Origin: a phage
Assembly (NCBI GenBank): GCA_018865545.1
Contig: GCA_018865545.1_3633.1
Reading direction: 5' to 3' (one strand)
DNA length: 64,000 nt
In this document: piece after piece, positions 1 to 64,000 of the stretch
How the letters are laid out: every line of letters begins with the position of its first letter
Position numbering within the stretch: position 1 is the stretch's first letter
Program-made: the position numbers and the translations under genes
Notes under the pieces: generated by a model
The model's database searches: none
What the model saw: the letters and a program-made list of their open reading frames with translations, nothing else
Told to the model about the DNA's origin: nothing

Positions 1-12
1 AGTGATACGGTT

Positions 13-708
13 TTGTGCATGTTTGACGGATCAGGCATCATGGGTTACGAATGGGCAAAAAACGGGTATAAAGTAATATGCCTTAACTATGATGATGCTG
101 ACCACGGCGGTTATGAAAGTATCCGAGTAAAACATAAAAATATAGAATACATTAATGTTTGGATAGATGACCAGTTTAACCCAACAGAGATAGGGATCTG
201 TAAGCCAAGTATTATATTCGCATTTCCACCATGTACTGACATGGCTGTTAGTGGTGCAGCGCATTTCGCAAGAAAAGCTGCAAAAGACCCTTTATTCCAG
301 ATAAAGGCTGTAAATACAGCAAAGGTGGCAGCAAGGTTGGCAGATGAATACGACTGCCCTTACATGATAGAAAATCCTGTTAGTGTTCTATCTTCTCTGT
401 GGCGTAAACCAGATCATTCATTTCATCCTTATGAGTACGGCGGGTATCTATCAGAGAATGATGTTCATCCGTTTTTTCCAGAATACATAAAACCCAGAGA
501 TGCCTACCCTAAGAGGACTTGTTTGTGGACAGGCAATGGTTTTAAGATGCCGGAGAAATTACCTGTCCCCGTGTTAAGAGGGTATTCTGAGCAGCACCTA
601 AAATTGGGTGGTAAATCAAAAAAGACAAAGGTTATAAGATCGTTAACCCCAAGAGGATTTGCCAAAGCTGTATTCCTATATAATGATTTTAGGAGGGCTG
701 GTGGATAA
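13..708 (+). CDS. Putative DNA (cytosine-5)-methyltransferase-like protein (may be 5'-truncated by window edge)
   Basis: 231 aa ORF; FDGSG near N-terminus (motif I-like), FPPCTDMAVSG with Pro-Cys (motif IV-like catalytic Cys), IENPV (ENV motif VI-like), in the order expected for C5-MTases. Confidence 0.45.
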   Translation: MCMFDGSGIMGYEWAKNGYKVICLNYDDADHGGYESIRVKHKNIEYINVWIDDQFNPTEIGICKPSIIFAFPPCTDMAVSGAAHFARKAAKDPLFQIKAVNTAKVAARLADEYDCPYMIENPVSVLSSLWRKPDHSFHPYEYGGYLSENDVHPFFPEYIKPRDAYPKRTCLWTGNGFKMPEKLPVPVLRGYSEQHLKLGGKSKKTKVIRSLTPRGFAKAVFLYNDFRRAGG

Positions 709-859
709 AAATGTCAAGATTCTCACAGGAACTAGTATTTCAGAATTAGAATTAAAGCTAAACACTTGGTTTAGAAAAGGTTACTGTATTTCAGGTGGTA
801 TATCTGTGTGTAATGGCTGGTATATGGCTGTAGTTACCAAACCCTTCTAAGGAGAAGAG

Positions 860-2860
860 ATGAAGATGACAAAATGGGGGGCTGGTGCATACTTTGAAGG
901 TGAGAACCCAAAAGCATTCCGACCTACAAAAAGTGGTGGTAAAGTGAATTATCAGAAAAAAGAAGAAGAAACTGTAGAGTCTGTCCTAGATAGTACAAGG
1001 ATCTTGGCTGTCCCCCAAATGGATATTAGTTTAGATGCAGCTAAGTACTTCAAGATCAGATCTGCAACAGATTTGAAAGACGGTACTACAGTGGTGGCAA
1101 CATATCTTCCATATTATGACAAATATGGGAAATTGACAGGGTACAAAAAACGAGACTGGACTGTTCCGAAAGAGAAAAAGGGGCATTTCTCTGTTGTTGG
1201 CACAGTAAAGGCTTCCTCTCAATTTTTTGGTCAACATGAGGCCTCTATGGGATCTGGTAAAAAACAGATCTTTATTGTTGAGGGGGAAGGTGATGTAACG
1301 GCTGGCTGGCAAGCTGGGTTTGAGTATATTAAATTCCTTCATAGCAATCCTAACACGTCACGTTCAGTACGTGAGTGGGCAAACAATGCTTTAAAAGGCA
1401 TCAAAGCAATTCAGGATGGGGAAGAGGTTTCTAATTGCCCGACATTACCTTTTATCGGGTTGAACTGTGGTACAGCCAATGCTGTGGATACATTCGCCCA
1501 CAACGAAAAGTTTATCAGGGAATATGAAAAGATTGTCCTTGGCTTAGACAATGATGAAGCCACAGCAAGGGAAAAAGAACACAGAATTAAGAAAGGTAAG
1601 GAAGCCACAGATGATGTCGCAGGTTTTTTACTGTCTGACAACATCTATGTTGCACGATACCCAAATGAGCGCAATGACCCAAATGGTGTTAAAGATATCC
1701 GGGATATTTACAAAAAAGGTAAATGGATGGATATCTGGAATATGTTTGCTAAAGCGCAGGATAAATATGTTCCAGACAAATTGATTGGGTTGGAGAGAAT
1801 ATCTATTGAAAATCTCCGTAAAAAGAAAAAAGATGGCGTTCCGTTGCCGTGCTTTCCTCGTTTGTATGAACTAACAAGAGGCCCACGAACAGGAGAATTG
1901 TGGACACTGACAGGCCCATCTGGAGCTGGGAAATCAACTTTCTCAAGAAAGATTGAGTATGCAATTATCGAGTACCTCCGTAACATGGATATTCCCCGAT
2001 TAGACGGTTGGAAAGAGAACGAGAAAATTGCAATTATTCGTCTAGAGGAGGATGAGGAGGAGTCTGTAAACAGCTTATATGCTGAGGAGCTAAAGATTGA
2101 CCCGAAAGCATTTGTTGCAGACCCAGAACAATTCCTTACCGATGAGCAGCACTTAGCTATACACCAACGATGGATTGCCGAAGATAAGGTTAAAATTTTC
2201 GATCACTTTGGTTCAATACCAACTGACCAATTACTACAAAAATTGAAACAGATGGTTTTCCTTGATGGGTGTAGATGGATTATCTTAGATCACTTATCGA
2301 TGGTGATATCAGGATTAAAATCCGATAACGAGCGAAGAGATTTAGATAACATCATGACGGAATTGGCTGCCTTCTGCAAAAAATATGACGTGTTTATCCT
2401 CAGTATCAGCCATATGAAGCGTAAAGAGATCCAGATTCCAAAAGACAAAGATGGTAATCTCTTACCGTTTTGGTATCCTGTGCGGAAAGAGGATCTCCGT
2501 GGGTCAGCAGCACTCGAACAGTTATCATGGGTTGTATTAGGTGTTGAACCTGAAGAACTCCCTGATCGCTCTCGTGGGCGTATTCGTAGCGTTGTAATGA
2601 AAAACCGTCCACATAAAAAATTAGGTATAGCGGATACTCTGATTATGGATGATAATGGTCAGTTTTCTGATGCGTCAGGATGGGTGTGGGAAGACAATAT
2701 GTTTAAACTCAACGGGGAGGTAATGCTAAGACCTAAATCAATGGTTCAAAGTTTAGAGCTTGAAACACCTGTGGGTAAAATTGCTGTTTCTGTTCCTCAA
2801 CAAGAACCTGCTGTTGTTATTGAGGAACCTGAAGATTTGGACAACGACACACCATTTTGA
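860..2860 (+). CDS. Bifunctional DNA primase/helicase (TOPRIM primase + DnaB-family helicase)
   Basis: 666 aa ORF; IVEGEGDVTAGWQAG (TOPRIM-like acidic motif), Walker A TGPSGAGKST, Walker B-like IILDHLS; RBS aaggagaag upstream of ATG. Confidence 0.8.
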   Translation: MKMTKWGAGAYFEGENPKAFRPTKSGGKVNYQKKEEETVESVLDSTRILAVPQMDISLDAAKYFKIRSATDLKDGTTVVATYLPYYDKYGKLTGYKKRDWTVPKEKKGHFSVVGTVKASSQFFGQHEASMGSGKKQIFIVEGEGDVTAGWQAGFEYIKFLHSNPNTSRSVREWANNALKGIKAIQDGEEVSNCPTLPFIGLNCGTANAVDTFAHNEKFIREYEKIVLGLDNDEATAREKEHRIKKGKEATDDVAGFLLSDNIYVARYPNERNDPNGVKDIRDIYKKGKWMDIWNMFAKAQDKYVPDKLIGLERISIENLRKKKKDGVPLPCFPRLYELTRGPRTGELWTLTGPSGAGKSTFSRKIEYAIIEYLRNMDIPRLDGWKENEKIAIIRLEEDEEESVNSLYAEELKIDPKAFVADPEQFLTDEQHLAIHQRWIAEDKVKIFDHFGSIPTDQLLQKLKQMVFLDGCRWIILDHLSMVISGLKSDNERRDLDNIMTELAAFCKKYDVFILSISHMKRKEIQIPKDKDGNLLPFWYPVRKEDLRGSAALEQLSWVVLGVEPEELPDRSRGRIRSVVMKNRPHKKLGIADTLIMDDNGQFSDASGWVWEDNMFKLNGEVMLRPKSMVQSLELETPVGKIAVSVPQQEPAVVIEEPEDLDNDTPF

Positions 2861-3054
2861 GAGAAAAAGAGGATACGTGTAAAATATGATGAGTTAGCTA
2901 TTCGTGTTGCCAAGGGGCTTGAGGGGTACATTCCCGCCAAGAGAAGCCCTTTGGCAAAGAAACATAAATCAAAAATAGGTAGTTTTCCACATAATCTATA
3001 ACCAACTAAGAGATGGGCGACGATACAGTCAAGCCCATCTTGAATAGGAGGAGT

Positions 3055-5094
3055 ATGAAAGGGCTTTTTGTCGGAGATAACGAAGCTGACGGATTATTAG
3101 AAGAGGCAACTAAATATCACTGCACACTTTTTAAAGAATATGCTGTAAATAACTGGGTGTTGTTTCTCGATCCTGCTCACAAGGAATACCAGAGTGCAGT
3201 TAATTTTGCACGCAGCAAAGAAGGTGTTAATTTACGTATCCTTTCTTATGATGATTTTTACTCTTGGTTGCAGACCGAGCCAAGAGGGATAGCAATACAT
3301 AACCTGTTCGGCTATGATTTACGTCTGTGGAAAAAACTTTCTGGGATTGAATATGACATGTTCAAAGACCCAAAATGTATGGGGACGATAGGTAATAAAC
3401 AGGTAAATCTTTACGACACTCTTTCAATGAGTCGTGTTCTTTACCCAGATCGCCCATTGCCTAATGGCTGCCCAGATTCTGTATTGAACCCTGTAACAGG
3501 AAAACGTGACAGGGTTGGGCCACACGGCTTATTGGCATGGGGTTATCGTGTAGCAAACAAGAAAGTGCAGATTGATGATTGGCGTAATCAGCCATTGTGG
3601 GAATATGTAAACCGTGTGTGGGAAGACGTTATCATTAACGAACTTGTGTGGAAAGCTCTTATTGATGAGTCAAATGGTACGCGATGGCCTGATGACAAGC
3701 AGTTTATGTACACTGATAAACCTCACGGGATGCACCAGATTAATTGGAAAAATGCATTACGTAGGAGAATGCTCACAGACTATTTGATGATAGAGCAAGA
3801 AATACAAGGCGTATACTTTAATCGGGAGGAGGCAGAAAAATTAAGAGATCGCATAGATAAGATGATGCGAGAAATTGAAGAAGAGGTAGAACCACTTCTT
3901 CCAAAAAAAGAGATGACGAAATCTCAACAACCAAAATTCCCAGCTAACCCTTTTGACACAGCGGGTAATATATCTCATCATGGGTGGAATTGGTTGGAAT
4001 ATAAACTTGGCTATCCTGTTAACAGGGAAGCTCTGGAGTTTAAAGCTCCACCAAAAACAGCTTTTAAGAGTAATGGGGATGTAAGTGCAGCAGGGGAGAG
4101 ATATTGCATCCAGAATGGCATTGAAGATCCGGCTTTATACGGTGATTTCATTCGTTCCCAGCGAACCAAAGAGAACACACTCGAACCTTTACCGCCAGAT
4201 CTTCTAGAGAAGGCTAAAGAAGACCTTCGAAACAGAAAAATGCCAGATTTAATGGTTCCAATGAAAATCTCTAATCAAGATGATATTAAAAAATATTTGA
4301 TCAAAGATGCTGGTTGGAAACCTACACTGTGGCGTGTAAAAGATGTTACTAAGGATCAATTTAAAAAGACTCGTGAAGATTCTGAAATTGATGTACTAGT
4401 TAAGAAGTACATAGAAGAGTTGGCAGAGTCTGAGTATAAATCTCTTATTCTTGACTACCTTAATGATTCAGATGAGAAATTCAACATTTCAGAGCGTAAG
4501 TTTGACCATCGCCATGCATCTGAAAGGGGTTATTCAGAGATATTTAAGAAATTTCGGCGTAAAGCACGCCAGTTACCGACATCTCCTCAATTAAAAGATA
4601 ATTTTGGGCATCTGTGTCCAAATTTGGAGAAAATTGATGTGCATATGGCAAAACAGATTGTTAAGTGGCTATCACTTCGTAACAGGCGATCTGTTTTAGA
4701 CCCAATGGATGAGGATAAGACGGATACAGGGTTATTAAATCACCCTCGTTTAGACATTGACGGAAAACTTCCAGCACGTTTTTCTGGAATCACTAACACG
4801 GGCAGGTGCAAGCATACTGTTTGCGCAAACATGCCCAAGCCTGATCCGAAGGTTTTGTTGGGAAAAGAAATGCGGGGTCTTTGGACAGTCCCTGAAGGCT
4901 ACTACCTGATGGGTTGTGATGGATCTAACTTAGAAGGTATGATTGCAGCGGCAGGGGCTTTTGAGTTTGATGGTGGTGAGTATTTACGTATCATGATGGA
5001 AGAGGATGCCCATGAACGAAACGCAAGAGCATACACAATAGCAGCAGGAAAGGAGGTAACACGCTCTGGAGGAAAGGGGGTTACGTATGGTTAA
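3055..5094 (+). CDS. DNA polymerase, family A (T7 gp5-like), exon 1 (exonuclease + N-terminal polymerase part)
   Basis: Start chosen at ATG 3055 after aggagg RBS; N-terminus LFVGDNEADGLLEEATKYHC and HGLLAWGYRV resemble T7 gp5; ends with RSGGKGVTYG (R-x3-K-x3-YG, first half of motif B) directly before in-frame TAA. Confidence 0.8.
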   Translation: MKGLFVGDNEADGLLEEATKYHCTLFKEYAVNNWVLFLDPAHKEYQSAVNFARSKEGVNLRILSYDDFYSWLQTEPRGIAIHNLFGYDLRLWKKLSGIEYDMFKDPKCMGTIGNKQVNLYDTLSMSRVLYPDRPLPNGCPDSVLNPVTGKRDRVGPHGLLAWGYRVANKKVQIDDWRNQPLWEYVNRVWEDVIINELVWKALIDESNGTRWPDDKQFMYTDKPHGMHQINWKNALRRRMLTDYLMIEQEIQGVYFNREEAEKLRDRIDKMMREIEEEVEPLLPKKEMTKSQQPKFPANPFDTAGNISHHGWNWLEYKLGYPVNREALEFKAPPKTAFKSNGDVSAAGERYCIQNGIEDPALYGDFIRSQRTKENTLEPLPPDLLEKAKEDLRNRKMPDLMVPMKISNQDDIKKYLIKDAGWKPTLWRVKDVTKDQFKKTREDSEIDVLVKKYIEELAESEYKSLILDYLNDSDEKFNISERKFDHRHASERGYSEIFKKFRRKARQLPTSPQLKDNFGHLCPNLEKIDVHMAKQIVKWLSLRNRRSVLDPMDEDKTDTGLLNHPRLDIDGKLPARFSGITNTGRCKHTVCANMPKPDPKVLLGKEMRGLWTVPEGYYLMGCDGSNLEGMIAAAGAFEFDGGEYLRIMMEEDAHERNARAYTIAAGKEVTRSGGKGVTYG

Positions 5095-5825
5095 TGATAG
5101 CCCCCTTACAAAGTAATTTGTAAGGTGCACCCATTGAATTGCTGGGAAGTCTGACCGAGTTATGTCGAAGATAATCAGCAGGTAAGCGAATGCTTCCCTC
5201 TTACAAAAGGAGGGAGAATATGAGTACATTTTGTTGTATAATCTGCGGTGAACAATGTGTTAAAACTGGTAAAAATCAAAAAGTATGTCTCTCTGAAGGT
5301 TGTAGAAGAGAATATTCAAAGATAAAAACCAGAGAATATAGACGCAGAAAGGCCGAAAGAGAAAATAGGCTTGACAGAGTTGGCATAGGAAAAGGTGGTG
5401 GGCAGCCTCGTGGGAAATTGTCCAAATTTTATAAAAATGGCATATCGATGTTTCGTAAGTTATCCCCTGTCATAAAGGAACAGAGAAGATACTGTAATAG
5501 ATGTAATAAAGATCTTCTTTATGCAGGTAAGGATGAGTGGTGCGTTCATCATATTGACCATGATAGGACGAATAACGAAATAAGTAATTTTGAATTACTT
5601 TGTAAAAAATGCCATCAAATAGAACATAAATGTTGGGAAGCATTCGAAACTTCAACGACTAGCCGAAAGGCGTAGGGCCAAGCGGTGAGGGAAACCTCCA
5701 GTCTTTCAGACTGCCGAAGCAGTGGGCATCCTGAAAAGGATGAAGATATAGTCTGATCTGCATAGAAATATGTAGCAGTTCCTAAGAGGACGGGCATGGT
5801 GTAGCGAGCCATGTTGAACAATATG
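5095..5825 (+). mobile_element. Group I intron interrupting DNA polymerase motif B, carrying an HNH endonuclease ORF
   Basis: Exon 1 ends in U (ggT), intron ends in G (5825); P-like gaattgctgggaag (5136-5149), Q-like aatcagcagg (5173-5182), R-like tcagactgcc (5706-5715), S-like aagatatagtctg (5743-5755); ORF lies between Q and R as in canonical ORF-containing group I introns; splicing would give ...GKGVTYG-IMYGAQAPKI..., matching pol A motif B. Confidence 0.6.
5190..5675 (+). CDS. HNH homing endonuclease (intron-encoded)
   Basis: 161 aa; CVHHIDHDRTNNEISNFELLCKKCHQIEH (HNH motif with Cys pairs); located inside intron between Q and R elements. Confidence 0.8.
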   Translation: MLPSYKRRENMSTFCCIICGEQCVKTGKNQKVCLSEGCRREYSKIKTREYRRRKAERENRLDRVGIGKGGGQPRGKLSKFYKNGISMFRKLSPVIKEQRRYCNRCNKDLLYAGKDEWCVHHIDHDRTNNEISNFELLCKKCHQIEHKCWEAFETSTTSRKA

Positions 5826-6458
5826 ATCATGTATGGAGCACAAGCTCCTAAGATAGCCGCAATGCTGGGTATCCCCCTTAATAGAGCACAGGCTGTAATA
5901 GACGCATTCTGGGATAGTAACTTCGGGTTGAAAATGCGTAGAGAGTGGTTAGAAAAATTCTGGGAGGCAAATGGGAGACGCTATATTCCAGGCATGGACG
6001 GGCGTAAAATTTGGACTCGTTCTAAACATTCTCTGCTGAATGCTTACCAACAAAACGGTGGTGCTTCATTGTTTGACCTCATGGGAGTCCTGTTCCATTG
6101 GGAATTGGTGAAACGGGGATGGTACGACCAAGGTGTCAGGAGGGTTATCTACTACCACGATGAGATACAGGTACAAGTACCGGAAAGATTTAAATCAATA
6201 ACGGAGCATTCTAACTTAGAGGCTGCACAAAGCTATGTAGACATGATGCTTGAAAAAGGCCATCGTTTCGACGGGCATTATGTGAAAGCAGGTAAAGTTA
6301 TTGTTGAACCTGATGTGTATGGGAAATACAGGATACTGCATTGCCCAGTAGGAGAGCTTGCAACAAAATGTGTAGAAAAAGCATCTAAGATAATGGGACT
6401 TCCCGTTTTAATTACAGGAGAATATCTTTGTGGATACACATGGGCAGATTCCCACTGA
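5826..6458 (+). CDS. DNA polymerase, family A, exon 2 (C-terminal polymerase part)
   Basis: In-frame continuation IMYGAQAPKIAAMLGI (second half of motif B), VIYYHDEIQVQV (motif C HDE); upstream in-frame stop at 5802 shows it is not an independent long ORF. Confidence 0.75.
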   Translation: MMYGAQAPKIAAMLGIPLNRAQAVIDAFWDSNFGLKMRREWLEKFWEANGRRYIPGMDGRKIWTRSKHSLLNAYQQNGGASLFDLMGVLFHWELVKRGWYDQGVRRVIYYHDEIQVQVPERFKSITEHSNLEAAQSYVDMMLEKGHRFDGHYVKAGKVIVEPDVYGKYRILHCPVGELATKCVEKASKIMGLPVLITGEYLCGYTWADSH

Positions 6459-7068
6459 TGAAGTAGAGGAAATTTGGAAGGATATCGTAGGGTATCCTGA
6501 TTATCAAGTAAGTAATTATGGAAATGTAAGATCTTTTAAATCAGGAATGTGGAAATACTTAAAAACTAAAAGTGAAAATTTATCTCCACAATGCTATCCG
6601 AGCGTGTGCTTGTACAAAAGGGGTAAAGATTCAGGGAAAAGTTTTTCAGTCCATAGACTTGTAGCGGAGGCTTTTAAAGAGCCTCCTTCTCCAGAATTGC
6701 AGAAAGAATGTAGAAAAACTGTGCTAGGAGTTCCAATTATAAACCACATAGATGGTGACAGACATAATAATAGGGTTGAAAATCTTGAGTGGTGTACCTA
6801 TAGCCATAACAATACAGTGGCTTATGGTATGGGGAGAATCCAAAAATTTGGTGATGATTATCATTTATCTGTTCTTACAAAGGAGAAAGTTTTAGAGATT
6901 GTACGGCTTATTGATTGTGGGATAACACACAAAGCTATTGCGGAACTATTCGGAGTTTCCAGAAATACAATATCTTCTTTAAATAATGGATACTCATGGT
7001 CACATGTCACAGGAAGACCTAAGAAAGTCCAGAAAAGAAGATCAAAAACAGACCCTATATCAGAGTAA
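6430..7068 (+). CDS. Free-standing HNH homing endonuclease (HNH_3/NUMOD-type)
   Basis: 212 aa; WKDIVGYPDYQVSNYGNVRS N-terminus, HRLVAEAF...INHIDGDRHNNRVENLEW core, C-terminal HTH-like ITHKAIAELFGVSRNTISS; overlaps 3' end of DNA polymerase. Confidence 0.75.
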   Translation: MDTHGQIPTDEVEEIWKDIVGYPDYQVSNYGNVRSFKSGMWKYLKTKSENLSPQCYPSVCLYKRGKDSGKSFSVHRLVAEAFKEPPSPELQKECRKTVLGVPIINHIDGDRHNNRVENLEWCTYSHNNTVAYGMGRIQKFGDDYHLSVLTKEKVLEIVRLIDCGITHKAIAELFGVSRNTISSLNNGYSWSHVTGRPKKVQKRRSKTDPISE

Positions 7069-7078
7069 GGTAAAAATA

Positions 7079-7450
7079 ATGAAAGTAAAAGGAACCAAGA
7101 CAACAACACAACTTATTGATGTTGAAGTAAACGACTCTGAAATCAAAAGAATCATAGATAGCCAAGACAAAATAATCTTGGCAGAAGCAATTCAACAAAA
7201 ACTTTTAAACAAATTCTTCAAAAGATGCCTACCTTCAATAGACGGAGAGATTATCGTAAGAAAGGACGCTAAGGCTGGCAATAGAGGAACACGGGTCTTC
7301 GTCCATGTTGATGCCGATTGGGATTACCATAATAATGTTGGTGTGGATAAAGAAATCAGGCCATTGACACACGGAGAGATTGTGCTGTATGAGAACATCC
7401 GAAAGCTACCTGAGTATATAATGTCGTTGGATGCTGAATTGGCTAATTAA
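7079..7450 (+). CDS. Hypothetical protein
   Basis: ORF; start moved to internal ATG 7079 (MKVKGTK...) just after HNH stop. Confidence 0.45.
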   Translation: MKVKGTKTTTQLIDVEVNDSEIKRIIDSQDKIILAEAIQQKLLNKFFKRCLPSIDGEIIVRKDAKAGNRGTRVFVHVDADWDYHNNVGVDKEIRPLTHGEIVLYENIRKLPEYIMSLDAELAN

Positions 7451-7516
7451 GAACACTTGCTATAGGCAATCTGTTTGTGTATCATTTCGCTACCTGACAC
7501 TTTGTGGAGAATTTCT

Positions 7517-7936
7517 ATGAGAAATGTAAAGATACATGCAATACCAAGTGACTATTTATCACCCCCTGTACAAGGGAGTTCCTTCTGTACAGACATGGTT
7601 TCTTACGATGACTACAAGAAACTGGAGGGTATGTTCATTGACGTAGCATCAGAAAATGCACTCCTAAAGAAGTTCATTCGTGAGAGTTGTTATGTTTTTG
7701 ATGGGGAACAATCTGATATCTCTGATGCATATACCCCAGCAGATCAATCACTTTTAATGCCTGGTTTGGAAGCCACACAGAAGTTTTCTACAGAGATGAT
7801 GGCTCAAGGTGTTCATATGTACGGTATGCTCACAATCCGTATCGGAGAGCAGGAGCAAGAAGAAAGCATCATCTATGCGGGAAAGCAAGCCCTTCTTTAT
7901 GCAGAACAACTTCGTAATGGAGATTTCGAACAATGA
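7517..7936 (+). CDS. Hypothetical protein
   Basis: ORF; start at ATG 7517 preceded by ggaga; C-terminal region resembles C-terminus of ORF 11228-11683 (QGV-M ... LR-G pattern). Confidence 0.45.
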   Translation: MRNVKIHAIPSDYLSPPVQGSSFCTDMVSYDDYKKLEGMFIDVASENALLKKFIRESCYVFDGEQSDISDAYTPADQSLLMPGLEATQKFSTEMMAQGVHMYGMLTIRIGEQEQEESIIYAGKQALLYAEQLRNGDFEQ

Positions 7937-8427
7937 ATTTTGATATTACAAAGCTACATGTCTTACTACAAAGTTTTTACCTTTCTTACGATGCTTGGGT
8001 AAAAAGAGGAGCACCAGACTCTGATATTTTCTCTCGTGACTGCGGTTTGTGTGCTAATTTATATGATTGGTGTAATGTGAATCATTTGTCCGGCTACATG
8101 GATGACCTACTGGACATGCTGCATGATGATTTCGAAAAGGCGGGGCTAGATAAAAGATTGCCTTTCAACCAGACAAGCCCCTATAGTAGAGAAATGTTTA
8201 AAAATACTTGCCATAAGAACAAAGAACGCTTGCAATGGGTACAAGACAATATAGATTTGTTCAAGAAGGAGCAAGGAGCTTTAAGAAATAAGTATGAAAC
8301 TTTGAGCGACGCTGCTAAAATGGTTGTGTATACATGGGCAAGTGCGGACAGTAAACAATTTAAAGCAAGTATGGATAAAAGCGTCCCTGTATTACGAGAT
8401 ATTCTGTTCAATGAGGGGGAATCATGA
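7933..8427 (+). CDS. Hypothetical protein
   Basis: 164 aa ORF, start overlaps previous stop (ATGA), operon-like packing. Confidence 0.5.
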   Translation: MNFDITKLHVLLQSFYLSYDAWVKRGAPDSDIFSRDCGLCANLYDWCNVNHLSGYMDDLLDMLHDDFEKAGLDKRLPFNQTSPYSREMFKNTCHKNKERLQWVQDNIDLFKKEQGALRNKYETLSDAAKMVVYTWASADSKQFKASMDKSVPVLRDILFNEGES

Positions 8428-8738
8428 AAACCTTTACAAAAGAGCAGCTACTTAAGCATGTTCGCTCTAATGTTGACCATCTGAAAGACCTCCAACAGCG
8501 TGTTGGTGAGGCTGGAGATGAGTATAAGAAGATTTTTGACATGGTATCTCTTGATTTGGAGATTGCTAAGATCGCATTAAATGCATTAGAAGCAAAACCG
8601 ATTGGTGCTTTCCATATCGCAGAGCAGCAAGTCGATGGTACAAGCGATTATATCAAAGATGGGGAATGGCCCATTGATAACGGAACAATTGAAGTGTACA
8701 CTTCACCACTTGCTTTTACAAAGAGTAGCCGATATTAG
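8424..8738 (+). CDS. Hypothetical protein
   Basis: 104 aa ORF, ATGA overlap with upstream gene. Confidence 0.5.
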   Translation: MKTFTKEQLLKHVRSNVDHLKDLQQRVGEAGDEYKKIFDMVSLDLEIAKIALNALEAKPIGAFHIAEQQVDGTSDYIKDGEWPIDNGTIEVYTSPLAFTKSSRY

Positions 8739-8792
8739 ATAATTTACCAAAAATGGGTTTCTTTGGCATATTTTTCACAAATGGTTCTTATT

Positions 8793-9662
8793 ATGAAAGA
8801 TAAAGTTTTTGTTCCGCCTATAAAATCGCAAGGGATTAAGACTAAACTGGTTCCGTGGATAAAGAGAATTGTTCCTAAAAACTTTAATGGGGTATGGGTC
8901 GAGCCGTTTATGGGGACTGGAGTTGTTGCCTTTAACGTTGCTCCTAAAGATGCATTATTATGTGATACAAACCCTCATTTGATTTCTTTTTATAATGCAT
9001 TGAAAAATAAAGATATAACAGGGGATCTTGTTAAGGATTTTTTATATCGTGAAGGTGAAAAACTCTTATTAAGTAATGGTGAGTATTATTATGAAGTCAG
9101 GGAAAGGTTTAATAATTACAAGGAACCTTTAGATTTTTTATTCTTAAATAGGTCTTGTTTTAATGGTATGATTAGGTTTAATAGTAAAGGAGGGTTTAAT
9201 GTTCCTTTTTGTAAAAAACCAAACAGATTTGCACAAGCATATATTACCAAGATTTCGAATCAAGTTGATAGGATTTCTGAAATAATATCAAAAGGGAACT
9301 ATACATTCTTGTGTCAGTCATTTGAAAAAACTATTGGCATGGTAAATAGGGATGATGTTGTTTATTGTGATCCTCCATATATTGGTAGGCATGTTGATTA
9401 TTTTAATTCATGGGGAGAGCGTGACGAGCGTTTATTATTTGAAACGTTATCATCTTTGAATGCTACATTTATAACGTCTACGTGGCATCATAATGATTAT
9501 AGGGAAAATAAGTACGTTCGTGATTTATGGTCATCTTTTAGAATATTGACGAAAGAACATTTTTATCATGTTGGAGCGTCCGAAAAAAACAGATCCCCGA
9601 TGGTAGAGGCGCTAATTACAAATATCAATTACTTACCCCAGGCTGAAGCTGCGAAATGTTGA
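8793..9662 (+). CDS. dam: DNA adenine (N6) methyltransferase, Dam-like
   Basis: [11 protein letters not shown] (FxGxG AdoMet motif) and VVYCDPPY (DPPY catalytic motif); start placed at MKDKVF; gene visibly more AT-rich than neighbours. Confidence 0.75.
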
Positions 9663-9680
9663 GATTAAGGTGAAATAGTT

Positions 9681-10052
9681 ATGACCACTATTACCAAAGA
9701 ACGTCTGCTGACAATCAAGCAATGGCGCGAAACATACGGACTAGGTAGCAACGTTGTACTGCCAGCAGAAGAAGCGCAAGAACTGGCTCGAATTGCTCTG
9801 GCATCGCTGGAAACAGAGCCTGTAGCATGGATGTGTGAGGACGCAGATGGTCGTGAGTATAACGCTCGCAATGAATTTTCTGGTGGGAGGAAAGGAACCC
9901 CACTCTACACCTCTCCTAACGTGCAGGTAGTGCCGGAAGAAATGTATTGGCAGGATGCGCCAGTTGAAGGCAGCAGCAAAGCGGCTGCATACGCTACAGG
10001 CTGGAATGCCTGCCGCGCCGCTATGCTCAAAAAGAAGGGGATGAATCAATGA
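9681..10052 (+). CDS. Hypothetical protein
   Basis: 123 aa ORF in co-directional early block. Confidence 0.45.
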   Translation: MTTITKERLLTIKQWRETYGLGSNVVLPAEEAQELARIALASLETEPVAWMCEDADGREYNARNEFSGGRKGTPLYTSPNVQVVPEEMYWQDAPVEGSSKAAAYATGWNACRAAMLKKKGMNQ

Positions 10053-10291
10053 CTTGGCCTGAAGCATTCACAACGGTAGGGGTTGTAATGGCTGTAGCCT
10101 TTGCAGTGTACTCAGTTTGTCGATGGGGGTGATGATGATAAAAGAACAACTAGGGAATGATACTCAAAAATCACGTTTTCAGCAGTGGTTGGAACAACAA
10201 CATGACCAGATTGATGTGGATTGTGGTTGTGTTTCTATTGAAACATTCATGTATTGGTTACAAGTGGCGTATGAGGCAGGAGGAGATTTAA

Positions 10292-10678
10292 ATGAGCAAT
10301 GGTTATCAACCTGTCATCTCGGAAATGACTAATGTTGCGCTTCCACCTTCGTCACCAAGCCTTAAAGCAGCAACCCAACAACCAGTTGCTTGGCGCTATC
10401 GTTATGTAAAACAGGGAAATCTGTGGACTGGTGACTGGAAATATGTCCCAACAAAAGAAGATTGTAACGACAGACCAAACTACGAAATTCAGGCGTTATA
10501 CACCACACCTGTAACTTTAGAAGGTTTGTCTAAAGCAGTGCGCTTCTATGAACAGGTTAAGCGTGAAAATCCACCAGTCGAAACAGGGGCATGGAAAGAT
10601 GCTATTGACTGGATACTCAAAGAGGCATATGATGTGGTAAATAAAACCACACAGGACTTATCGAGTTATGAAAATTGA
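10292..10678 (+). CDS. Hypothetical protein
   Basis: 128 aa ORF. Confidence 0.45.
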   Translation: MSNGYQPVISEMTNVALPPSSPSLKAATQQPVAWRYRYVKQGNLWTGDWKYVPTKEDCNDRPNYEIQALYTTPVTLEGLSKAVRFYEQVKRENPPVETGAWKDAIDWILKEAYDVVNKTTQDLSSYEN

Positions 10679-10997
10679 TTACCAAAAATTACGTAAGCTA
10701 GCGGAGATAGCAAGAGATGGTGGTACTTATCAAGAAATAACTGACTACCGTACTATGGCCACACCTCAGCTTGTGCTGGCATTAATTGAAGAAATTGAAG
10801 ATCAAGGCAAACGTATTGCAGATCTGGAGGCACGGATAGTAGATCTTCCTCAACGGTTGCAACCTGGTGCTGATGGTTATGATGATTGGTATATGCACAG
10901 CGCAGATGATGGTGAATATTTCAAAGCCGATGAGGTTATCGCGGCAATCTACGCCGCTGGCATTCGCCTCAAGGAGGCAACCAGTGAGCGGAATTAA
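10668..10997 (+). CDS. Hypothetical protein, paralog A of a tandem pair
   Basis: 109 aa; IDYQKLRKLAEIARDGG...ATPQLVLALIEEIEDQGK shared with downstream ORF. Confidence 0.5.
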   Translation: MKIDYQKLRKLAEIARDGGTYQEITDYRTMATPQLVLALIEEIEDQGKRIADLEARIVDLPQRLQPGADGYDDWYMHSADDGEYFKADEVIAAIYAAGIRLKEATSERN

Positions 10998-11235
10998 TTA
11001 CCAAGCACTGCGTGAGGCGGCGCAGAACGCGAAAGATTTAGGTGGGATTAAGAATTACAAGCGAGGCGAGCAAGCTGTTGCCGAATTTGAGTCCTTGATA
11101 ACACCACACATTGTGCTGGCGCTACTGGATGAAATTAAGAAGTTAGAAGACACAAATATTGACGCCATGTGTCAAATTGCAGAACTCAAAACTAATGTCA
11201 AGTTATTGAAGGAAGGGGTAACTAGCCATGACTGA
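10984..11235 (+). CDS. Hypothetical protein, paralog B of a tandem pair
   Basis: GTG start 10984 after aaggagg RBS; INYQALREAAQNAKDLGG...ITPHIVLALLDEIKKLED parallels upstream gene. Confidence 0.45.
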   Translation: MSGINYQALREAAQNAKDLGGIKNYKRGEQAVAEFESLITPHIVLALLDEIKKLEDTNIDAMCQIAELKTNVKLLKEGVTSHD

Positions 11236-11683
11236 GAAATCGGTGCATATTGATGAAATCAAACGTCTTGGTGCTAAATGTGCAACTCTTTTAGAAGAGA
11301 AATACCATGATAAAAAGAAAATCTCCGAACTTGCGACTCGTTGTGCAGAGCTAGTCGCTGAAAATATAGTGCTGCACAGGGCAATTAAAGCTGTCCACAA
11401 TGTTGCTGATAACTCCAGTGGGGTTGCCGATTGGCATTTGAATGGCGATATCTCTGCATGGGAAGAGGTTCTTCCTGAAATTTATGATATCAAAACCCCA
11501 GCTACCGATGCTTTCCTGGCTGAAGTACGGGCGCAGGGCGTGGAGATGCTGGCAAAAAATCATCAGAGTATCGTCAATGCACTTAAGGGAGATTCTTTAT
11601 TTTCTGATGGTGAAAACCGACATGCAGCTATTGTTTCCGCAGCCGTATATTTCGCCGCAGAGCTTCGCAAAGGGGGTGAGTAA
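11228..11683 (+). CDS. Hypothetical protein
   Basis: 151 aa ORF. Confidence 0.45.
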   Translation: MTEKSVHIDEIKRLGAKCATLLEEKYHDKKKISELATRCAELVAENIVLHRAIKAVHNVADNSSGVADWHLNGDISAWEEVLPEIYDIKTPATDAFLAEVRAQGVEMLAKNHQSIVNALKGDSLFSDGENRHAAIVSAAVYFAAELRKGGE

Positions 11684-11864
11684 TGCGTGTGGCATGTATC
11701 GGCCTGTTACCGTATCCGATTCGATTTTGGGCATCTGCGCCAATTGCAAATCCGAATATCCTGATGGCTGACAACATCATCTCGGCACAGAAGCGCCATA
11801 CCGGTATTGCAGCGGCACGACGAGCAGCCAAGAAACGCAGAAAGTCAAAACATAAGAGGAAATA

Positions 11865-12030
11865 ATGAAAGAAATATTATTTGCATTCATATTTGCACTT
11901 GTAAGTGTTCCTGTGGCGATGGTTATGGCTGGTTTACCAGTTCATAAAGGGCTGCTTTTTGCGGGGCATATAGGAGCTTTTGTCATAGGTTTGCTCACTT
12001 GTCTACAGGTGGTTGCTAAAGATGTGTAAA
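11865..12030 (+). CDS. Small hydrophobic membrane protein (54 aa)
   Basis: Below ORF-track cutoff; ATG after aagagga RBS; MKEILFAFIFALVSVPVAMVMAGLP...GAFVIGLL has two hydrophobic segments. Confidence 0.4.
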
Positions 12031-12678
12031 AATCGTTTTTACATGATGTGCTTGCGTGAAACTGTAGGTAATAACGCCTCATTCCATTGCCATAACGGTA
12101 ATGGTTACAGTTCTGATATCGATCGCGCTCATGTTTACACGCTGGAAGAAGCCCAAAAAGCCTGGAATTGTGGTCGAGATATCGATCAACCTGTTTGTGC
12201 CGATAGTGTGGATGCAATGGCTGTGTGGCACGTTGATTGCCAGTACATCCCTACAGAAAGCCTGATTGAGTCAGATTGCACTGCGTATGTGGCCTACAAA
12301 AAAGGTAGCTGGAACGGCAACGATGTTTACTGGCTTCAACACGGTGGATTGCCAACAGATGACTTCAGTAAAGCAACCATCTTTAGCGTCACCAACAGAA
12401 ACGAACCAGGAATAGTTTGGTTGCCATTTTCCATTGCTGATTCAGCAAAGCGCAGGACGTTCAATATCAATAACTTTAACCGCAGAACAATGGCTCAGGG
12501 CGCAGGTTTGATCATGCCTGACTGGTTGAAAAAGCAGAACAGAAGAAAGAAGTCACGAACCGGGAAGGTGCGTTGGAATTGTCCGTATTGCGGAAAAATA
12601 GTCTGGCAGTACAGTCCCTATGATTTTGAAGGATGTCGTGATCACAACTGTGAAGGGTGGGTATATGGAAGATTTTAA
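12022..12678 (+). CDS. Hypothetical Cys/His-rich protein
   Basis: ORF; FHCHNGNG and C-terminal CPYCGKIVW...CRDHNCEGW suggest metal-binding. Confidence 0.45.
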   Translation: MCKNRFYMMCLRETVGNNASFHCHNGNGYSSDIDRAHVYTLEEAQKAWNCGRDIDQPVCADSVDAMAVWHVDCQYIPTESLIESDCTAYVAYKKGSWNGNDVYWLQHGGLPTDDFSKATIFSVTNRNEPGIVWLPFSIADSAKRRTFNINNFNRRTMAQGAGLIMPDWLKKQNRRKKSRTGKVRWNCPYCGKIVWQYSPYDFEGCRDHNCEGWVYGRF

Positions 12679-12874
12679 AATTAAACAAGGTTGTTTATAC
12701 AAGTCTAAATTATCTTGGGATCCAGAGCAGAAATACCTTGTTACTGCCGTTGGTTTAAATCATGTCTTGATTACTGACTACCCTTTGATTAAAATTAACG
12801 AGGGTTATTTAGAGCACTGTTTAACATACAAACAGTTCAAAGAAGACTTTATCTATGTTGGGGAGGTAGAATAA
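12665..12874 (+). CDS. Hypothetical protein
   Basis: ORF, start placed at internal ATG to avoid long overlap. Confidence 0.35.
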   Translation: MEDFKIKQGCLYKSKLSWDPEQKYLVTAVGLNHVLITDYPLIKINEGYLEHCLTYKQFKEDFIYVGEVE

Positions 12875-13404
12875 TGGAACTTTCTAAATTCGCAGACTTG
12901 GTTAACCATATAGCCTCTTTACGTGGGAAACAATATCAGGATCCAGACACTAAAGTAACAATTGTTATTCATTCCCCAAGTACTGTTGGAGCAACACCTT
13001 CGGTTGATGTTCAATCTATACATGCAGGATTCGATTGGGATAGTGGACAAATAATGATTTTCCCATCTCAACCACTCACTGTGCTCTCAAAAGAGCAAGT
13101 AGAGGCCATTTGTGAAAGTGTTCATAAAGGACAATCTTGGCACGCTTTTCAAGAATACAAAAGACATAAGGAAGAAATTGAAAAAGCACAGGCTCGTATT
13201 AAAGAGCTTGAAGAAGATCTTGGAAATATAAAACTTGTTGCTTCGGGTCTGCTCTCTGAATATCTCATGAATAAAGGTACTGATCTGGAATTTATCGCCT
13301 GTGTGACTCCATCGAAAAACACAATAGGTAATGGTGGTGTGTGGGATATGTGGCGAAAACTGGATAAGATGATTGGAGATAAAGATGAAAAATCGCAAAG
13401 CTAA
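12874..13404 (+). CDS. Hypothetical protein
   Basis: 176 aa ORF with coiled-coil-like stretch (EEIEKAQARIKELEEDLGN). Confidence 0.45.
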   Translation: MELSKFADLVNHIASLRGKQYQDPDTKVTIVIHSPSTVGATPSVDVQSIHAGFDWDSGQIMIFPSQPLTVLSKEQVEAICESVHKGQSWHAFQEYKRHKEEIEKAQARIKELEEDLGNIKLVASGLLSEYLMNKGTDLEFIACVTPSKNTIGNGGVWDMWRKLDKMIGDKDEKSQS

Positions 13405-13594
13405 AATCCTTCTCCTGCCAAGGAAAAGGGAATCCCAAGTATTAAAAGTAAGCAATAGACGTGTTGTTTTATTTAAGTATTATGGCGCAATGGTTGCCGG
13501 AGAGAGAAAAAAGTTAAGCATAAAACAAAAGATTAAATACAGGAAACTCGAAAAAATATTTAATAATGCAATGGCAAAATTGAGGAATAACTAG
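13385..13594 (+). CDS. Hypothetical small basic protein
   Basis: ORF, Lys/Arg-rich; ATG 13385 after ggaga. Confidence 0.35.
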   Translation: MKNRKAKILLLPRKRESQVLKVSNRRVVLFKYYGAMVAGERKKLSIKQKIKYRKLEKIFNNAMAKLRNN

Positions 13595-13888
13595 ATGACC
13601 AAAGAAATGTGGGAACATCACGAGGATTTGTTTGGTGAAAACCAAGTTATTGTTAAAGGTAGTCTTGAGAAAGAGGGAAACGGAATGGAGAGCTACTCCC
13701 CAATCTGTACCGCTGAAAACGGGAATCTAGCTTTGGCTATTGCAATGTGTCCCTTGATTGTGGATGCTCTCGAACAAGCCCTACCATATGTAAAAGCGGC
13801 AGCAAAAACTGATGGACATGCCAACGGAACTTATCAGCTTGCAGCTAACATTGTTTCTGACTGGAAGAGATATATGAATAAAGGATAG
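13595..13888 (+). CDS. Hypothetical protein
   Basis: 97 aa ORF. Confidence 0.45.
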   Translation: MTKEMWEHHEDLFGENQVIVKGSLEKEGNGMESYSPICTAENGNLALAIAMCPLIVDALEQALPYVKAAAKTDGHANGTYQLAANIVSDWKRYMNKG

Positions 13889-13892
13889 AAAC

Positions 13893-14249
13893 ATGATGTC
13901 TTTTTTAGAGTGGGTCCAGGTGCATAATAACTGGTTCCCTGCTTTATCGTTTTATGTGTTGTGTTCTATTTGGGCTTTCATTTTATCGTATAAAGGGACA
14001 TGGAAACACGTTGTTGTCTCTTTTGTTATGTTCGTTATTCTTGGGGCAACAACTATTAACTACTTTCTCCTTTACGAGGATGGCTACAAAGAGTACACAA
14101 AAAACTGGGAATCGTGCACAACACAAAAAGCATTGGATGAAATGTATGTCTTCGATAATGTAAAAGAGAAATGTATGAAGCCTGTTGTTGGCTTTGTACC
14201 AACAGAGAGCGTAGATATACTGGAAATTAAAAATGGAGATTGGACATGA
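13893..14249 (+). CDS. Hypothetical membrane protein
   Basis: 118 aa; two hydrophobic segments (WFPALSFYVLCSIWAFILS, VVSFVMFVILGATTINYFLL). Confidence 0.45.
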   Translation: MMSFLEWVQVHNNWFPALSFYVLCSIWAFILSYKGTWKHVVVSFVMFVILGATTINYFLLYEDGYKEYTKNWESCTTQKALDEMYVFDNVKEKCMKPVVGFVPTESVDILEIKNGDWT

Positions 14250-14521
14250 CAAACAAAAAGTTAACAGGTGCACAACTTGTTGAGAATCTCAAAGAGAAAC
14301 TTCGCAACAACCCCTCTTTGGAAGAGGAATTGCTACTTAAATATTTCGAAGATAATGTGGATATGCTCCCTGTGGAATATGGTTGTCCAGAGGGTTTCCA
14401 CAAAGCATTTCGACAAGTGGATGTGTGTAAGAAAGGCTATCAAGATATGGTTATTTGGAGTATCCTTTCAGGAGGGGATTCGGAAAGGGTTTGGGAAGTT
14501 ATAGAAGAGTTTTTCTCTTGA
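14240..14521 (+). CDS. Hypothetical protein
   Basis: 93 aa ORF. Confidence 0.45.
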   Translation: MDMTNKKLTGAQLVENLKEKLRNNPSLEEELLLKYFEDNVDMLPVEYGCPEGFHKAFRQVDVCKKGYQDMVIWSILSGGDSERVWEVIEEFFS

Positions 14522-14528
14522 GGTTTTT

Positions 14529-14720
14529 ATGAGATTTTTATCTGCGTTAAGCATTCTCTTCATAGCGTTGAAGTTGTGTGAGATTATAGACTGGTCTTGG
14601 TGGTTAGTTCTTGCCCCTCTATACCTACCATGGGCAATTGTTGTCATGCCCCCTTTGATTATAGCGGTTACAGCATTTGTCCTGTCTTTTCTCCAAGAAA
14701 AAGACAAAAAATCATCTTGA
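14529..14720 (+). CDS. Small membrane protein
   Basis: 63 aa, almost entirely hydrophobic (two predicted TM helices). Confidence 0.4.
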   Translation: MRFLSALSILFIALKLCEIIDWSWWLVLAPLYLPWAIVVMPPLIIAVTAFVLSFLQEKDKKSS

Positions 14721-14745
14721 CATACATGCATGCATAGTGTAAGAT
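14717..14745 (+). promoter_or_regulatory. Sigma70-like promoter candidate (TTGACA-N17-TAAGAT)
   Basis: ttgaca 14717-14722, 17 nt spacer, taagat 14740-14745, about 30 nt upstream of ORF 14777. Confidence 0.4.
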
Positions 14746-14776
14746 GTGATACTCAACAACCTTGTAAGGAATAGAC

Positions 14777-15118
14777 ATGCCTAAAGAAAAACAAACACCT
14801 GAAAATAAAGAGGATATCCGTTTTCTTGATCTTGATGAAGGGCAGTTTGGAACAATCGTATACTTGTCCAGCGCCAGTCACCAGATGGGAACAGTAATCG
14901 GGTCGAAAGAAATTCGAGAAGAGATGCTAAAGCTCATCCAAAGTGGTAACTATAAAACGGTAGAGGATGCAATTTCATGGATCCGAGGACACCGCAACAA
15001 TTTGTTGAAATTAAATACTGCTTCCACTTTTGCATTGAACCTGCTAAATCAAGTTGAAGATTTAGTGGTAGATAAAATGTTGAGCGTTGGAAACGAAACT
15101 GCTGAAGGCGTTAAGTAA
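14777..15118 (+). CDS. Hypothetical protein
   Basis: 113 aa ORF downstream of promoter candidate. Confidence 0.5.
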   Translation: MPKEKQTPENKEDIRFLDLDEGQFGTIVYLSSASHQMGTVIGSKEIREEMLKLIQSGNYKTVEDAISWIRGHRNNLLKLNTASTFALNLLNQVEDLVVDKMLSVGNETAEGVK

Positions 15119-15132
15119 TAAAAGGAGAGAGA

Positions 15133-16350
15133 ATGAGCGTAATCAATGAATTTAAGAATCCAATCAACGGAAAAGTTGATTATTTTGCGAAAGGTTTTAT
15201 CAAGTATGTTAATATTCGTCCAGTGAAAAACGCTGACGCAGATGGTATCCGGCGTACCCATATCCCTGCTCGCAACGGGCAACCAGCTAAAGTTATTGAG
15301 GCTACGCACTCAATCAGTTTCCTGATGCAAGAGGTTGACGATAATAACAACGTTATTGACCCACAGAGCCAAGGTGAGTGGATTTCTATGGGTGAGAAAA
15401 AACTTCACCCAAGCCATGCAGACAAAATTCAGGTGAAATTTGATTCTGGATACAAAGATATTGTGGCGGGGATGGTTGTTTCTTTCCCTCTCAAAATTAC
15501 TAAGAGTGGGGATAAAACGTATACAAACGGCACTTTAAACGGAAAGACCTTCAGCATTCTCGATGAAAGTAAAGTTGGTCAAAGTGCTCCTCGCCAGCAA
15601 TCTTCGACCCAATCACCTGCAAATGCCCAAGTTAAAGGCACTAAAATTTATGGTGAGATTGCTGCAATCGTTGGCAATGTGGTGACAGTTAATGATGAGA
15701 AGAATGGTCAAGGAAACCTTGTCCTCACAGATGAGCAATTGGCGCAAGTTGTAGTAGGTGGTCGTGTCACTGCGATTGTTAACCTAAGTGATGGTACGGT
15801 CTTAAGTGGATTTAAAGCCTATGGTCCTGCTGGGCAGACTAAGAAGTCATCTGGCGGCTATGATGCTTTAGGTGTTGCTTGTGGACACGGCATCAACGGT
15901 GTGAAGGAACTCATTAAAGCTGGTTTTAAGATCGAGGATCGTCTCTCTGCCGCGAAGATGGTTCACAACGCTACAGTAGCTATGAAGGCTTTTGTGGCAG
16001 AGAAAACAGGAAAAGATGTGGAATCTAATGCGGTGGGCGCTAGTGCGGGTAATGCTATCTTAGTGGCTTGTGCTTTGTATCATCAAACCGATAAACTAAC
16101 AGAAGATAGTATTCTGAATGCCGCCAAAGATGTTTACCTAACACTATCAGAGCCGTTTTACGAGTTCTTATCTAAAGGTGATGGGAAGACACAACAAAAG
16201 AACAAACAGCATGCTAAGGAACCTTTGAACAGTTCCAATAGCGATATTCCGAATATGGAATCGCCAGCACCTGAATTTGACTATGATGAAGATATCCCTT
16301 TCAGTCCTGTAGGTCTACAGTACGGTAAACATCGGGTATACATCCTGTAA
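15133..16350 (+). CDS. Putative single-stranded DNA-binding protein-like
   Basis: 405 aa; acidic FDYDEDIPF near C-terminus resembles the SSB C-terminal tip (DDDIPF) but is followed by 15 more residues; RBS aaggagaga. Confidence 0.35.
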   Translation: MSVINEFKNPINGKVDYFAKGFIKYVNIRPVKNADADGIRRTHIPARNGQPAKVIEATHSISFLMQEVDDNNNVIDPQSQGEWISMGEKKLHPSHADKIQVKFDSGYKDIVAGMVVSFPLKITKSGDKTYTNGTLNGKTFSILDESKVGQSAPRQQSSTQSPANAQVKGTKIYGEIAAIVGNVVTVNDEKNGQGNLVLTDEQLAQVVVGGRVTAIVNLSDGTVLSGFKAYGPAGQTKKSSGGYDALGVACGHGINGVKELIKAGFKIEDRLSAAKMVHNATVAMKAFVAEKTGKDVESNAVGASAGNAILVACALYHQTDKLTEDSILNAAKDVYLTLSEPFYEFLSKGDGKTQQKNKQHAKEPLNSSNSDIPNMESPAPEFDYDEDIPFSPVGLQYGKHRVYIL

Positions 16351-16363
16351 ATACCTCATAAAA

Positions 16364-16390
16364 ATGGAGGGGAGATCCCCTCCATTTTTT
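16364..16390 (+). terminator. Rho-independent terminator
   Basis: ggagggg-agat-cccctcc hairpin followed by attttttg, right after stop of 15133-16350. Confidence 0.7.
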
Positions 16391-16535
16391 GATTAAAGTC
16401 TAGGTGTTTATTAGGGATTTATACAACAGTGGCGATCTTATGATAATTACATACTCCTATAAAGTGTGGATTATTTGTAATAAATATTTACTTGTAAAAA
16501 TAAGTGATGTCCTACAAAATTATAAAAGAGCTTTA

Positions 16536-17168
16536 TTAAACCACCGTTACTGTTTCTTTGTGGGTGGCAGAAACATCTTTGTATGTACCTTTTAATCCAC
16601 ATTGTGCCTCACCAGAGGATATGCATGTAAATATCCCGCTAGGAGCCATGCTTATGATGTTAGGTGTTTCTGCAAACCCATAGACAGAGAAGTCATCTTC
16701 TTCCATGATCTCTGGCGGGAATACATCAAAACCAACCATATTAGGGGATGGGTTGCCAGGATCAAAAGAAGGATCGCCTCTATAGACAAACCAGAACCTG
16801 TCCCCGATTGATCTATTTCCTATAGGGTCAACGTCCAATCTCAACTCTTCTACATTTCCAGTTATAACATCGGATAAAGTTATATCTCCAACTGTCTTTG
16901 CTGTCATCAATATACTGAAGTAACCTTCTGAAATAAAGGATATTTCCCCATCTTTATTAACAGAGACCGAATCCGGCGTATTAGCTTCAAAAGTTATATC
17001 ATATATATCAGCCCCTTCGGGGGAAACCGCATACGCCAGCTTTTTAGAACTACCTTTTAATGCAATACCTATAGGTTGTAAAGTTATGGATTGTGCCGCT
17101 ATCTTGTTAATAATTGTATTATAGAAACAAGGAATTGGATACATTAAACCTCCTAAAACAAAGGCCAC
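16536..17168 (-). CDS. Tail-associated protein with Ig-like (Big_2-type) domain
   Basis: 210 aa; pattern LAYAVSPEGADIYDITFEANTPDSVSVNKDGEISFISEGYFSILMTAKTVGDITL typical of bacterial Ig-like domains. Confidence 0.4.
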   Translation of the reverse strand: MAFVLGGLMYPIPCFYNTIINKIAAQSITLQPIGIALKGSSKKLAYAVSPEGADIYDITFEANTPDSVSVNKDGEISFISEGYFSILMTAKTVGDITLSDVITGNVEELRLDVDPIGNRSIGDRFWFVYRGDPSFDPGNPSPNMVGFDVFPPEIMEEDDFSVYGFAETPNIISMAPSGIFTCISSGEAQCGLKGTYKDVSATHKETVTVV

Positions 17169-17185
17169 TGCTGTGGCCTTTTACA

Positions 17186-18940
17186 TTATGGTTGTGGTCT
17201 ACGGACAATAACAGTGTCGATAACCCCACCTTCAACACCATTAAAGGTTAATTGAAGGATGGTGACTGAATTTGCTGTTGTATTAACAGTTTCACTGTTA
17301 AGGACAACATAATTAGGATCCAGAGTCACACTGTGCCCACCTGTGGCATCCTGCGTCAGATAAATCATAGCGGAGAAAGGTTGCTGTGGATCAGGCCATG
17401 CTCCGATTGTCAGATTTTTATTTACTGTGACATTATAAATGTTGGATGTGCCGCTTGGTGTCCATGTTGCTGTCGGATCGTCAACTTCTTCCGATTGTAA
17501 AGTTAGGAAACTTACATTGGTGGAAGAAAGTTGTGTCTGGCCGTTAACAAATAACTGATTTGTCGTTACACTGCTTTGAGCAGAAAGAGATGCTACGTTT
17601 ACGTTTTGTCCTGTCAAATCAAACGTAATACCAGATACAGTCCCCTTAACAATCAGGTTGTTTACTGTTGTTGTGCCAGAAGATCTATTTAAAGTCACAT
17701 CGCCATCAGATATTATCTTACCAAGGGTTGAAGTTCCGTTGACAGTTAGATCACCACCTACAGACCCGTCACCAGTCGCAGTGAATCCCTCCCCTAAAGT
17801 TAATAGCCCTGTGACATTACCAGTTGTAGAGGAGAAATCTTTGAGACTGGCTTGTCCATTAACAACAAGGTTGTTAGTAACTTCTAAGCTCTCACATGTT
17901 GTACTGTTGAGATTGGTGTTACCATTGACTTGTAAATCACCACCTACAGTAATCCCTTGTGCCGTTGTTACAGAATTAGGCGAGATATCTTCCCCATTGA
18001 CAGAAAAAGAAAGTCCTGTTACAGTACCTGTAATCTTTAAGTTTTCAAGTTCTGTTATCCCAGAAACTTTAAGACGAGCTTCAGAAGGGTCTTTTTTAGA
18101 GTTACCTGTAATGTAAACATAGTCGAAGGTATTATTACCAAGACCTGTGAAAGACATTGTTGTATTGTCTGCTACTGGCACACCGTTTATGATGATGTCT
18201 GTATGTAACTGATGTGTCTGCGCTGAGTATGCTTCAAGCCTTGTTTTTATAAACGTCGGGTTAGAATCATCACTGTAGGCAAAAGATAGACTTGAATTAT
18301 CTTTTGTTAAGATAAGATTCTGGAATTTTCCTGTTTGATTTTCAGCATTAACAGGCCCATTAAATGTTGACACACCGCCAACAGAAAGCGTATTAAGACT
18401 CGCTAAACCTGTTACAGTAAGATCCGCGAATGTACCGTTGCCACCCGCAATTCCAGCCAAAGCAGTAGCAATAGCTCTAGTAACGAATTGTGTTGTTGCC
18501 AGAGTTGTACTGTTACTATCCGCTGATGGTGTTGGTGCTTGAGGGTTCCCTGTAAAAATAGGGCTGTCAATAGGCGCAAATAGCTGAGACATAGATTCTG
18601 AATCGTTGTATAATCTCCAGTTAACATTATTGACTGGATTAGGAGGTAGTGTTACAGGCGAACTCTCTGTCGCACCGGGTGCATACCACCATTGGACACC
18701 TCTTTCCCCTGTATAGGCATACAACTGATTAAATACCGTCGTCTGTTGTCCAGCAACCCACGGCAGTGGAGGTGTTTTAAAGAATAAATTGTCAAGAAAT
18801 GCTTTTCTGACTGTAGGTATCAGACTGCCATCCTCTGTAACTACAGTTTCAGTAGCTGCCCCATTGACAACTTTATGAAGGCGTTCAGAATCTTCTACAA
18901 CCTGATCTACCGCCTGTTCAAATTTAGTCATGTCCGCCAC
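17186..18940 (-). CDS. Tail fiber protein
   Basis: 584 aa; SPIFTGNPQAPTPSADSNSTTLATTQFV motif shared with two other fiber ORFs; Gly/Thr/Asn/Val-rich repetitive body. Confidence 0.65.
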   Translation of the reverse strand: MADMTKFEQAVDQVVEDSERLHKVVNGAATETVVTEDGSLIPTVRKAFLDNLFFKTPPLPWVAGQQTTVFNQLYAYTGERGVQWWYAPGATESSPVTLPPNPVNNVNWRLYNDSESMSQLFAPIDSPIFTGNPQAPTPSADSNSTTLATTQFVTRAIATALAGIAGGNGTFADLTVTGLASLNTLSVGGVSTFNGPVNAENQTGKFQNLILTKDNSSLSFAYSDDSNPTFIKTRLEAYSAQTHQLHTDIIINGVPVADNTTMSFTGLGNNTFDYVYITGNSKKDPSEARLKVSGITELENLKITGTVTGLSFSVNGEDISPNSVTTAQGITVGGDLQVNGNTNLNSTTCESLEVTNNLVVNGQASLKDFSSTTGNVTGLLTLGEGFTATGDGSVGGDLTVNGTSTLGKIISDGDVTLNRSSGTTTVNNLIVKGTVSGITFDLTGQNVNVASLSAQSSVTTNQLFVNGQTQLSSTNVSFLTLQSEEVDDPTATWTPSGTSNIYNVTVNKNLTIGAWPDPQQPFSAMIYLTQDATGGHSVTLDPNYVVLNSETVNTTANSVTILQLTFNGVEGGVIDTVIVRRPQP

Positions 18941-18950
18941 AAGAATCTCC

Positions 18951-19214
18951 TTATTGGTCTGACTCTTCCCTACGTTGTGCTTCTACACCCCAGCGTAGAG
19001 ATATTAACTTACTTATTAACTGCGGGGCAGCTACTGTGGGGGCATACACCCACATATACCACTCCGTTAATGTGCCTTTGAAACCCCAATCCAAAAAAAC
19101 TGCTGTCATTGCAGCTAATCCGATATTGCTCCAAAATTTTGTGTGGGAGGCTTTCTCTGGATTTACTGGGGATCTGACAAGATCTTTTAAAAATTTCAAT
19201 ATTGATTTTATCAT
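18951..19214 (-). CDS. Hypothetical small membrane protein
   Basis: 87 aa, one hydrophobic segment (GLAAMTAVFLDWGF). Confidence 0.3.
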   Translation of the reverse strand: MIKSILKFLKDLVRSPVNPEKASHTKFWSNIGLAAMTAVFLDWGFKGTLTEWYMWVYAPTVAAPQLISKLISLRWGVEAQRREESDQ

Positions 19215-19229
19215 AATACATTAGAATCC

Positions 19230-19703
19230 TCAATAATTTACTCCAGGAACAATTCTGGCTATAATTATGAAACCAACAACAACAGAAGTTTTAAACAATT
19301 CTTTTATTGTACCTGTTTTGTATGCAGCGCATAATAAAAGAACTTCCATAAATGTTGGATATGATGAATTTATCGTGAAGCCTAATGCGTTCGGTAAAAT
19401 AAATGGGAACTGCATAATTAAAATTTGGCAAAACAAAACAGGTAGAGATAGTGCAAGCATTAGCTTTTTTCTCCATCCTGTCAAAACACATGCAGTAAAG
19501 AAAATCAGAGATATATCCAAAAACCAACAAAAAGTTAGGTAGAGTGATAAATCAAATGCGTAGATATGGGAACTGAACCACCAGTACAATATATTCTCTA
19601 TCAGGATATGAACCATGCCAAGTACTGACATGGTTCGGATACCTTTATCATTATCAAGAAGTAGCACTGCAAAGCATATAAAGTACAGTGCAGAACTTAT
19701 CAT
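19230..19703 (-). CDS. Hypothetical integral membrane protein
   Basis: 157 aa with about four hydrophobic helices. Confidence 0.4.
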   Translation of the reverse strand: MISSALYFICFAVLLLDNDKGIRTMSVLGMVHILIENILYWWFSSHIYAFDLSLYLTFCWFLDISLIFFTACVLTGWRKKLMLALSLPVLFCQILIMQFPFILPNALGFTINSSYPTFMEVLLLCAAYKTGTIKELFKTSVVVGFIIIARIVPGVNY

Positions 19704-20014
19704 TTCATTTGGCTCTCTATAAGAATTTTAAGCTGGTCTATAAGATCAACTCTCAAACTGCTTACATCCTCTTTTAAGTCTTTTCTAAAATCTGAAACAT
19801 CATCGCGGACAGCTTTCAGTTTTTTATCAAGAATCTCATCAAGTTTTTCTTTAGTGACCATTTCTGCCTTAATTCTTATGATGTCCCTATCAAGTTCATC
19901 AAGACGTTGTTGTGTCTTTTTATAGTCTGAGTATGTTAACTTCAGAACACCAACTAAGAAAAACGTCAATACGCCCCATACGGCTTTTAAGATAGCAAAT
20001 AGGTCAATAGACAT
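19700..20014 (-). CDS. Membrane-anchored coiled-coil protein
   Basis: 104 aa; N-terminal TM (FAILKAVWGVLTFFLVGVL) then charged coiled-coil region. Confidence 0.4.
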   Translation of the reverse strand: MSIDLFAILKAVWGVLTFFLVGVLKLTYSDYKKTQQRLDELDRDIIRIKAEMVTKEKLDEILDKKLKAVRDDVSDFRKDLKEDVSSLRVDLIDQLKILIESQMK

Positions 20015-20026
20015 TCCTTAGCTCCT

Positions 20027-20611
20027 TTACTCAACTGACGGTCTTATAGCCCATGTTATGTTAGGAGCATCCTCAGTTTTAATGCTTAATACCTCACAAC
20101 GATAAATCTTTAATTTCTTAAGAATATCTGCCATGTGCTCTGGTAGTTTTTTACCTGTTACCTGCTCATAGTCTTCATATGTCTGAATATATTGACTTGC
20201 CCATGCAATTTCCTTATCCTTGTGAAGTTTTGCCTCTTGTATAGATCGGAAATAGGTATAAACAAATTTGCCATCTTTTAATGCCACGTCACCGAGGTCA
20301 TACTCAATGCCTTTAGGCAAATTTTCTACCGGAACAACCGCTATTTTCCAGCCGCTGAAAGGAGTGCACCCATCAAAACCTTCATAGCAAACGCAGCAAA
20401 CCCTATCGTCGAGATCCAGCGAAAGAAAAGCATATTTCCCCGGCTCTGTTTGGGATTTCAATTCTTCGGCTATTTCATAATAGTCTTTCCCCGTAGATTC
20501 TTCATAGAAAAAAGGGGCGAAAGGGTTAGCTTCCAACAATCTTTTCGTAGCTCCTGTTGCATTATCAGGAAGTGGAGAATAAGGGAAAAATGGTCCAAAT
20601 ATTTTGTTCAT
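20027..20611 (-). CDS. Hypothetical protein
   Basis: 194 aa ORF. Confidence 0.45.
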   Translation of the reverse strand: MNKIFGPFFPYSPLPDNATGATKRLLEANPFAPFFYEESTGKDYYEIAEELKSQTEPGKYAFLSLDLDDRVCCVCYEGFDGCTPFSGWKIAVVPVENLPKGIEYDLGDVALKDGKFVYTYFRSIQEAKLHKDKEIAWASQYIQTYEDYEQVTGKKLPEHMADILKKLKIYRCEVLSIKTEDAPNITWAIRPSVE

Positions 20612-20628
20612 GCAACTCTCCTGAATGA

Positions 20629-21723
20629 TTAAACTCTACTTACGTTGTGCCAGACACCATTTACTTGTTTCTGGATATACGCATAGTAAACCCCACCAAT
20701 GTTGTCTGCTGAGTTTTTACCAACATCTTGAGGATAGATACCTGTCATAACTGCACCCGCTGGCGCTTGCCAGTTCCAAGATACTAGGTTACTACCAGGC
20801 CAGTACCATGTGTTACCTGTTAATCTAACATCTTGAACACCGCCAGTTTGGATATTAACATTGCCGTTACCATCCGCACCTACACCATTAACAGATCTTA
20901 CGATATTTCTCCCAGCAACCGTAGCAGAGTTATTATTTACAATTAACGCATTTACGTTTGCTGTTCCATTAACTCTTGCAGATGGTGTTGTTAATGAGCT
21001 TGTTGCTACAACAGTCTGACCTTGAATTTGCCCTGTAGCCGTCAAAGAGGATGTTCTTGTTGTGGTGAATGTTGCATTTGTGCCATTAACATTTGTTCCT
21101 TGTACAGTTCCTGTGGCAACAACATTTCCTGTTACTTTACACAAAGCCGCTGAGGAGCTAATAGCATTAAGCTCCATCATAGTGAACATCCCAGAGTTAC
21201 CTGAAGGAGAGAATCGGAAACGTATAGAATCTACACCGTTTGTCCCTGCTGTTCCCGGATTATCTCCAAGAACAAAATCCCAGTACGTCCAGTCAGAAGC
21301 CGGATTTGTAGTTGTAATATACGCAGTATCTGTTTCAGAAGGTTGAAAATTCAATCTCGGCAATGACAAAGCTCCTGTCATTGTATCTCCCGTTACATTC
21401 ACGTAACGGTTGTCGGCCTCTGATCTGCTCCACACATCAAGGTTGACTCTGGATGTTTCCTTGTCAGCTAAATCAGACAGATTTTCACTTCTTCTTAAAA
21501 ATCTTGTATCTAATTCAGGAATTTGATCCCCTGTAACATATTTTATCCAACTTGTCATCATATGAAGAACATAGTTAAATTCTTCACAAGCTGGTTTTTC
21601 TCCCATATCCCAACCTTTTAACCAAAGGTCGTCAATAGGTCTTATTTTATTCTCCCCGTGAGTATTAGGGAGAATTACATCCCCCGCTGCCCAAATCTCG
21701 ATTGGTATACTTGGTGTAGCCAT
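20629..21723 (-). CDS. Tail fiber / receptor-binding protein candidate
   Basis: 364 aa; Thr/Asn/Gly/Val-rich repetitive C-terminal half typical of fiber shafts. Confidence 0.45.
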   Translation of the reverse strand: MATPSIPIEIWAAGDVILPNTHGENKIRPIDDLWLKGWDMGEKPACEEFNYVLHMMTSWIKYVTGDQIPELDTRFLRRSENLSDLADKETSRVNLDVWSRSEADNRYVNVTGDTMTGALSLPRLNFQPSETDTAYITTTNPASDWTYWDFVLGDNPGTAGTNGVDSIRFRFSPSGNSGMFTMMELNAISSSAALCKVTGNVVATGTVQGTNVNGTNATFTTTRTSSLTATGQIQGQTVVATSSLTTPSARVNGTANVNALIVNNNSATVAGRNIVRSVNGVGADGNGNVNIQTGGVQDVRLTGNTWYWPGSNLVSWNWQAPAGAVMTGIYPQDVGKNSADNIGGVYYAYIQKQVNGVWHNVSRV

Positions 21724-21738
21724 AAAAGTATCTCCTTC

Positions 21739-23802
21739 TTAAACTTCTGGTGGGGTATCTTTTAAATACCCTTTCAATGCTGTATGCCCCATATGAAAGA
21801 CTGCGGATTGAGAGTTGTGCACTGTTATAGAATCATGCATTACTTGTGGATACGCCCATATGTATTGATAAATACCTGGAAACTTAAACTCATTAAGAAC
21901 GATGTTCCCTATAATCATTTTCCAAAGATATTCTCTATAATTAGAATTAGGGTCAAATCCGTATAATGGTGCTAGCCCTTCGTCTGGAACAAATCCTGCC
22001 AGATAATGTATCTTATCTTCTTTAAATTTTAAGACATCTCGCGGAATGGTGATGGCCTGGAATGATTTTTCCATTTTTCCTTGAAGTAACCAGTCATAGC
22101 ACTCGGAGCAATAAAAATCAAAATTCTCAGGTGTATAACTACCACTAGGGAAATTTATCTTTTCCATAATACCATTACCAATAATGGATGGTAAAAACGG
22201 TAAAAGTGTTATTTTTGCATTAGGATAAGATTTTTTAAGATCAGCACCGAATTTTACCACTCGCTCCCCTAAGCACTGTCTTAGAAAATCTACATACTCA
22301 TCATAGGGTGTTCCGGTCTTAAAGTCATAAATTGTTCCCATGTCTTGAGCATACAATCCAGTCTCTTCATTAAAACGAACTTTTGTAGTATAATCATAGA
22401 CACAAGGTAAGTTAGTAGCTGTATTATACCACCACCAAGGTTCTCCTATCTGAATGATAACAACTTGGTTAACTTGTTCGCACGTAGCTGCTATTTTATT
22501 TATCACACTTTGGATATATTGCATACCCTCATTAATATTAGGTGATAATACCCAACTAGGAGGTGTATAGCCTGTTTCAGCCAATGCATCATTCCAATCA
22601 TGCTGCACCCATTCTGCCGGACATACAGTGCTCATCAACTCAAAACTAATAGAATTGATAACCTTATAACCATTTGCTCGTGTCAGTGCGAAATAGTTAT
22701 TCATCCATTGTAGGGTTGCATTATTGACAGGGACATCTTTGTTCAGTTTCCATGCGGAGCTTTCCCAAGAGAACTCGTAATAATGCGACATACCATTATA
22801 GTGGTTTATCATATCCCTGTACCCAAGTTTCAAGCAGTTGTCCACCACTCGTTCAGGTGTCAGGTTATACATGTCATCATAGGATGTACACATACGCACA
22901 TCATGTGCAGGAATTGTCAAATTATTAACTCTCATCATTGTATAGCCTGTATCAGGCTCTTTAAGAGTTATTTTCAACATAAGGTTCTGATTTTCTTTAG
23001 GGACAACATCTTCTCCTTCTGCATACTTCTCAGATATCATAGAAAAGAAAAACTGATCCACTTGAGAGGTATCCACTGGCACGTTCACATCAGGGCCAGA
23101 TTTTAAATTTGAAAAATCAAGTTTGATTGTGGCTCTTTTATAATCCTCGCTGATATTTTCAGCATAAGCGTACAGAGGGATATAATGGGTCGCCCCATCT
23201 AAAAGTTTAAGGGTTAATGTCGGGGTCAATTTCTCATTATTGAAATCAGGCATTCCGTCGCCCAACTCTATATCGAACCACAGTTTAGCGTTTCGAAGAT
23301 CTGCGTGATCTTGAAAAGAGATCCCTTTATGATCATACTTATCTTTTGTGCTCCAAATAACCCCTGCTAAACCGCTTACAGTTCTATTAGTCATATAAGC
23401 TGTAAGTATATTACCATTAGATATTATAGAGCAACTTTCTGTGGGTTGAGAATCAATTGTCCAATATTTAGGTAGAAACATTTTCTCTTCTTTTGTTCCC
23501 CACCCCAACTCAGACATATCCTCCTTGGTGCTAATAACACATCTGGAAGCCAGCCTGTCTAGCCTTGCACCAAAAGACGGATTACTCATTTTTAAGGTAA
23601 ATTCTCTTGGTAATGAGTTTTTAGGATGTTGTTTTATCTCCACAGGTATCTGTACAGACTTTTCCCCTTTAGGAATTGTTGCCGTACCTACTTTGGGTGT
23701 ATAATCTCTTCCAGCAATAGCTGTGTTTGATATTGTTTCATAGTCAAAGCTGACAGCTACAGAGTCATCTTCTCTTCTGGCTGTGAAAATAGCCTCTGCC
23801 AT
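21739..23802 (-). CDS. Baseplate/tail protein with possible C-terminal hydrolase-like domain
   Basis: 687 aa; C-terminal region rich in Trp/Tyr with IIQIGEPWWWY (inferred glycoside-hydrolase-like signature, unverified). Confidence 0.4.
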   Translation of the reverse strand: MAEAIFTARREDDSVAVSFDYETISNTAIAGRDYTPKVGTATIPKGEKSVQIPVEIKQHPKNSLPREFTLKMSNPSFGARLDRLASRCVISTKEDMSELGWGTKEEKMFLPKYWTIDSQPTESCSIISNGNILTAYMTNRTVSGLAGVIWSTKDKYDHKGISFQDHADLRNAKLWFDIELGDGMPDFNNEKLTPTLTLKLLDGATHYIPLYAYAENISEDYKRATIKLDFSNLKSGPDVNVPVDTSQVDQFFFSMISEKYAEGEDVVPKENQNLMLKITLKEPDTGYTMMRVNNLTIPAHDVRMCTSYDDMYNLTPERVVDNCLKLGYRDMINHYNGMSHYYEFSWESSAWKLNKDVPVNNATLQWMNNYFALTRANGYKVINSISFELMSTVCPAEWVQHDWNDALAETGYTPPSWVLSPNINEGMQYIQSVINKIAATCEQVNQVVIIQIGEPWWWYNTATNLPCVYDYTTKVRFNEETGLYAQDMGTIYDFKTGTPYDEYVDFLRQCLGERVVKFGADLKKSYPNAKITLLPFLPSIIGNGIMEKINFPSGSYTPENFDFYCSECYDWLLQGKMEKSFQAITIPRDVLKFKEDKIHYLAGFVPDEGLAPLYGFDPNSNYREYLWKMIIGNIVLNEFKFPGIYQYIWAYPQVMHDSITVHNSQSAVFHMGHTALKGYLKDTPPEV

Positions 23803-23814
23803 ATGTGGTCTCCT

Positions 23815-24492
23815 CTACTCTGTTGCATCTACAGAAATATTGTCAACATAAATAAGGATGTCATCCGATGTTCTTGGTGGATCCGGTACGTAAACTAGAT
23901 GGGCTAAACCGCCATCCCCAGTTCTTGATTTCTCTGCCACAGATCCGAATCCAAGTGCATGTTTGTCATTCTTAAAGCCAAACGCCAAACCCACAGACTC
24001 TGTTAGTCTAAGGTGAGTTGGTAACGGTAATAGGTCAAGTATCTCATCTATCGCTGCTGCTAAGTCGAAACAGCTTTTCGATACGTTTACGTCAAAACGG
24101 TAATTATCCCCTTTGTAAGTTGTAAAATTTCCAACACCAAACAGTTGATCTAATGTTTCAATAAACTCTGGTCTTGTACCGTGTCTTGCAGATCCAGCAG
24201 CCAAGATCATTATTATTGCCCTATAGGTGGCATCATCAAGCCCGTTTCTCTCAATACCAACCTGATTACCTATCTCATCAAGATTCAGCCCTGCGGCATT
24301 CCTTAATAATCTACCTTCTGATAGCTTTACAAGCATCTCATCAATAGCTTTCAATCTTTCAAGGTATATTGTCAGAAATTTTACAAGATTCTTTTTCTCT
24401 TTCAGAAAATCACCAGGGAGATAATCAATACCTCCCTCAACGAAATCTGGCAGTGTGTGTATATGATTTACATCTTTTAAATAGTCTGCCAT
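23815..24492 (-). CDS. Baseplate protein (putative)
   Basis: 225 aa ORF immediately downstream of baseplate J-like gene. Confidence 0.4.
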   Translation of the reverse strand: MADYLKDVNHIHTLPDFVEGGIDYLPGDFLKEKKNLVKFLTIYLERLKAIDEMLVKLSEGRLLRNAAGLNLDEIGNQVGIERNGLDDATYRAIIMILAAGSARHGTRPEFIETLDQLFGVGNFTTYKGDNYRFDVNVSKSCFDLAAAIDEILDLLPLPTHLRLTESVGLAFGFKNDKHALGFGSVAEKSRTGDGGLAHLVYVPDPPRTSDDILIYVDNISVDATE

Positions 24493-24502
24493 AATAACAT
24501 CC

Positions 24503-25996
24503 TTAAAGAACTTGCTGGAAAGTTATGTCATTTAACTCTACAGCGAAAACTTCTGTCATAGTAGCAACAATATCATCATTAGTGTACGTACTGTCTGGCT
24601 CACCTTTGTTTTTGACATCTACTAAAAGTTGAGTAAATCTGCCTGATGAGATGGATGACCCCACAGCAGAAACAAGTTGGATATTGTACAACGTATCTGC
24701 AATGTTAAGAGGATCAACAACAGCTTTAAGGGAATCCCTGATCGTGTTCTGTTCTGTAAGGGATAGTAATTTACCTTTATATCTGACACGAATTTCAAGT
24801 TGCCTTACTTTTGCCTTGCTATGATAAATTCTTTCTACTTGGTCATCTTCTGTAGTCACATCATAGAATACATCACCATAAGTAGCATTAGAGAGTGCTA
24901 TAGTATTATAAAGTGCCTTACTGATATCTTCTGTGGCCCCACCATAGACTACTGTCTCAAACTTATACGCTGGAACACCGTACTCGTTTGTCACACCAGT
25001 ATTGTTGGAGAAAATTTTAACCTTACTTACACCAGGCACATTTAAAACAGCAGAAACAATAGCAGGTCGTGTTGCGGCAGCGCCCGCTGATGTGGTGTTC
25101 GAAGCCCTCAGCTTATATTCTGTATCCGTCTCAACATCTGTACCATCACTAAATGCTTCCCTGTTCGTCAAGCTAACAAAACCACTTGGTGTCGGGCTTA
25201 TGTTAGTAACTGTCTCTGCTTCTCTAGATATTTCTCCTGCTTCAACAGCAATAACATCCATGGTTATTGTTCTTTGACCAAGTAGGGGTGATGTTCTAAA
25301 GTCCACAGGAGCATTAAGACCAATCATTTTCTTATTTTGATCATAACCTATAAACATACTTCCTGAAGAAGATTCGATAAAGATCTTATCTTCGTTCAGA
25401 TAAGTTGTATTATCGACTATAAACTCTTTCATAGCCATCATAAAAGAGTTTAATTCGGTACTGTTTGGAGTTTTGTTTTTCAGAGATAGGTTCAGTGTCT
25501 TTGTTGTCCCATCATTCTGGTTAACTATCTGGATGGTGTAGTTACCAAGAACCCAATCTTGATTGGTTATTTGCTGCGCTATGATATTGCCAGCAACGGC
25601 GGTATCTTCTGTTAACACAAAATTTCCACCGTCAATACTGTATGTTGCGGCATCATAAATCATGTTATACGGCACTGTGTTATTAATTACCATTTGAACA
25701 GTACCGGACCCTTTGGTTTTTCCTCTACGGAATATGCCACGACGACCAAGAATCTCGTCAAGATATATACCTTCTGCCCCTGCTAGCGTTTGTGCTGCAT
25801 AAATAGATGCAGCCAAAAGAATTAATTGATATTCCCTTTCGTTGAAAATAGTAGTGATCTTATCAACAACAGAGTTAGTTTGGGTGTTAAAGTTTTCACC
25901 AAAAGCTCTAATAAGGGATTGCTTAGTGTCTGTTATCAAGTCATCAAGGGACGGAATTGAAAAACCGTAGTCATTTAATCCAAATTGAGCAGCCAC
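24503..25996 (-). CDS. Baseplate wedge protein (gpJ-like)
   Basis: 497 aa; N-terminus FSIPSLDDLITDTKQSLIRAFGENF resembles the baseplate J family start; position in baseplate cluster. Confidence 0.55.
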   Translation of the reverse strand: MAAQFGLNDYGFSIPSLDDLITDTKQSLIRAFGENFNTQTNSVVDKITTIFNEREYQLILLAASIYAAQTLAGAEGIYLDEILGRRGIFRRGKTKGSGTVQMVINNTVPYNMIYDAATYSIDGGNFVLTEDTAVAGNIIAQQITNQDWVLGNYTIQIVNQNDGTTKTLNLSLKNKTPNSTELNSFMMAMKEFIVDNTTYLNEDKIFIESSSGSMFIGYDQNKKMIGLNAPVDFRTSPLLGQRTITMDVIAVEAGEISREAETVTNISPTPSGFVSLTNREAFSDGTDVETDTEYKLRASNTTSAGAAATRPAIVSAVLNVPGVSKVKIFSNNTGVTNEYGVPAYKFETVVYGGATEDISKALYNTIALSNATYGDVFYDVTTEDDQVERIYHSKAKVRQLEIRVRYKGKLLSLTEQNTIRDSLKAVVDPLNIADTLYNIQLVSAVGSSISSGRFTQLLVDVKNKGEPDSTYTNDDIVATMTEVFAVELNDITFQQVL

Positions 25997-26065
25997 GATT
26001 ATGCCTCCTCTTGTAAATTATTATAAGATGTGGTTATTTTACCACAATATGTCTTAATTATAAAT

Positions 26066-26095
26066 AGTAAACACAAATAAAGGGGCATAAGCCCC
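26066..26095 (-). terminator. Rho-independent terminator candidate (minus strand)
   Basis: aaaggggc-ataa-gccccttt hairpin, T-rich on minus strand just downstream of 26102 stop. Confidence 0.45.
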
Positions 26096-26101
26096 TTTCC
26101 A

Positions 26102-26629
26102 TTATTCATTAGTTGCCCACTTATTCCACCAAGTTGCGTCACCTGTACGAGGTAAACGGAAATTGATGAGGTAATAGAGTTTGTTAGCCCAAAGTATCCA
26201 GCCATCATCATCGCAAAGGATTGTTGTCCCTGCATCAGCTTCTGGATAATAATACTCATCCTGCCCTATAAAGGCAATCCTAACAACCTCTTGTTCTTTG
26301 GTTGTCACTTCAAAATATGCTTGATAGCTTCTTGTCCCTGAATCCATTGTGGAATGAAAATAAGTTATTTCCAAAACGTCCGGTTCCTGCCTTGTTACCT
26401 CTTTTATCTTATTATCAAGTACAGTCTTCATAACCTTCTTGCTAATATATGTTCGATATGGAAATCCGAATGTCTCATCGAAATACCAGTCTCCTTGCCA
26501 GACATTAAACCTTAGCCACAAACGTTGACGAAGACTAACTTGGTTTGATTCTATCAGTTTAAGACCTTCTGAGACATCGAGATCCCCAGTAACAGGATCC
26601 ATTAATAAATCAGAATAGAGAGTTGCCAT
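26102..26629 (-). CDS. Baseplate wedge protein (gpW/gp25-like, putative)
   Basis: 175 aa ORF between spike-like and J-like genes. Confidence 0.4.
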   Translation of the reverse strand: MATLYSDLLMDPVTGDLDVSEGLKLIESNQVSLRQRLWLRFNVWQGDWYFDETFGFPYRTYISKKVMKTVLDNKIKEVTRQEPDVLEITYFHSTMDSGTRSYQAYFEVTTKEQEVVRIAFIGQDEYYYPEADAGTTILCDDDGWILWANKLYYLINFRLPRTGDATWWNKWATNE

Positions 26630-26638
26630 TTACACTCC

Positions 26639-27340
26639 TTATTTGTTAGGGACATTTGTGTCACTTTCACCAGATGGGTCTGTCCAAATATAGTGATGTG
26701 TGTGTCTTGTAAACCAGTCGTAGAAATCATTTAGATTCACACCTCTAGCTGTCACGATATTCCCATCTGGTGTAACCTTCGCCCCATTCATCTCTATATT
26801 CCCATCAGGCTTCGCTGTCAATGTCGCAGACCCGTTGGTAAAAGACATTTTACCATCTTTATCAACAGTAAATGTTCCCACTGGGCCTTTTAATACAAAA
26901 TCTCCTTCAGGGGCAAGAGAGAAATGAACTTGGTCGTTCCATAATTCCACATTGTTTGGGTCGATAACCATTGCATTCCCATCACTGTGAACACCAATGA
27001 TTGACCACCCAGGAAATAAACCGTGTGTCGTTAAGTCATTAGCATCTGACTCATTTCTCTCTGAAAAAGATAACCCGACAATATCACCTGGTTTAACAGG
27101 CAATGTAAGTCTTGCCTTACCGCCGTTTGCGCTTGGCATCGAAAGCGGCACATCGAAAACAGCAGGATATGCATCTACTGTTCCGTCATCGAAATTAGTG
27201 GATGCTAAAGGTTGTACAGTTGCTGAGGGTATGCTATAATCAACCTCAACAACCTTCGCCCTTAATCCTGTGTGGATGTCTCTAGCTTGTCTCGCAAACC
27301 ACTGATTCAATGCTGCGTCCATTCTTTGAATTGCTGCCAT
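26639..27340 (-). CDS. Baseplate spike/hub protein (gpV-like, putative)
   Basis: 233 aa; PVKPGDIVGLSFSERNESD resembles the OB-fold region of gpV-type spikes. Confidence 0.45.
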   Translation of the reverse strand: MAAIQRMDAALNQWFARQARDIHTGLRAKVVEVDYSIPSATVQPLASTNFDDGTVDAYPAVFDVPLSMPSANGGKARLTLPVKPGDIVGLSFSERNESDANDLTTHGLFPGWSIIGVHSDGNAMVIDPNNVELWNDQVHFSLAPEGDFVLKGPVGTFTVDKDGKMSFTNGSATLTAKPDGNIEMNGAKVTPDGNIVTARGVNLNDFYDWFTRHTHHYIWTDPSGESDTNVPNK

Positions 27341-28338
27341 TATTCCTCCACAACACCACCACGGGCTTCAGCAAGGCCAATTTCGGAAATCCAATCTCCA
27401 CCTTCAAGTTGCCCTTTGTGTGTCAAATATACTACTTTATAAAAACCTGTATATTTATGACTCTTCAAATAAATTGTGCTCTCAGGAATAATTGCCCCAT
27501 TAAGCTCTGTGGTTACAACCAACCCAGCGTCTTCTTTTATTCTTGCTCTACTTGGTCTTGTATCCGTGCCAGGTTTAGGTTTCCTTTTTTTCTTTTTGCT
27601 TTCTTTCTCAAGTCTTCTTTTAGCAGGTTCTGGATTCTGTGGGGTTGGAGAATCATGCATCCCAGATTCTGCGCTTATTTCAAAAACAGCGTTCTTAAAT
27701 CTTTTACCTTGGGTTGTCCAGTACACAGCACCGTCTTGGACACTAAATGTGGAACCTGTATTTCTAGCTAATCTCTCAAGATTATTAGCAGCATTCCCTG
27801 TGAATGCCATTGATTGTTGAAGAGTCTTATTCCCGAATTTAACAACTTTTCCGATAGGTAATTTTAAATCAGAAATTAAATCATTAAGAACAGTATCTAA
27901 AGGTGTTCCTTTTTTATATGATCTTGCTGTTTTAGCAGTCATAATATTTGTGGTTGCATCACCAAGGATCATTTTTGTTTGGCGAGTATTTCCATCCCAT
28001 TTATCCTGAACAAACTCTACTGTCCCAGAGAATAACATTTGGTTTTCACCATCAAACCCAGCCTCCAACACTATGGCTAGAGATTCTCTCTGATTAGCAT
28101 CTAGATAGCTAACGGTCTCATCACTTAAATTGTAAATTGTTACGTAACCTTTGTTGGGGTCTTTTGAGTTGTCTTTTTTAACTTCAAATTCTATATTTGC
28201 AGAACCGTACTCATTACTTACAACATAAGCATCCTTATTATTCTGATTTGTATAATCTGAAATATTCGTTGGCTTCTCTCCAATGTATACTGGTTTACCT
28301 ATTGTTAGTTTATATGTTCTTGTTCTGTAAGATGGCAT
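27340..28338 (-). CDS. Baseplate hub / tail protein (putative)
   Basis: 332 aa; internal Lys-rich stretch KRRLEKESKKKKRKPKPG. Confidence 0.4.
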   Translation of the reverse strand: MPSYRTRTYKLTIGKPVYIGEKPTNISDYTNQNNKDAYVVSNEYGSANIEFEVKKDNSKDPNKGYVTIYNLSDETVSYLDANQRESLAIVLEAGFDGENQMLFSGTVEFVQDKWDGNTRQTKMILGDATTNIMTAKTARSYKKGTPLDTVLNDLISDLKLPIGKVVKFGNKTLQQSMAFTGNAANNLERLARNTGSTFSVQDGAVYWTTQGKRFKNAVFEISAESGMHDSPTPQNPEPAKRRLEKESKKKKRKPKPGTDTRPSRARIKEDAGLVVTTELNGAIIPESTIYLKSHKYTGFYKVVYLTHKGQLEGGDWISEIGLAEARGGVVEE

Positions 28339-28343
28339 AATTA

Positions 28344-28694
28344 TTACTCCTCACCTGTTAACTCCTCATCAGGAGATGAATAAAGAAGTTGGAGATCTGC
28401 AAGAAATCCGATATTGTATCTTCCGACACGTTTTGTAGATTGTTTAAAAGAAAAAACAGACAATTGACCAGATGGTATATTCTCAAGGTATTTGAATGGC
28501 TCAAAGATATCAAATATTGTTGTTAATTTAAAAGATATCGTAGGTGTTGAACCAACATCCCCAAAATACACCAACCAAGATTCATCCCTCTCATTCCATT
28601 GAAATCTCATCTCGTATGTTTTACTGTCCAAGACAACTCTCATTGTTTGATCAGCAAACCCATCTATATCCCAGACAAAAGTTATTTTAGACAT
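28344..28694 (-). CDS. Hypothetical tail protein
   Basis: 116 aa ORF in tail cluster. Confidence 0.4.
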   Translation of the reverse strand: MSKITFVWDIDGFADQTMRVVLDSKTYEMRFQWNERDESWLVYFGDVGSTPTISFKLTTIFDIFEPFKYLENIPSGQLSVFSFKQSTKRVGRYNIGFLADLQLLYSSPDEELTGEE

Positions 28695-28704
28695 CTATAG
28701 TTCC

Positions 28705-29571
28705 TTACTTACCAAACTTCATAGGGTTCCCATCCAGATCTTTAAATTCCCCAGACGGAGTAAGTGTATATGACCCAACTTTCTGTAGAGAAGTAACATC
28801 ATCTAAATTATGGTGTCTGCTCTCTGACCAGTTTTTCCAGAAATCAGCTTGGTCTCCAGAGTATAATGTTTTTCTAGCCATAATATCAACTTCTTGTTGG
28901 GTAGCGGATGATTGAACAGAACCTTTCTGTTTTGTTTTCCCTGACTTCTTAGGATCTGTGTAGATGGTGGCTAAAACAGTCTTTCCTAATGTGAATGTAC
29001 GGAACTCTGTAAACTCTAATTGAAAAACTAATGCCGCGCCATCTGAATTGCTACGAGATGCCTCCATTGAAGTAAGGATATAATTATCTAAGATTCTATC
29101 CTCTGTCACAAGAGTTACAATTTGTCTTTGGTCTATGAGGCGCTCAAGCACTTCCAGAGCTTTTTCTGGTCTTTTTGAAGCAGCGGGGTTCTGATTATCG
29201 GTATCTTTATCTATGTAATTAAACTGAATAATTGAAAGTGGTGATGAGCTAACCCTTGCACTAAAAGAGAATTTCCCATCTTCTATTACACCGTGATCAC
29301 TAAACTTAACCCTATCTTCAACTGCATAAGAAGTCTTATCCACAGTTCTCGTATAGGAGTGTTCTTCAACAACATCAAAAATTATAGCTAAATCGTCTGT
29401 ATAATTTTTATCTTTCAGTTCAATATTACGACCACCATAATTCAAACCGCTGGCAAAAAGTGTATACTTAACACCAGAGCTTGTTTCTTGTGCATTACTT
29501 ACCTTTCTTTCGACATTTGCTGTAGCTTTACCTTGCTGCGGTTTTGACTGGTTATTGGAAACTGAAGCCAT
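28705..29571 (-). CDS. Hypothetical tail protein
   Basis: 288 aa ORF in tail cluster. Confidence 0.4.
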   Translation of the reverse strand: MASVSNNQSKPQQGKATANVERKVSNAQETSSGVKYTLFASGLNYGGRNIELKDKNYTDDLAIIFDVVEEHSYTRTVDKTSYAVEDRVKFSDHGVIEDGKFSFSARVSSSPLSIIQFNYIDKDTDNQNPAASKRPEKALEVLERLIDQRQIVTLVTEDRILDNYILTSMEASRSNSDGAALVFQLEFTEFRTFTLGKTVLATIYTDPKKSGKTKQKGSVQSSATQQEVDIMARKTLYSGDQADFWKNWSESRHHNLDDVTSLQKVGSYTLTPSGEFKDLDGNPMKFGK

Positions 29572-29617
29572 AAGAACCTCACTTGTTATTGTATGATTTT
29601 ATCATAAATCTTTTATT

Positions 29618-29647
29618 AAAACAACAAAAAGGGGCAAAAGCCCCTTC
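29618..29647 (-). terminator. Rho-independent terminator candidate (minus strand)
   Basis: aaggggc-aaaa-gcccctt hairpin; on minus strand followed by tttttgtt, directly after the tape-measure stop. Confidence 0.5.
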
Positions 29648-29650
29648 AAA

Positions 29651-30771
29651 TTATTGAGGGACAGCAAGAATAAGATTAATGTTATCCATATTAGCTGTCT
29701 CTATTTGCTGATCAATCATATTCCGTAATTCTCCAGCATCTATTTTAATTGTTATTTCACCACTGACAGGCTCGGTAGGAATAACCATAGGAGCTACAAT
29801 TTGACCCGCAGTAGATCCGCCCGGCATCAAATTATGGGATTGAAGATAGTTGGCTTTATCCTGCATATGCCCAGCCCAAAGCGATGTCCACCAACTACTT
29901 AACATCCCTCCGGTAACAGCCATTAAGTCACCACCACCAAATGAATAAGCATTTCCAAGATCTTGTTTTTTAGCGTTCTTTTCACTATCGTTGGAATTTA
30001 CGTAGTCGTATCCCATAAGGGCAGCAGCAACGTAGGGATTTCGTATAGACCACCCTAGCAGCTTACCAAAAACCCCACTTCGTTTCCCACCACCTTTCCT
30101 ATCCCACGGTCCATTACCACCGCTATTACCTCCCCCAGATTTTGGTACGTCCGGCCCACCAAAAATTTCTTTAAGAATTTTTAATGTTCCCGTTATTCCA
30201 GCAATTTTAGCCAAGATTCTGAATACTCTAACCAAGGAAGCTGCGAAGAATAGAGCACCGAGACCCCAACCTACCCAGTTAGTCGCTTTTTGGAATGTCT
30301 CACTTTTCTTTATCCATTGTGGGATATACATGTTTAATTCTGCATTTATAAAAATGCAGACATTAGATATCGTATGTGCGATATCCATAAAGCCCTTTAT
30401 GAATCCAGAAGTAAATTGTCCAACTTTCTCAGCTAACGGTCCTTTAGCATCCAACATGTGGGACAAATCATTAAACGTCTTAGTTAATTCATCCCCAAAT
30501 CCACTTTCAAATATCTTATTTTGAAAGTTCATCCATGTTTGTTGTAAACGCTGCATAGCAACACGGTTGCTTTGTTGTGCCTTGGTAAGTGCACCACCTT
30601 TTCTTGCGGCCTCGGCATAATACTTAGCGACCAAAGGAAGAATTTTTGAAGCCTTTAGCTCCCCATTCTTCATCATATCCATTAATTTTGCAATGTCTAT
30701 AGATGAATCATTGAATGCTTCTTGTGTGGCTTTAAGGAATACATCAAGGGAACCAGGGATGCCCTCGGCTA
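29651..30771 (-). CDS. Tail tape measure protein, exon 2
   Basis: Frame stays open upstream of the ORF-track Met to 30771: AEGIPGSLDVFLKATQEAF...MDMMKNGELKASKILPLV; hydrophobic and Gly-rich segments typical of tape measure C-terminal regions. Confidence 0.55.
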
Positions 30772-31601
30772 CTTATTGTCCCCTCAGTTCGCTACACTGA
30801 GGCGGTGTGCTAAAACACCCGCCACATGTTTCCATGTGGAACAGACTATATCTTCCTCTGATTTTACAGAGGCCAACCATTTCGGAGCGGCTTCGCCCCT
30901 ACTCTCCTACACTCATCGGAGATAGTCGTTGAGCACATAACTTAAAGATTTTTTAATAAACGTCGCCAAGCATTTTTATGTTTTATCCTGTGGATAGTTG
31001 ATCTTGTTACACCAAACTCATTCATTAAAGATGTTGTATCCTCAAAACGCCTGTGGTAAATCCTAATAACTTGATCTTCTGTTAATTTGCAATTAGGATT
31101 TCTTTTTCCATCTACGGAGTTTAGACCTTTTGAGAAAGCATGTTTTTGGTTCTGCGACCTAGTAACATACTCCAGATTATCTTTGTGGTTGTTGGCCTTA
31201 TTACCATCTTTATGGTTAACTTCCATTTTTGGATGTGGCGGTTCACCAATGAATGTTAATGCGACTATCCTGTGTACAAGATACAATACACACTTTCCGT
31301 CTACCCTAAAGTAAACTCTTTTATATCCATTGTGTATTGTTTGCTCAGTTAGTTTCTTCCATGTACCTCTTTTTGTTGAAAAGATTGCACCATCTTCTCG
31401 ACAAAAGTACCCGTTATGTCCAGGCACGGGTCTAATCTCTAAGTTACTTCGCTGCGGATTGTCCATTGTTACATCTCCAAACTTTTTACTATACCTGAGA
31501 TAGTTATTCTCAGCCATTATTATGTTACCATAATAATTTAGTATTTGGTAGCTTTAGGAGTTCCCCGCAATTAGATTGGTTTTACAACAGCTAGTATGTC
31601 A
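30772..31601 (-). mobile_element. Group I intron in tape measure gene, carrying an HNH endonuclease ORF
   Basis: On minus strand: exon 1 ends ...CAGU (31602), intron ends in G (30772); P AAUUGCGGGGA (revcomp of 31562-31575), Q AAUCCGCAGCGAAG (revcomp of 31447-31460), R GCUCAACGACUAUCUCC (30915-30930), S AAGAUAUAGUCUG (30838-30852); splice gives ...IMAEELKQQL-AEGIPGSLDVF... Confidence 0.6.
30942..31517 (-). CDS. HNH homing endonuclease (HNH_3/NUMOD-type), intron-encoded
   Basis: 191 aa; LVHRIVALTFIGEPPHPKMEVNHKDGNKANNHKDNLEYV core and C-terminal HTH-like GVTRSTIHRI; annotated N-terminus overlaps intron Q element so the true start may be internal. Confidence 0.75.
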   Translation of the reverse strand: MAENNYLRYSKKFGDVTMDNPQRSNLEIRPVPGHNGYFCREDGAIFSTKRGTWKKLTEQTIHNGYKRVYFRVDGKCVLYLVHRIVALTFIGEPPHPKMEVNHKDGNKANNHKDNLEYVTRSQNQKHAFSKGLNSVDGKRNPNCKLTEDQVIRIYHRRFEDTTSLMNEFGVTRSTIHRIKHKNAWRRLLKNL

Positions 31602-32901
31602 ACTGTTGTTTTAATTCTTCAGCCATGATCTGACCTTTACCCATCATTTGTTGGATAGCGGTAATACCACGCTGGAATTTTACAGGATCAACCTGAAGTG
31701 CAGTAGCATATTCTGAGAAACCTTTGAACAGTTCGTCATTTTGCGCCTTGCTCAAAACACCTTTGGCAGATATGGACATTTGGGTATAACCTTGGGCGGC
31801 GGTTTTTAAATCCAAACCCAATCTGTAAGATTGCTCCCGAACAAACTGTATTCTTTTCGCTGCTTCTTCTGAGTCATCAGAAACCATTAACATGGTAGCT
31901 TCCATGCCTTGAAAGAATTGTCCTGTTTTCACAACACTTGCGGCAGCATTAAAAGCTCCGTATGCAGCAGAAACACTAATTAATGTGCTACGAAGGTTTT
32001 TCAATCCTTGATCAAGAGATAGTGTATTTGCCTTAGCTTTGCGGAGTCCTGTTTCCATTGCTGCCAATTCAGCACGGAAATTAGAAGCTCTCATAGTCTG
32101 GCTTTGCATAAATCTCTTTTCCAGATCATCATAACCTTTAATTTTAGACCTGAAATCATCACCATACTTAGCACGAAGTCTTACAGCAGCATTAGCAATT
32201 GTTGATTGTTTTGCAGCCTTTATCCTTTCTGCTCTTAACGCTTCTCTTTCTTTCTTCTTATTAGCATCTTTTTCTGCCTTAATCTCATCCGCTGTTTTTT
32301 CTTTCGGAATAGATTTATGATAGCGTTCCATAGCAGAGTTCTGGGCAGCCACAAGACTTGGATCGTGACGACTATTAGGATCCCCAACAATACCAGAGGC
32401 AGACCCTGAAGACTTTCTTGCTGCAAGTTCTTGCTGCAATCTTGCTTGACGGGCAGCAGATATTTCTGGATTTGTTCCATATCCAGAACCTGTTTTTTCC
32501 ATCTGCTTCAACTTTGATTTTAATGCATTATATTCTTTTTGTTCTTCAGGTGTTCTTCTGTTTGTTAGTCTGGCTACTGCTTGCTTTCTTCTCGCGCTCT
32601 CAACTTTGGCTATTTGTTCACGAGCACGAGCTTCCTTTTTTGCCATTGCAATAGCATGTGCCGTAGATTTTGCTTGCTCTGCACGTTCAGTTTGGTGTAA
32701 TCTTTTAGCTACAAGACGAGCCTCTTGCGCAGAACGTTTATAAATTGCTGCCGGATTACTTTTATTAGAAGTGAAAGCTCTGTTAGTCTTTTCCCATTCC
32801 TTCTTCAGGGATTTTATAGCTTTCATTGCACGACCGTAACTGGTGCGATCTACAGACCACTCGACAGCATTTACGGTTTTAGTTACTATGATATTCGCCA
32901 T
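31602..32901 (-). CDS. Tail tape measure protein, exon 1
   Basis: Long coiled-coil, Ala/Lys/Glu-rich N-terminal part then ...GITAIQQMMGKGQIMAEELKQQL, typical of tape measure proteins; in-frame stop follows the proposed 5' splice site. Confidence 0.6.
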
Positions 32902-32952
32902 AGATTTTCCTCAATAAAAAAGCCAGGTTCCGAGAAGGAACCTGGCTTGAGA

Positions 32953-33195
32953 TTAACCTCTTCTACCTCGGCGCGACCTATTTGCAGCGGCGGCAGCATT
33001 GGCTGCACTTTGTTCCTCTCTCTCCTGTACGTCTTGGATAAACTCTTCAATATCAAGATATTCGTTCAGTTTAAGCAGGTAGGCCATGTCAGCAGACTCA
33101 AGTGAGGAATAAGACTCACCTTTAAAACTCTTCAGAGCACGACACCACAAATAATCGAACCAAGTCAATGAGCTATTTTTTCTTGCATAATTCAT
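32953..33195 (-). CDS. Hypothetical protein (possible tail assembly chaperone component)
   Basis: 80 aa ORF immediately upstream of tape measure. Confidence 0.35.
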   Translation of the reverse strand: MNYARKNSSLTWFDYLWCRALKSFKGESYSSLESADMAYLLKLNEYLDIEEFIQDVQEREEQSAANAAAAANRSRRGRRG

Positions 33196-33230
33196 AGCTC
33201 TCAGGACAACTTTCGAAATATTAGACGGTG

Positions 33231-33764
33231 TTACTCCGCTTCCTCTGCCTGATCCATCGTGTTCAGTTGATGGGTCTGACCCAGGCGTCCCAGAAGATCC
33301 TGAAGGTTTGCGAAACCGTCTTTCGTGAAAAAACAGCCGTAGTTAACCTCCAGCACTTTTGCCACGAGTTTGATAAGGTCCATCATCTTCCCTTGGAAAA
33401 TATCATCAATGTCTACCTTACCTGCCATACCATCAACAGATACATCGTCCAGAATTAAGGCAAAAAGTTCTTCAATATTATCTTGCTCCATCTGGTCAAA
33501 TAGGTATAATACTGCTGTTGGAATAGCATCAGAAAGATTCTGCCCACCAGACATAAGTGCTCCAGAAATGGATGCCATTGGAACAGCAATATAACGTCCT
33601 ATCTTAGGAATATTTTTAAATGCTTTTGTTGGGGACCAATGTGTAATAACAAAGTTGTGACCCGCTAGGTCAATTTCAGTTGTTTGTCTGATTTTCATGC
33701 ACGCTCCTGCGTCTTTAGAAGTTGAACTATCCTTACGTGTATAAAGGCCACATCCATGTGGCAC
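33231..33764 (-). CDS. Tail assembly chaperone-like protein (putative)
   Basis: 177 aa ORF between tail tube and tape measure, the usual chaperone position. Confidence 0.4.
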   Translation of the reverse strand: MPHGCGLYTRKDSSTSKDAGACMKIRQTTEIDLAGHNFVITHWSPTKAFKNIPKIGRYIAVPMASISGALMSGGQNLSDAIPTAVLYLFDQMEQDNIEELFALILDDVSVDGMAGKVDIDDIFQGKMMDLIKLVAKVLEVNYGCFFTKDGFANLQDLLGRLGQTHQLNTMDQAEEAE

Positions 33765-33773
33765 ACGAAATTA

Positions 33774-34247
33774 TTAAATAATACCGGAAAGTCCAGCGAG
33801 GCCGAAGCCAACAGAGGACAGAGTATCAGGACTCAACCAAGCATCCAGAATACCAATTTCCCAGTCCATCTGACCAACTTCCGTTCCGTAAGTAAGGTCA
33901 GGCTGTTTCTGAATCCATCCAATTGTACTCAAGCCCATACCTTGAGAACCTTCCAGAAGAACAGGGAAGAAAATAAGGCCAGTTACGGATGCTTGTTTTT
34001 GCCAGTTTGCTAAATTACCATTCCATGATGCTGTATTCTGAAGAGAAACCGTCATAACACCAGATTGGTTACGGGACAGTGCAGCAGATAGCTCACCATC
34101 AACCCCCATGTGGGGGATGATATTGTCTTCATTACGGGACACAACAATTTTCGTGTCCGCTGCGAATCCTGTTACTCTTTGAGTCATCAGATACAATTTT
34201 ACTTTTTTAGGGTCATATGCATACGGCGTTAGAATAGCTGTATTCAT
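33774..34247 (-). CDS. Tail tube protein (putative)
   Basis: 157 aa ORF directly downstream of sheath-like gene. Confidence 0.5.
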   Translation of the reverse strand: MNTAILTPYAYDPKKVKLYLMTQRVTGFAADTKIVVSRNEDNIIPHMGVDGELSAALSRNQSGVMTVSLQNTASWNGNLANWQKQASVTGLIFFPVLLEGSQGMGLSTIGWIQKQPDLTYGTEVGQMDWEIGILDAWLSPDTLSSVGFGLAGLSGII

Positions 34248-34250
34248 TTA

Positions 34251-35663
34251 TTACACTCCTGCTGTTACTGTCTGTGCGTTACCAGAATTTGAACCTGTTT
34301 TGTCCAGCATGACAGTCATACGGATCTTGACAAAATGTAGTGGTGTGTTGTATACCAGTTCCACTTTCACGTTGTTAAGTGTACGTGCTGCCAGATCGTT
34401 AGTAGGTATGCTTCCACGCAGAGGGATTGTGATTACAGGGTCGAAGAAGACCTTGTTAACCTCATCATAACCTGTTAAAATAGCTCCGTTAGAAATACCT
34501 ACGTTGATAGGGTTATTCATGATGACAGACTTCAGGTTAGGGAGGTCATCATCACTCATTTTAACAGACAGCCCCATGTTGGATCTGCGGGACATATATC
34601 CGAAAACACTTTCTTCGGTGCGGAACTTAAGCCAGTGACCAAATCTCACAACATCTACATAATTGCCGGAAGCGCATTTGCCTTCATAGAAGGATCCTAC
34701 ACCATTAATCATGCGGTAGAAGTTCAGATTCTTACCCCAGATAGTCATACGTTCCGTTGCACTCAAGGTTGGAGCAACAACCCCGTCCATAGTCTTCAGG
34801 TGGATAGAATCCCCATAGGAAGGATCATTTGAGGCCATCGCCCCGATAATTCCTCCTTCTGGATAGGCACTGTCTGCCAGCGGATCGTACATACCAATAG
34901 AGGTGTCGTATTGCAGAGCTTTCAGTTCATCTGCGATGGAATCACTATCAGCAGTTTTAGATTTTTCATCCGCAGTTGAGTAGACATGCATCTTGTAATT
35001 TGCAGCGGCGAATGCGGCGGCACTTAAGATAGATGTTTTTGTGTGTGACTCAGTGCTGACAAAATACCAGTTCTCATTTGCGGTCATAACCTGCGGAAGA
35101 ACAGAAGAAACTGTCTCATCGGAGGTATTGGTGATGACCATATTTCCGCTGTCTTTACCAACACTAAACTTGCCACTATCTTTTGGGGCAATTGTTACTT
35201 TAGCCTCGCTTGCTGTTGCCGTAAGTACAGTCTTCAGCGTTGTATCCGCATTAATAGCGTCAGCCAGAGATGTAGCAATTGTAGAAGGCTCTGAAGATGC
35301 ATTTACATTGACAAGTATGCTCTTTTGATAAGCCCCTGTCACAAAGTTTAGAGCTACAGGTGTTTCTGGGTCTGTGTTTGTCTGGTCTGTAAAATCCACA
35401 ATCGTATTGGTGAAGCCTTGGCGACCAATCATCAGATATTGTGGACGGAATGTTCCAGAAAATGCCTTAGATGCATAATTATATGCAGGTGTTCCAACAG
35501 CAAATCCATCATCAACTAATTGACTAAGTTCGGTATAAGCACGAACTCTTTCTGGGAAGATATTATGGATCGCAAGGAACAGTGGGGTTTCAAACCCTTT
35601 TGTGTCGATTGGTTGAGTACCAAGTGTGACTGTTACATCAACCACCTTGTCATTATAAGCCAT
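34251..35663 (-). CDS. Tail sheath protein (putative)
   Basis: 470 aa ORF, size and sheath-tube-chaperone-tape measure order typical of contractile tails. Confidence 0.55.
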   Translation of the reverse strand: MAYNDKVVDVTVTLGTQPIDTKGFETPLFLAIHNIFPERVRAYTELSQLVDDGFAVGTPAYNYASKAFSGTFRPQYLMIGRQGFTNTIVDFTDQTNTDPETPVALNFVTGAYQKSILVNVNASSEPSTIATSLADAINADTTLKTVLTATASEAKVTIAPKDSGKFSVGKDSGNMVITNTSDETVSSVLPQVMTANENWYFVSTESHTKTSILSAAAFAAANYKMHVYSTADEKSKTADSDSIADELKALQYDTSIGMYDPLADSAYPEGGIIGAMASNDPSYGDSIHLKTMDGVVAPTLSATERMTIWGKNLNFYRMINGVGSFYEGKCASGNYVDVVRFGHWLKFRTEESVFGYMSRRSNMGLSVKMSDDDLPNLKSVIMNNPINVGISNGAILTGYDEVNKVFFDPVITIPLRGSIPTNDLAARTLNNVKVELVYNTPLHFVKIRMTVMLDKTGSNSGNAQTVTAGV

Positions 35664-35789
35664 CGATTTCCTCTTTTATTTCTGTACGTACAGTTATTGA
35701 CCAGCACTTATTTGTGCTGTGTTGTGGGTTATTTCTCCACATCGTGATCACCAATAAGCCAGTGCTTATCAATAACCAAAATATTTCTT

Positions 35790-36320
35790 TTAATCCTCTT
35801 TCGGAAAATGATATGAAAGTTGCGCATTGAGGGTTTCCAAATCTTCGAAAACTCCAGTGTCTGTTTCTGCAAAGCAAACATTAAAAGTTATCAGCACTAC
35901 AGCCCGAGTTTCATATTTTTGGACATTCAAAGGAACTCTCAACCGAGATATTGTTGAAGAGGAGGAATATGCAAAAGGTGAATTAGTTGGGAAATACTTA
36001 TCGTATATAAAAGGTAAGTTCATAGCTTGTAAAATACGACTTAGGGCATTTGGTGCTTTACCACGATAAGCAGTCAATGTATATACAATTTCATAGTTAT
36101 GAACTGTCATCGCTCGACCATCATCAGTAAATCCATCGTCTGATTGCCAGTCAAGCTGATCTACAGCAGTAAGATCCACTAGAATAAACTCACCATCAAC
36201 TTTAGGTATTTCATCTTCCCCTGCCAGCACGACTTTCCTACCAGTAACTTCTTTACAAAAAGAACCTATTGTTTTCGTCAAAGCATCGAAGATTTCATCT
36301 GTACTGATAAAATCAGTCAT
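35790..36320 (-). CDS. Neck / tail completion protein (putative)
   Basis: 176 aa ORF between head and sheath genes. Confidence 0.4.
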   Translation of the reverse strand: MTDFISTDEIFDALTKTIGSFCKEVTGRKVVLAGEDEIPKVDGEFILVDLTAVDQLDWQSDDGFTDDGRAMTVHNYEIVYTLTAYRGKAPNALSRILQAMNLPFIYDKYFPTNSPFAYSSSSTISRLRVPLNVQKYETRAVVLITFNVCFAETDTGVFEDLETLNAQLSYHFPKED

Positions 36321-36754
36321 TAAATACCTCCGTTTGTCCCTTCTGGTATTGCCACCACATAAGCTCTGAACCTAGAGACACCTGTGGTCTGATACAAATC
36401 AGATTTAATAACTGTGAACCACTCCATCTCACCACGAGAGTTCATTAATAGGATCTGATCAGCCATGTTATCAGACCCTTCAACTGGGCCTTTCAACATC
36501 ACAGATGAATACACAGTAAAGGAATCATACTGCCTACCACCTTCAGGAACTAATTGGGACGTATAATCCCTAGCTGCTTTACCACTAATAGGTTGAACGA
36601 CACATTCAGGTACATCAAATTCAACATACTCAATATCCAACCCACCATTTTCAAATGGATTATCTAAGTCTGTCTTTTTGAACTGTCTGTGTCTACCTTT
36701 CATGGTGACTCTGGGTATCAATTTGTTCTTGCCTATGAGTTTGTATCCCGCCAT
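36320..36754 (-). CDS. Neck / head-tail connector protein (putative)
   Basis: 144 aa ORF, start-stop overlap with neighbour. Confidence 0.4.
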   Translation of the reverse strand: MAGYKLIGKNKLIPRVTMKGRHRQFKKTDLDNPFENGGLDIEYVEFDVPECVVQPISGKAARDYTSQLVPEGGRQYDSFTVYSSVMLKGPVEGSDNMADQILLMNSRGEMEWFTVIKSDLYQTTGVSRFRAYVVAIPEGTNGGI

Positions 36755-36757
36755 AAT

Positions 36758-37234
36758 TTACGCCCCTGAACCTCTTCTGTTCGAAATTTTATAAGTTGTG
36801 GAATCTCTTAAATCCCCATAATGATACATAGCTGCGCTAAAACCTTTGACATCTGCCCATGCATCTGATACAGTATTATGAGGGAAAAGACCAGAGTCTA
36901 TTACAAACTTAATTTTTTCAGCACCTGCTTTACCAATTTTTTTCAGCATTGGGGTTGGATTATTACTTCCAGATGCTAACGTGCCGAATAACTCCTTCTG
37001 TAATTTCTCCAAATCCTTTTGAAAGGACACAGCCGCGCTAGTTATGAATGTACGGGCTGGAAGATTATTCCAGCCTTGTTCATGGATAGCTGCCAGAGTT
37101 GCAGTATTTAGTCCTGAATAGTGTGGGTCATCATAATAACCATAGGAGACTTGTTTTTTATCAAGTTGCTGTACAGAGTTATAAAAATTCTCCAAAGCAC
37201 TTAAATCTTGATGAGATTTAAATTTTGTTCTCAT
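36758..37234 (-). CDS. Head-tail connector protein (putative)
   Basis: 158 aa ORF in neck cluster. Confidence 0.4.
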   Translation of the reverse strand: MRTKFKSHQDLSALENFYNSVQQLDKKQVSYGYYDDPHYSGLNTATLAAIHEQGWNNLPARTFITSAAVSFQKDLEKLQKELFGTLASGSNNPTPMLKKIGKAGAEKIKFVIDSGLFPHNTVSDAWADVKGFSAAMYHYGDLRDSTTYKISNRRGSGA

Positions 37235-37299
37235 AAGAACTCCCGTTAAGGTATTTTACCACATTATCCAAGCAAAATCAATAATTAGGAATACGATTG

Positions 37300-37818
37300 T
37301 CAATAATACCTGTGTTTTGGGTATCTCCGAGGAATACCGGGAACTCCTGTTTGAGGAACTATACCGGAAACATCAAACGGGCTTCTTGAGTTAGGATTAC
37401 TCTTAACACGCCAAAACTCATCCTGTCGCACACCGCCCACAATAACCAAACCAGAGACACCATTCAGGCAGCTATTGACGTAATCAGGGTTTTGCAGTAG
37501 CCAGTCCAGAAAATCTTTCCAGTTCTGATAGGAAGATCCACCTTTTACCTGTATCGTCTCATCACCTATCTTTTCCAATCTTTCTGTGATGGATGCCTCG
37601 CCAGAATTTATCTCTTGAAGAATTAACCATCTTAATACAGCCACCATTGTGTTATAGACCACTTTCCACATGTCGCAAGGCGTGGATGATGGGTTAGGCC
37701 AGTTTGCTCTTTTTTTCTCTATCTCAAGGAATGCCATGATAACTTCATCAGGTAGTGCCTCTGGGGATATTGACCCAAGCAGGAGCCTGATGTAATCAAC
37801 AATTTCTTGGTCTGTCAT
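37300..37818 (-). CDS. Head-tail connector / head completion protein (putative)
   Basis: 172 aa ORF in neck cluster. Confidence 0.4.
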   Translation of the reverse strand: MTDQEIVDYIRLLLGSISPEALPDEVIMAFLEIEKKRANWPNPSSTPCDMWKVVYNTMVAVLRWLILQEINSGEASITERLEKIGDETIQVKGGSSYQNWKDFLDWLLQNPDYVNSCLNGVSGLVIVGGVRQDEFWRVKSNPNSRSPFDVSGIVPQTGVPGIPRRYPKHRYY

Positions 37819-37890
37819 CTAACTCTCCATTTTATGTTACTTGTCAGTAACTATATTATCACAAAATACAATTTTTGTCATTAAAAACGC

Positions 37891-37918
37891 TTGACACGAA
37901 AAATTCCGTAGGTAAGAT
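37891..37918 (+). promoter_or_regulatory. Sigma70-like promoter candidate (TTGACA-N16-TAAGAT)
   Basis: ttgaca 37891-37896, 16 nt spacer, taagat 37913-37918, upstream of plus-strand ORF 37946. Confidence 0.45.
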
Positions 37919-37945
37919 AAACACAACAATTGCTATGGAGGATTT

Positions 37946-38350
37946 ATGAAAAATATTTTAAAAATTACAATTGGTCTGTGCGTCTGTGCTGTTATTGCAG
38001 CGGGAACTCTCCAATATGTGAAAAAGAACCCAGATATTAATGATTATAAATCTGTCGAGGCAAGTTGGTTGTCGCCAGAAGAAAAAGATGAGGCAATTAG
38101 CCGTATTGTACAATTATCTTGCGATAAGAGATTCAGAGAAGCATTTAAACCAGGCGTTATTGTTGTGTCATCAGGTTTCGAGGGTAGGATAGCAGAACAG
38201 GCGGAAGCATATCAATATTTTGATGATGTCGCAATTATCTCAGGAAAACAATCTTACACTGGAAAATACATCTGCACTTTTTACAAAGATGGGCGGGAAG
38301 TGTATATTAATGCAAACTTGGATAAAGGAGTGCAAGGAATCCTAAAATAA
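37946..38350 (+). CDS. Secreted or membrane-anchored small protein on opposite strand inside the late module
   Basis: 134 aa; N-terminal hydrophobic segment ILKITIGLCVCAVIAAGTL; own promoter candidate and terminator; AT-rich; convergent with flanking tail genes. Confidence 0.5.
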   Translation: MKNILKITIGLCVCAVIAAGTLQYVKKNPDINDYKSVEASWLSPEEKDEAISRIVQLSCDKRFREAFKPGVIVVSSGFEGRIAEQAEAYQYFDDVAIISGKQSYTGKYICTFYKDGREVYINANLDKGVQGILK

Positions 38351-38372
38351 AAGACCCCGAAGGGTCTTTTTA
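38351..38372. terminator. Bidirectional rho-independent terminator
   Basis: agacccc-gaag-gggtct hairpin flanked by A-run and T-run, between convergent genes. Confidence 0.6.
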
Positions 38373-38630
38373 TCACGACATAATACCAGCGGCTTTCAAT
38401 TTGGCAAGCAAAGCATTAAAATCGTTGACCAACGTAGAGACATCTGAAGCCACAGAATCTGCTTGTGTTTGTGCTTTCTTAACACCTCCTAATACTGATT
38501 CCGTAGCCGCTGGAAGAACATAGCTATCTGAGCCTCCAGCAACAATATCTTCGATTTTCACAGATTTTCCAGTTTTTATATCAATAAGGCTTGATGCATA
38601 TACTTTACCTGCTACGCCATTTGTTGCCAT
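38373..38630 (-). CDS. Small protein paralogous to tail fiber N-terminal domain
   Basis: 85 aa; GVAGKVYASSLIDIKTGKSVKIEDIVAGG parallels the N-terminus of ORF 40815-42065 (GVGGLIYGRALVDQKTGKKINFDELGGG). Confidence 0.45.
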   Translation of the reverse strand: MATNGVAGKVYASSLIDIKTGKSVKIEDIVAGGSDSYVLPAATESVLGGVKKAQTQADSVASDVSTLVNDFNALLAKLKAAGIMS

Positions 38631-38641
38631 ATTTTCTCCTT

Positions 38642-40252
38642 TTAACTTGTGTAACTATATTGAACAACATAGTTAAATTCATGTGAGGCTTCATCAGCAC
38701 CTGCTTCGGGTATTACTCCAGCTAACCCAGAATTACCAGCCCCACGAAGAAGTTTCTTGATTTCCTTTGTCTCAGGGTCGATGGTATGCGTGGGAACTGT
38801 TGGTAGAATAAGCCATACAGCCACTGTAGGTTTCTCTGATCCGACAACCTTGGGGTATTCTGCATAGATATCGTAATCAAGATATGTACCATCTTCCATA
38901 CAAGGTAGTTCTCTCAAGCGAACATCTGTAATAACATTTGTGCTGCCAGCAGGCGCGCTATACAGGGTGACTGTTGTTTTCAAATATATAGAAGACCCAG
39001 ACCTCCCTACCGCTTTATCAGCCGAAGGTGTATCTCTATAATTGAAAGAAAAATTCCCAGATGTTGCTGACAACCTCATAGACGGCTGAGGGGAAAATGG
39101 GATATTAAAGCTCGCTTGTTGACTTGAATCATCTGTCATTGTAAAAGTTAGTGTAACCTGTTGTGCGTTATCAACTTCTTTCACAACAGCATTAACAGAT
39201 TTTATTGTTTGACCATCAGGTGCTTTTGGTATTCCCAAATTTAAGACCTGTGATGGTGATTGACCAGTTATTTCAATAGTAGGTTGTGATCCACTATCTA
39301 AAACAGTAACTGTGCCAGCAGACAGTGTGTAAGCATTATCAGAGATCTGCTTTTTAACAAATTCTACGTTGGCAATCTGGGTTCCTATTGCTGAGTCACT
39401 TGGTGTCGGGCTTTGTGGTGTACCAGTGAACACAGGGCCATCAAGATCTGCCTTAAGGGAGATAAGACGTTTTAGTCCTTCAACATCAACCTTCAGGTTT
39501 TCCCATCCGATGAGATAACCACTACCAGTTGTATGATAACGGTTGTACCAAAAATCCCCGTTAACACCGAAAAAGAATATCCCTTTCTCTTCGTATTGTG
39601 GACCAGAACTGTTCCGTGATGTACTAATATATTTTATTTCGATAAGTCCGTTGAATACCACTCCTGGAATTATTTTATCTTCCCCTGCCAATTGTGATAC
39701 TTGGTAAACCCCTGGTGTTGCTGCTCTAACCCATGTTAAGAACTCTGATGTTCCAGAGTTGCCACTAAAATTTTTTGTACTAGTGAGTATTGCTCCAAAA
39801 CCAAACGCACCAGGTATAGCGGCAACACCTTCTGTACGATCATAAAGCCATTCTTGTACTTTAGTAGGTGCAACATACAACCCCTCTTCACCTTCAGAAG
39901 TTAGATTTGTTAAAGTATTTCCTTCTTTAGGAGATATAGGGATATTTATTTCGGGCGCTGTTACATATAATGCCCCTTGTTTCAACTCCAACAGGTTATT
40001 TGCAGCAGGGCTAACCTTAACAGCTAACCCATTATCTCCAGCTTGGAGAGCATTATTTTCATCTTCTGCCACCACAACAACACCTTTAAGTGGTGTTGCT
40101 TTTTCACCATTACCTGAAAGTTTTATGGTCGCGGTGTCTTCTGTGTATAATTTAAAAGATTGGCTTGGGAGTCCTGATCCTCCAATACTATGCCCATCTG
40201 GAAGTATGACTTCAGCATTGACAACTTTATCCTTATAATCCATAACTACCAC
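38642..40252 (-). CDS. Tail fiber protein
   Basis: 536 aa; GPVFTGTPQSPTPSDSAIGTQIANVEFV motif shared with ORFs 17186-18940 and 40815-42065. Confidence 0.6.
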   Translation of the reverse strand: MVVMDYKDKVVNAEVILPDGHSIGGSGLPSQSFKLYTEDTATIKLSGNGEKATPLKGVVVVAEDENNALQAGDNGLAVKVSPAANNLLELKQGALYVTAPEINIPISPKEGNTLTNLTSEGEEGLYVAPTKVQEWLYDRTEGVAAIPGAFGFGAILTSTKNFSGNSGTSEFLTWVRAATPGVYQVSQLAGEDKIIPGVVFNGLIEIKYISTSRNSSGPQYEEKGIFFFGVNGDFWYNRYHTTGSGYLIGWENLKVDVEGLKRLISLKADLDGPVFTGTPQSPTPSDSAIGTQIANVEFVKKQISDNAYTLSAGTVTVLDSGSQPTIEITGQSPSQVLNLGIPKAPDGQTIKSVNAVVKEVDNAQQVTLTFTMTDDSSQQASFNIPFSPQPSMRLSATSGNFSFNYRDTPSADKAVGRSGSSIYLKTTVTLYSAPAGSTNVITDVRLRELPCMEDGTYLDYDIYAEYPKVVGSEKPTVAVWLILPTVPTHTIDPETKEIKKLLRGAGNSGLAGVIPEAGADEASHEFNYVVQYSYTS

Positions 40253-40818
40253 CCAATTTTTATCCTTTGTAATTCCTCAACCGTAGAGGCTGAAAGCACT
40301 TGATCTTTCATTTCTCGTTGCTTGATGTATATTGAATCATTCTTAGTTGCCAACTCGGAAGACATAGCCACAACAAGATTTTCAAATTCAGAGTTACTCA
40401 TCTCTACAGGTTTGTTATCAACATCTCTCCAAACCACAGCTTGTCTAGCCGAGGATGCTTTTTGTGCTAATAATACTGGATAAATACGACCAAGGGTTGC
40501 ATTATTGACATCATACCTTGCACCATTATAAGAAACAATAGCTGTAGAGCTTTCTTCCAGTTTTCTCCACTCTTTTATTTCTGATAACATCTGTTGCTTT
40601 AATGCCTCGATAAATTGAGGGTTTACTACATACGGGGCAATCTCCCCAAAATTACCAGATTGTAAGGAATCCCAAACTGCCTTTCCTGTTTCGCTACAGT
40701 CGTTGCTGGAAGCGGTGTATGGGAGATAATCAGAGAAACCCTCAAAAAGGACGAGGCAATCAACGTCACCATTAAGAAGATACTGTGGAGACTTGATAGC
40801 TTTAATATCTAGCATCAT
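40246..40818 (-). CDS. Hypothetical protein between tail fiber genes (possible fiber assembly factor)
   Basis: 190 aa ORF overlapping both neighbours by a few nt. Confidence 0.4.
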   Translation of the reverse strand: MMLDIKAIKSPQYLLNGDVDCLVLFEGFSDYLPYTASSNDCSETGKAVWDSLQSGNFGEIAPYVVNPQFIEALKQQMLSEIKEWRKLEESSTAIVSYNGARYDVNNATLGRIYPVLLAQKASSARQAVVWRDVDNKPVEMSNSEFENLVVAMSSELATKNDSIYIKQREMKDQVLSASTVEELQRIKIGW

Positions 40819-42065
40819 GCAATCCTCATAAAAAGGCCAATATAACCTGTATCAGTACCATTTCTATTGCTTGGTGAACCGGATAAGGCTATAAACGTAC
40901 CTCTCTGTGTTTCAGTACTGTGTGTAACAGAAACTGGTGTACTTTGATATGCACCTGTTGCGGAAACATTGCTATAAAGCGTTATACACCCTATGCGGGA
41001 ACCTGGGATAGTCTGACCACGAACAAGTTTTCTGTTTGAATCACTATCCGACTCGCCAAGATACACTCCTAACATTATTCCTCCAACATCAGGACTCCCC
41101 CAAGAATTGCCTACCGTAGACTGCAAAGAAGAGAATTGCCCTTTTATATTCACCCAGTCACCATTGGCAAAAATAGTCAGTAAGCGATAAAGGTACAACT
41201 CCCCATTTATGCCATAAAAATAGGCATGTTTACTATTTTTTGCTGCCTGCTCTGCATTCTCTGCTGGATATGGTGACAATACCTCAACCATACCTCTAAA
41301 AGTGATCCCTTCAATAATACGTGTACCACCTGAAGGTAAATCTTGGCGAACAAGGTAACGACCAGGTTGTGCACTTCTCAACCAAGAAACCCATTCCTCT
41401 GGCCCATTCTTCTCTTGAAAAACAACTTCTTTCTCGGCAGGGATAAACGCCCCAAAACCAAATGCCCCTGGTAAAGATACTACCCCATCGGTGGCATCAT
41501 AGATATCGTTTTGTACATCTTTTGTAGCGGCGGTTTTTATCCCCAGATAATCAAGAACCCCAGTTTTTGAGTCTTGCCCTATAATAACTCGACCAACAGC
41601 GGAGAGATTTGCCAAAGCCATTACGTTTTTGTCACTGAAATAAGCTAGTTTATTTCCAGCAGTAATCAATCCTGACAAAGATGTCAGTATTTCACTCAAT
41701 GGTTGTTTACCCGCAAGCGCGTTAGTCATGGTGGTCGCAAAGTTAGGGTCATCACCTAATGCCTTCGCCAATTCATTGAGAGTATCTAATGTTTCAGGCG
41801 CTGAGTCAGCCAATTTTGCAATTAAACCCCTCACATATTCTACATTAGCTATTTCCTTTCCAATAGCATCATCCAACGGTGTTGGTGCTTGAGGGTTCCC
41901 TGTAAATGAAGGGCTTTCTATTGGGGCTTTAGATGCAATAAGATCTGTTATATCTTCTGGAATATTCCCGCCACCCAGTTCATCAAAATTTATTTTCTTT
42001 CCTGTCTTCTGGTCAACCAATGCACGACCATAAATTAAACCACCAACACCTGTTGTTGCTGTCAT
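40815..42065 (-). CDS. Tail fiber protein
   Basis: 416 aa; SPSFTGNPQAPTPLDDAIGKEIANVEYV motif; shares ...PGAFGFGA... segment with 38642-40252. Confidence 0.6.
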   Translation of the reverse strand: MTATTGVGGLIYGRALVDQKTGKKINFDELGGGNIPEDITDLIASKAPIESPSFTGNPQAPTPLDDAIGKEIANVEYVRGLIAKLADSAPETLDTLNELAKALGDDPNFATTMTNALAGKQPLSEILTSLSGLITAGNKLAYFSDKNVMALANLSAVGRVIIGQDSKTGVLDYLGIKTAATKDVQNDIYDATDGVVSLPGAFGFGAFIPAEKEVVFQEKNGPEEWVSWLRSAQPGRYLVRQDLPSGGTRIIEGITFRGMVEVLSPYPAENAEQAAKNSKHAYFYGINGELYLYRLLTIFANGDWVNIKGQFSSLQSTVGNSWGSPDVGGIMLGVYLGESDSDSNRKLVRGQTIPGSRIGCITLYSNVSATGAYQSTPVSVTHSTETQRGTFIALSGSPSNRNGTDTGYIGLFMRIA

Positions 42066-42092
42066 TGCTTAACTCCTTGAAAAAAAAACATT

Positions 42093-42602
42093 TTAAAATG
42101 CTTCTAATTCAGATTTAAGATCAGCAATCATCTTTTCAAAGGATTTGTTCTTAGTCAGTGTAACACCTTTAGAAAGTGCAAACTCAACTAATCTATCTTT
42201 ACTACCTTTTTTATCAGCTTCATCATTCAGAGACATTGCTTCCTCTAAAATCAGGTCAATAGATAGATTTTCTTTATCATCCTTTTTATCTTGCACTTCT
42301 ACAATCTTGGCATCAACTACCTTACCCATACTATTTGGGCTAGGGATATCTTTGTTGAAGAACACGATATAAGATCCCATACGAATAGTAGAGTGCTGTG
42401 CATCAACATCAAGACCAGACATCTCAGCAAGAGCAGTGAAAAACTCAACAGTGTTTCTGAATGCTTTGTGTTGTGTTCCCACACATAAACCATTCAAAGG
42501 CAGTCTTGCAGATACCGCTGCATTCAATTGTGGTGCATATGCTCCGAAAAACTTAAACAGTTCCACTTTATTAGGGAAAATACGATAATTTTGATTTGCC
42601 AT
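42093..42602 (-). CDS. Hypothetical protein
   Basis: 169 aa ORF downstream of major capsid terminator. Confidence 0.45.
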   Translation of the reverse strand: MANQNYRIFPNKVELFKFFGAYAPQLNAAVSARLPLNGLCVGTQHKAFRNTVEFFTALAEMSGLDVDAQHSTIRMGSYIVFFNKDIPSPNSMGKVVDAKIVEVQDKKDDKENLSIDLILEEAMSLNDEADKKGSKDRLVEFALSKGVTLTKNKSFEKMIADLKSELEAF

Positions 42603-42675
42603 AAAATCTCCTTTTATTCCTTAGTAAAAACCACTTGACAACACAGGATAAGTGGCTATTATTAAGGTCAGAATG

Positions 42676-42709
42676 TGAAAAAAGGGGAGGTGATAATTCA
42701 CCTCCCCTC
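42676..42709 (-). terminator. Rho-independent terminator (minus strand) downstream of major capsid gene
   Basis: ggggaggtga-taat-tcacctcccc hairpin followed on minus strand by tttttt. Confidence 0.65.
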
Positions 42710-42733
42710 ATTAGAGGTAGCATTTAAGCTATC

Positions 42734-43747
42734 TTATGCGAAAGTACCAGTAGAACGCACAACCAGTTCAGGACGGGTGTTAACCGTCAAGAAGGAAGTT
42801 TCAGATTCAACTTTCTCTTCACGCAGATATGCAGAAGATTTGTACCACAGATACAGTTCTTCAGCTACAGTGTTTGCTTCACGAACATCATCTGCCGGAG
42901 CATAGTGGATCTGGAACATATCATCAATACCTTGCGGCAGGATGTATGCTTCACCATCTGGGATATATCCAGAGATGTCTTCAATGTAGGTTACGTTCTT
43001 ATGAACAAACATACGGTTGTTGGCATTCTCAGAACCCATACCCAGACGACGACGCAGCGGCTCTTGGGTAGAAGAATAATACTGGTATGCATTCATGATC
43101 AGCGGATGGGCGATCAGAGCAGAGAACCATTTACGAGAAGCCAGAACAATGATATTGTAGTTATTGCCGTTATCACCTGCATTGTCGATGATGTATGCAC
43201 GAGCGTCTTTCTCAATCAGATCAGACGGGTCAACAGCGACATCTGTGAAGTCGATATTGGCAGTATGCTGGGTAACTCCCCACTCAGTAAAGTAGTTGTA
43301 CTGTGCGGTCGGATCTTGTGGAGACCATGATTTACCCATGATTGCCTGAACCATTGCTTTTTCTTTCAGTTGTTCATGAGAAACGCGAATACGCTTAACT
43401 ACGCGAGCAACTACGTCTTCAACAGTTCTCGGAGCGTCCGTAGTGAAATATTTACGGAAGTTCTGAACATCTGCCGCAGTGATCTGACGATCCAGAGGGA
43501 AGAACGGAATGTTGAAGTTCTTGATTTGAGCTTTTTCACTACCCACATAGTTACGTTCTCCACCACGACGACGTGCAGGAATATCCGCAACAATTTCGTC
43601 AACACGCTCAACACGAGCAATTGTGGTTTCACCATGGTAAGCGGTGAACAGATCCATGTTGGTAATCAGGCGATACTGACGTGGAACAAGTTCCAGTGCT
43701 GCGCCAAGGTTTACGATTTGAAAGTCGTTAGTCTGTACTGCTGCCAT
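42734..43747 (-). CDS. Major capsid protein (putative, HK97-fold type)
   Basis: 337 aa; position after scaffold/protease; visibly higher GC and biased codon use; strong terminator downstream. Confidence 0.6.
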   Translation of the reverse strand: MAAVQTNDFQIVNLGAALELVPRQYRLITNMDLFTAYHGETTIARVERVDEIVADIPARRRGGERNYVGSEKAQIKNFNIPFFPLDRQITAADVQNFRKYFTTDAPRTVEDVVARVVKRIRVSHEQLKEKAMVQAIMGKSWSPQDPTAQYNYFTEWGVTQHTANIDFTDVAVDPSDLIEKDARAYIIDNAGDNGNNYNIIVLASRKWFSALIAHPLIMNAYQYYSSTQEPLRRRLGMGSENANNRMFVHKNVTYIEDISGYIPDGEAYILPQGIDDMFQIHYAPADDVREANTVAEELYLWYKSSAYLREEKVESETSFLTVNTRPELVVRSTGTFA

Positions 43748-43770
43748 TTATAAATTCTCCTTGATGCAAA

Positions 43771-44193
43771 TTAGCTGATAGCCGTTACTTTAATATCTTC
43801 AGAACCATCGTAATATTTATCGGTGATTTTCAGACCTCTTGCCTCAAGAGCTTTAATAGCAGTCTCGTCAATTCCAGTGGAACCGTCGGAGAACACAATC
43901 TTGGACTTATTCAGAGTAACGCCACGAACAGCAACAACAAAATTATATTTGGTTCCTACTTTGTACGGGGTAACTGGCTCGTAAGCAGGTACAAGATCAT
44001 GGTCAACAAGAACACCATAAGCATCCGCACCACTTCCAGAAGCGACCAGAGTACCGTCTTCTTTAACAATCATACCTGCTTTCATACCTGCTGCGTACTG
44101 AATCTCCATTTCCTTGAAGCTATAGCCTTGGTCAGAAGAATCAACTTTACCCAGTACAATGTCAGAGTAGAAACCTTGAATTGGATTAGCCAT
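43771..44193 (-). CDS. Head decoration / auxiliary capsid protein (putative)
   Basis: 140 aa ORF between scaffold and major capsid genes. Confidence 0.35.
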   Translation of the reverse strand: MANPIQGFYSDIVLGKVDSSDQGYSFKEMEIQYAAGMKAGMIVKEDGTLVASGSGADAYGVLVDHDLVPAYEPVTPYKVGTKYNFVVAVRGVTLNKSKIVFSDGSTGIDETAIKALEARGLKITDKYYDGSEDIKVTAIS

Positions 44194-44211
44194 TTATTTA
44201 ATCTCCTCGAA

Positions 44212-45213
44212 TTACGCGTTCATTGCAGCCGCTTCGCGTGCACGGGCGCGAGCTTTTTCTACGTTGGCTTTCAGAATATCTTCAGCAGACTTATTAATGT
44301 CGTCTGTAGCAGCTTCAGCACCGGAACCATGTTCAGCGGTAGCAAATTCTTTTTTCACAGTCTTAACTTCTTCTTCAAGCTCCTGAATACGAGCCTGTGC
44401 TTTTTCCAGAATAGCCACCACAGGAGCATTAGCTTTCTCGATAATAAAGTTAGCCAGTGCTTCATGATCAGAGTCAGCAGCGAAAGTGAAAGTTTTTGCT
44501 TTATTCAGAGCTTCTTTCTTTTCCACTTCAACGGCAGCTTTGATGATTTCATCAGCTTTAGCAGCTTTGGCTTCAGCTTCTTCTAATTTTTTAACCAGAT
44601 CTAGATATTCCTGAGATTTGGTCACATCAACATTATTAGACACTGAGGTCTCCTCTTTTTTCTTGGATTTATCAACTACAGGTTTTGAACCTGCTTCTTT
44701 GACGACCCCAGTCACCTGGAGATCTTTATCATCACCCTCTACGAAAGTGACTCCTAATTCTGCAACACCTTTTTCAAACAATTGTTGTAATTTTAGCAAC
44801 TCATATTGTTTAGCGAGATCTAATTCTTTACCTTCGTGAGCAGCTTTAGCAATTGTTATTGCTTGCACGCGTTCTTCAAGAAATTCTTGATGTTGTGCAT
44901 TCCACGCCACAATAAATTCATCATCAGGGTTTTGCGCCGCATCGTATTCAAGTTCAGTTTCAAAACCAAGAAGTTTTGCCAGCAGTTCTGCATCATCATG
45001 CCACATGTAGAAGAATCTACGCAGAAATTCTTCAAAGCTCATTGTAACAGTTACTTGCTGGAGGGCTTTGATAACGTCTTTAGTAAGCTGCTCAGGTTTA
45101 AGATCAGACTTCATAAGAAGTGATACTGGTCTTAAATTAGCAGAATACCCTTGAAGCTCATGACACAGTGCAATACCCTTCTCCTTAATGGCTTTGGCCT
45201 TTACAATTGTCAT
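44212..45213 (-). CDS. Scaffolding protein (putative)
   Basis: 333 aa, strongly Ala/Glu/Lys-rich coiled-coil (EEAEAKAAKADEIIKAAVEVEKKEALNKAK), upstream of capsid gene. Confidence 0.55.
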   Translation of the reverse strand: MTIVKAKAIKEKGIALCHELQGYSANLRPVSLLMKSDLKPEQLTKDVIKALQQVTVTMSFEEFLRRFFYMWHDDAELLAKLLGFETELEYDAAQNPDDEFIVAWNAQHQEFLEERVQAITIAKAAHEGKELDLAKQYELLKLQQLFEKGVAELGVTFVEGDDKDLQVTGVVKEAGSKPVVDKSKKKEETSVSNNVDVTKSQEYLDLVKKLEEAEAKAAKADEIIKAAVEVEKKEALNKAKTFTFAADSDHEALANFIIEKANAPVVAILEKAQARIQELEEEVKTVKKEFATAEHGSGAEAATDDINKSAEDILKANVEKARARAREAAAMNA

Positions 45214-45899
45214 TCGTCCTCTTCCTCTGTTTCATCTAGATAACCCAGACATTCGATACCGAAATCAACATCTGTTATTTCTCCTGTTGCTGTGTCCACA
45301 CGCCCAGAGCACTGGATGCTTAAACCACCAACAACATTTGCTTTTTTCAAATTCCACAAATCAGGATCATTATACTTAACCTTGGCTACCCATGTTCCTG
45401 CTTTAATTATCTGTTCCGTCCCAATGACCACAACATCCAGTTCTTCTTGAATCCAAGTTTTTTCAATAGTGAATGCATCAGTCTCGCTAAGATGGAATAA
45501 ATTTTCTTTCACCAAACCAGCAGCGAGTGCCTTATCGTAAGATTCTTTTGCCTTTACTATCGTTTCAGGAGACATCCACTCTCCATGGGCATCCTTGGTG
45601 TTTGGCTCATAAATAACCTCATAAGAGATCATTTGTTCCGCATCTTTTTGGATATTAACTACAGATGTTTCTTTATTAAGACTCTTTTTAAGATTTAGAG
45701 ATAAAACTCTCTCAGAAGCCTTTTCTACAGAAATTTCTGGAGAATGGCCTGAAGCAATCAGGCCATTAGCGATATTCAGTATCTTGCTCTTTTGAACAAG
45801 AGACAGATCAGATACTGATGAAGGAAGGTCTTTAATGCTTTTAAATTTCATTATTTCCCCATTAACAGTTATTTTAACATCGTTCTTTTTCTTTTGCAA
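45210..45899 (-). CDS. Prohead protease (putative)
   Basis: 229 aa ORF between portal and scaffold; acidic C-terminal tail ETEEEDE. Confidence 0.4.
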   Translation of the reverse strand: MQKKKNDVKITVNGEIMKFKSIKDLPSSVSDLSLVQKSKILNIANGLIASGHSPEISVEKASERVLSLNLKKSLNKETSVVNIQKDAEQMISYEVIYEPNTKDAHGEWMSPETIVKAKESYDKALAAGLVKENLFHLSETDAFTIEKTWIQEELDVVVIGTEQIIKAGTWVAKVKYNDPDLWNLKKANVVGGLSIQCSGRVDTATGEITDVDFGIECLGYLDETEEEDE

Positions 45900-45920
45900 G
45901 TTATTTCAGAAAGTTGAGTG

Positions 45921-47462
45921 TTAATTCTCTAAATTAGAAACAGAATTATCCCTCACTGTTGATATTTTTGATGTTCCGTTACCTGTTGACCCTGGAGTCA
46001 TCCCATCACCAGAACGACTTACATCCTGACCAAGAATTTGCAACAACTCTTCAAGGTCCATATCTTCTGGGATTTCTTCGTCAAAACCACCAACCTCAAG
46101 AATTTTATTAATAACTGTAGGTGTCTTAGGCAAGTACCCAACAGCACCGATACGCTGAACAAATTTAGAGAAGCCTTCCATATCAACTTCTTGAATAAGC
46201 CCAGGTTTTAATCTTGGCATATCTTCGTCAGACAATCTTATATCGTTCAAAGCAAGAAGTTGAGGTATTAAGTTCTTATTGAACGCCTCAACAATAATAT
46301 CAATATCTCTCTGGACAAAATGACCATGAATAGTTTGTTTTGATTCTGAAAGATTATAAGATCCTTGCCCATCGTTACCTAAGTTAATAAACCCCGCACC
46401 AAAACGATCAAGAATAGCCTTCTTACGAGAGTTAACAAGCTCTTGTGTGCTGTATTGTTTACCTGCGCCATCGATCCCTTTAAGGGACATTTCATATTGT
46501 TTACCACCTTGATTATTGAGGTCAGATGGTAAGATAAAATAGGCTTGTTCCCCAGCGTGTGCGTTTGCAGCATCTGCCATTAGTCCTTGCACCATAGCAG
46601 CTTCTGGTGATGTTGGGTCTATTGCTGCTTTATTAAGGATCTGGGAGGGTATCTTAAGTTCTATGATACCACCAAGATCTTTAGATGCTCCGATAGTCTC
46701 CAAATTTTCTATAAGGATCTTCTCTCGGAATGCCCTATAACAACCAACCAAAGGTGATACCCCAGCAGGGTTGGATTCCGTACCCCCCAAACTCATTATC
46801 ATCAACTTATTAACTGGAATAAAAACATCATCACCATTAGTCAATTTACGGATAATGTTTAAAGTATCCCCCAGCATTCCGTTTTGTAAATTGGAGAAAG
46901 CCAAACTGCTTTGGTTAATGCCCTTCAGCGTCTTACCATCGGCATCAAATACCCAAGGCTTTGATCTAGAAAGACTGCACTGTGGCCTGAATGCAATTTT
47001 ATCAATCGTAATATACCCAGCATACCTTGAAGTCTCTGGCTCAGTACGATAAACTTTTTCAAATATCGAAAACCCATACTCATTGAACGTTGCTGCGCTT
47101 CGGGCTATGTCACGTAGAGTTTGTTGGTTAGCAAGATTCTTCAGTGCATACTCCACAAACTCAGCAGCTTTCTTAGATTTTCTGCTATCTCTGTTATACA
47201 AGATTTTAAAATCATTGAAGGCTTTGGTCACAAAGACATACTTTGTATCAAGGGCTGTGGAAACTGTATGGTCTTGCTTCATAGCTTCAACAGTGGCGAT
47301 GAAATTAGGCCATCTCAACTCCTTAACTTTCATAATCTCTGATTCAGCCCTGAGTTGAGAAAGAGCACCGGAGCCTAATTCTCCGGTACGAAGACGACTA
47401 ACAGCAAGTCTCTCATTACCTGCTTTAGAAATCTCTTCTTGTTGTGCAAATCTTGTTGACAC
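45921..47462 (-). CDS. Portal protein (putative)
   Basis: 513 aa ORF immediately downstream of terminase large subunit, size typical of portals. Confidence 0.6.
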   Translation of the reverse strand: MSTRFAQQEEISKAGNERLAVSRLRTGELGSGALSQLRAESEIMKVKELRWPNFIATVEAMKQDHTVSTALDTKYVFVTKAFNDFKILYNRDSRKSKKAAEFVEYALKNLANQQTLRDIARSAATFNEYGFSIFEKVYRTEPETSRYAGYITIDKIAFRPQCSLSRSKPWVFDADGKTLKGINQSSLAFSNLQNGMLGDTLNIIRKLTNGDDVFIPVNKLMIMSLGGTESNPAGVSPLVGCYRAFREKILIENLETIGASKDLGGIIELKIPSQILNKAAIDPTSPEAAMVQGLMADAANAHAGEQAYFILPSDLNNQGGKQYEMSLKGIDGAGKQYSTQELVNSRKKAILDRFGAGFINLGNDGQGSYNLSESKQTIHGHFVQRDIDIIVEAFNKNLIPQLLALNDIRLSDEDMPRLKPGLIQEVDMEGFSKFVQRIGAVGYLPKTPTVINKILEVGGFDEEIPEDMDLEELLQILGQDVSRSGDGMTPGSTGNGTSKISTVRDNSVSNLEN

Positions 47463-47477
47463 GAATTATCCCCTCTG

Positions 47478-48263
47478 TTATATTCTTTTATACAAGGTAG
47501 GAGCTACAATTTTTGGAATAACAACAGGTTTGACTATTTCTTCTTTTTCAAGATAATTTATCCCAGAAGAAATGGCGTCGACCCAATCGTCTTTTCTTGT
47601 CGTAGTACTCCTTTCCCCATTGAACTTTTCAAGCTCTGTCATAAGGGCTTCATAAGTTTTAGGATCAAAACTATCACGAACTATTCTCACCATACCTGCT
47701 TGAGCAAGTTTTGCAAACGGTGTGAATCGTGTTAATTTTGATTTATTGCTTGGTGTAGGATCTTTTTCTACTGTAAACCCTTCCGCTATTAATTCACGGG
47801 AGCTTGTTAAAAATTCACTTATTCCTGCTTGTCCTGGGTCAACACTGAAAATTATAGTGACATCATCACCATCAAAATAAGCCTGTTTCTTAATGATAAC
47901 ATCACGTTCCCCAGCTTTTTTACAGAATCTTCCCTGCGTTTGAGTCGAATATCTACCATCATCAAAAAATTCAGGACAATAATCACCAGACAAGTAGTAA
48001 AAGCCATCATTGTCTTTACTTACCTTAACAGATGCTGTAAAGTCAGGATATCTGTTTCCAGATGTTCTTTCTGTACCTGCTTTATCATACGGGCGAACAG
48101 ATACAACACCGAGAGGTAAGCAGGGAACCTCTTTTAAATAAGATCTCTGGAAATAGTTTGCCCCTTCAGGTCTTGCGTTCCAGTTCCCATGCAACAACTG
48201 GGCTTTTTCTACCTCTGGAAGACCTTCAAGGAATGCTAGATAATCTGGGTTATTCTCCAGCAT
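47478..48263 (-). CDS. terL: Terminase large subunit, last exon (nuclease domain); true 5' edge a few codons upstream
   Basis: VTIIFSVDPGQAG and RKDDWVDAISSGINYL resemble RNase H-like nuclease motifs of large terminases; in-frame stop about 27 nt upstream of first Met marks the limit of the open frame. Confidence 0.65.
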   Translation of the reverse strand: MLENNPDYLAFLEGLPEVEKAQLLHGNWNARPEGANYFQRSYLKEVPCLPLGVVSVRPYDKAGTERTSGNRYPDFTASVKVSKDNDGFYYLSGDYCPEFFDDGRYSTQTQGRFCKKAGERDVIIKKQAYFDGDDVTIIFSVDPGQAGISEFLTSSRELIAEGFTVEKDPTPSNKSKLTRFTPFAKLAQAGMVRIVRDSFDPKTYEALMTELEKFNGERSTTTRKDDWVDAISSGINYLEKEEIVKPVVIPKIVAPTLYKRI

Positions 48264-49250
48264 GGGAGGATTATCGAATCCTTGTATTCAAGGTTGGACG
48301 CAACGCCAACCCCCGCACCACTACGTGCTGCTGCATGTCACCATGCAGAGTAGACTATATCACCACCCACACATAATGGGTGCTTCGCTTTTCGAACGCC
48401 ATTAGCTTGCGATCTACTCCCTTGCGGGATAGTCGTTGAACTACATTACCATTCATAGTTGTTTGAGATATAGATGTAAGTTTTTCTATCTTTTATTCTT
48501 CTAACAAGATTAAAACTAACACCCCATTTTTTAGATATCTTATTAATGCTTAGGATACCGTCTCTCAGATCTTCACATATCCCTATAACTTTGGATTCAC
48601 TAATTCTGTTGGAAGAAGGAACCATCCTGAAATTAAACTCTTTAGAAATGTCTGGGTAGACTCTCCCAGCTTTGATACTACTAACCACAGTCTGCCCAAT
48701 ACCAAACATCTCACTGATATCCTTTACTCTAGCACCCTGCTCAAGTAATCTGCATATCTCAAGGGCAGTGTTATCATCAAGAGGCCTGTAACTGTTTACA
48801 TAAGACTTCTTAAGCCCTATTTCATGTGCGTGATGTGTGTTTTCCTTTGCAGTTGTCCACTCAAGATTCCACGCTGCGTTATTAAGTTTGTTTCCATCTA
48901 AATGGTTCACTTGAGTTTTTGTATCAGGGCTATCATTCTCGACAAAAGCAAAAGCAATAACCCTATGGACAAGAACTTGAAACTTTTTACCATCCTCACA
49001 CAACGTTAACATTGCATAGCCAGTTTTCTTATGGACATTAGGATGTAAAAATTTGTGGGAATACAAACTATAAATTCTTCCATCATACGTCGCACAATAA
49101 TGGGAATACCCTAAAAATCCTAAATTTTTCATCTCAAACATTCTCCCTACTACAGTTTCGGAAAAGTAATTATAGCTGCTGATTGCCCTTATACAAAGGG
49201 TTTCCCAGCAATTAACGAAGTTATTCGACATGCATTACTGCATGAAGCCA
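48264..49250 (-). mobile_element. Group I intron-like insertion in terminase gene with HNH ORF (5' boundary unresolved)
   Basis: R GUUCAACGACUAUCCC (revcomp of 48426-48441) and S GAUAUAGUCUACUC (48335-48350) on minus strand; HNH ORF upstream of R; 3' segment repeated at 49606-49650. Confidence 0.5.
48446..49231 (-). CDS. HNH homing endonuclease (HNH_3/NUMOD-type), intron-encoded
   Basis: 261 aa; NLGFLGYSHYCATYDGRIYS N-terminus, LVHRVIAFAFVENDSPDTKTQVNHLDGNKLNNAAWNLEW core, HTH-like GIGQTVVSSIK. Confidence 0.75.
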   Translation of the reverse strand: MSNNFVNCWETLCIRAISSYNYFSETVVGRMFEMKNLGFLGYSHYCATYDGRIYSLYSHKFLHPNVHKKTGYAMLTLCEDGKKFQVLVHRVIAFAFVENDSPDTKTQVNHLDGNKLNNAAWNLEWTTAKENTHHAHEIGLKKSYVNSYRPLDDNTALEICRLLEQGARVKDISEMFGIGQTVVSSIKAGRVYPDISKEFNFRMVPSSNRISESKVIGICEDLRDGILSINKISKKWGVSFNLVRRIKDRKTYIYISNNYEW

Positions 49251-49572
49251 CTATTCTTTTAATGGTTGCGGAAATGAAGGAAAATGAAAGTGGTTTAGGC
49301 TTTCTTTTCTCATCCTTGCCATCCCAATACTTTTCAATTAATTCTTGCTCTGATTCACCCCAGATAAACTCCCCGTCACGTCTTATAAACCATCTAATCA
49401 CCCCGTCACGTTCAGGTATAGGATACCCCTCATCGTCTAAATACCAAGAAATCAACTCCTTAATCTTATGATCTGGATCAGGGTTACAAGAGATAACCAT
49501 CCTACTCGGGTATTTAGAGTTTGAACGTAGACGAGATATCAGATAATCTATCTGTGACCATGTGAATTGTGT
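49189..49572 (-). CDS. terL: Terminase large subunit, middle exon (ATPase domain C-terminal part); 3' limit is the ORF stop, real 5' splice site lies somewhere upstream of it
   Basis: Reading frame opens at 49572 after intron terminal G (49573): TQFTWSQIDYLISRLRSNSKYPSRMVISCNPDP, the post-Walker B R-x-R and (S/T)xNP region of large terminases. Confidence 0.5.
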   Translation of the reverse strand, partial: TQFTWSQIDYLISRLRSNSKYPSRMVISCNPDPDHKIKELISWYLDDEGYPIPERDGVIRWFIRRDGEFIWGESEQELIEKYWDGKDEKRKPKPLSFSFISATIKRIVASCSNACRITSLIAGKPFV

Positions 49573-49922
49573 CGTTTTTGTTCAGATAAGATCGCTACTC
49601 TTATCCCGCACCACTACGTGCTGCTGCATGTCACCATGCAGATCAGACTATATCTTGTGTGTTATTACACACCCCCCCTGTTTCGGCGGTTGATAATCAA
49701 CCGGAGGTTTCCCTCACCGCTTGGCCCTAACGCCCGTAAGCGATAGTCGTTGAACGTTCATCCCGTAGGGATGCTTCGCTGCGGATTGTCTAAACATTCA
49801 CACTGTTACTATACTCAACGTCATTACCGTTGACCATAAATATGTTACCATACCTACTTAGTGGTGATATGTATAAAGAGTTACCCGTCAATTAAAGGGG
49901 TTTATAGAGAGCACACTGTTCT
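49573..49922 (-). mobile_element. ORF-less group I intron in terminase gene
   Basis: Minus-strand P AAUUGACGGGUAAC (revcomp of 49880-49893), Q AAUCCGCAGCGAAG (49774-49787), R GUUCAACGACUAUCG (49741-49756), S AAGAUAUAGUCUGAUCUG (49636-49650); preceding exon ends in U, intron ends in G. Confidence 0.5.
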
Positions 49923-49955
49923 ACCCTCATCGAAACCTATAAAGGTATATTGCAA
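49923..49955 (-). CDS. terL: Terminase large subunit mini-exon (Walker B region), inferred
   Basis: Minus-strand frame LQYTFIGFDEG, hydrophobic run plus DE = Walker B-like, in frame with exon starting 49572 to give ...FIGFDEG-TQFTWSQIDYL...; bounded by intron-like sequence on both sides. Confidence 0.4.
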
Positions 49956-50194
49956 CTTATTGTCCCCTCAGTTCGCTACACTGAGGCGGTGTGCTAAAAC
50001 ACCCGCCACATGTTTCCATGTGGAACAGACTATATCTTCCATCCTTGGCGTGCCGTTTGGATCACCAATCGCTTGTGATTCTACTCTCCTACACTCATCG
50101 GAGATAGTCGTTACACCCAGAGTTTATATTTCCATATTCTGTGGCACGGTATTTTCCCATAGGGAGTTCCACCGTTATAGGCACGAAGGGCAAG
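49956..50194 (-). mobile_element. Group I intron-like element (3' core only recognisable) between terminase exon 1 and mini-exon; 5' boundary unresolved
   Basis: R (50095-50110) and S (50025-50040) elements; 85 bp at 49956-50040 nearly identical to the 3' end of the tape-measure intron (30772-30856); no P/Q recognised. Confidence 0.4.
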
Positions 50195-51277
50195 CTATTC
50201 ACCCTGATGATCTAATTTGTTATTCTCATACTCCATGTGTCTCCACAACACCTTTGCCCCAGATGGGAAAATTGCTTCCAGAGCTTTCTCCCTGAACTTC
50301 GGCTTCCATTCCTTATCGAGTTGCAAATAAATACTTTTCGCTGTATCAAAAAGTCCACCTGCACCTGTCAATTGAGGTGTTGTCCTACGAAACATTATAC
50401 ATGCTGTCTGCGGGTCATCGACATAAGCAAGCGGCATCAATTGTAGGAGATATGATTTTCCACTATTCCCAGTGACAACCACACAATCTTCCAGTCTGGT
50501 AACAAAGAAACCTGTTTGTGTTACAAAGCAGTATTTAAACCCATCCGTAGGTATAAACTCTTTAAGCTCAACTTTCTCTTTATCGTTTAATGCTCTTAAT
50601 GACCCGCCATTAACGTTTACATTAACAATGTACTCTGAGCCAATCTTCTTCAAAGAAGATTCACAATCGAAGCAGGAAACAACAAACTGGATAAAATCAG
50701 CAGTGGATTTGTTACTGGAAGAATACATACCACCTTGTGCTATAATGGCATCCATGATTACATCAAGTTGATGCCTTGAGCAGTTATAATAGTCCTCTGT
50801 TATCTCACCACACAACACTCGCTCTCTGATTGTTTCATCATCCAAATCCAAACCTGCACCAGAATAATTGAATGTTGTGATAAATTTTCCTTCCCAACCA
50901 CCGCTAGAATTTTTATGTGTCTCCGCAATTTCCGAAAATAATTGCGTTTTTGGTGGGGTATGGTAATCTTCTTTAAACAGGACAGTGTGTTCGTCAGATA
51001 GCTCTTGACAAATGCCATTACCTTCTATTCTTGTAAGTTTTTCGCAAGGGAGTTTAACAAACTCTAAAGGAGGGATAAATTTAGCCTCCCCAGTGGCTTT
51101 ATCATATTGCAGAATGTCCTGCCCTGACCATTCTGATATCTTAATCCAGCCAGATGGTGTCAACACCTCGTGGTCTTTAGACAAACACCCGGCGGCCCCG
51201 CCAATTATTAGAATTTGGGCTTTACTCTCCAAAATCATTTTTTGTTTAGGACTGGCAGGTCCAAATACTTTACTCAA
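50195..51277 (-). CDS. terL: Terminase large subunit, exon 1 (ATPase N-terminus) containing an intein in the Walker A motif
   Basis: 360 aa ORF; N-extein ...ILIIGGAAG, C-extein SGKSYLLQ... join to GGAAGSGKS Walker A; 3' end of ORF probably runs into intron. Confidence 0.7.
   Translation of the reverse strand: MSKVFGPASPKQKMILESKAQILIIGGAAGCLSKDHEVLTPSGWIKISEWSGQDILQYDKATGEAKFIPPLEFVKLPCEKLTRIEGNGICQELSDEHTVLFKEDYHTPPKTQLFSEIAETHKNSSGGWEGKFITTFNYSGAGLDLDDETIRERVLCGEITEDYYNCSRHQLDVIMDAIIAQGGMYSSSNKSTADFIQFVVSCFDCESSLKKIGSEYIVNVNVNGGSLRALNDKEKVELKEFIPTDGFKYCFVTQTGFFVTRLEDCVVVTGNSGKSYLLQLMPLAYVDDPQTACIMFRRTTPQLTGAGGLFDTAKSIYLQLDKEWKPKFREKALEAIFPSGAKVLWRHMEYENNKLDHQGE
50465..51187 (-). other. Intein (about 241 aa) inserted in terminase Walker A P-loop
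   Basis: Starts with Cys (CLSKDHEVLTPSGWIKI, block A-like), ends ...VVVTGN followed by Ser; host Walker A is complete only after excision. Confidence 0.6.
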
Positions 51278-51372
51278 AAGACCTCCATATTTTCTATTCC
51301 TACCATAGAAGGTAGTTTACCACGAATAACGATAAAAATAAAGCCCTTATCATTAAATAAGGGCATTGTCAA

Positions 51373-51666
51373 CTACTTATCTGAAGAAAATATTGTCTTC
51401 ACATACTGCTGTAACGTTCTTAATTTCATACGATCTTCAGCAGCCTTAATGTTGTTTTTCTTAATCACCTCGATAGCATCTGCATTACTAAGACCACCTG
51501 GCAATTTTTCAGGTTCTTTCGGTGGTATCATAGCCTCAGCGGGTGGTCTTGCTAAGATATCGCTTATTATGATCTCTTTTGCAACAGGAACAACTCTCTC
51601 AGGTGGTGAAGTGCACCCTGTTAACATAAACAATAGAAGAGGAACCATGATAACATACTTTTTCAT
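51373..51666 (-). CDS. o-spanin (outer-membrane lipoprotein, Rz1-like)
   Basis: 97 aa; signal peptide with lipobox LTGC, Pro-rich mature region; 4 nt overlap with upstream i-spanin-like gene. Confidence 0.55.
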   Translation of the reverse strand: MKKYVIMVPLLLFMLTGCTSPPERVVPVAKEIIISDILARPPAEAMIPPKEPEKLPGGLSNADAIEVIKKNNIKAAEDRMKLRTLQQYVKTIFSSDK

Positions 51667-52064
51667 TTAGACCCCAAACTGTCGTTATAGATATCAACAA
51701 ACTGGTTATCGAGGCAAACCTGTTTTCCTGCTTGTGTTTTGCTATAACTTTTAACCTTTTTATCAAGGTCTTCTTTCAGTTGGTTATTAATTTCTCTCTC
51801 TTTCACCAACATGGTTGACAACTCATCGATCTTATCCTGCTGTTGTTTTTTAAAAGCGTTATTACGATCCAGAACTTGCTGGTTAACCCTCTCCCATTTA
51901 AGATCCGTGTCGCTGACACCTGCGTTGTAGGACGATGTTAACTGGTCATTATACCAATGTTTTATCCCCAAGATACCACAGACGAGAACCACACAACACA
52001 AAACAACACCTATCTGTTTTATGTTCTTAGAAAAGAAAGTTAACAGCGTTTTAAACCATATCAT
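51663..52064 (-). CDS. i-spanin (Rz-like, N-terminal TM + periplasmic coiled coil)
   Basis: 133 aa; hydrophobic IGVVLCCVVLVCGILGI then charged coiled-coil region; paired with downstream lipoprotein. Confidence 0.5.
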   Translation of the reverse strand: MIWFKTLLTFFSKNIKQIGVVLCCVVLVCGILGIKHWYNDQLTSSYNAGVSDTDLKWERVNQQVLDRNNAFKKQQQDKIDELSTMLVKEREINNQLKEDLDKKVKSYSKTQAGKQVCLDNQFVDIYNDSLGSK

Positions 52065-53479
52065 GATATATCCCCATCACACTCAATAATGTTTTCAATT
52101 TTCAGTGTTGTTTTTCTGTTTTCAGAAATACACAAATCATTAAAATAACCTATATCGTATTGGATCTTTGACGTATCGCTTACAGAAACCTCTAACAGAA
52201 CTGCACCGGGCTTATACATTGTAAACCCATAATCATCTGTCTCCCCGTTCTCACACAGAATTTTGTACTCTCCTCTTGCCTCCGTTTCATCAACATAAAG
52301 TCTGAGAGTTGGAAAATTATTTGCTATATCTTCTTTGTGAAGCCCAATATGATGTGTATCTTTTGTTGGCATCATGAGATAGAAAACTTCAGCAGGACAA
52401 ACTCCATATAGTTTTGTAAAGTATTTCCTGCCTGTTGCTTTTCTTAATCTTTGGAAAATACTGAACATATTAACTTTAGATACATCATTAAACGGCAACG
52501 GTTGCACAGGGGTAACATTTTTGTCTATCTGCTGGCAACCAGATTCTAATCTGTCCAAGCACTCAACCAAAGAATCAAGGGAAAACTGTTTCGTATCATC
52601 AAAGATATCAGACAGTTTCATTCCGTACATTCCACTAAGATGTGACTTTGCCGATTCCCAACTTTCTATCTGAAGACTAGCAATGGTCATAGCTAGTTTC
52701 ATTGTCTCTTTTTTCGAAATTGTATATCCACGAGATTTGTATTTTTCAGATCTCAAAAGTGACATAATCGGGTATTCAGTCTTATGATTTACAACTAAGA
52801 CCCTTTGAGCAATATGTTTTAAGAAGTTGCTATCAAATTCCCACACACCATCCTTGAAGTTAAAAGCACCCATGTTGATTGTAAAATCAATTTTACTAAA
52901 GATGTCTTCTGTTGTTTTGAATACATCCACAGCAACACACTGTAATACAGGGTCTTTCCCAAAGTACAGCATCACACTCTTATCGGTTACACCAACTCTG
53001 GTAAGGTTTGGAAGATCTTCATCTTCAAAATGAAGATTTTTACATCTTGACAAAGGATCTGTGAAACCTAAATGAGAACCCTGCCCATTATCAAGGTTAT
53101 AAAAATACCTAAAAGTTCTTTTTTGATTTCCCCATCCGTTTGTCTGTGCGGCTAAATCATACTTTCCACCTAAGAGATTTTTATCCATCATGTACGCAAT
53201 GAATATCTCAAGGCTTTCCCAAGATGGGAAATACAAATCAAGATCGTTGACTTTACTATTAGAGAACAAAGAGGTTATTGCCCCGCCAGCTATCTTAACA
53301 TCCAGCTTCGACAATAAATCATAAACACCTTTTGGTATAAAAGAGCACAAAATGTCGTACTCTCTTTGAAAATCTTCTTTTTTGAAAACATGCAACATCT
53401 TAGCTATCCTTGAGTACAAAACAAGATGCGTAAAGACTAGCACATAAAGAAAAACCCCGCAAGAGGCGGGGTTAGGCAT
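52061..53479 (-). CDS. Predicted nucleotidyltransferase-fold protein (pol-beta superfamily-like), function unknown
   Basis: 472 aa; GGAITSLFSNSKVNDLDLYF fits the G[GS]-x(9-13)-DxD signature; likely real start at internal Met (MLHVF...); lies between spanins and tRNA cluster. Confidence 0.4.
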   Translation of the reverse strand: MPNPASCGVFLYVLVFTHLVLYSRIAKMLHVFKKEDFQREYDILCSFIPKGVYDLLSKLDVKIAGGAITSLFSNSKVNDLDLYFPSWESLEIFIAYMMDKNLLGGKYDLAAQTNGWGNQKRTFRYFYNLDNGQGSHLGFTDPLSRCKNLHFEDEDLPNLTRVGVTDKSVMLYFGKDPVLQCVAVDVFKTTEDIFSKIDFTINMGAFNFKDGVWEFDSNFLKHIAQRVLVVNHKTEYPIMSLLRSEKYKSRGYTISKKETMKLAMTIASLQIESWESAKSHLSGMYGMKLSDIFDDTKQFSLDSLVECLDRLESGCQQIDKNVTPVQPLPFNDVSKVNMFSIFQRLRKATGRKYFTKLYGVCPAEVFYLMMPTKDTHHIGLHKEDIANNFPTLRLYVDETEARGEYKILCENGETDDYGFTMYKPGAVLLEVSVSDTSKIQYDIGYFNDLCISENRKTTLKIENIIECDGDIS

Positions 53480-53609
53480 AGGAGAGGAGATTGATTGGAT
53501 TATTATTATTATAGTTATTAGAGAAAAGTGGCGAAGGAACCTTTACATGTCGAGAGTGTCTTACCGTTTACTCAGCCACGACCTTCCTTAGTGTCCACTT
53601 TAATTCTAG

Positions 53610-53682
53610 TTGCGAGTATTGGAATCGAACCAATCTGGACTGGCTTATGAGACCAGCGAAGTCACCAGACTTCAAACTCGCA
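53610..53682 (-). tRNA. tRNA-Met (anticodon CAU; could also be Ile-lysidine type)
   Basis: Manual fold: acceptor TGCGAGT/ACTCGCA, D stem GAAG/CTTC, anticodon stem CTGGT/GCCAG, loop CTCATAA, T arm ATTGG-TTCGATT-CCAAT. Confidence 0.75.
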
Positions 53683-53686
53683 ATGT

Positions 53687-53917
53687 TCATTTATTACCAA
53701 GAGAAATCCTTCTAGGTGGATGACCAAAATGGATCTCATAAGTGCCATCAAGTCTTCCTTTCTTTGTCCGACAATATTTATCTACTTTCTTGTAGTTCTT
53801 CACTTCTTGAGTAGTATACCTAGAATCGGCAATAAGTAGAATAAGAGGCCACCCAGCACAAAATTTTCTAACTGTCTCTATTTTTTGGATATATGCACTC
53901 TTCAATTTTCTTCGCAT
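53687..53917 (-). CDS. Hypothetical small protein within tRNA cluster
   Basis: 76 aa ORF between tRNA genes. Confidence 0.3.
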   Translation of the reverse strand: MRRKLKSAYIQKIETVRKFCAGWPLILLIADSRYTTQEVKNYKKVDKYCRTKKGRLDGTYEIHFGHPPRRISLGNK

Positions 53918-53935
53918 GATCTATTTCCTGTTTGG

Positions 53936-54008
53936 TGTGACGGACAGGGTTCGAACCTGTGACCACCTAGTCTTCAGCAAGGCACTCTACCAACTGAGTT
54001 ACCGTCAC
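53936..54008 (-). tRNA. tRNA-Phe (GAA)
   Basis: Acceptor GTGACGG/CCGTCAC, D arm ACTC-AGTTGGTA-GAGT, anticodon loop CTGAAGA, T arm ACAGG-TTCGAAC-CCTGT; CCA encoded. Confidence 0.8.
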
Positions 54009-54016
54009 ATGATTGG

Positions 54017-54090
54017 TAGGCGATGAGGGACTCGAACCCCCAAAATTCAGGTTCTAAGCCTGACATGTATACCAATTCCATCAATCGCCC
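54017..54090 (-). tRNA. tRNA with anticodon UAG (Leu by anticodon) but short variable arm, atypical
   Basis: Acceptor GGGCGAT/ATCGCCT (G1-U72), anticodon stem TCAGG/CCTGA, loop CTTAGAA, 5 nt variable region, T arm GGGGG-TTCGAGT-CCCTC; CCA encoded. Confidence 0.5.
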
Positions 54091-54104
54091 ATTTATATCA
54101 ACAG

Positions 54105-54296
54105 TTATGGTTTTCCACGATACACAGAAATAGTTTTCCCATTGGCATTGATAACATAAGCTGTCTGATCCTCAGACAAAAACACTTTTTGGTCAATACC
54201 TGAAATAGCTATAGACTTTTGATGAGCACAATACCCAACAATTTTCCCACAAAAAATTTGTTCATCATTTGGAGATACGACTTTAACTGTTAACAT
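54105..54296 (-). CDS. Hypothetical small protein within tRNA cluster
   Basis: Start moved to internal ATG 54296 because the annotated N-terminus overlaps tRNA-Pro. Confidence 0.3.
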   Translation of the reverse strand: MLTVKVVSPNDEQIFCGKIVGYCAHQKSIAISGIDQKVFLSEDQTAYVINANGKTISVYRGKP

Positions 54297-54341
54297 GGTA
54301 TCCTCTGTACATTTCTGCTTTGATATGTATATGTTTGTTGG

Positions 54342-54416
54342 TCTGTCCGGTTGGATTTGAACCAACGACCTGATCATCCCAAGTGACCCGCGCTACCCAA
54401 GCTGCGCTACGGACAG
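54342..54416 (-). tRNA. tRNA-Pro (UGG)
   Basis: Acceptor CTGTCCG/CGGACAG, D arm GCGC-AGCTTGGGTA-GCGC, anticodon stem GGTCA/TGATC, loop CTTGGGA, T arm GTTGG-TTCAAAT-CCAAC; CCA encoded. Confidence 0.8.
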
Positions 54417-54503
54417 AGAAATGTAGATTTTAATTGTCCCAGAATCTACTAACTGGTATCGCTGGCTAGGTGATATCTGTGACTTGATTAAGTCAAGAAT
54501 TGG

Positions 54504-54591
54504 CGGTTCCTGAAGGATTCGAACCTTCGGTGGGGAGATTCCTCCCAACGGCTTAACAGGCCGTCACCATCGACCACTCGGTCAAAGAACC
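54504..54591 (-). tRNA. Type II (long variable arm) tRNA with anticodon GUU (Asn by anticodon), atypical
   Basis: Acceptor GGTTCTT/AGGAACC, 3 bp D stem with GAGTGGTCGA loop, anticodon stem ACGGC/GCCGT, loop CTGTTAA, variable hairpin GGGAG-GAAT-CTCCC, T arm GAAGG-TTCGAAT-CCTTC, discriminator G, CCA encoded. Confidence 0.5.
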
Positions 54592-54603
54592 AGAATATTT
54601 TGG

Positions 54604-54677
54604 TGGATCTGGTTAGATTCGAACTAACAATCCCTCGATTAAAAGTCGAGTGCCTTAAACCATTTGGCTACAGATCC
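54604..54677 (-). tRNA. tRNA-Lys (UUU)
   Basis: Acceptor GGATCTG/CAGATCC, anticodon stem CTCGA/TCGAG, loop CTTTTAA, T arm GTTAG-TTCGAAT-CTAAC; CCA encoded. Confidence 0.75.
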
Positions 54678-54907
54678 TTTAAATTATCTTTAAAATAGCT
54701 AATTACTCGCACATAATTAGCTATACGCAACAGCCCTCTAGGGAGGGCACACTAATGATAGATTACGATTACATGACCATCATGAGTGTTTGACTTACGC
54801 CAGTAAAGAGCGGACTGCTCTGGGGTATCGGTAAAGTGGTTACCGCCACTTGCCGAAGATTTACTCTGCTAAAGTAAGAATAACAAGCTACATTAAAGAT
54901 AACTTGG

Positions 54908-54993
54908 AGGAGGCTGACAGAATCGAACTGTCACCATATCTCTACAGCGGGACTGGGTTCAAACCAGCTTGTGCACCATGCACCCCAGCCTCC
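54908..54993 (-). tRNA. tRNA-Ser (UGA), type II, atypical D arm
   Basis: Acceptor GGAGGCT/AGCCTCC, anticodon stem GCTGG/CCAGT, loop TTTGAAC, long variable region, T arm GACAG-TTCGATT-CTGTC; D region forms a tight GTGCA/TGCAC hairpin; CCA encoded. Confidence 0.55.
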
Positions 54994-55074
54994 AAAAATT
55001 GCCTCTGCCGAGAATATACACCCAACAAAGACGGCGCTCAGGTCCGAAGAAATCTGAGCCTTGACATACAGTGG

Positions 55075-55165
55075 AGGAAGATGCCAGACTTGAACTGGCA
55101 CACCCATTTCTGGGTTACTATCTCCTTAGCAGGGAGACCCCTTACCAAATTAGGGTTAATCTTCC
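55075..55165 (-). tRNA. tRNA-Ser (GCU), type II
   Basis: Acceptor GGAAGAT/ATCTTCC, anticodon stem TCTCC/GGAGA, loop CTGCTAA, long variable arm, T arm GCCAG-TTCAAGT-CTGGC; CCA encoded. Confidence 0.65.
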
Positions 55166-55189
55166 AATACCTTAGTAATTAAAAACTGG

Positions 55190-55276
55190 CGGAGAAGGAG
55201 AGAATCGAACTCTCAAGCCGTTTTACCAGTCAGCACATTTCCAATGTGTTTTCGTCGCCAATCGATTTGCTTCTCC
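55190..55276 (-). tRNA. tRNA-Ser (GGA)-like, type II, tentative
   Basis: Acceptor GGAGAAG/CTTCTCC, T arm GAGAG-TTCGATT-CTCTC, candidate anticodon loop TTGGAAA with imperfect stem; CCA encoded; D arm not well resolved. Confidence 0.45.
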
Positions 55277-55288
55277 GTTTTAACTTGG

Positions 55289-55361
55289 CAGGGGATGGTT
55301 GATTCGAACAACCGATCACGGGGTCAAAGCCCGTTGCATTAGGCCACTATGCTAATCCCCT
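55289..55361 (-). tRNA. tRNA-Gln (UUG)
   Basis: Acceptor AGGGGAT/ATCCCCT, D arm GCAT-AGTGGCCTA-ATGC, anticodon stem ACGGG/CCCGT, loop CTTTGAC, T arm GGTTG-TTCGAAT-CAACC; CCA encoded. Confidence 0.8.
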
Positions 55362-55365
55362 TTTG

Positions 55366-55444
55366 CACGAGAGTGAGGAATCGAACCTCTTAGTCACTGG
55401 TTTTGGAGGCCAGCCTTCACCCAGTGAAGTTACGCTACTCTCAT
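55366..55444 (-). ncRNA. tRNA-like sequence, unassigned
   Basis: Acceptor-like pairing ATGAGAG/CTCTCGT and T arm GAGG-TTCGATT-CCTC, but central region forms a long CACTGG/CCAGTG helix instead of canonical D and anticodon arms. Confidence 0.3.
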
Positions 55445-55450
55445 TAAAAA

Positions 55451-56008
55451 CTATTTTCGGAAAGGACTTATGAAAAATGCCAACATCACTCTCTCTCTTG
55501 AAAAAGCTCTGTCTTCAGGAACCACACTCTTCAGTTTCCAACCGACATAAATTCGCCAGTAAAATTGTTTTCCAAACAATCTAAAAGACGGGACAAACGC
55601 GAATACACCCCACGCATTGTCATTCCACATCAACAAATAGCCTTGTTGATTATCCTCCACATCAGAGCTTACATGGATGTTTCCTTTCCACTTTGTCACA
55701 GATGTGATTTCACGTCCAAGTGCGTGATAGGAGAAATTGTAGGCTTTATTTCTCCACAACCAAGCAACTCGTTGCAGATAAACACCAAAACTCCCTATCT
55801 TACGAACTTCTGCCCATCTCTCTATGTGTCCTTTATCACCATCTATAGGATTATCATATGTTTCCATCCACCTGAAAATATAAGGTAGATGCCCTGTCTT
55901 CTCATTATAGAACGGAACAACAAAAGGAGCCAGAATAACACAGAGAACCGACATAACTGGGTCAAGAGGTGCTAACAGAATCCACGATAAATATTTCAAG
56001 TATCTCAT
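55451..56008 (-). CDS. Hypothetical membrane protein
   Basis: 185 aa; N-terminal hydrophobic helices (LSWILLAPLDPVMSVLCVILAPFVVPF); Trp-rich. Confidence 0.45.
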   Translation of the reverse strand: MRYLKYLSWILLAPLDPVMSVLCVILAPFVVPFYNEKTGHLPYIFRWMETYDNPIDGDKGHIERWAEVRKIGSFGVYLQRVAWLWRNKAYNFSYHALGREITSVTKWKGNIHVSSDVEDNQQGYLLMWNDNAWGVFAFVPSFRLFGKQFYWRIYVGWKLKSVVPEDRAFSRERVMLAFFISPFRK

Positions 56009-56235
56009 GCAGGATCAAGCCTAGATATAATGTACTGGTTTAAATCTGAATATGGGAAGATACTTTCAAAGATAACCTGTTTAAATCTGAAACCGCACAA
56101 ACCGAAAAGTACCTTCTGACACTCCCCAAAAGAACAATCTTTACCAACTTTTATCACAACCGTATCGGCAACCTGCACACTTTCTATCTCTTTAGGTTCA
56201 TGATGCCGTACTATGATTACTTTAGAAACCATCAT
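56005..56235 (-). CDS. Hypothetical protein
   Basis: 76 aa ORF overlapping downstream gene start by 4 nt. Confidence 0.4.
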   Translation of the reverse strand: MMVSKVIIVRHHEPKEIESVQVADTVVIKVGKDCSFGECQKVLFGLCGFRFKQVIFESIFPYSDLNQYIISRLDPA

Positions 56236-56363
56236 ACTCGTCCGTATTAAAGCCTTCTACTATAGATAGTAGATGTCTAGGGTTGGACCGCAAACTCAAC
56301 CCCATGGAATTTGTTACGGTCTTCAGTTGACCCAAGCGGATTTCATTGACATCTTTTAACTGG

Positions 56364-56435
56364 AGCATCCAGAGGGTATCGAACCCTCGACTACAGCTTG
56401 GAAGGCTGTAGTTTTCCCAATTAAACTATGGATGC
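56364..56435 (-). tRNA. tRNA-Gly (UCC)
   Basis: Acceptor GCATCCA/TGGATGC, D stem GTTT/AAAC, anticodon stem ACAGC/GCTGT, loop CTTCCAA, T arm GAGGG-TTCGATA-CCCTC, discriminator U as expected for Gly; CCA encoded. Confidence 0.8.
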
Positions 56436-56443
56436 ATATTTGG

Positions 56444-56516
56444 TGGGAGTGGTAGGCTCTGCCCCTACGTCCTCTCGATTATCGGTCGAGCGATCTACTA
56501 ACTGATCTACACTCCC
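56444..56516 (-). tRNA. tRNA-Ile (GAU) with unusual T loop
   Basis: Acceptor GGGAGTG/CACTCCC, D arm GATC-AGTTAGTA-GATC, anticodon stem CTCGA/TCGAG, loop CCGATAA, T stem GTAGG/CCTAC but loop GGCAGAG lacks TTC; CCA encoded. Confidence 0.6.
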
Positions 56517-56587
56517 AAACTGTACTGACCCAACAACCACGATTGGAGGGTATCGTCACACATCAAAGCCAGTACAGATTCAGTTGG

Positions 56588-56674
56588 TGTGCCGTGATAG
56601 AGTCGAACTACCCGAGTCCCTTTCGAGACAGGAGATTTACAGTCTCCCCCGCTACCCCTACGGTCTAACGACAC
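56588..56674 (-). tRNA. tRNA-Tyr (GUA), type II
   Basis: Acceptor GTGTCGT/ACGGCAC, anticodon stem GGAGA/TCTCC, loop CTGTAAA, long variable arm, T arm GGTAG-TTCGACT-CTATC; CCA encoded. Confidence 0.65.
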
Positions 56675-56675
56675 A

Positions 56676-57023
56676 TTAACCTTGTTTGAATTGAACAATA
56701 TCCGTCGAGAATGGTTTAGCTGCCTTAATAGGAGCTTTTTCTGAGTTATCTTTTTCGAGTAACTCTTCGTTTTCCTCATCAAAGTAATCAGAAAGCATCT
56801 GCTCACCTTTCTCAATAACATAACGAGCGATATTTTCTCTGATATTGTCTTTTGTATTCACATTCTTCATCAAATCCCTAAGAACCTGATGAGCTTCAGG
56901 AATCATTGCAATCAGATTCGTTTTCAAATCTAGGATATTTTTCTCTAACTGAATTGCATTAGATTCCTCTTTCAGAGGACGACCTTTCCCTCTTCTACGT
57001 TTTGTAAGCTGCTTAGTAGCCAT
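56676..57023 (-). CDS. Hypothetical protein
   Basis: Start moved to internal ATG 57023 (MATKQLTKRRRGKGRP...) because the annotated 5' part overlaps tRNA-Cys. Confidence 0.45.
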   Translation of the reverse strand: MATKQLTKRRRGKGRPLKEESNAIQLEKNILDLKTNLIAMIPEAHQVLRDLMKNVNTKDNIRENIARYVIEKGEQMLSDYFDEENEELLEKDNSEKAPIKAAKPFSTDIVQFKQG

Positions 57024-57111
57024 TTTAAAACCCCACTTAATGATATTATCAAATAAAAACATATCTGTCAAGTGGTATTTTAACATATTTACCAAGAAAT
57101 TGAAAGTTTGG

Positions 57112-57185
57112 AGCACGGTGTCGGACTTGAACCGACATATATCTGTTTTGCAGACAGATCCGTAACCAAATTCCGGCAACCGTGC
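57112..57185 (-). tRNA. tRNA-Cys (GCA)
   Basis: Acceptor GCACGGT/ACCGTGC, anticodon stem TCTGT/ACAGA, loop CTGCAAA, T arm GTCGG-TTCAAGT-CCGAC, discriminator U as expected for Cys; CCA encoded. Confidence 0.8.
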
Positions 57186-57264
57186 AATAAGTACCCCGAG
57201 TAGAGAACCTATAGAGTGGGTCTTACGAGCCGCGCTGACGATTCTCAAGTTGGGGTTAATCTGG

Positions 57265-57338
57265 TCGAGGAGACAGGATTCGAACCTGTGACCTACGGCT
57301 TAGAAGGCCGCTGCTCTATCCAACTGAGCTACACCCCG
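57265..57338 (-). tRNA. tRNA-Arg (UCU)
   Basis: D arm GCTC-AGTTGGATA-GAGC, anticodon stem GCGGC/GCCGT, loop CTTCTAA, T arm ACAGG-TTCGAAT-CCTGT; acceptor has one U-U mismatch; CCA encoded. Confidence 0.7.
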
Positions 57339-57538
57339 AGAATAAGAATGCTTTATAGTGTATGGTTACTCAACCTCACCCCAACTTCCACAGTTGGTGC
57401 TCTACGAGCATGACTACGTTTGAAATCAACGTTGCGCACCGATAGCTTTCTCACGCATTGTATGCCTCATTCCCAACAAATGCTGATCAGGCATTTATAT
57501 CGAATAATATAAGCTAATACACTATAAAACAAACTTGT

Positions 57539-57635
57539 GGCTGGGTGATGGAATCGAACCACCTATGTATTCAACGGCTAGCCCGTCTATTTTCAGGATT
57601 ATAAATCCTCGCCCTTGCCAAAGGGCTTACCCAGC
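57539..57635 (-). ncRNA. tRNA-like sequence with oversized variable region, anticodon uncertain (possibly UAU)
   Basis: Acceptor GCTGGGT/ACCCAGC, perfect D arm GCCC-TTTGGCAA-GGGC, T arm GGTGG-TTCGATT-CCATC, but about 30 nt between anticodon arm and T arm. Confidence 0.35.
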
Positions 57636-57640
57636 ATTGG

Positions 57641-57712
57641 TGCTCGCAGCAGGTTTCGAACCTGCAACCCCCTGCTTACAAGGCAGGTGCTCTACCGTTG
57701 AGCTATACGAGC
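57641..57712 (-). tRNA. tRNA-Thr (UGU)
   Basis: Acceptor GCTCGTA/TGCGAGC, D arm GCTC-AACGGTA-GAGC, anticodon stem CCTGC/GCAGG, loop CTTGTAA, T arm GCAGG-TTCGAAA-CCTGC; CCA encoded. Confidence 0.8.
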
Positions 57713-58077
57713 AATAAGACATTGCTTCCGATTAACAGCCTTGAGGCTTTACAGACCATATCTTGTGAGCCATAACCTGTGCCAAGGATTTCAGATGATA
57801 AACGAAATTTTATCTTTCAAGAATTAACTTTCAAGTTTCATCTTTTACATTTGACCATTGACCTTTATTGTATGAACTTTTACTTAGTGGAAACAACAAG
57901 GCATCTTCGTGTGCCTCGCTGCATCTATGTCCTGTATTATCCTCATACATATACGATACATGGTGGGGAATATTTAACCTCCAATCCCCAGGAGGCAAGA
58001 TGATGTAAACTTCGTTAATCAAAAGCAATGTTTTAAATTTCAAAACAAAGGAACGATAATGATATTATCAGAGCCTT

Positions 58078-58725
58078 TTAGAGAGAGTGCTCAATCTCAA
58101 TTTCTGTCTTAGCGTTTGACTCAGACAACGCAAAATCAACGTTAGACAAGAAATCTTCAATCTCTTCTTCAAGAGAACGAATCTTAGAAGCCAGTTCAAG
58201 AGGATCCACAACCGATGGTGTGTTCATCATTCGAATGGGAGCTTCCACAGTCTTAATCTGCTCTGCATCTGGCGCTTTATCACGTTGGATATATGGCGCT
58301 CTGGCATTTTCAAGTTTATCTTCCAGAGATTTTTCTTCTTTTGCCAGAAGAAGCTGTGCAGAAGCACGCTGTGCACAAAGTTTGTTTAACAACTCTTGTT
58401 TAAAGCAAATCGTCCGTTTGCGTTCGATTGCCTCAGCAACTGTCATAGACACCTTACCAATTTTGACAATTGTCTCAGCATTAGACTTGACAATTTTTGC
58501 CTTCAGTTCATCGCGAACTGCCAAGAGGTCTTGCAGACTTTGATAGTCGTTGATCGCAGATTTCTTAAAATCATCAACAGAGCCGATATAACCAGGAATC
58601 TTACAATTATTCTCAGTTCCTTTTGCAATCTTAATACATTCAAGGTTATAAATACGCTTATTGATCTTATCTTCAATCTTAGAGATAGAAGCAAGTGCAC
58701 GAGTTACGGAAATCTTAGTAGACAT
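58078..58725 (-). CDS. Hypothetical protein
   Basis: 215 aa ORF, predicted coiled-coil segments. Confidence 0.45.
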   Translation of the reverse strand: MSTKISVTRALASISKIEDKINKRIYNLECIKIAKGTENNCKIPGYIGSVDDFKKSAINDYQSLQDLLAVRDELKAKIVKSNAETIVKIGKVSMTVAEAIERKRTICFKQELLNKLCAQRASAQLLLAKEEKSLEDKLENARAPYIQRDKAPDAEQIKTVEAPIRMMNTPSVVDPLELASKIRSLEEEIEDFLSNVDFALSESNAKTEIEIEHSL

Positions 58726-59066
58726 TCAATCTCTCCTATGTAAATTAGCTTTGATAAAGTAACTATACAGAAAAACAAAAACTATGTCAAGAAAAATTTT
58801 AATCTTTTACAGCATCTTTTATAGAATCACAAAGATCTTGGACAAGATCAGATGTCGGTGACAAAATCATCTCGTCTGCTGCTGCTATAGCATCTGATGC
58901 TAAATCAACAAACGGAGTTGTTACCGCAGCAGTCACTTCAACAGCCGTTGTTGTTACATCGCTTGCAATCTTAAGCAAAGATCCTATCATAATCTCAACC
59001 CTCCTGAATGTCCGTGATTCCCTTTGTTTAATGACGCTGGCTCACGGTGGCACTCTCGTCAGTAAA

Positions 59067-59390
59067 TTATTTTTTAGTTTTCTTAACGTTTTCTACAGGA
59101 GTGCTTGTTTTCTGTTTCACTTCTCGTTCACGCTTTGTTTTCCCAGTACGGATACGATAGGAAGCAGAAATCACTTCACCACCAATGACACGAGACACAG
59201 ATTCATAATACATTTCAGTATTACCGTCTTCATCTTTGCGTTTTTTCAGAACTGCTACAGTTTGCGTTTTGCCACCAAGACGCACATCGTGCGGTGCAGA
59301 ATGTGTCTGCGTGGATTTTGATTCAAACTGAAAAGGTTGCTTGATCGCCTCGATAGCTGATACCTTTTTAGCAGACTGTTTCTTAGCCAT
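59067..59390 (-). CDS. Hypothetical basic protein (possible nucleic-acid binding)
   Basis: 107 aa, Lys/Arg-rich N- and C-termini. Confidence 0.4.
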   Translation of the reverse strand: MAKKQSAKKVSAIEAIKQPFQFESKSTQTHSAPHDVRLGGKTQTVAVLKKRKDEDGNTEMYYESVSRVIGGEVISASYRIRTGKTKREREVKQKTSTPVENVKKTKK

Positions 59391-59445
59391 TAAGTTTTCT
59401 CCTCCGAAAACAATAAACCTAGTTTATTTCGTGTGCCACATTTGG

Positions 59446-59518
59446 TGGCCCCTGCTGGACTTGAACCAGCGACCAAGCGATTATGAGTCACCTGCTCTAA
59501 CCACTGAGCTAAGGGGCC
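59446..59518 (-). tRNA. tRNA-Met (CAU), second copy (initiator, elongator or Ile-lysidine type not resolved)
   Basis: Acceptor GGCCCCT/AGGGGCC, D arm GCTC-AGTGGTTA-GAGC, anticodon loop CTCATAA, T arm GCTGG-TTCAAGT-CCAGC; CCA encoded. Confidence 0.75.
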
Positions 59519-59851
59519 GTATCTCTTTGGTATGAGATGATGTTATCCTGTATGATCTACATTGTCAAGAGATATTTTAAAATTTTATACATCCCAGTTT
59601 TCTTCTTGATGACACCCTTCCCCGAAACCAACTTCTTTTTCAAAATCAATACCTTTTTTCATACATTCCTCACATTAAGAGATATTATTTTCAAACTCAA
59701 AACGTAAAATACGAACTCTGTCAATGCATTGTTGTAATCTACAAAGCAACAACTCAACTTGTCTATGCGTCTCTTCAGTATACGTTTTGGTCATCTTGCT
59801 TTTCTCCGCGATCTTTTCATTGCAGCTTCTGCACGTCTTTGTTTACGATTT

Positions 59852-60100
59852 TTATACGGTTGTTCTAAGGATCCTGATAACGTACTTTGTTGTACTAATC
59901 CCTTCGATGGGGTAGAAATAATATAACCCGCCTTCTTCACCGAACGATGCAATATATTTCCAGGATTCAATTCCAAAACCAGTTGTAGAAAAAGCGACAT
60001 CATCCGCTTCTTCAAGCGCATCATCATGTGTTTTATGAAAAGACTCATGTTCTACGTACTCCCCGTTATCAGACTTAAGAACCATTTTTAATTTAAACAT
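59852..60100 (-). CDS. Hypothetical small acidic protein
   Basis: 82 aa ORF; alternative overlapping frame 59791-60048 not favoured. Confidence 0.35.
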   Translation of the reverse strand: MFKLKMVLKSDNGEYVEHESFHKTHDDALEEADDVAFSTTGFGIESWKYIASFGEEGGLYYFYPIEGISTTKYVIRILRTTV

Positions 60101-60168
60101 AACAAATCACCACTAACTTTATTTTTATCTTGTTATTAGATCTTATCAGTGGTGTTTATTTTTGTCAA

Positions 60169-60375
60169 TTAAACTATTCCAGAAGCCTTGACACCACGTT
60201 CGTATTCTGATACTGCAATCTCATGAAGGGAAAGGTCACATGAGGCATCCTTGCAAAGACCTACTTCGATGTAGTGTTCTTCTAGTCCGTCAAGGATATC
60301 TGGCTCCCACGCTTTTTTCATGTCTGTGTGGACTGATGCACGGTTTCTGTCGTGCTTGACTACGAAATTTCTCAA
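60169..60375 (-). CDS. Hypothetical small protein
   Basis: 68 aa ORF immediately downstream of NAMPT terminator. Confidence 0.35.
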   Translation of the reverse strand: MRNFVVKHDRNRASVHTDMKKAWEPDILDGLEEHYIEVGLCKDASCDLSLHEIAVSEYERGVKASGIV

Positions 60376-60391
60376 AACGCTCTCCTAGAGA

Positions 60392-60417
60392 TGAAAAACC
60401 CCTCCGTGCGGAGGGGA
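60392..60417 (-). terminator. Rho-independent terminator candidate (minus strand) after NAMPT gene
   Basis: cccctccg-tgcg-gagggg hairpin; minus strand has T-run after the hairpin. Confidence 0.5.
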
Positions 60418-60429
60418 ATGATTATGCTG

Positions 60430-62145
60430 TTAAAGCTGTGACAAAGCTCTTTGGCGAATTTCTTCAAGATCCTCATCCACAAGCAGCTTACCATTAACAA
60501 AAACTGTTCTAAGCTCGTTATCAGGGTCAGATACCTGATTAATACCAAGATTATCTACCAGCTTCAACTCACCATCATCACCACGAATAACTTTAACAAA
60601 ACCTTTCGCAGATTTCTTCCCAAGATCAGTCTTAGGCTCTTTTACAACCATTACTTGTCTGCCATCAATCACAGCACCAGTAGCTTTTACAGCCATCCCA
60701 AGAGAATCACGAGTTGTATATTGCGTTGTATAAGATCCTACACCAAACACAATGTTGCTGGAAGCAAAGCCTCGTTCTTCAAGGCGCTCAAAGATCTCTT
60801 TAGCACGAGAGATTGTGATAGAGTCTCCGTAGATTAAACCAACATGGCTATCAAGAACTTTGTAACCCAAAGAGTTTACACTACCACCAAAGATTTCCCA
60901 CAAGCATTGTACAGCACCCTTAACCTCCTCTTTGGTCAGATAATTTGTAAACTCATCACCTGTCAAAGATTTCCAATCTACGAGGTTGCCTTCCGAATCT
61001 CGCATCCATGAAGTGTCTCTGGACATCTCGTACAGAGTAACATATTTGCCATTCTTAAACAGCACAGCATCCATGTCACAGCACTGACCAGTTGCCCATT
61101 CTTCCTGGGAGCACACACGATAGCCAGCAATAATGTGCTCTGGGATCCCACTGTCCGGTCGAAAGACCAGCTTGCCATCACGAGACATAATCTCATCTTT
61201 CAGGATTTTGGCTGCCTGTGTAATGATTGCCCAAAAATCATAGCTGTCTGCGACGTATGAAGCATAGCCTGACGGAAAAATCTCTGTTGCATAACGCTTT
61301 AAGAACTCAACTTCAGCACGAAAACGTGCTTCAGCAAGCGACATATCAGGATTTTCCTGCTGGATACGCTCAACAATAAAACCAATGTTCGTTGTCGCTA
61401 CGCTATGCTCAGATGCGGGAATAGACCCAGCAACAAAGCGACCTTTCATGTTGTAATAGCGATTTGCGTAAACAATCGCTGGAATTGTATCTGTGCCCAT
61501 TGAGCTAATCAGTTGCCCAAATTCGCTCTGTGCTGCGTCATGTGTTCCAGCTTCACCACGGTATGCAAAACAATGGTTCTGGAAAGGAACGTGATCGTTG
61601 TTATCACATGTTTTCTTTGCCCACAGTTCTGATAGTTTACGGTATTGCCAGAAAGTCGTTGCCGTGGTAATCGTCTTCCAAGTCTCCGAAGAGATCACGC
61701 TCTCAAGGAAGTTTGGCAGCCAGTAAAAATCAGGGTGCGTATTCTGAATCGTGAACATAGGAACCTGAACAGGAACAAGAGTTCCTTCAGGCAAGGCTCT
61801 AATTTCAATTGGGAGATAGCCAAGATCATGCAATCTCTCAAAACCCCAAGTTTCAACAGCACCCTTCCCAATGCTCAAATCACAAATCTCTTTGTAATCC
61901 TGAATCGCCTTTTCTTTCGGTAAAGCAAAGAAATTATTATTAAACATGTCAATCAGGAACCACTTGATAAATCCCTGAAGACCAGCAAACATCACACGAT
62001 GGTCATCATCTGCAAAGTGTACAAAGTGTTTCGCATTGCGTGGTGTCATGTTGTCTTGAACAAACTGTGAACGTTTGTCGTACATCGAGATGTGACTTGG
62101 TTTATAAAAATCTGCAAACAGCAATGGACTTTCTTTGTGAAGCAT
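60430..62145 (-). CDS. nadV: Nicotinamide phosphoribosyltransferase (NAMPT/NadV-like)
   Basis: 571 aa, size and many conserved stretches typical of NAMPT family (e.g. GSIPASEHSV, YGDSITISRA, GVGSYTTQY); adjacent to PRPP synthetase. Confidence 0.8.
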   Translation of the reverse strand: MLHKESPLLFADFYKPSHISMYDKRSQFVQDNMTPRNAKHFVHFADDDHRVMFAGLQGFIKWFLIDMFNNNFFALPKEKAIQDYKEICDLSIGKGAVETWGFERLHDLGYLPIEIRALPEGTLVPVQVPMFTIQNTHPDFYWLPNFLESVISSETWKTITTATTFWQYRKLSELWAKKTCDNNDHVPFQNHCFAYRGEAGTHDAAQSEFGQLISSMGTDTIPAIVYANRYYNMKGRFVAGSIPASEHSVATTNIGFIVERIQQENPDMSLAEARFRAEVEFLKRYATEIFPSGYASYVADSYDFWAIITQAAKILKDEIMSRDGKLVFRPDSGIPEHIIAGYRVCSQEEWATGQCCDMDAVLFKNGKYVTLYEMSRDTSWMRDSEGNLVDWKSLTGDEFTNYLTKEEVKGAVQCLWEIFGGSVNSLGYKVLDSHVGLIYGDSITISRAKEIFERLEERGFASSNIVFGVGSYTTQYTTRDSLGMAVKATGAVIDGRQVMVVKEPKTDLGKKSAKGFVKVIRGDDGELKLVDNLGINQVSDPDNELRTVFVNGKLLVDEDLEEIRQRALSQL

Positions 62146-62210
62146 GGTCTCAACCCTCCAATCCTAAAAAGCGTATTTTTTCACTAAAACGTATCTTTGT
62201 CAATACCTAC

Positions 62211-63014
62211 TTAAAAATTTTCTGTCCAGTCGTAATACGCATAAATTTCGTCAACACCACCGTCGAGAATAAATTCTTTCCCACGAGAGAAAATTCCATG
62301 CGTAACATACAAAATAACACGTTTTGCACCAGCAGCTTTCAAGGCTTGAGCTAAGTTTGTAAACGTAAACCCACCATCGCAGATATCATCGACAATCAGG
62401 CATGTCTTCCCATCGACATCACCAAACACTGTTGTACCTGTGATTGCCCCTGTCGAAACATCACGGACTTTACCAGCCTCCACCACACACAAATCCAAAG
62501 CATCAGCAACTTTCTGGGCCTTCTTGCGTGCTCCTGCATCTGGAGCAATCAGAACAAGTGATTTAAGCAGGTTAAAATCAAAATTCATTCCAAGAAACAA
62601 CTCCGCTTGAGAACGAATTTTCACGTTATCAATCAGTGCTGCGGATACGTCACTGTGCGGGTCATCGACAATGACTTTGTGGAAACCAAGTGAATTAATC
62701 ATTGTGGCAAAGACTTTCACCGATAGAGATTCTCCAGGGTTCATAACTCGGTCTTGTCGAGCATACGGAATGTACGGCAGGTGTAAAACCTTTTCCACAC
62801 CAACATCCAAATTGCCAAGACGATTAACTGCATCAACAAGCAGTGCCAAACACATCACATCCTGTGAGTTCTTGAGTCTAGCGAAGATATCAACAAAACC
62901 AATCGAACCATGCGGAACATGACGCATATCGATCTTAATCTGCTCCTCACCACCACTAAATGTGAAATGGTCAACTGGCACATGTAGCTTGTTCAAACTC
63001 AAACGAATATTCAT
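62211..63014 (-). CDS. prs: Ribose-phosphate pyrophosphokinase (PRPP synthetase)
   Basis: 267 aa; CLIVDDICDGGFTF (PRPP-binding DDI-DGG-T motif) and overall Prs-like layout. Confidence 0.8.
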   Translation of the reverse strand: MNIRLSLNKLHVPVDHFTFSGGEEQIKIDMRHVPHGSIGFVDIFARLKNSQDVMCLALLVDAVNRLGNLDVGVEKVLHLPYIPYARQDRVMNPGESLSVKVFATMINSLGFHKVIVDDPHSDVSAALIDNVKIRSQAELFLGMNFDFNLLKSLVLIAPDAGARKKAQKVADALDLCVVEAGKVRDVSTGAITGTTVFGDVDGKTCLIVDDICDGGFTFTNLAQALKAAGAKRVILYVTHGIFSRGKEFILDGGVDEIYAYYDWTENF

Positions 63015-63436
63015 GATTTATCTCCTCTGATACGATTGACGATAATATAATTTCTTGGTTTCACGTTACCATCAGAATCCTGAAATCCTGATCTAACACG
63101 CCTGATATAACCAAAGCTCTCCATCCGGGACAGAAATTCAGACACTTTGGTTCGTGAGTTTTCATTCCACCCCAACAGGCCACACAAGGATTGTTGTGAC
63201 GGAAAGAATACCAGTTCCCCACCCAGAGGGTTCAGATTCTTGAAATACTCGTACCTCCACAACAAGCGTATCAGTCTTTGCAGATCGCTTGGTGATAAGC
63301 GTTCATCAAAAACCCACTCTGTCGGGACAGCGATGTACGACCCAGGTTTCGGATTTACATGGAAACCCCCAACAATAGATTTCAAGGCAAACTCCGGTGT
63401 GTAATCCAACACCGAGAATGCTACCCATAACCCCAC
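63011..63436 (-). CDS. Hypothetical protein
   Basis: 141 aa ORF, 4 nt overlap with prs-like gene (operon). Confidence 0.45.
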   Translation of the reverse strand: MGLWVAFSVLDYTPEFALKSIVGGFHVNPKPGSYIAVPTEWVFDERLSPSDLQRLIRLLWRYEYFKNLNPLGGELVFFPSQQSLCGLLGWNENSRTKVSEFLSRMESFGYIRRVRSGFQDSDGNVKPRNYIIVNRIRGDKS

Positions 63437-63439
63437 ACA

Positions 63440-63800
63440 ATGTCAACCCTCCCATATGTCCCCATTTCAGGGACATGGGTATGTCCCCGTTTTGGGGACA
63501 CAATACTAACTTATCAAATTAAACTAACTTATAAGATCTATTAAATATAATACTACGTATTATAATACTATGATCTATTTAATATATTATATATTATACT
63601 ACGTATAATATAATTTAATATGATCTAATATAATATAAATTATATAATATAATACTACGTATTATATATTATAATATATTATATAAAATTTATTTAAAAT
63701 ACATTAAGTCTTGAGGAATGTCAAGACTTGATTTTAAATATTTTTGTTGTTATGATTCGATTGAGTCGAATCGTATGGTTCGATGATTTCGAATCATAGA
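63440..63800. repeat. AT-rich noncoding region with tandem hairpins, direct repeats and iteron-like inverted repeats
   Basis: Two similar hairpins (atgtcccc...ggggacat at 63456-63476 and 63481-63501); three copies of aatactacgtat(t)ataata; hairpin aagtcttga...tcaagactt; four gattcga/tcgaatc motifs at 63754-63797; no ORF. Confidence 0.5.
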
Positions 63801-64000
63801 GTTCATAGTGTTTTGCCTGAAAGTGTGAGTCGATGAGACTCTTCAGGCAATACGTGAGTGTGTAAGATGCTCACTGCGCTGATAGCTTGTGACCATCTAA
63901 CCCTCATGAGCCATTCTGAGATAAACCCACATCAACAAACCCTACAGGTTTGTCTCTGTGTGTTGATCTCAATCATGGATTCGGGTTGTCACAAGTCACT

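What the first reader, a model, noticed from the sequence alone, without database searches (positions are those of the whole stretch)
15133..16350. SSB-like tip motif placed internally in a 405 aa protein
The sequence PEFDYDEDIPF closely resembles the acidic C-terminal tip of bacterial SSB (DDDIPF), which normally ends the protein, but here 15 further residues follow it. This could be a C-terminal extension that changes partner-protein binding, a fusion, or a sequencing frameshift. The N-terminal 380 aa do not obviously look like a classical OB-fold to me.
Basis: partly seen in the sequence, partly recalled or inferred. Interest (0 to 1): 0.4.

Follow-up and report, generated by a model that had tools for sequence, protein, structure and literature searches.

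The report
Mobile cap on phage SSB tip
The 15 residues after the SSB-like "DIPF" tip are a conserved, apparently undescribed peptide "cap" that moves between phage replication proteins, often with a homing endonuclease gene, and that should change what the tip can bind.

Summary
The ORF at 15133..16350 encodes 405 aa, with PEFDYDEDIPF at residues 380-390 and 15 more residues (SPVGLQYGKHRVYIL) after it.

It is not a frameshift or a gene fusion. The exact protein recurs in at least 6 independent contigs. The same extension, consensus [AS]-P-[IV]-G-L-Q-Y plus 7-9 mostly hydrophobic residues, follows the tip in 12 of 56 homolog clusters, about 232 phage genomes and 43 IMG/VR loci.

It sits on at least four unrelated scaffolds: this family (PHROG 4477), classical OB-fold SSBs, a DnaB-type primase/helicase, and other SSB-like proteins.

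Synonymous sites are saturated, yet motif and length are kept, so selection acts on the peptide.

The cap comes and goes between 97-99% identical genes, with the breakpoint exactly after the Phe codon. It often arrives with an HNH homing endonuclease gene whose ATG lies inside the cap. This window carries the cap without the endonuclease.

The body models as OB-like barrels plus a helical domain. It is homologous to Bas52_0087, the SSB-like trigger of the DRT10 defence system.

Inferred, not shown: the cap removes the free Phe carboxylate that host SSB-partner pockets need, so it masks or retargets the tip.

The parts
15133..16350 (+). CDS of the 405-aa SSB-like replication protein (PHROG 4477 family; homolog of rV5 gp209, phi92 gp156 and Bas52_0087)
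   Evidence: phrog_4477 E=8e-156 over residues 1-390; Bas52_0087 38% identity, E=9e-71
15133..15567 (+). N-terminal beta-rich (OB-like) domain, residues 1-145
15640..15822 (+). Second small beta-barrel, residues 170-230
15865..16173 (+). Four-helix domain, residues 245-347. It contains D244 and Y343, the equivalents of the Bas52_0087 DRT10-escape positions D252 and Y351.
   Evidence: preprint 10.64898/2026.04.29.721553
16183..16269 (+). Disordered linker, residues 351-379
   Evidence: pLDDT below 50 from residue 351 to the end
16270..16302 (+). SSB-type acidic tip PEFDYDEDIPF, residues 380-390
   Evidence: invariant D383, P389 and F390
16303..16350 (+). Tip cap SPVGLQYGKHRVYIL (residues 391-405) plus TAA stop
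16360..16390 (.). Bidirectional intrinsic terminator between the convergent genes: A5, an 8-bp GC stem, then T6
   Evidence: RNA fold -22.3 kcal/mol, z = -4.7; terminator scan hit on the minus strand
16303..16572 (.). 270-nt segment with no homology to Av-05. It replaces 1419 nt of Av-05 and holds the cap, the terminator, a spacer and the 3' end of the tail gene.
   Evidence: blastn: homology 14000-16302 at 97.5%, resuming at 16573 at 89%; alignment
16536..17144 (-). Short (202 aa) tail protein allele, equal to the N-terminal third of the 647-aa Av-05 protein. It is the neighbour swapped in with the cap.
   Evidence: phrog_32204 positions 1-202 of 655
860..2860 (+). Primase/helicase (666 aa) with an uncapped acidic Phe-terminal tail (...EEPEDLDNDTPF*). 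The same tail carries the cap in Mydovirus and GAP31 phages.

Best explanation
SHOWN. The gene encodes the phage's SSB-like replication protein. It has two OB-like barrels, a helical domain, a disordered linker and an SSB-type acidic tip.

The 15 residues after the tip are one copy of a conserved short linear motif, called here a 'tip cap'. Its consensus is [AS]-P-[IV]-G-L-Q-Y-x(2-3)-hydrophobic-hydrophobic-x-[C/A/V]-hydrophobic-COOH, and it is 14-16 aa long. In every copy recovered here it directly follows a [DE]-x-[IVT]-P-F tip; most were retrieved with tip-containing queries.

The cap is under purifying selection as a peptide.

The cap is mobile. It is gained and lost between near-identical genes by replacement of the DNA between the Phe codon and the downstream terminator. 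It has spread to unrelated tip-bearing proteins.

In many genomes it forms one cassette with an HNH homing endonuclease gene whose start codon lies inside the cap. The window carries the cap-only state. The cap arrived on a 270-nt swapped segment that also changed the neighbouring tail gene.

INFERRED. Every characterised SSB-tip pocket in host partner proteins clamps the alpha-carboxylate of the last Phe. A capped tip should therefore no longer dock, or dock much more weakly, into host partners such as ExoI, RecQ, PriA and chi. The conserved APIGLQY...hydrophobic-COOH segment would then offer a new terminal handle for a different partner, not yet identified and probably host-encoded.

The conserved tip-coding DNA probably serves as the upstream homology arm that lets the cassette jump between genes.
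For: Family and fold; preprint 10.64898/2026.04.29.721553.

Cap is recurrent:
- 12 of 56 homolog clusters found through the protein body carry an extension, and all 12 extensions are this motif.
- About 232 phage records cover at least 80% of a 26-aa tip+cap query.
- 43 IMG/VR loci and 9 bacterial genome contigs carry it.

Scaffolds: PF00436 SSBs, a DnaB_C primase/helicase, PHROG 4477 proteins, and 176-, 239- and 268-aa proteins with no Pfam match.

Peptide-level selection:
- Pairwise synonymous difference is about 0.8, i.e. saturated, while the first 7 residues are nearly invariant.
- The stop codon falls 7-9 codons after the Tyr in 51 of 51 cases, against 3% in the other two frames.
- phi92 versus nieznany caps differ by 6 synonymous and 0 non-synonymous changes.

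Mobility:
- The nearest relative of most capped clusters is capless, at 97-99% identity.
- The breakpoint is exactly after the Phe codon in window vs Av-05, rV5 vs Bas52, nieznany vs ESCO13, P0022 vs P0024, and primase/helicases identical over residues 1-97.

Endonuclease link:
- Annotated endonuclease CDSs start inside the cap in rV5 and nieznany.
- A second endonuclease type (HNH_3+AP2) follows a capped primase/helicase.

Need for the Phe alpha-carboxylate in partner pockets: PMC10164576.
Against: - There are no binding data. Masking and retargeting are inferred from what is known about host partner pockets.
- Strong sequence conservation argues for a specific partner, but none was identified. 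Genes next to capped SSBs are diverse.
- Cap presence or absence between 97-99% identical proteins suggests the effect on the phage may be small or conditional.
- In Mydovirus both the SSB-like protein and the primase/helicase are capped. So a free terminal Phe is not essential for those replisomes, unlike what I recall for T7 gp2.5 and gp4.
- In Vequintavirus and Phapecoctavirus the cap is seen only together with the endonuclease gene, as one indel. This fits a passenger role.
Confidence: 0.5

Rival explanations
1. The cap is a functionless passenger of a selfish element. It is simply the 5' end of a homing-endonuclease cassette that lands after the Phe codon. It supplies the stop codon for the SSB gene and the start region for the endonuclease gene. 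It persists after endonuclease loss because point mutations cannot remove it, and because it splits the endonuclease target site.
For: - Cap plus endonuclease gene is a single indel relative to capless alleles in two genera.
- The endonuclease ATG lies inside the cap.
- In a spread sample of Vequintavirus records from the phage collection, the five capped ones all have an endonuclease annotated under the match and the capless ones listed do not.
- Sequence divergence is concentrated around both junctions, as expected for endonuclease target-site immunity.
- Cap-only alleles show a possible short remnant of the endonuclease 5' end.
Against: - Synonymous sites are saturated while motif and length are kept. 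A scar should decay into variable tails.
- Selection is in the SSB reading frame, not the endonuclease frame. The endonuclease N-termini that overlap the cap are not conserved.
- Whole genera and many small Vibrio and marine phages carry the cap with no endonuclease gene nearby.
Confidence: 0.2
2. The cap is a C-terminal degradation or processing signal. A hydrophobic end on a long disordered tail would be recognised by ClpXP, ClpAP, FtsH or Lon. This would limit the level of the protein, or trim its tail.
For: - 41 of 46 distinct caps end in a hydrophobic residue, with small residues at position -2.
- Some caps end ...IYAL, ...LYALA or ...IHAL, which resembles the ssrA tag ...NYALAA (my own knowledge of that tag).
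- The tail is predicted to be disordered.
Against: - The most conserved part, APIGLQY, is not needed for a simple hydrophobic degron.
- The endings are varied (CM, CI, VL, HAMP, ALS).
- No protease link was found, and nothing here could test it.
Confidence: 0.12
3. The cap is a counter-defence adaptation. It hides the tip of the phage SSB-like protein from host systems that respond to such proteins, for example DRT10 acting through ExoI (SbcB), or other systems that sense phage SSBs.
For: - The capless homolog Bas52_0087 is the DRT10 trigger. The authors suggest its tip interferes with ExoI.
- Presence/absence polymorphism among near-identical proteins is typical of arms-race traits.
Against: - DRT10 also restricts Stephanstirmvirinae. 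Their phi92-like BASEL member PaulScherrer carries a capped protein. The trigger in that phage is not known.
- Any extension would hide the tip, so this does not explain the conserved sequence.
Confidence: 0.1
4. Sequencing or assembly frameshift, or a chance read-through in this one sequence.
For: None beyond the unusual position of the tip.
Against: - The identical protein and gene context occur in at least 6 contigs from independent samples.
- A homologous cap occurs in hundreds of genomes.
- The difference from Av-05 is a clean segment replacement, not a single-base indel.
Confidence: 0.01

Closest known systems
Bas52_0087 of Escherichia phage RudolfGeigy (Bas52), with rV5 gp209 and phi92 gp156: the PHROG 4477 SSB-like protein
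   Same: Same family: 38% identity over residues 1-390 and the same domain order. The tip is invariant. The escape positions D252 and Y351 are conserved as D244 and Y343. The gene position, just before the tail-fibre genes, is the same.
   Different: Bas52_0087 ends at ...FDDDIPF with a free carboxylate, whereas the window protein carries the 15-aa cap. rV5 gp209 and phi92 gp156 are capped too, but I found no paper that mentions it.
Bacterial SSB C-terminal tip (SSB-Ct, DFDDDIPF) and its partner-protein pockets
   Same: An acidic run followed by I-P-F at the end of a disordered linker, on an ssDNA-binding-type protein.
   Different: In SSB the Phe is the last residue and its alpha-carboxylate is a main contact (PMC10164576). 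Here the Phe is internal. The protein body does not match PF00436 or TIGR00621.
T7 gp2.5 (SSB) and gp4 (primase-helicase) acidic tails that end in Phe
   Same: In this phage group both the SSB-like protein and the DnaB-type primase/helicase carry acidic tails ending in Phe, alongside a T7-like DNA polymerase (annotation). The parallel with T7 rests on my own knowledge of that system.
   Different: As I recall, T7 needs the aromatic residue at the very end. Here a conserved 15-aa cap can follow it, in some phages on both proteins.
Free-standing HNH homing endonuclease genes of large phages (phrog_1035 and phrog_2340 types; T4 seg/mob-like behaviour)
   Same: Insertion next to a conserved gene, presence/absence polymorphism among close relatives, and sequence divergence clustered at the junctions.
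   Different: The cassette changes the protein product of the neighbouring gene by adding a conserved peptide to its interaction tip. The window itself has no endonuclease gene.

Membership tests
PHROG 4477 / Bas52_0087-type SSB-like protein | Full-length profile match | tested here: met
   phrog_4477 E=8.3e-156, residues 1-390 against profile 1-393
PHROG 4477 / Bas52_0087-type SSB-like protein | Conserved acidic ...D-x-P-F tip after a disordered linker | tested here: met
   D383, P389 and F390 invariant in 49 sequences; disorder from residue 351
PHROG 4477 / Bas52_0087-type SSB-like protein | OB-like barrels plus a helical domain | tested here: met
PHROG 4477 / Bas52_0087-type SSB-like protein | ssDNA binding | not testable with these tools
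   Needs a gel-shift or fluorescence assay with purified protein
Classical bacterial/phage SSB (PF00436, TIGR00621) | OB domain that matches the SSB profile | tested here: not met
   No Pfam or NCBIfam hit
Classical bacterial/phage SSB (PF00436, TIGR00621) | Tip Phe is the C-terminal residue | tested here: not met
   15 residues follow F390. NCBIfam SSB models end at the Phe even in capped SSBs such as epsilon34 gp35.
Tip-cap motif (defined in this work) | Starts directly after [DE]-x-[IVT]-P-F | tested here: met
Tip-cap motif (defined in this work) | [AS]-P-[IVM]-G-L-Q-Y core | tested here: met
   The window has S-P-V-G-L-Q-Y.
Tip-cap motif (defined in this work) | Total length 14-16 aa with a hydrophobic end | tested here: met
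   15 aa ending ...VYIL; 46 of 46 distinct caps are 14-16 aa long
Homing-endonuclease cassette (cap plus HNH gene) | Endonuclease ORF that overlaps or follows the cap | tested here: not met
   No ORF and no significant tblastn match to the rV5 or nieznany endonucleases in 16280-16620 (best E = 0.35). A terminator follows the cap directly.
Homing-endonuclease cassette (cap plus HNH gene) | Endonuclease cleavage of cap-free or endonuclease-free alleles | not testable with these tools
   Needs in vitro cleavage mapping or co-infection crosses

The most novel reading that the evidence does not exclude
A homing-endonuclease-linked mini-cassette uses the near-universal DNA that encodes the SSB acidic tip as a landing pad. 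It writes a conserved 15-residue peptide onto the interaction tip of replication proteins (SSBs, SSB-like proteins, primase/helicases). The peptide is a functional short linear motif. It switches the tip from the host SSB interactome to another conserved partner, or hides it from host nucleases and immune sensors. A selfish element would thus edit a protein-interaction hub.
Probability: 0.3. Interest if true: 0.85.

Novelty: new variant of a known kind. Interest (0 to 1): 0.66.

Why it matters
The SSB C-terminal tip is a textbook interaction hub, and its last Phe is thought to have to be the end of the chain. A conserved, widespread peptide placed after that Phe challenges this view. It can be tested directly with peptides.

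The protein family is also the trigger of an anti-phage system (DRT10), and phage SSBs are sensed by several other defence systems. Natural capped and uncapped pairs at 97-99% identity are ready-made experiments.

The link to homing endonucleases suggests a way for selfish DNA to change a neighbouring protein's interaction end.

For annotation, current SSB models stop at the Phe. The cap therefore goes unnoticed, and genes are easily suspected of read-through errors.

Tried and rejected
- Single-sequence AlphaFold2 gave pLDDT 35 and was useless. It was replaced by the alignment-based model.
- A profile search with 44-aa tails returned only 24-77 aa fragments annotated as partial SSBs, so it gave no census of scaffolds.
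- An exhaustive phmmer search with the 41-aa tail gave 7 hits. The long ones are spurious matches to repeat proteins.
- Endonuclease remnant in the window: 'TSCKYLIK' against rV5 'THCKRCIK' scores E = 0.9, not significant.
- Looking for a partner through gene neighbourhood failed. Upstream genes (ERF, RecT, RdgC-like, exonucleases) and downstream genes (methyltransferases, endonucleases, others) are too diverse.
- Recoding (frameshift or read-through) was considered and dropped. There is no stop codon after the Phe, and no slippery site is shared by all alleles.
- Beta-clamp binding motif, PDZ-type ligand and lipidation box were considered from memory. The cap does not fit those consensus patterns. 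None was tested.
- DRT10 evasion could not be tested. The per-phage heat map is a figure and its text is not held.
- Literature searches for GLQY+SSB, IPFAP, DDDIPF+phage, and homing endonuclease+ssb gene found no description of the cap.

Full report
OBSERVATION

The ORF at 15133..16350 (+) encodes 405 aa. PEFDYDEDIPF is residues 380-390 (nt 16270-16302). It is followed by SPVGLQYGKHRVYIL and a TAA stop at 16348-16350. An 8-bp GC hairpin flanked by A5 and T6 at 16360-16390 is a bidirectional terminator between this gene and a convergent tail gene.

The window is a Vequintavirinae-type phage. Its closest deposited relatives are Av-05 and TH18, at 95-97% nt identity. In those phages the gene is 390 aa and stops right after DIPF. 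Homology to the window ends at the last base of the Phe codon, 16302, and resumes only at 16573.

The identical 405-aa protein, with the same neighbours, occurs in at least 6 contigs from independent samples. A sequencing error is therefore excluded.

WHAT THE PROTEIN IS

Pfam and NCBIfam give nothing. PHROG 4477, a family of unknown function, matches residues 1-390 at E=8e-156.

A search of the large protein collection found 56 homolog clusters. In a 49-sequence alignment the tip residues D383, P389 and F390 are invariant.

AlphaFold2 with that alignment (pLDDT 76) gives four regions:
- a beta-rich domain, residues 1-145
- a small barrel, residues 170-230
- a four-helix domain, residues 245-347
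- a disordered tail from residue 351

The BASEL phage Bas52 (RudolfGeigy) protein Bas52_0087 is a family member with 38% identity. A 2026 preprint describes it as SSB-like, with two OB folds and an FDDDIPF tip. [quoted passage not shown] Its escape positions D252 and Y351 correspond to the conserved D244 and Y343 here.

ssDNA binding remains untested.

THE EXTENSION IS A CONSERVED MOTIF

Of the 56 clusters, which were found through the protein body, 44 end at the Phe. The other 12 carry 15-16 extra residues. All 12 extensions are the same motif, for example APIGLQYGRNFIHCI, APIGLQYANHTIYVL, AYLGLQYPSHAIHVLF and APIGLQYGISLLHAMP.

A 26-aa tip+cap query is covered at 80% or more in about 232 phage records. 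A degenerate DNA pattern found 43 IMG/VR loci and 9 bacterial contigs, mostly marine gammaproteobacteria and probably prophages.

The motif sits on unrelated scaffolds:
- classical OB-fold SSBs, such as Vibrio phage V039C and Salmonella phage epsilon34 gp35
- the PHROG 4477 family, including rV5 gp209 and phi92 gp156
- a DnaB-type primase/helicase of Mydovirus phages that ends ...DDDTPF-APIGLQYAKHAIYVI
- further SSB-like proteins of 176, 239 and 268 aa with no Pfam match

In every copy recovered it directly follows the acidic ...P-F tip, although most were retrieved with queries that contain the tip.

Across 46 distinct caps, the first seven positions are A 43/46, P 45, I/V 44, G 45, L 46, Q 44 and Y 45. 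Length is 14-16 aa. The last residue is hydrophobic in 41 of 46.

SELECTION ACTS ON THE PEPTIDE

Third codon positions are saturated, with pairwise synonymous difference about 0.8. All four Ala, Pro and Gly codons and six Leu codons are used. The first seven codons were constrained by my search pattern. The body-ascertained set and the loci fetched through it show the same thing.

Two statistics are free of that ascertainment. First, the stop codon lies 7-9 codons after the Tyr in 51 of 51 cases, against 3% for the other two frames of the same DNA. Second, phi92 and nieznany caps differ by six synonymous and no non-synonymous changes.

THE CAP IS MOBILE AND LINKED TO HOMING ENDONUCLEASES

For most capped clusters the nearest relative is capless, at 97-99% identity. 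The left breakpoint is always right after the Phe codon, and where both flanks were aligned the right one lies just before the terminator. This holds in:
- window vs Av-05
- rV5 vs Bas52
- nieznany vs ESCO13
- P0022 vs P0024, where only 60 vs 39 nt are exchanged
- primase/helicases that are 100% identical over residues 1-97

In rV5 and nieznany an annotated endonuclease gene starts inside the cap. Its ATG is formed by the TAT-GG of the Tyr-Gly codons.

Homologous endonuclease genes (phrog_1035 and phrog_2340) sit behind caps on classical SSBs, on PHROG 4477 proteins and on a 268-aa scaffold. A different HNH_3+AP2 endonuclease follows a capped primase/helicase.

In Vequintavirus and Phapecoctavirus, cap plus endonuclease gene is a single indel, with extra sequence divergence at both junctions.

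Cap-only alleles characterise the phi92-like and PVP-SE1-like records sampled and occur in many small Vibrio phages.

My reading is as follows. The cap is an older, functional feature of some SSB tails. An endonuclease family settled immediately 3' of it. The highly conserved tip-coding DNA then served as the upstream homology arm, so that cap, or cap plus endonuclease gene, could be copied into any tip-bearing gene. This last step is inferred.

THE WINDOW ITSELF

The window is a cap-only allele. There is no endonuclease ORF or significant remnant.

The cap lies on a 270-nt segment (16303-16572) that replaces 1419 nt of Av-05. This leaves a 202-aa tail protein in place of the 647-aa one.

The primase/helicase of the same phage (860..2860) ends ...DLDNDTPF* and is uncapped.

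MECHANISM (INFERRED)

Characterised host pockets for the SSB tip share three features: a hydrophobic pocket for the last Phe, a basic lip that anchors its alpha-carboxyl group, and a basic ridge for the Asp residues (PMC10164576). A capped tip lacks that carboxylate. It should therefore be masked from ExoI, RecQ, PriA, chi and similar partners.

The conserved core and hydrophobic end suggest a new, specific partner. Because the cap is shared by very different phages of gammaproteobacteria, and gene neighbours are not consistent, a host partner is more likely than a phage one.

Rival readings are a passenger scar, a degron and defence evasion. They are weighed in their own sections of this report.

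NOVELTY

Full-text searches found no description of the motif. Curated SSB models end at the Phe.

I rate it a new variant of a known kind: a capped, mobile form of the SSB-type interaction tip.

Noticed in passing
window 16536-17144 (-) vs L001 5227-7170: The gene next to the cap is a 202-aa tail protein that equals only the N-terminal third (59% aa identity) of the 647-aa Av-05 protein. The C-terminal 450 aa, probably the receptor-binding part, are absent. The short form is the same in all contigs that carry the 405-aa protein.
   Followed up: partly
window 860-2860 (+): The DnaB-type primase/helicase ends in an acidic Phe-terminal tail (...EEPEDLDNDTPF*), like T7 gp4. The same tail is capped in Mydovirus and GAP31 phages, in some followed by an endonuclease gene.
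   Followed up: partly
window 53933-59518 (-): A cluster of 15 tRNA genes: Phe, Leu, Pro, Asn, Lys, three Ser, Gln, Gly, Tyr, Cys, Arg, Thr and Met.
   Followed up: no
window 16307-16320: The cap DNA contains the near-palindrome CTGTAG-GT-CTACAG, formed by the P-V-G-L-Q codons. It is not conserved in other caps, so it is probably chance.
   Followed up: partly
L006 2544-3167 (rV5), L003 3053-3547 (nieznany), L075 3663-4091: The endonuclease ORFs overlap the last 9-10 cap codons in another frame. Their first residues (MAKVESTHC, MVETSCIAS) are not conserved, whereas the zinc-finger part that starts at the cap's stop codon is conserved.
   Followed up: yes
L073 3670-3731 vs L077 3673-3713: In a cap-only allele the 11 nt after the cap stop (GATGTGATTTT) resemble the 5' end of the nieznany endonuclease gene (GGTTTGTTTCAA). 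This may be a remnant of a deleted endonuclease gene, but it is too short to test.
   Followed up: partly
L005 2647-3081 (Salmonella phage NINP13076): The CDS annotated as a 144-aa 'single-stranded DNA-binding protein' is only the C-terminal helical domain plus tail of a PHROG 4477 protein. This is probably a truncated gene call or a broken gene.
   Followed up: no
phage collection records MG065656, MG065658, MG065677, MG065690: Several records labelled 'Campylobacter phage' (C3, C7, A13b, A135) carry rV5- or phi92-type genes that are nearly identical to those of E. coli phages. The host labels look doubtful.
   Followed up: no
L065 (IMG/VR contig end): A 640-aa ORF joins an unrelated N-terminal body to a capped SSB tail at the end of a 4-kb contig. 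This is probably an assembly or wrap-around artefact.
   Followed up: no

What the first reader, a model, noticed from the sequence alone, without database searches (positions are those of the whole stretch)
17186..42065. Three tail fiber genes share a conserved SPxFTGxPxxPTP module, plus a small N-domain paralog
ORFs 17186-18940, 38642-40252 and 40815-42065 each contain a near-identical segment (SPIFTGNPQAPTPS / GPVFTGTPQSPTPS / SPSFTGNPQAPTPL followed by a short conserved helix-like stretch) but otherwise differ. The 85 aa ORF 38373-38630 duplicates the N-terminus of 40815-42065. This suggests modular fiber genes built on a common attachment domain with different distal receptor-binding parts, and possibly more than one receptor specificity.
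Basis: seen in the sequence. Interest (0 to 1): 0.4.

Follow-up and report, generated by a model that had tools for sequence, protein, structure and literature searches.

The report
Shared joint in mosaic phage fibres
Three fibre genes of an rV5-like E. coli phage do share a short conserved segment, but it is a widespread joint and gene-swapping point of phage fibres, not an attachment domain; the more interesting point is that one of them looks like a prophage tail-fibre tip grafted onto the anchor of a small head-fibre protein.

Summary
The window is an Avunavirus-like (Vequintavirinae) E. coli myophage. The motif is real: P.F[TS]G.P..PTP occurs exactly three times in six frames (about 1e-5 expected), inside a ~45-residue unit (motif plus helix) in A584, B536 and C416.

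It is not a common attachment domain. It lies at residues 126, 272 and 51, and each protein has a different N-terminus:
- A584 is the orthologue of the phiTE long tail fibre (PDB 9CUY). There the unit lies distal to the baseplate anchor.
- B536 shares its N-domain with collagen-like fibres encoded at the same locus in Seuna- and Certreviruses.
- C416 shares its first ~33 residues with the 85-aa ORF.

The unit marks module borders. C416 residues 39-416 plus the DUF4376 gene E190 form a cassette shared with lambda-Stf/P2-H-type prophage fibres. B536 136-304 is 75% identical to an E. coli O157 prophage fibre, and that similarity ends at the unit. Relatives carry C/B hybrids crossed over there.

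The 85-aa ORF is a phi29/crAss001/B2-type head-fibre protein. Its N-terminal anchor heads 16 protein clusters with varied tips, those checked map between the capsid and adaptor genes, and it weakly resembles the phiTE capsid 'Pagoda' protein. Capsid display of C416 is inferred, not shown.

The parts
17186..18940 (-). A584: long tail fibre, orthologue of phiTE phiTE_241 (the LTF; PDB 9CUY chain g)
   Evidence: phmmer against PDB E 2.8e-86. 33% identity over 496 aa to phiTE_241. Same gene order as phiTE (short fibre, assembly protein, membrane proteins, LTF). 97.6% identical to Av-05 gp105.
18461..18598 (-). Unit A: SPIFTGNPQAPTPS motif plus following helix (A584 residues 115-160)
   Evidence: Unit profile E 1e-23. 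Aligns to phiTE LTF residues 130-162, inside the modelled part 14-171.
38373..38630 (-). D85: small head-fibre-type protein. Residues 1-33 are the N-terminal anchor (38532-38630); residues 28-85 are the phi29/crAss001/B2-type trimeric C-domain (38376-38549).
   Evidence: Pfam PF11133 E 3e-17. PDB hits to phi29 gp8.5, crAss001 gp21 and B2 Dec gp45, E about 1e-9. Conserved full-length in Seuna-, Mydo- and Avunavirus at the same position.
38642..40252 (-). B536: mosaic fibre (probable start at 40243). In order: N-domain, X domain, motif unit, then an unassigned beta-strand-rich distal half and tip.
39866..40243 (-). B536 N-terminal domain (residues 4-129), specific to this locus
   Evidence: 53% identity to the N-terminus of the collagen-like SSE121 gp019 (E 1e-29). 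E 3e-7 to the Certrevirus collagen-like fibre that corresponds to phiTE_215.
39530..39883 (-). X domain of B536 (residues 124-241)
   Evidence: 37% identity to C416 175-297 (E 1e-20). B536 136-304 (most of X plus the unit) is 75% identical to E. coli O157 prophage fibre P0143 residues 192-360. AF2 pLDDT 74-88 for residues ~160-260.
39335..39475 (-). Unit B: GPVFTGTPQSPTPS motif plus helix (B536 residues 260-306)
   Evidence: Unit profile E 8e-26. DNA similarity to Av-05 resumes at 39430, inside the motif. Similarity to the prophage fibre ends at residue 304.
40246..40818 (-). E190: DUF4376 protein, partner and probable assembly factor of the C416 distal part
   Evidence: Pfam PF14301 E 3.4e-11. 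38-39% identical to the DUF4376 genes directly downstream of prophage fibres P0019 and P0012. Its start overlaps the stop of C416.
40815..42065 (-). C416: chimeric fibre. In order: head-fibre-type anchor, motif unit, helical DSAPETLDTLNEL...DPNFATT segment, X domain, tip.
41967..42065 (-). N-terminal anchor of C416 (residues 1-33), shared with D85
41808..41951 (-). Unit C: SPSFTGNPQAPTPL motif plus helix (C416 residues 39-86)
   Evidence: Unit profile E 6e-26. Homology to prophage fibres starts here, at residues 39-42. A 29-nt exact match with unit A lies at 41878-41906 and 18528-18556.
41700..41810 (-). Helical segment DSAPETLDTLNELAKALGDDPNFATT...AGKQPL (C416 residues 86-122)
   Evidence: 50 nt at 94% identity to P2-like and lambdoid prophage tail-fibre genes. 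PDB hit 9D93 'tail collar fibers gp4', E 5e-12. AF2 predicts helices at 91-102 and 107-118.
40818..41543 (-). C416 X domain (41175-41543) and C-terminal tip (40818-41174)
42093..43747 (-). Context: major capsid protein (42734-43747) and the conserved 169-aa gene F169 (42093-42602) that precede the fibre locus
   Evidence: PF03864 and PF26097 in the homologous locus L012.
37300..38350 (.). Context: antisense membrane-protein gene (37946-38350, + strand) and the head-tail adaptor gene (37300-37818, - strand) that close the locus
   Evidence: PF26075 Phage_Adaptor_PhiTE in the homologous locus L012.

Best explanation
The shared segment is a ~45-residue structural unit: ..AP(L/I)xSPxFTGxPxxPTP.., about 10 variable residues, then an amphipathic helix IAxxx(F/Y)V(R/K)xxI. 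It serves as an internal joint of trimeric phage fibres, and at gene level it is a border at which fibre modules are exchanged. It is not a virion-attachment domain.

The three proteins are attached through three different N-termini.

(i) A584 is the baseplate long tail fibre, the orthologue of the phiTE LTF. Its N-terminal helical bundle and globular domain make the attachment, and the unit comes after them.

(ii) B536 carries an N-domain conserved in the fibres encoded between the capsid and neck genes of Avuna-, Seuna- and Certreviruses. This is followed by an 'X domain + unit' block recently shared with P2-H-type E. coli prophage fibres, and then its own distal half.

(iii) C416 is a graft. 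The ~33-residue anchor of the small head-fibre protein D85 is joined, at the unit, to the whole distal part of a lambda-Stf/P2-H-type prophage fibre. That distal part was imported together with its DUF4376 partner gene E190.

Shown: the homologies, the module borders, the hybrids in related phages, and the locus conservation.

Inferred: that the D85/C416 anchor binds the capsid, probably at hexamer centres, so that C416 would be a capsid-displayed receptor-binding fibre (about 0.5). Also inferred: that the different tips give several receptor specificities.
For: The motif is real and occurs exactly three times.

Different N-termini:
- A584 matches 9CUY_g at E 2.8e-86, and its unit aligns to LTF residues 130-162. 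PMC11972413 describes the LTF as an N-terminal helical bundle bound to wedge and sheath-initiator proteins, then a globular domain, a short beta-helix and a short helical bundle.
- B536 residues 3-129 are 53% identical to the N-terminus of SSE121 gp019.
- C416 residues 1-33 match the head-fibre N-terminus.

Module borders at the unit:
- C416 39-416 is 53% identical to Salmonella fibre P0019 (PF08400 N-terminus). C416 42-415 is 46% identical to E. coli fibre P0012 (PF12571 N-terminus). Both homologies start at the unit.
- P0012 itself has the order X1, unit, helix, X2, tip. B536 112-304 is colinear with its X1+unit part (E 3e-39), which explains the apparently swapped domain order in B536 and C416.
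- B536 136-304 is 75% identical to O157 prophage fibre P0143 192-360, and the similarity stops after the unit helix.
- DNA similarity to Av-05 breaks between 39430 and 39800 and resumes inside the motif. The 19-1-2 homologue lacks the unit.
- P0153 is the C416 anchor joined at the unit to the B536 distal part. P0009 is a C/B hybrid that replaces the whole C416-E190-B536 array in a related contig.
- P0037 keeps C416 residues 1-120 and has a different tip.
- The cassette: DUF4376 genes follow P0019 and P0012 and are 38-39% identical to E190.

Anchor as a module:
- A profile of the two anchors finds 16 representative proteins in 1.84e9. In all of them the match is at residues 1-38, and their lengths range from 62 to 587 aa.
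- Their distal parts include a head-fibre knob, collagen-like repeats, an Sf6 needle knob (PF16532), tandem units and B536-type tips.
- The three that were looked up (P0009, P0161, P0154) map downstream of the capsid gene and F169. In the two contigs that continue as phage DNA they lie before the head-fibre and adaptor genes.

Capsid link:
- The D85 C-domain occurs in three experimentally capsid-bound proteins: phi29 gp8.5, crAss001 gp21 and B2 gp45. B2 gp45 is a 99-aa homotrimer at quasi-sixfold axes (PMC11654681).
- phiTE_217, assigned to hexamer-centre 'Pagoda' density, occupies the same gene position as D85. Its N-terminus matches the anchor profile: 16 bits, E 6.6e-4 among 1,115 ORFs; hhalign 91.9%, P 7e-7.
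Against: - No structure of the unit was inspected directly. Mapping it to 'short beta-helix + helical bundle' relies on the order of elements in the paper's text.
- The AF2 monomer models give low confidence for the unit in both C416 and B536.
- The capsid location of D85 and C416 is indirect. The conserved C-domain is the distal knob in phi29, not the capsid-binding part.
- The N-termini of the crAss001 and B2-type proteins do not resemble the anchor.
- The Pagoda assignment in phiTE rests on mass-spectrometry abundance alone, and no PHROG family links the anchor to phiTE_217.
- The attachment site of the B536 N-domain is unknown.
- DNA identity between units B and C is only ~59%, so present-day homologous recombination between them within this genome is unlikely. 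The hybrids may have arisen between more similar alleles.
Confidence: 0.75

Rival explanations
1. One reading: the SPxFTGxPxxPTP segment is a common attachment domain that docks three tail fibres to the same kind of site, with different receptor-binding parts beyond it.
For: The segment is the only piece shared by all three proteins, and in A584 and C416 it lies in the N-terminal third. Distal parts do differ.
Against: It lies at residue 272 of 536 in B536, behind a 130-residue conserved N-domain and an X domain. [quoted passage not shown] Prophage fibres carry the unit behind the PF08400 or PF12571 anchor domains, and some proteins carry two or three copies in tandem (P0009, P0154).
Confidence: 0.05
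2. The mosaic reading holds, but the D85/C416 anchor and the B536 N-domain dock to the neck or to the tail (collar or whisker-like fibres, or side fibres on the baseplate or sheath), not to the capsid. D85 would then be a small whisker or cap rather than a head decoration.
For: Whisker and collar genes also lie near capsid genes in the related Felixounavirus Bas63 (PMC12609058). The C416 helical segment matches 'tail collar fibers gp4' of PDB 9D93. RBPseg found only three of nine annotated fibres at the baseplate of two Vequintavirinae, and proposed a neck location for a different fibre class (PMC12143355). The phiTE paper mentions an unplaced 'third putative fibre' contacted by the LTF. The link from the anchor to Pagoda is weak.
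Against: The phiTE connector is described with portal, adaptor, head-completion and terminator rings only, and no collar. All three solved proteins with the D85 C-domain are capsid-bound. phiTE_217 was the fifth most abundant virion protein, which fits a capsid copy number better than a neck one.
Confidence: 0.3
3. The three units are similar through structural convergence or ancient common descent of fibre shafts. They play no role in module exchange, and the coincidence of breakpoints with the unit is chance.
For: Units B and C are only ~59% identical in DNA. Short conserved trimerisation motifs can persist under purifying selection alone.
Against: Independent comparisons place a border in or next to the unit: the starts of the P0019 and P0012 homologies, the end of the P0143 homology, the Av-05 DNA breakpoint, and the P0153 crossover. 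The P0009 hybrid switches in the adjoining X domain. The 75% protein identity to a prophage fibre ending there indicates recent transfer. Units A and C share a 29-nt exact match.
Confidence: 0.1
4. C416, E190 and B536 are dispensable or decaying acquisitions (morons or pseudogene-like cargo) that are not assembled into virions.
For: Av-05 RefSeq splits the B536 homologue into two ORFs. Several database relatives are truncated fragments (P0153, P0156, P0157, P0159, P0168-P0171). rV5 and Mydovirus do without any long fibre at this locus.
Against: The ORFs are intact and tightly coupled inside the late structural operon. They are conserved at 91-95% in several isolates. The Certrevirus counterparts of this locus (CB7_10, CB7_11, CB7_12) were detected in virions by mass spectrometry (PMC7344957).
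Confidence: 0.05

Closest known systems
Mosaic tail-fibre genes of enterobacterial phages (P2 gpH, lambda Stf, Mu S, P1 S, T-even gp37), with short conserved boxes between exchangeable segments. From my own recollection: Haggard-Ljungquist et al. 1992 and Sandmeier et al. 1992/1994; not re-read here.
   Same: Conserved short segments flank divergent modules. C416 and B536 share long stretches with fibres that carry PF08400 (Stf-type) or PF12571 (gpH-type) N-termini, and C416 is followed by the same DUF4376 partner gene.
   Different: The window proteins lack both known N-terminal anchor domains. They sit in a lytic Vequintavirinae genome next to the capsid gene, on other anchors.
Long tail fibre of Pectobacterium phage phiTE (phiTE_241; PDB 9CUY/9MJN; PMC11972413)
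   Same: A584 is homologous over its whole length (E 2.8e-86), including the N-terminal part that forms the 'rip-cord' bundle and the unit at LTF residues 130-162. The gene neighbourhood is the same.
   Different: A584 is 584 aa against 793 aa, so its beta-helical shaft is shorter. The hosts differ, and the receptor may too (phiTE is flagellotropic).
Head-fibre and decoration proteins with the phi29 gp8.5 C-terminal domain: phi29 gp8.5 (3QC7, 6QVK), crAss001 gp21 (7QOF), Shigella phage B2 gp45 (9D82; a 99-aa homotrimer at quasi-sixfold axes, PMC11654681)
   Same: D85 has the same C-terminal domain (E 1e-9 to 1e-8) and the same small size as gp21 and gp45.
   Different: Its N-terminus is unrelated to theirs. 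It lacks the gp8.5 base and helix-turn-helix shaft. Its location on the virion is untested.
phiTE 'Pagoda' protein pTE217, a hexamer-centre capsid decoration assigned by mass-spectrometry abundance (PMC11972413)
   Same: Same gene position as D85: the last gene of the head block before the adaptor. Its N-terminal residues 9-40 resemble the anchor (hhalign 91.9%).
   Different: It is 164 aa with a different, unassigned C-terminal part. The similarity is short and weak, and the protein was not modelled in the map.
Capsid-borne adhesins: T4 Hoc, Bas63 Hex-Dec, the head fibres of phage 7-7-1, and the phiCbK head filament
   Same: If C416 is on the capsid it would work like these, giving reversible first contact with the cell surface through a capsid appendage (PMC12609058; PMC12796354).
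   Different: Those carry Ig-like or filament domains. None is described, in the papers read here, as carrying a lambda-Stf/P2-H-type tail-fibre tip with its own DUF4376 partner.

Membership tests
phiTE-type baseplate long tail fibre (Vequintavirinae LTF) | Full-length sequence homology to the solved LTF, including the N-terminal region modelled at the baseplate | tested here: met
   A584 against 9CUY_g: E 2.8e-86, residues 8-469 aligned to 16-498, plus the C-terminal stretch.
phiTE-type baseplate long tail fibre (Vequintavirinae LTF) | Conserved position downstream of the baseplate wedge, short fibre, assembly-protein and small membrane-protein genes | tested here: met
   Window order P497, O225, N687, M364, L194, K104, J157, I87, A584 against phiTE_234 to phiTE_241.
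phiTE-type baseplate long tail fibre (Vequintavirinae LTF) | Physical attachment to wedge and sheath-initiator proteins through the N-terminal helical bundle | not testable with these tools
   Needs a virion structure.
lambda-Stf / P2-gpH type prophage tail fibres | N-terminal anchor domain PF08400 (phage_tail_N) or PF12571 (Phage_tail_fib) | tested here: not met
   No Pfam hit at E <= 0.1 in B536 or C416. The homologues P0019, P0012 and P0143 have these domains.
lambda-Stf / P2-gpH type prophage tail fibres | Homologous shaft and tip region | tested here: met
   C416 39-416 is 53% identical to P0019 and C416 42-415 is 46% identical to P0012. B536 136-304 is 75% identical to P0143.
lambda-Stf / P2-gpH type prophage tail fibres | Partner gene immediately downstream (here the DUF4376 type) | tested here: met
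   E190 is PF14301. DUF4376 genes follow P0019 and P0012 and are 38-39% identical to E190. B536 has no such partner.
Pfam PF03406 Phage_fiber_2 (phage tail fibre repeat) | Match to the PF03406 profile over the shared segment | tested here: not met
   No hit in A584, B536 or C416. In P0019, PF03406 covers residues 189-228, just upstream of the SPAFTG motif. The unit is therefore a different, unnamed element.
phi29-type head fibre (Pfam PF11133 Phage_head_fibr) | Score above the Pfam gathering threshold | tested here: met
   D85 scores 63.4 bits against a cut-off of 24.6, but only over profile positions 212-277 of 277.
phi29-type head fibre (Pfam PF11133 Phage_head_fibr) | gp8.5-type capsid-binding base and helix-turn-helix shaft | tested here: not met
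   D85 is 85 aa. Residues 1-27 do not align to gp8.5.
phi29-type head fibre (Pfam PF11133 Phage_head_fibr) | Location on the capsid | not testable with these tools
   Indirect only: three solved relatives of the C-domain are capsid-bound, and there is synteny plus weak similarity to phiTE pTE217.
Vequintavirinae head-locus anchor family (defined here) | ~33-residue N-terminal module M(T)ATxGVxGxxYxxxLxDxxTGxxxxxxxx at residue 1, encoded between the capsid and adaptor genes | tested here: met
   D85 and C416. 16 representative proteins, all matching at residues 1-38. The locus was checked in the window and in L012, L015 and L016.
Collagen-like fibres of the capsid-neck locus (SSE121 gp019, GAP31 gp203, phiTE_215 / CB7_10) | Shared N-terminal domain | tested here: met
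   B536 3-129 against SSE121 gp019 1-124: 53% identity, E 1e-29. Certrevirus p008: E 3e-7.
Collagen-like fibres of the capsid-neck locus (SSE121 gp019, GAP31 gp203, phiTE_215 / CB7_10) | Collagen G-X-Y repeats | tested here: not met
   No PF01391 hit in B536. SSE121 gp019 has it at E 1e-34.

The most novel reading that the evidence does not exclude
Avunaviruses display on their capsid, at the sites normally occupied by a small trimeric head-fibre knob (D85), a complete lambda-Stf/P2-H-type receptor-binding fibre (C416, folded with its own DUF4376 partner E190). Relatives would display collagen-like fibres, Sf6-knob fibres or B536-type tips on the same ~33-residue anchor. The capsid-neck locus would then be a second, plug-and-play host-recognition module, separate from the baseplate. 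It would exchange tips with prophage tail fibres through the SPxFTG unit.
Probability: 0.45. Interest if true: 0.65.

Novelty: new variant of a known kind. Interest (0 to 1): 0.42.

Why it matters
The motif on its own is ordinary. It is one more case of conserved linkers in mosaic phage fibres, and it should not be read as an attachment domain.

Three things are useful.

(1) There is now a precise module map of three fibres of a broad-host-range phage group. It shows where natural crossovers occur: at the unit, and after the DPNFATT helix. Those are the obvious fusion points for engineering host range.

(2) A lytic myovirus exchanges fibre parts with resident E. coli and Salmonella prophages, with up to 75% protein identity.

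(3) There is a testable lead that Vequintavirinae carry a second recognition module on the head. A 33-residue anchor shared by a head-fibre knob and by fibres with tail-fibre tips could explain why only some of the many annotated 'tail fibres' of these phages are seen at the baseplate. It would also give a short tag for displaying proteins on these virions.

Tried and rejected
- **Circular permutation of B536 against C416** (X then unit, versus unit then X). Rejected: prophage fibre P0012 has X1, unit, helix, X2, tip, and the two window proteins match different parts of that one architecture.
- **The unit as Pfam PF03406.** Rejected.
- **Structure prediction.** The C416 monomer model is good only for residues ~210-416. 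The B536 model is poor, with mean pLDDT 43. Neither model resolves the unit.
- **Third homologue search, with the B536 N-domain alone.** It returned only four fragments.
- **PHROG scan of the isolated anchors.** It gave no family and no link to phiTE_217.
- **The first anchor profile** (five head-fibre sequences) did not detect phiTE_217. Only the broader profiles did, and weakly.
- **Promoter and terminator scan of 37800-43900.** No more sites than in shuffled sequence.
- **Literature search for the motif as a text string.** Nothing relevant was found.
- **The phiTE paper's supplementary files.** They are not held, so the identity of its 'third putative fibre' could not be checked.
- **The 29-nt A/C repeat.** It is not spread among other viral contigs.

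Full report
**What the window is.** The region is about 95% identical at DNA level to Escherichia phages 24-2-1, 18-1-2 and Av-05 (genus Avunavirus, Vequintavirinae). It matches Seunavirus, Mydovirus and Certrevirus genomes more distantly. From about 16.4 kb onward the structural genes run on the minus strand. I use these names:
- A584 = 17186-18940
- B536 = 38642-40252
- C416 = 40815-42065
- D85 = 38373-38630
- E190 = 40246-40818
- F169 = 42093-42602
- major capsid protein = 42734-43747

**Check of the observation.**
- The pattern P.F[TS]G.P..PTP occurs three times in the six-frame translation, against 9e-6 expected.
- A profile of the 47-residue unit finds only these three ORFs (E 1e-23 to 6e-26; next best 0.19).
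- Pairwise E-values are 4e-9, 7e-8 and 7.5e-11.

Two corrections are needed. First, B536 and C416 also share a ~120-residue domain X (37% identity, E 1e-20). Second, D85 resembles C416 only over its first ~33 residues (43% identity; an independent profile gives 28.8 bits). The rest of D85 is the C-terminal domain of phi29-type head fibres (Pfam PF11133, 63 bits).

**A584.** It is homologous along its whole length to the long tail fibre of Pectobacterium phage phiTE (PDB 9CUY chain g, E 2.8e-86). It lies in the same gene order: baseplate wedge, baseplate protein, short fibre, assembly protein, small membrane proteins, then the long fibre.

The phiTE paper describes the fibre as an N-terminal helical bundle joined by a helix of the sheath initiator, then a globular domain, a short beta-helix and a short helical bundle. 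Residues 14-171 were modelled (PMC11972413). The A584 unit aligns to LTF residues 130-162. By order of elements, that places it in the last two features and not in the attachment site. This mapping is an inference from the text, because I could not inspect coordinates.

**C416.**
- From residues 39-42 to the end it is 46-53% identical to the distal parts of Salmonella and E. coli prophage fibres. Their N-termini are the lambda-Stf-type PF08400 or the P2-gpH-type PF12571 domain. The homology begins at the unit.
- Those prophage genes are followed directly by a DUF4376 gene of 187-190 aa that is 38-39% identical to E190. E190 is itself DUF4376, and its start overlaps the stop of C416. The distal part of C416 plus E190 is therefore a two-gene cassette shared with prophages.
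- A 50-nt stretch (41701-41750) is 94% identical to P2-like and lambdoid tail-fibre genes.
- The relative P0037 keeps residues 1-120 nearly unchanged but has a different tip.

**B536.**
- Residues 3-129 are 53% identical to the N-terminus of the 918-aa collagen-like protein gp019 of Seunavirus SSE121. They are more weakly similar to the Certrevirus collagen-like fibre that corresponds to phiTE_215 and CB7_10. That protein is a virion component by mass spectrometry (PMC7344957).
- Residues 136-304 (X plus unit) are 75% identical to an E. coli O157 prophage fibre with a P2-gpH-type N-terminus. The similarity stops just after the unit helix.
- Residues 112-304 are colinear with the first X domain and unit of P0012, whose order is X1, unit, helix, X2, tip. 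This removes the apparent permutation: B536 and C416 match different parts of one parental architecture.
- At DNA level the window and Av-05 diverge between 39430 and 39800, and similarity resumes inside the motif. The 19-1-2 homologue lacks the unit altogether.

**The unit as a crossover point.**
- Database relatives include P0153, which is the C416 anchor joined within the unit to the B536 distal half.
- P0009 is C416 up to its X domain, followed by a second unit and the B536 distal half. In its contig, P0009 is the only long gene between F169 and the head-fibre gene. It replaces C416, E190 and B536.
- P0154 has three tandem units.
- PHROG hits to the unit alone come from six different tail-fibre families.
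- Units A and C share a 29-nt exact match (18528-18556 and 41878-41906). Units B and C are only ~59% identical in DNA.

I conclude that the unit is a conserved fibre joint that doubles as a module border. That conserved boxes in tail-fibre genes mediate exchange is established knowledge that I recall from the P2, Mu, P1 and lambda literature and did not re-read here.

**The locus and the real shared anchor.** Between the capsid gene and the adaptor gene, the gene content varies by genus:

| Genus or phage | Genes between capsid/F169 and adaptor |
|---|---|
| rV5 | no fibre |
| Mydovirus | only a 99-aa head-fibre gene |
| Seunaviruses | collagen-like fibre, 214-aa gene, head-fibre gene |
| Certreviruses | collagen-like fibre, 216-aa gene, phiTE_217 |
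| Avunaviruses | C416, E190, B536, D85 |

A profile of the D85 and C416 N-termini, searched against 1.84e9 representative proteins, found 16 true members. All of them match at residues 1-38, and their lengths range from 62 to 587 aa. Their distal parts are a head-fibre knob, collagen-like repeats, an Sf6-type needle knob, tandem units or B536-type tips. The three that I looked up map to this same locus. This, and not the motif, is the 'common attachment domain with different distal parts'.

**Where the anchor binds.**
- The D85 C-domain is found in phi29 gp8.5, crAss001 gp21 and Shigella phage B2 gp45. All three are capsid-bound. B2 gp45 is a 99-aa homotrimer at quasi-sixfold axes (PMC11654681). 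Their N-termini differ from the anchor, as expected if each lineage has its own capsid-binding part.
- phiTE_217 was assigned by abundance to unmodelled 'Pagoda' density at hexamer centres. It occupies the position of D85, and its residues 9-40 match the anchor profile: 16 bits, E 6.6e-4 among 1,115 ORFs, with the next hit at E 3.4; hhalign 91.9%, P 7e-7.
- The phiTE connector shows no collar.

I therefore think capsid display of D85 and C416 is the likeliest reading, at about 0.5. It is an inference. A neck or tail location, as for the whiskers of Bas63, is the main rival.

**Verdict.** The attachment-domain interpretation is not supported. The modular-fibre idea is right in a different form. 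The motif itself is ordinary. The head-fibre anchor carrying tail-fibre tips is a modestly novel and testable variant.

Noticed in passing
window 16303-17168: The ORF downstream of A584 (16536-17168, 210 aa) corresponds only to the N-terminal ~200 residues (59% identity) of Av-05 gp106. That is a 647-aa tail protein with Ig-like domains and a weak, sub-threshold SASA-type esterase match. The rest is missing here, and 16303-16572 has no counterpart in Av-05.
   Followed up: partly
window 18528-18556 and 41878-41906: A 29-nt exact direct repeat (TTTACAGGGAACCCTCAAGCACCAACACC) encodes FTGNPQAPTP in both A584 and C416, 23 kb apart. This suggests gene conversion or a recent common source. In the viral contig collection it was found only in an Av-05-length contig.
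   Followed up: partly
L012 6001-7764 (Logan SRR30025518 contig): A related phage has a single 587-aa hybrid (P0009: the N-terminal part of C416 plus the distal half of B536) in place of the three genes C416, E190 and B536. So the DUF4376 partner and the B536-type N-domain are dispensable in that arrangement.
   Followed up: yes
L015 5001-6083 (Logan ERR11042395 contig): A Seunavirus-like contig encodes, just before its head-fibre gene, a 360-aa protein with the same anchor, collagen repeats and an Sf6-type tail-needle knob (PF16532).
   Followed up: partly
L001 6621-8589 (Av-05 gp78/gp79) and NC_025830.1 about 114.1 kb: In the Av-05 reference record the B536 homologue is split into two ORFs (545 + 115 aa; a frameshift or a sequencing error). 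The F169 gene lies about 70 kb away from the fibre genes, unlike in the window and in the 18-1-2-type genomes.
   Followed up: no
L004 6001-6390 and L005 6001-6300: The head-fibre homologues of GAP31 (129 aa) and BIS47 (99 aa) carry an inserted WADITGKPxTF(A/P)P segment between the anchor and the knob. I recall that sequence as another repeat typical of tail fibres; this was not tested here.
   Followed up: no
window 37946-38350 (+): A 134-aa membrane-protein gene lies antisense between the head-fibre gene and the adaptor gene. It is conserved in this position in Avuna-, Seuna- and Mydoviruses and annotated inconsistently ('adenosine deaminase' in some records).
   Followed up: no
window 42093-42602: F169, the gene directly after the capsid gene, is conserved across all Vequintavirinae genera sampled. 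In precomputed annotation it matches Pfam PF26097 (Phage_Inh_N), and it also hits a PHROG named 'minor head protein inhibitor of protease'. Its role in this locus is unclear.
   Followed up: no
L016 7294-11155 (ENA ERZ27280404 contig): The contig carrying P0154 and its DUF4376 partner continues directly into bacterial genes (Usp, porin, pyruvate:ferredoxin oxidoreductase). It is probably a chimeric assembly.
   Followed up: no

What the first reader, a model, noticed from the sequence alone, without database searches (positions are those of the whole stretch)
29651..32901. Tape measure gene split by a group I intron with an HNH endonuclease
ORFs 31591-32901 and 29651-30682 are two halves of one tape measure protein. 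The intervening 830 nt has P, Q, R and S group I elements in canonical order on the minus strand, follows an exonic U and ends in G. Splicing at 31602/30771 gives ...MAEELKQQL-AEGIPGSLDVF..., which restores a continuous frame. Introns in tape measure genes are uncommon, and tail length would depend on correct splicing.
Basis: partly seen in the sequence, partly recalled or inferred. Interest (0 to 1): 0.6.

Follow-up and report, generated by a model that had tools for sequence, protein, structure and literature searches.

The report
Mobile self-splicing intron in tape-measure gene
The tail tape-measure gene of this Av-05-like coliphage is split by an 830-base group I intron carrying its own HNH homing endonuclease, a well-known kind of selfish element found here in a gene and phage group where I found no earlier report of it.

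Summary
The observation and the interpretation both hold. ORFs 31591-32901 and 29651-30682 (minus strand) are the two halves of one tape measure gene. Escherichia phages Av-05 and 24-2-1 carry it uninterrupted, and the window has an exact 830-nt insertion (31601..30772). Joining 31602 to 30771 gives a colinear 806-aa protein and restores the full Pfam TMP_3 domain.

The insert has a complete group I core: P1 with a U.G at the splice site, P3-P9, P7.1/P7.2 and a terminal G. Rfam scores it only 32 and 20 bits, below the cut-off of 50, with the endonuclease ORF sitting in the P6a loop. The decisive evidence is three orthologous introns at the same site in metagenomic phages whose tape measure proteins are only 31-39% identical. 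Across these, 29 of 105 base pairs show compensatory changes.

The ORF is an I-HmuI-like HNH endonuclease of 174 aa under purifying selection. Exon flanks show a co-conversion tract. The 3' 85 nt are an exact copy of a terminase intron in the same genome.

Tape measure introns are already known in Bacillus cereus-group prophages, so this is a new member of a known kind. Splicing itself is inferred, not shown.

The parts
31602..32901 (-). Tape measure gene, exon 1 (1300 nt; the last base is the first base of a split Leu codon)
   Evidence: ORF. Pfam TMP_3 profile positions 2-115/192. Colinear with the Av-05 and 24-2-1 tape measure proteins.
30772..31601 (-). Group I intron, 830 nt, subgroup IA-like (has P7.1/P7.2, no P2)
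   Evidence: Exact insertion relative to the intronless alleles. Rfam Intron_gpI partial hits of 32.3 and 19.8 bits. Covariation in orthologues.
29651..30771 (-). Tape measure gene, exon 2 (1121 nt including the stop). The first 29 full codons (30769..30683) have no start codon upstream, so they can be translated only after splicing.
   Evidence: An in-frame TAA lies at 30775-30773 just inside the intron.
31584..31609 (-). P1 hairpin: exon ACAACAGU (31609-31602) plus intron UG, paired with the internal guide UAGCUGUUGU (31593-31584). U31602 pairs with G as the U.G wobble. The exon-1 frame stops at UAG 31593-31591.
   Evidence: MFE fold, coordinates. Conserved in orthologues (helix 1).
31574..31579 (-). 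P3 5' strand CCAAUC. It pairs with GGUUGG at 30878-30873, forming a pseudoknot with P7.
   Evidence: U.G in the window, C-G in the orthologues.
31453..31569 (-). P4-P5 domain: P4 UGCGGG/UCCGCA, P5 UCC/GGA, P5a CUaCCAAA/UUUGGAG, and the P5b and P5c hairpins (31537-31516, 31513-31495)
   Evidence: Rfam hit 2, fold. Compensatory changes in P5b and P5c (helices 6 and 7).
30942..31466 (-). HNH homing endonuclease gene, 174 aa plus stop. The start AUG lies in the conserved core motif AUGGACAAUCCGCAGC, and a GGAG Shine-Dalgarno at 31478-31475 lies in the P5a 3' strand. The stop lies in the P6a 3' strand. The mechanical ORF extends to 31517.
   Evidence: Pfam HNH_3, 50 bits. Full-length match to I-HmuI 1U3E, E=3.3e-13. 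Called as 174 aa in independent contigs. pN 0.13-0.22 against pS 0.71-0.90.
30933..31452 (-). P6 (GCG/UGC) and the 13-bp P6a (UAACUUAGAGAUU 31446-31434 with AAUCUUUAAGUUA 30950-30938), which close the loop holding the endonuclease ORF
   Evidence: Fold, coordinates, pair counts (helices 8 and 9).
30844..30927 (-). P7 (GACUAU 30927-30922 with AUAGUC 30849-30844), enclosing P7.1 (30921-30904), P7.2 (30899-30884), P3 3' (30878-30873) and P8 (30872-30855)
   Evidence: Rfam hit 1, fold. Compensatory changes in P7.1, P7.2 and P8.
30772..30839 (-). P9 (30839-30822, GAAA loop), P9.1 (30821-30803), P9.2 (30802-30782) and the terminal G at 30772
   Evidence: Fold. All 7 P9.2 pairs change on both sides among orthologues (helix 17).
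30772..30856 (-). An 85-nt stretch identical to the 3' end of terminase intron 1 of the same window (50204..49956). A second identical 30-nt stretch lies at 30929-30900.
   Evidence: Orthologous tape measure introns are only 72-80% identical over these stretches.
30742..31625 (-). Exon flanks of about 25-30 nt on each side of the intron with clustered substitutions relative to Av-05 (presumed co-conversion tract)
   Evidence: 14 of 60 mismatches near the junction against 38 of 477 further away, Fisher p=7e-4.

Best explanation
An 830-nt mobile group I intron interrupts the tape measure gene inside its most conserved motif (GKGQIMAEELKQQL|AEGIPG, within the TMP_3 domain).

Splicing (inferred). 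The late transcript folds into a subgroup IA-type ribozyme. The internal guide GCUGUUGU pairs with the exon end ACAACAGU, placing U31602 in a U.G wobble. Exogenous guanosine attacks after that U, and the freed exon then attacks after the terminal G at 30772. The ligated mRNA encodes one 806-aa tape measure protein.

The endonuclease. The P6a loop carries a 174-aa I-HmuI-like HNH endonuclease. Its first 12 codons are written in the ribozyme core (P5', P4', P6, P6a). Its Shine-Dalgarno sequence lies in the P5a stem, so ribozyme folding and endonuclease translation probably compete (inferred).

Homing (inferred). In a mixed infection the endonuclease would nick or cut intronless tape measure alleles near the insertion site. 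Repair from the intron-bearing copy would then copy in the intron together with about 25-30 nt of each exon flank.

Local history. In this genome the 3' third of the ribozyme has since been overwritten by the resident terminase intron.

Shown here: the anatomy, the intronless alleles, covariation, selection on the ORF, and the flank tract. Inferred: splicing in vivo, the cleavage chemistry, and the translational coupling.
For: - Uninterrupted tape measure genes in Av-05 and 24-2-1, with an exact 830-nt insertion in the window.
- All 21 IMG/VR relatives are uninterrupted at this site.
- The spliced product raises TMP_3 from 43.4 bits (profile 2-115) to 65.6 bits (profile 2-190 of 192).
- The 29 conserved codons after the 3' splice site have no start codon.
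- Rfam gives two partial Intron_gpI hits, E=4.6e-6 and 0.027 in a 1.5-kb search.
- The 21-mer AATTGCGGGGAACTCCTAAAG occurs in 9 IMG/VR loci. In 5 of them it lies inside ORF-less introns scoring 57-93 bits.
- Orthologous introns occupy the same site in L035-37, L038 and L039-41. Their spliced tape measure proteins are only 39% and 31% identical to the window's, whereas the endonucleases are 75-81% identical.
- On the alignment of these introns, 96.2% of cells pair and 29 of 105 pairs change on both sides. None of 500 shuffles reaches that, and slid controls give at most 40% paired and at most 4 such pairs.
- The endonuclease matches I-HmuI (PDB 1U3E) end to end, E=3.3e-13, with pN 0.13-0.22 against pS 0.71-0.90.
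- Exon-flank substitutions cluster at the junction, p=7e-4.
- The same split arrangement is seen in two independent sequencing runs, L003 (0 mismatches) and L004 (17 mismatches over 8 kb).
Against: - No single Rfam hit reaches the gathering score (32.3 against 50 bits).
- There is no RNA or protein data, so splicing is inferred.
- P10 is only 3 bp (CUA/UAG).
- P2 is absent.
- The residue aligned with the I-HmuI metal ligand Asp74 (that role is from memory of the 1U3E paper) is Asn here and in the orthologues, so the cleavage chemistry may differ.
- The covariation rests on only four distinct sequences, two of them closely related.
- The core helices P3-P7 are almost invariant and therefore uninformative.
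Confidence: 0.92

Rival explanations
1. A free-standing HNH endonuclease gene has split the tape measure gene without any splicing, as in Aeromonas phage Aeh1 nrdA split by mobE. Two polypeptides (436 aa and 343 aa) would be made and assemble into a functional tape measure.
For: Both halves are open reading frames with their own stop and start codons. Non-splicing HNH insertions in split genes are documented in phages (discussed in PMC7344957).
Against: The insert carries a complete group I core maintained by compensatory changes in other lineages. The 29 conserved codons between the 3' splice site and the first ATG of the C-terminal ORF would be lost, although they belong to the TMP_3 domain and change mostly synonymously. 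The exon-intron boundary has the U.G and the terminal G.
Confidence: 0.04
2. The intron is a decaying, splicing-defective relic, and the tape measure gene in this genome is a pseudogene (a defective phage or an assembly artefact).
For: The Rfam score is below threshold. Related introns do decay: the endonuclease is frameshifted in L039-41. The 3' domain is a chimera with another intron, which could in principle impair folding.
Against: All conserved core nucleotides and helices are intact. The chimeric 3' domain comes from an intron that sits in the essential terminase gene and is also present in 24-2-1, so it is presumably active. The P3 3' strand and P8 between the two copied patches remain those that match this intron's own 5' half. 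The same arrangement occurs in two independent runs with 0 and 17 differences. The endonuclease ORF is intact and under purifying selection.
Confidence: 0.04

Closest known systems
Group I introns TMP-IVS1/2/3 in tape measure genes of Bacillus cereus-group prophages (Tourasse and Kolsto 2008, PMC2504315)
   Same: These are group I introns of subgroups IA1/IA2 inside a phage tape measure gene. They target conserved sites, some carry endonuclease genes, and they show a patchy distribution with intronless alleles.
   Different: The hosts are Gram-positive temperate siphovirus-type prophages with tape measure proteins over 1200 aa, and the insertion sites are different. I made no sequence comparison with them here. 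The present intron is in a virulent-type Vequintavirinae myovirus of E. coli and lies in the TMP_3 motif.
Bacillus phage SPO1 DNA polymerase intron encoding I-HmuI (PDB 1U3E)
   Same: The endonuclease aligns with I-HmuI over its whole length and both are 174 aa. The 5' core of the intron gives BLAST hits in unannotated gaps or hypothetical-protein genes of Bacillus phages of about 147-150 kb. From memory, SPO1-type introns are subgroup IA2 and I-HmuI nicks one strand near the insertion site and drives co-conversion of flanking markers.
   Different: Protein similarity is only distant. The host gene is different. Asn replaces the I-HmuI metal ligand Asp74. Nicking activity was not tested.
Terminase, polymerase and nrd introns with HNH genes in Vequintavirinae (rV5, PMC3606486; Pectobacterium phage CB7, PMC7344957)
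   Same: These are in the same phage subfamily and are HNH-containing introns in essential genes. Splicing was shown by RT-PCR for CB7. The window itself has terminase introns, one of which shares 85 nt exactly with the tape measure intron.
   Different: Neither paper reports an intron in the tape measure gene. No INPHARED record carries this intron, and the best endonuclease match there is 43% identical.
Phage T4 td intron with I-TevI (from memory)
   Same: It is a subgroup IA2 intron with the endonuclease ORF looped out of P6a. There is an in-frame stop just inside the intron, and endonuclease translation is restrained by RNA structure.
   Different: I-TevI is a GIY-YIG enzyme, not HNH. In the present intron the ORF start is fused into the ribozyme core itself.

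Membership tests
Group I intron (Rfam RF00028) | Score at or above the Rfam gathering threshold (50 bits) | tested here: not met
   There is no hit at gathering level. Permissive mode gives 32.3 bits for the 3' half and 19.8 bits for the 5' half. These are two separate partial hits. The roughly 490-nt ORF in P6a and the P5abc extension lie between or within the matched parts. Relatives without an ORF that share the 5' core score 57-93 bits.
Group I intron (Rfam RF00028) | Conserved core helices P3, P4, P6, P7 (P/Q/R/S) in order, with the P3/P7 pseudoknot, P8 and P9 | tested here: met
   All are located. 96.2% of cells pair across four orthologues and 29 pairs change on both sides.
Group I intron (Rfam RF00028) | 5' splice site after a U that forms a U.G wobble with the internal guide sequence in P1; the intron ends in G | tested here: met
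   U31602 pairs with the G at 31591 within a 10-bp P1. The last base is G at 30772. Both features are conserved in the orthologues.
Group I intron (Rfam RF00028) | Precise excision restores the host reading frame | tested here: met
   The 806-aa product is colinear with the intronless homologues, and the TMP_3 domain is restored.
Group I intron (Rfam RF00028) | Guanosine-dependent self-splicing | not testable with these tools
   This needs in vitro transcription and splicing, or RT-PCR.
Subgroup IA (phage-type, IA2-like) | Extra helices P7.1 and P7.2 between P7 and the P3 3' strand (criterion from memory of Michel and Westhof 1990) | tested here: met
   P7.1 lies at 30921-30904 and P7.2 at 30899-30884, both with compensatory changes. 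No P2 is present, so assignment to IA2 in particular is tentative.
HNH homing endonuclease, I-HmuI type (Pfam HNH_3 PF13392) | HNH_3 domain above the Pfam cut-off and homology to a characterised intron endonuclease | tested here: met
   HNH_3 scores 50.0 bits against a cut-off of 24.8. PHROG 59, E=5e-45. 1U3E residues 2-164 align with query residues 10-164, E=3.3e-13.
HNH homing endonuclease, I-HmuI type (Pfam HNH_3 PF13392) | Catalytic His and metal ligands of the HNH motif | tested here: inconclusive
   The His and the distal Asn align (VNHKDGNKANN...N), but the Asp preceding the His in I-HmuI is Asn here and in the orthologues. The residue roles are from memory of the 1U3E paper.
HNH homing endonuclease, I-HmuI type (Pfam HNH_3 PF13392) | Cleaves or nicks the intronless allele near the insertion site | not testable with these tools
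   There is only indirect support: the clustered exon-flank substitutions and spread of the intron among tape measure genes 31-39% identical.
Phage tape measure protein (Pfam TMP_3 PF20155) | Full TMP_3 domain, and gene position between the tail chaperone genes and the distal tail/baseplate genes | tested here: met
   TMP_3 covers profile 2-190 of 192 in the spliced product. Upstream neighbours are Phage_TAC_15 and the tube and sheath genes; the downstream neighbour is Dit_like.
Split gene with a free-standing endonuclease (Aeh1 nrdA/mobE type) | No ribozyme around the endonuclease gene; the two halves are translated separately | tested here: not met
   A complete, covarying ribozyme flanks the ORF. 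The conserved exon-2 codons lack a start codon.

The most novel reading that the evidence does not exclude
The tape measure intron in this genome is a recent hybrid. Its 5' two-thirds (guide sequence, P3-P6, endonuclease, P7.2, P3', P8) descend from the tape-measure-specific intron lineage seen in distant phages. P7/P7.1 and everything from J8/7 to the 3' end are exact copies of the terminase intron already resident in this phage lineage. If this reflects ongoing gene conversion between introns in different genes of one genome, then phage group I introns evolve in concert and swap catalytic modules. That would be a route by which a resident ribozyme could be re-targeted to new genes.
Probability: 0.5. 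Interest if true: 0.55.

Novelty: new member of a known kind. Interest (0 to 1): 0.4.

Why it matters
- **Annotation.** Pipelines call this locus as two proteins plus an HNH endonuclease. NCBI names the identical 191-aa ORF product EHP9877570.1 "HNH endonuclease [Escherichia coli]". Tail-length inferences and genome comparisons for these phages would be wrong unless the intron is recognised.
- **Host range of tape measure introns.** It extends them from Gram-positive prophages to Vequintavirinae-type myoviruses of enterobacteria.
- **A natural homing series.** The data include intronless alleles, alleles with an intact endonuclease, and alleles with a frameshifted endonuclease.
- **A testable case of module exchange.** Two introns in one genome share exact sequence, which can be followed up experimentally.
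- **A possible marker.** The target is the most conserved motif of the TMP_3 domain, so the element may be useful as a marker of genetic exchange among therapeutic-candidate coliphages.

Tried and rejected
- **Rfam at gathering level:** no hit on this intron. Only the permissive scan gave partial hits.
- **Exact-pattern scans** for the guide region GACATACTAGCTGTTGTAAAACCAATC in IMG/VR and in JGI metagenomes found nothing. The orthologues were reached instead through the endonuclease protein.
- **Own-versus-other complementarity test for P3** across ten related introns was not discriminating (mean 6.15 against 4.97). I replaced it with the positional pair count.
- **Cluster members not returned by the homology search** could not be looked up. 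The 191-aa form is not on record as a called gene.
- **The upstream ATG at 31517 as the endonuclease start** was rejected. It lies in the P5b/P5c hairpins and has no ribosome-binding site, gene callers chose 31466 in every independent contig, and homology with I-HmuI begins at residue 10 of the 174-aa form.
- **Promoter scan** found nothing above chance inside the intron (6 sites found against 8.6 expected).
- **The terminase N-terminal piece** gave no Pfam hit, and its candidate intein matched a solved intein only at E=0.79.
Full report
**What is at the locus**

On the minus strand the window has a 436-aa ORF (31591..32901), a 191-aa ORF (30942..31517) and a 343-aa ORF (29651..30682).
- The first ORF matches Pfam TMP_3, but only profile positions 2-115 of 192.
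- The middle ORF matches HNH_3.
- The neighbours are a tail assembly chaperone upstream and a Dit-like protein downstream.
- The region is 93-95% identical to Escherichia phages Av-05, 24-2-1, 18-1-2, 19-1-2 and TH18. The Av-05 and 24-2-1 records are classified Vequintavirinae, Avunavirus.
- Those matches cover only 60-67% of the query.

**The insertion is exact and joining restores the gene**

Av-05 and 24-2-1 each annotate one uninterrupted tape measure gene, of 793 and 794 codons.
- A DNA alignment shows that the window differs by a single 830-nt insertion, 31601..30772.
- Joining 31602 to 30771 gives 2421 nt. The 806-aa product is colinear with both relatives across the junction: GKGQIMAEELKQQL|AEGIPGSLDVF against GKGQIMAEELKSQLSEGIPGSLNVF.
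- The spliced protein matches TMP_3 over positions 2-190 of 192 at 65.6 bits. The N-terminal half alone scores 43.4 bits.
- The 29 codons between the 3' splice site and the first ATG of the downstream ORF are conserved. They have no start codon, and an in-frame TAA sits just inside the intron. They can be translated only from a spliced message.

**The insert is a group I intron**

Rfam at gathering level does not call it. A permissive scan of 1.5 kb gives two Intron_gpI matches: 32.3 bits (E=4.6e-6) over P7-P9 and 19.8 bits (E=0.027) over P3-P6. The endonuclease ORF lies between the two matched parts.

Folding of the separate domains, plus inspection, gives the following elements:
- P1: ACAACAGU.UG with UAGCUGUUGU, with the U.G wobble at U31602.
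- P3: CCAAUC with GGUUGG.
- P4: UGCGGG with UCCGCA.
- P5, with an extension of P5a, P5b and P5c.
- P6, and a 13-bp P6a that closes the ORF loop.
- P7: GACUAU with AUAGUC.
- P7.1, P7.2, P8, P9 (GAAA loop), P9.1 and P9.2.
- A terminal G at 30772.

There is no P2, and P10 is only 3 bp. P7.1 and P7.2 are, from memory of Michel and Westhof, the mark of subgroup IA, to which the T4, SPO1 and Twort introns belong.

**Independent support from related introns**

- The 21-mer AATTGCGGGGAACTCCTAAAG (J3/4-P4-P5) occurs exactly in nine IMG/VR contigs. In five of them it lies inside ORF-less introns that pass the Rfam cut-off at 57-93 bits.
- An alignment with these shows the tape measure intron has every conserved core block.
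- Each family member has its own complementary P3 strands at the same positions.

**Orthologous introns and covariation**

The closest relatives of the endonuclease in the large protein collection are 81% (P0002) and 75% (P0003) identical.
- Both lie in the same arrangement: TMP_3 N-half, then HNH, then C-half, then Dit-like, on metagenomic contigs of up to 134.5 kb.
- A third set (P0004) has the endonuclease broken by a frameshift.
- The introns sit at the identical site...AAACAACAGT|TGACATAC...G|TAGC....
- The spliced tape measure proteins of L035 and L038 are open (809 and 777 aa) but only 39% and 31% identical to the window's. The intron is therefore far better conserved than its host gene, as expected for an element that spreads by homing into a conserved motif.

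On an alignment of the four distinct introns with the ORF interior removed, my 105-pair structure performs as follows:
- 96.2% of cells are paired.
- 29 pairs change on both sides, and none of 500 shuffles reaches this.
- Sliding the partners by 1-3 columns gives at most 40% paired and at most 4 such pairs.
- The compensatory changes lie in P5b, P5c, P7.1, P7.2, P8, P9 and P9.2, where all seven pairs change.
- P3, P4, P5, P5a, P6 and P7 are nearly invariant.

The caveat is that there are only four sequences, two of them close to each other.

**The endonuclease**

From the ATG at 31466 the protein is 174 aa. It aligns with I-HmuI (PDB 1U3E, also 174 aa), residues 10-164 to 2-164, at E=3.3e-13, and with PHROG 59 at E=5e-45.
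- Gene callers chose this start in all independent contigs.
- The AUG is part of the conserved core motif AUGGACAAUCCGCAGC, which is also present in ORF-less relatives.
- The first 12 codons (MDNPQRSNLEIR) are encoded by P5', P4', P6 and P6a, and are invariant in the orthologues.
- A GGAG lies 8 nt upstream of the AUG and is the 3' strand of P5a.
- The stop codon lies in the 3' strand of P6a.

I infer that folding of the ribozyme hides the ribosome-binding site. This was not tested.

Between the three lineages pN is 0.13-0.22 and pS is 0.71-0.90, so the protein is under purifying selection. The residue aligned with Asp74 of I-HmuI is Asn in all of them.

**Signs of homing**

- None of the 21 related tape measure loci in IMG/VR is interrupted at this site.
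- No INPHARED record contains the intron, and the best endonuclease match there is 43% identical.
- Against Av-05 the window is 92% identical over the surrounding 477 nt but only 77% identical within 30 nt either side of the junction. That is 14 of 60 mismatches against 38 of 477, Fisher p=7e-4.
- The upstream flank is identical to that of the other intron-bearing alleles and is what pairs with the guide sequence. The Av-05 sequence (UCACAACU) would not pair.

This is the pattern expected from co-conversion during homing from a divergent donor.

**A hybrid ribozyme**

- Intron positions 673-702 and 746-830 are exact copies of terminase intron 1 of the same window (50204..49956). The orthologous tape measure introns are only 72-80% identical over those stretches.
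- Phage 24-2-1 lacks the tape measure intron but has the same terminase intron with 2-3 differences. The shared sequence is therefore native to the terminase intron.
- The segment between the two patches (P7.2, P3', P8) remains specific to the tape measure intron and complementary to its own 5' half.
- Two Logan contigs carrying the locus both end at intron position 701, the end of the first repeat. That is what an assembler does at a repeat.

**Provenance and literature**

The 191-aa ORF product is identical to NCBI EHP9877570.1, "HNH endonuclease [Escherichia coli]", on an 81-kb contig. The endonuclease clusters hold 76, 29 and 7 member sequences.

- Group I introns in tape measure genes are described for Bacillus cereus-group prophages at three sites, subgroups IA1/IA2 (PMC2504315).
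- In Vequintavirinae, introns are reported in the terminase gene of rV5 (PMC3606486).
- In CB7 they are reported in the terminase, polymerase, ribonucleotide reductase and nicotinamide phosphoribosyl transferase genes. RT-PCR showed splicing for most of them (PMC7344957). No tape measure intron is reported.
- A full-text search for "group I intron" together with "tape measure" listed no paper whose title or abstract points to an enterobacterial case. I opened only a few of the 38 hits.

**Verdict**

This is a new member of a known kind. The interesting details are the ORF start fused into the ribozyme core, the exchange of modules with a terminase intron, and a natural series of intronless, intact-endonuclease and decayed-endonuclease alleles. 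Splicing, cleavage specificity and translational coupling remain inferences.

Noticed in passing
window 47478-51277 (-): The large terminase gene is in at least four pieces. Rfam finds one group I intron above threshold (49624-49950, 66.3 bits) and three sub-threshold signals (50006-50256, 49064-49271, 48331-48522). By hand, intron 1 is 50204..49956 and intron 2 is about 49922..49573. A third intron carries a 261-aa HNH gene (48446..49231). The exons match Terminase_6N and Terminase_6C.
   Followed up: partly
window 49923-49955 (-): Between terminase introns 1 and 2 lies a 33-nt micro-exon encoding LQYTFIGFDEG (the Walker B motif). Phage 24-2-1 has intron 1 but not intron 2, and there the sequence runs on uninterrupted as ...GFDEGTQFTWSQ.
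   Followed up: partly
window about 50465-51187 (-): The terminase Walker A motif is split (IIGGAAG | C...241 aa...VVVTGN | SGKSYLL). This looks like a mini-intein in the P-loop. Support is weak: no Pfam hit, and only an E=0.79 match to a solved intein.
   Followed up: partly
window 53900-59520 (-): There is an array of 14 tRNA genes above the Rfam threshold, plus a sub-threshold tRNA-like hit at 53612-53681.
   Followed up: no
window 32920-32948 (-) and 29628-29647 (-): Strong terminator-like hairpins lie immediately upstream of the tape measure start codon (12-bp stem followed by a T run) and immediately after its stop codon. There are 10 such sites in the region against 2.9 expected.
   Followed up: no
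L039 1-560, L040 and L041 1-550: In three independent metagenome assemblies (one labelled pig gut), the orthologous tape measure intron has an endonuclease gene broken by a frameshift while the ribozyme core is intact. This is the decay stage of the homing cycle.
   Followed up: partly
L003 and L004, end of locus (window 30901): Two Logan contigs from different runs carry the same split tape measure gene. Both stop at intron position 701, the end of the 30-nt stretch shared with terminase intron 1, which suggests a repeat-induced assembly break.
   Followed up: yes
window 30942-31517 (-): The 191-aa ORF product is identical to NCBI protein EHP9877570.1, named "HNH endonuclease [Escherichia coli]", on an 81-kb contig. 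The window therefore probably comes from a phage contig inside an E. coli isolate assembly. It is not in the INPHARED collection of August 2025.
   Followed up: partly
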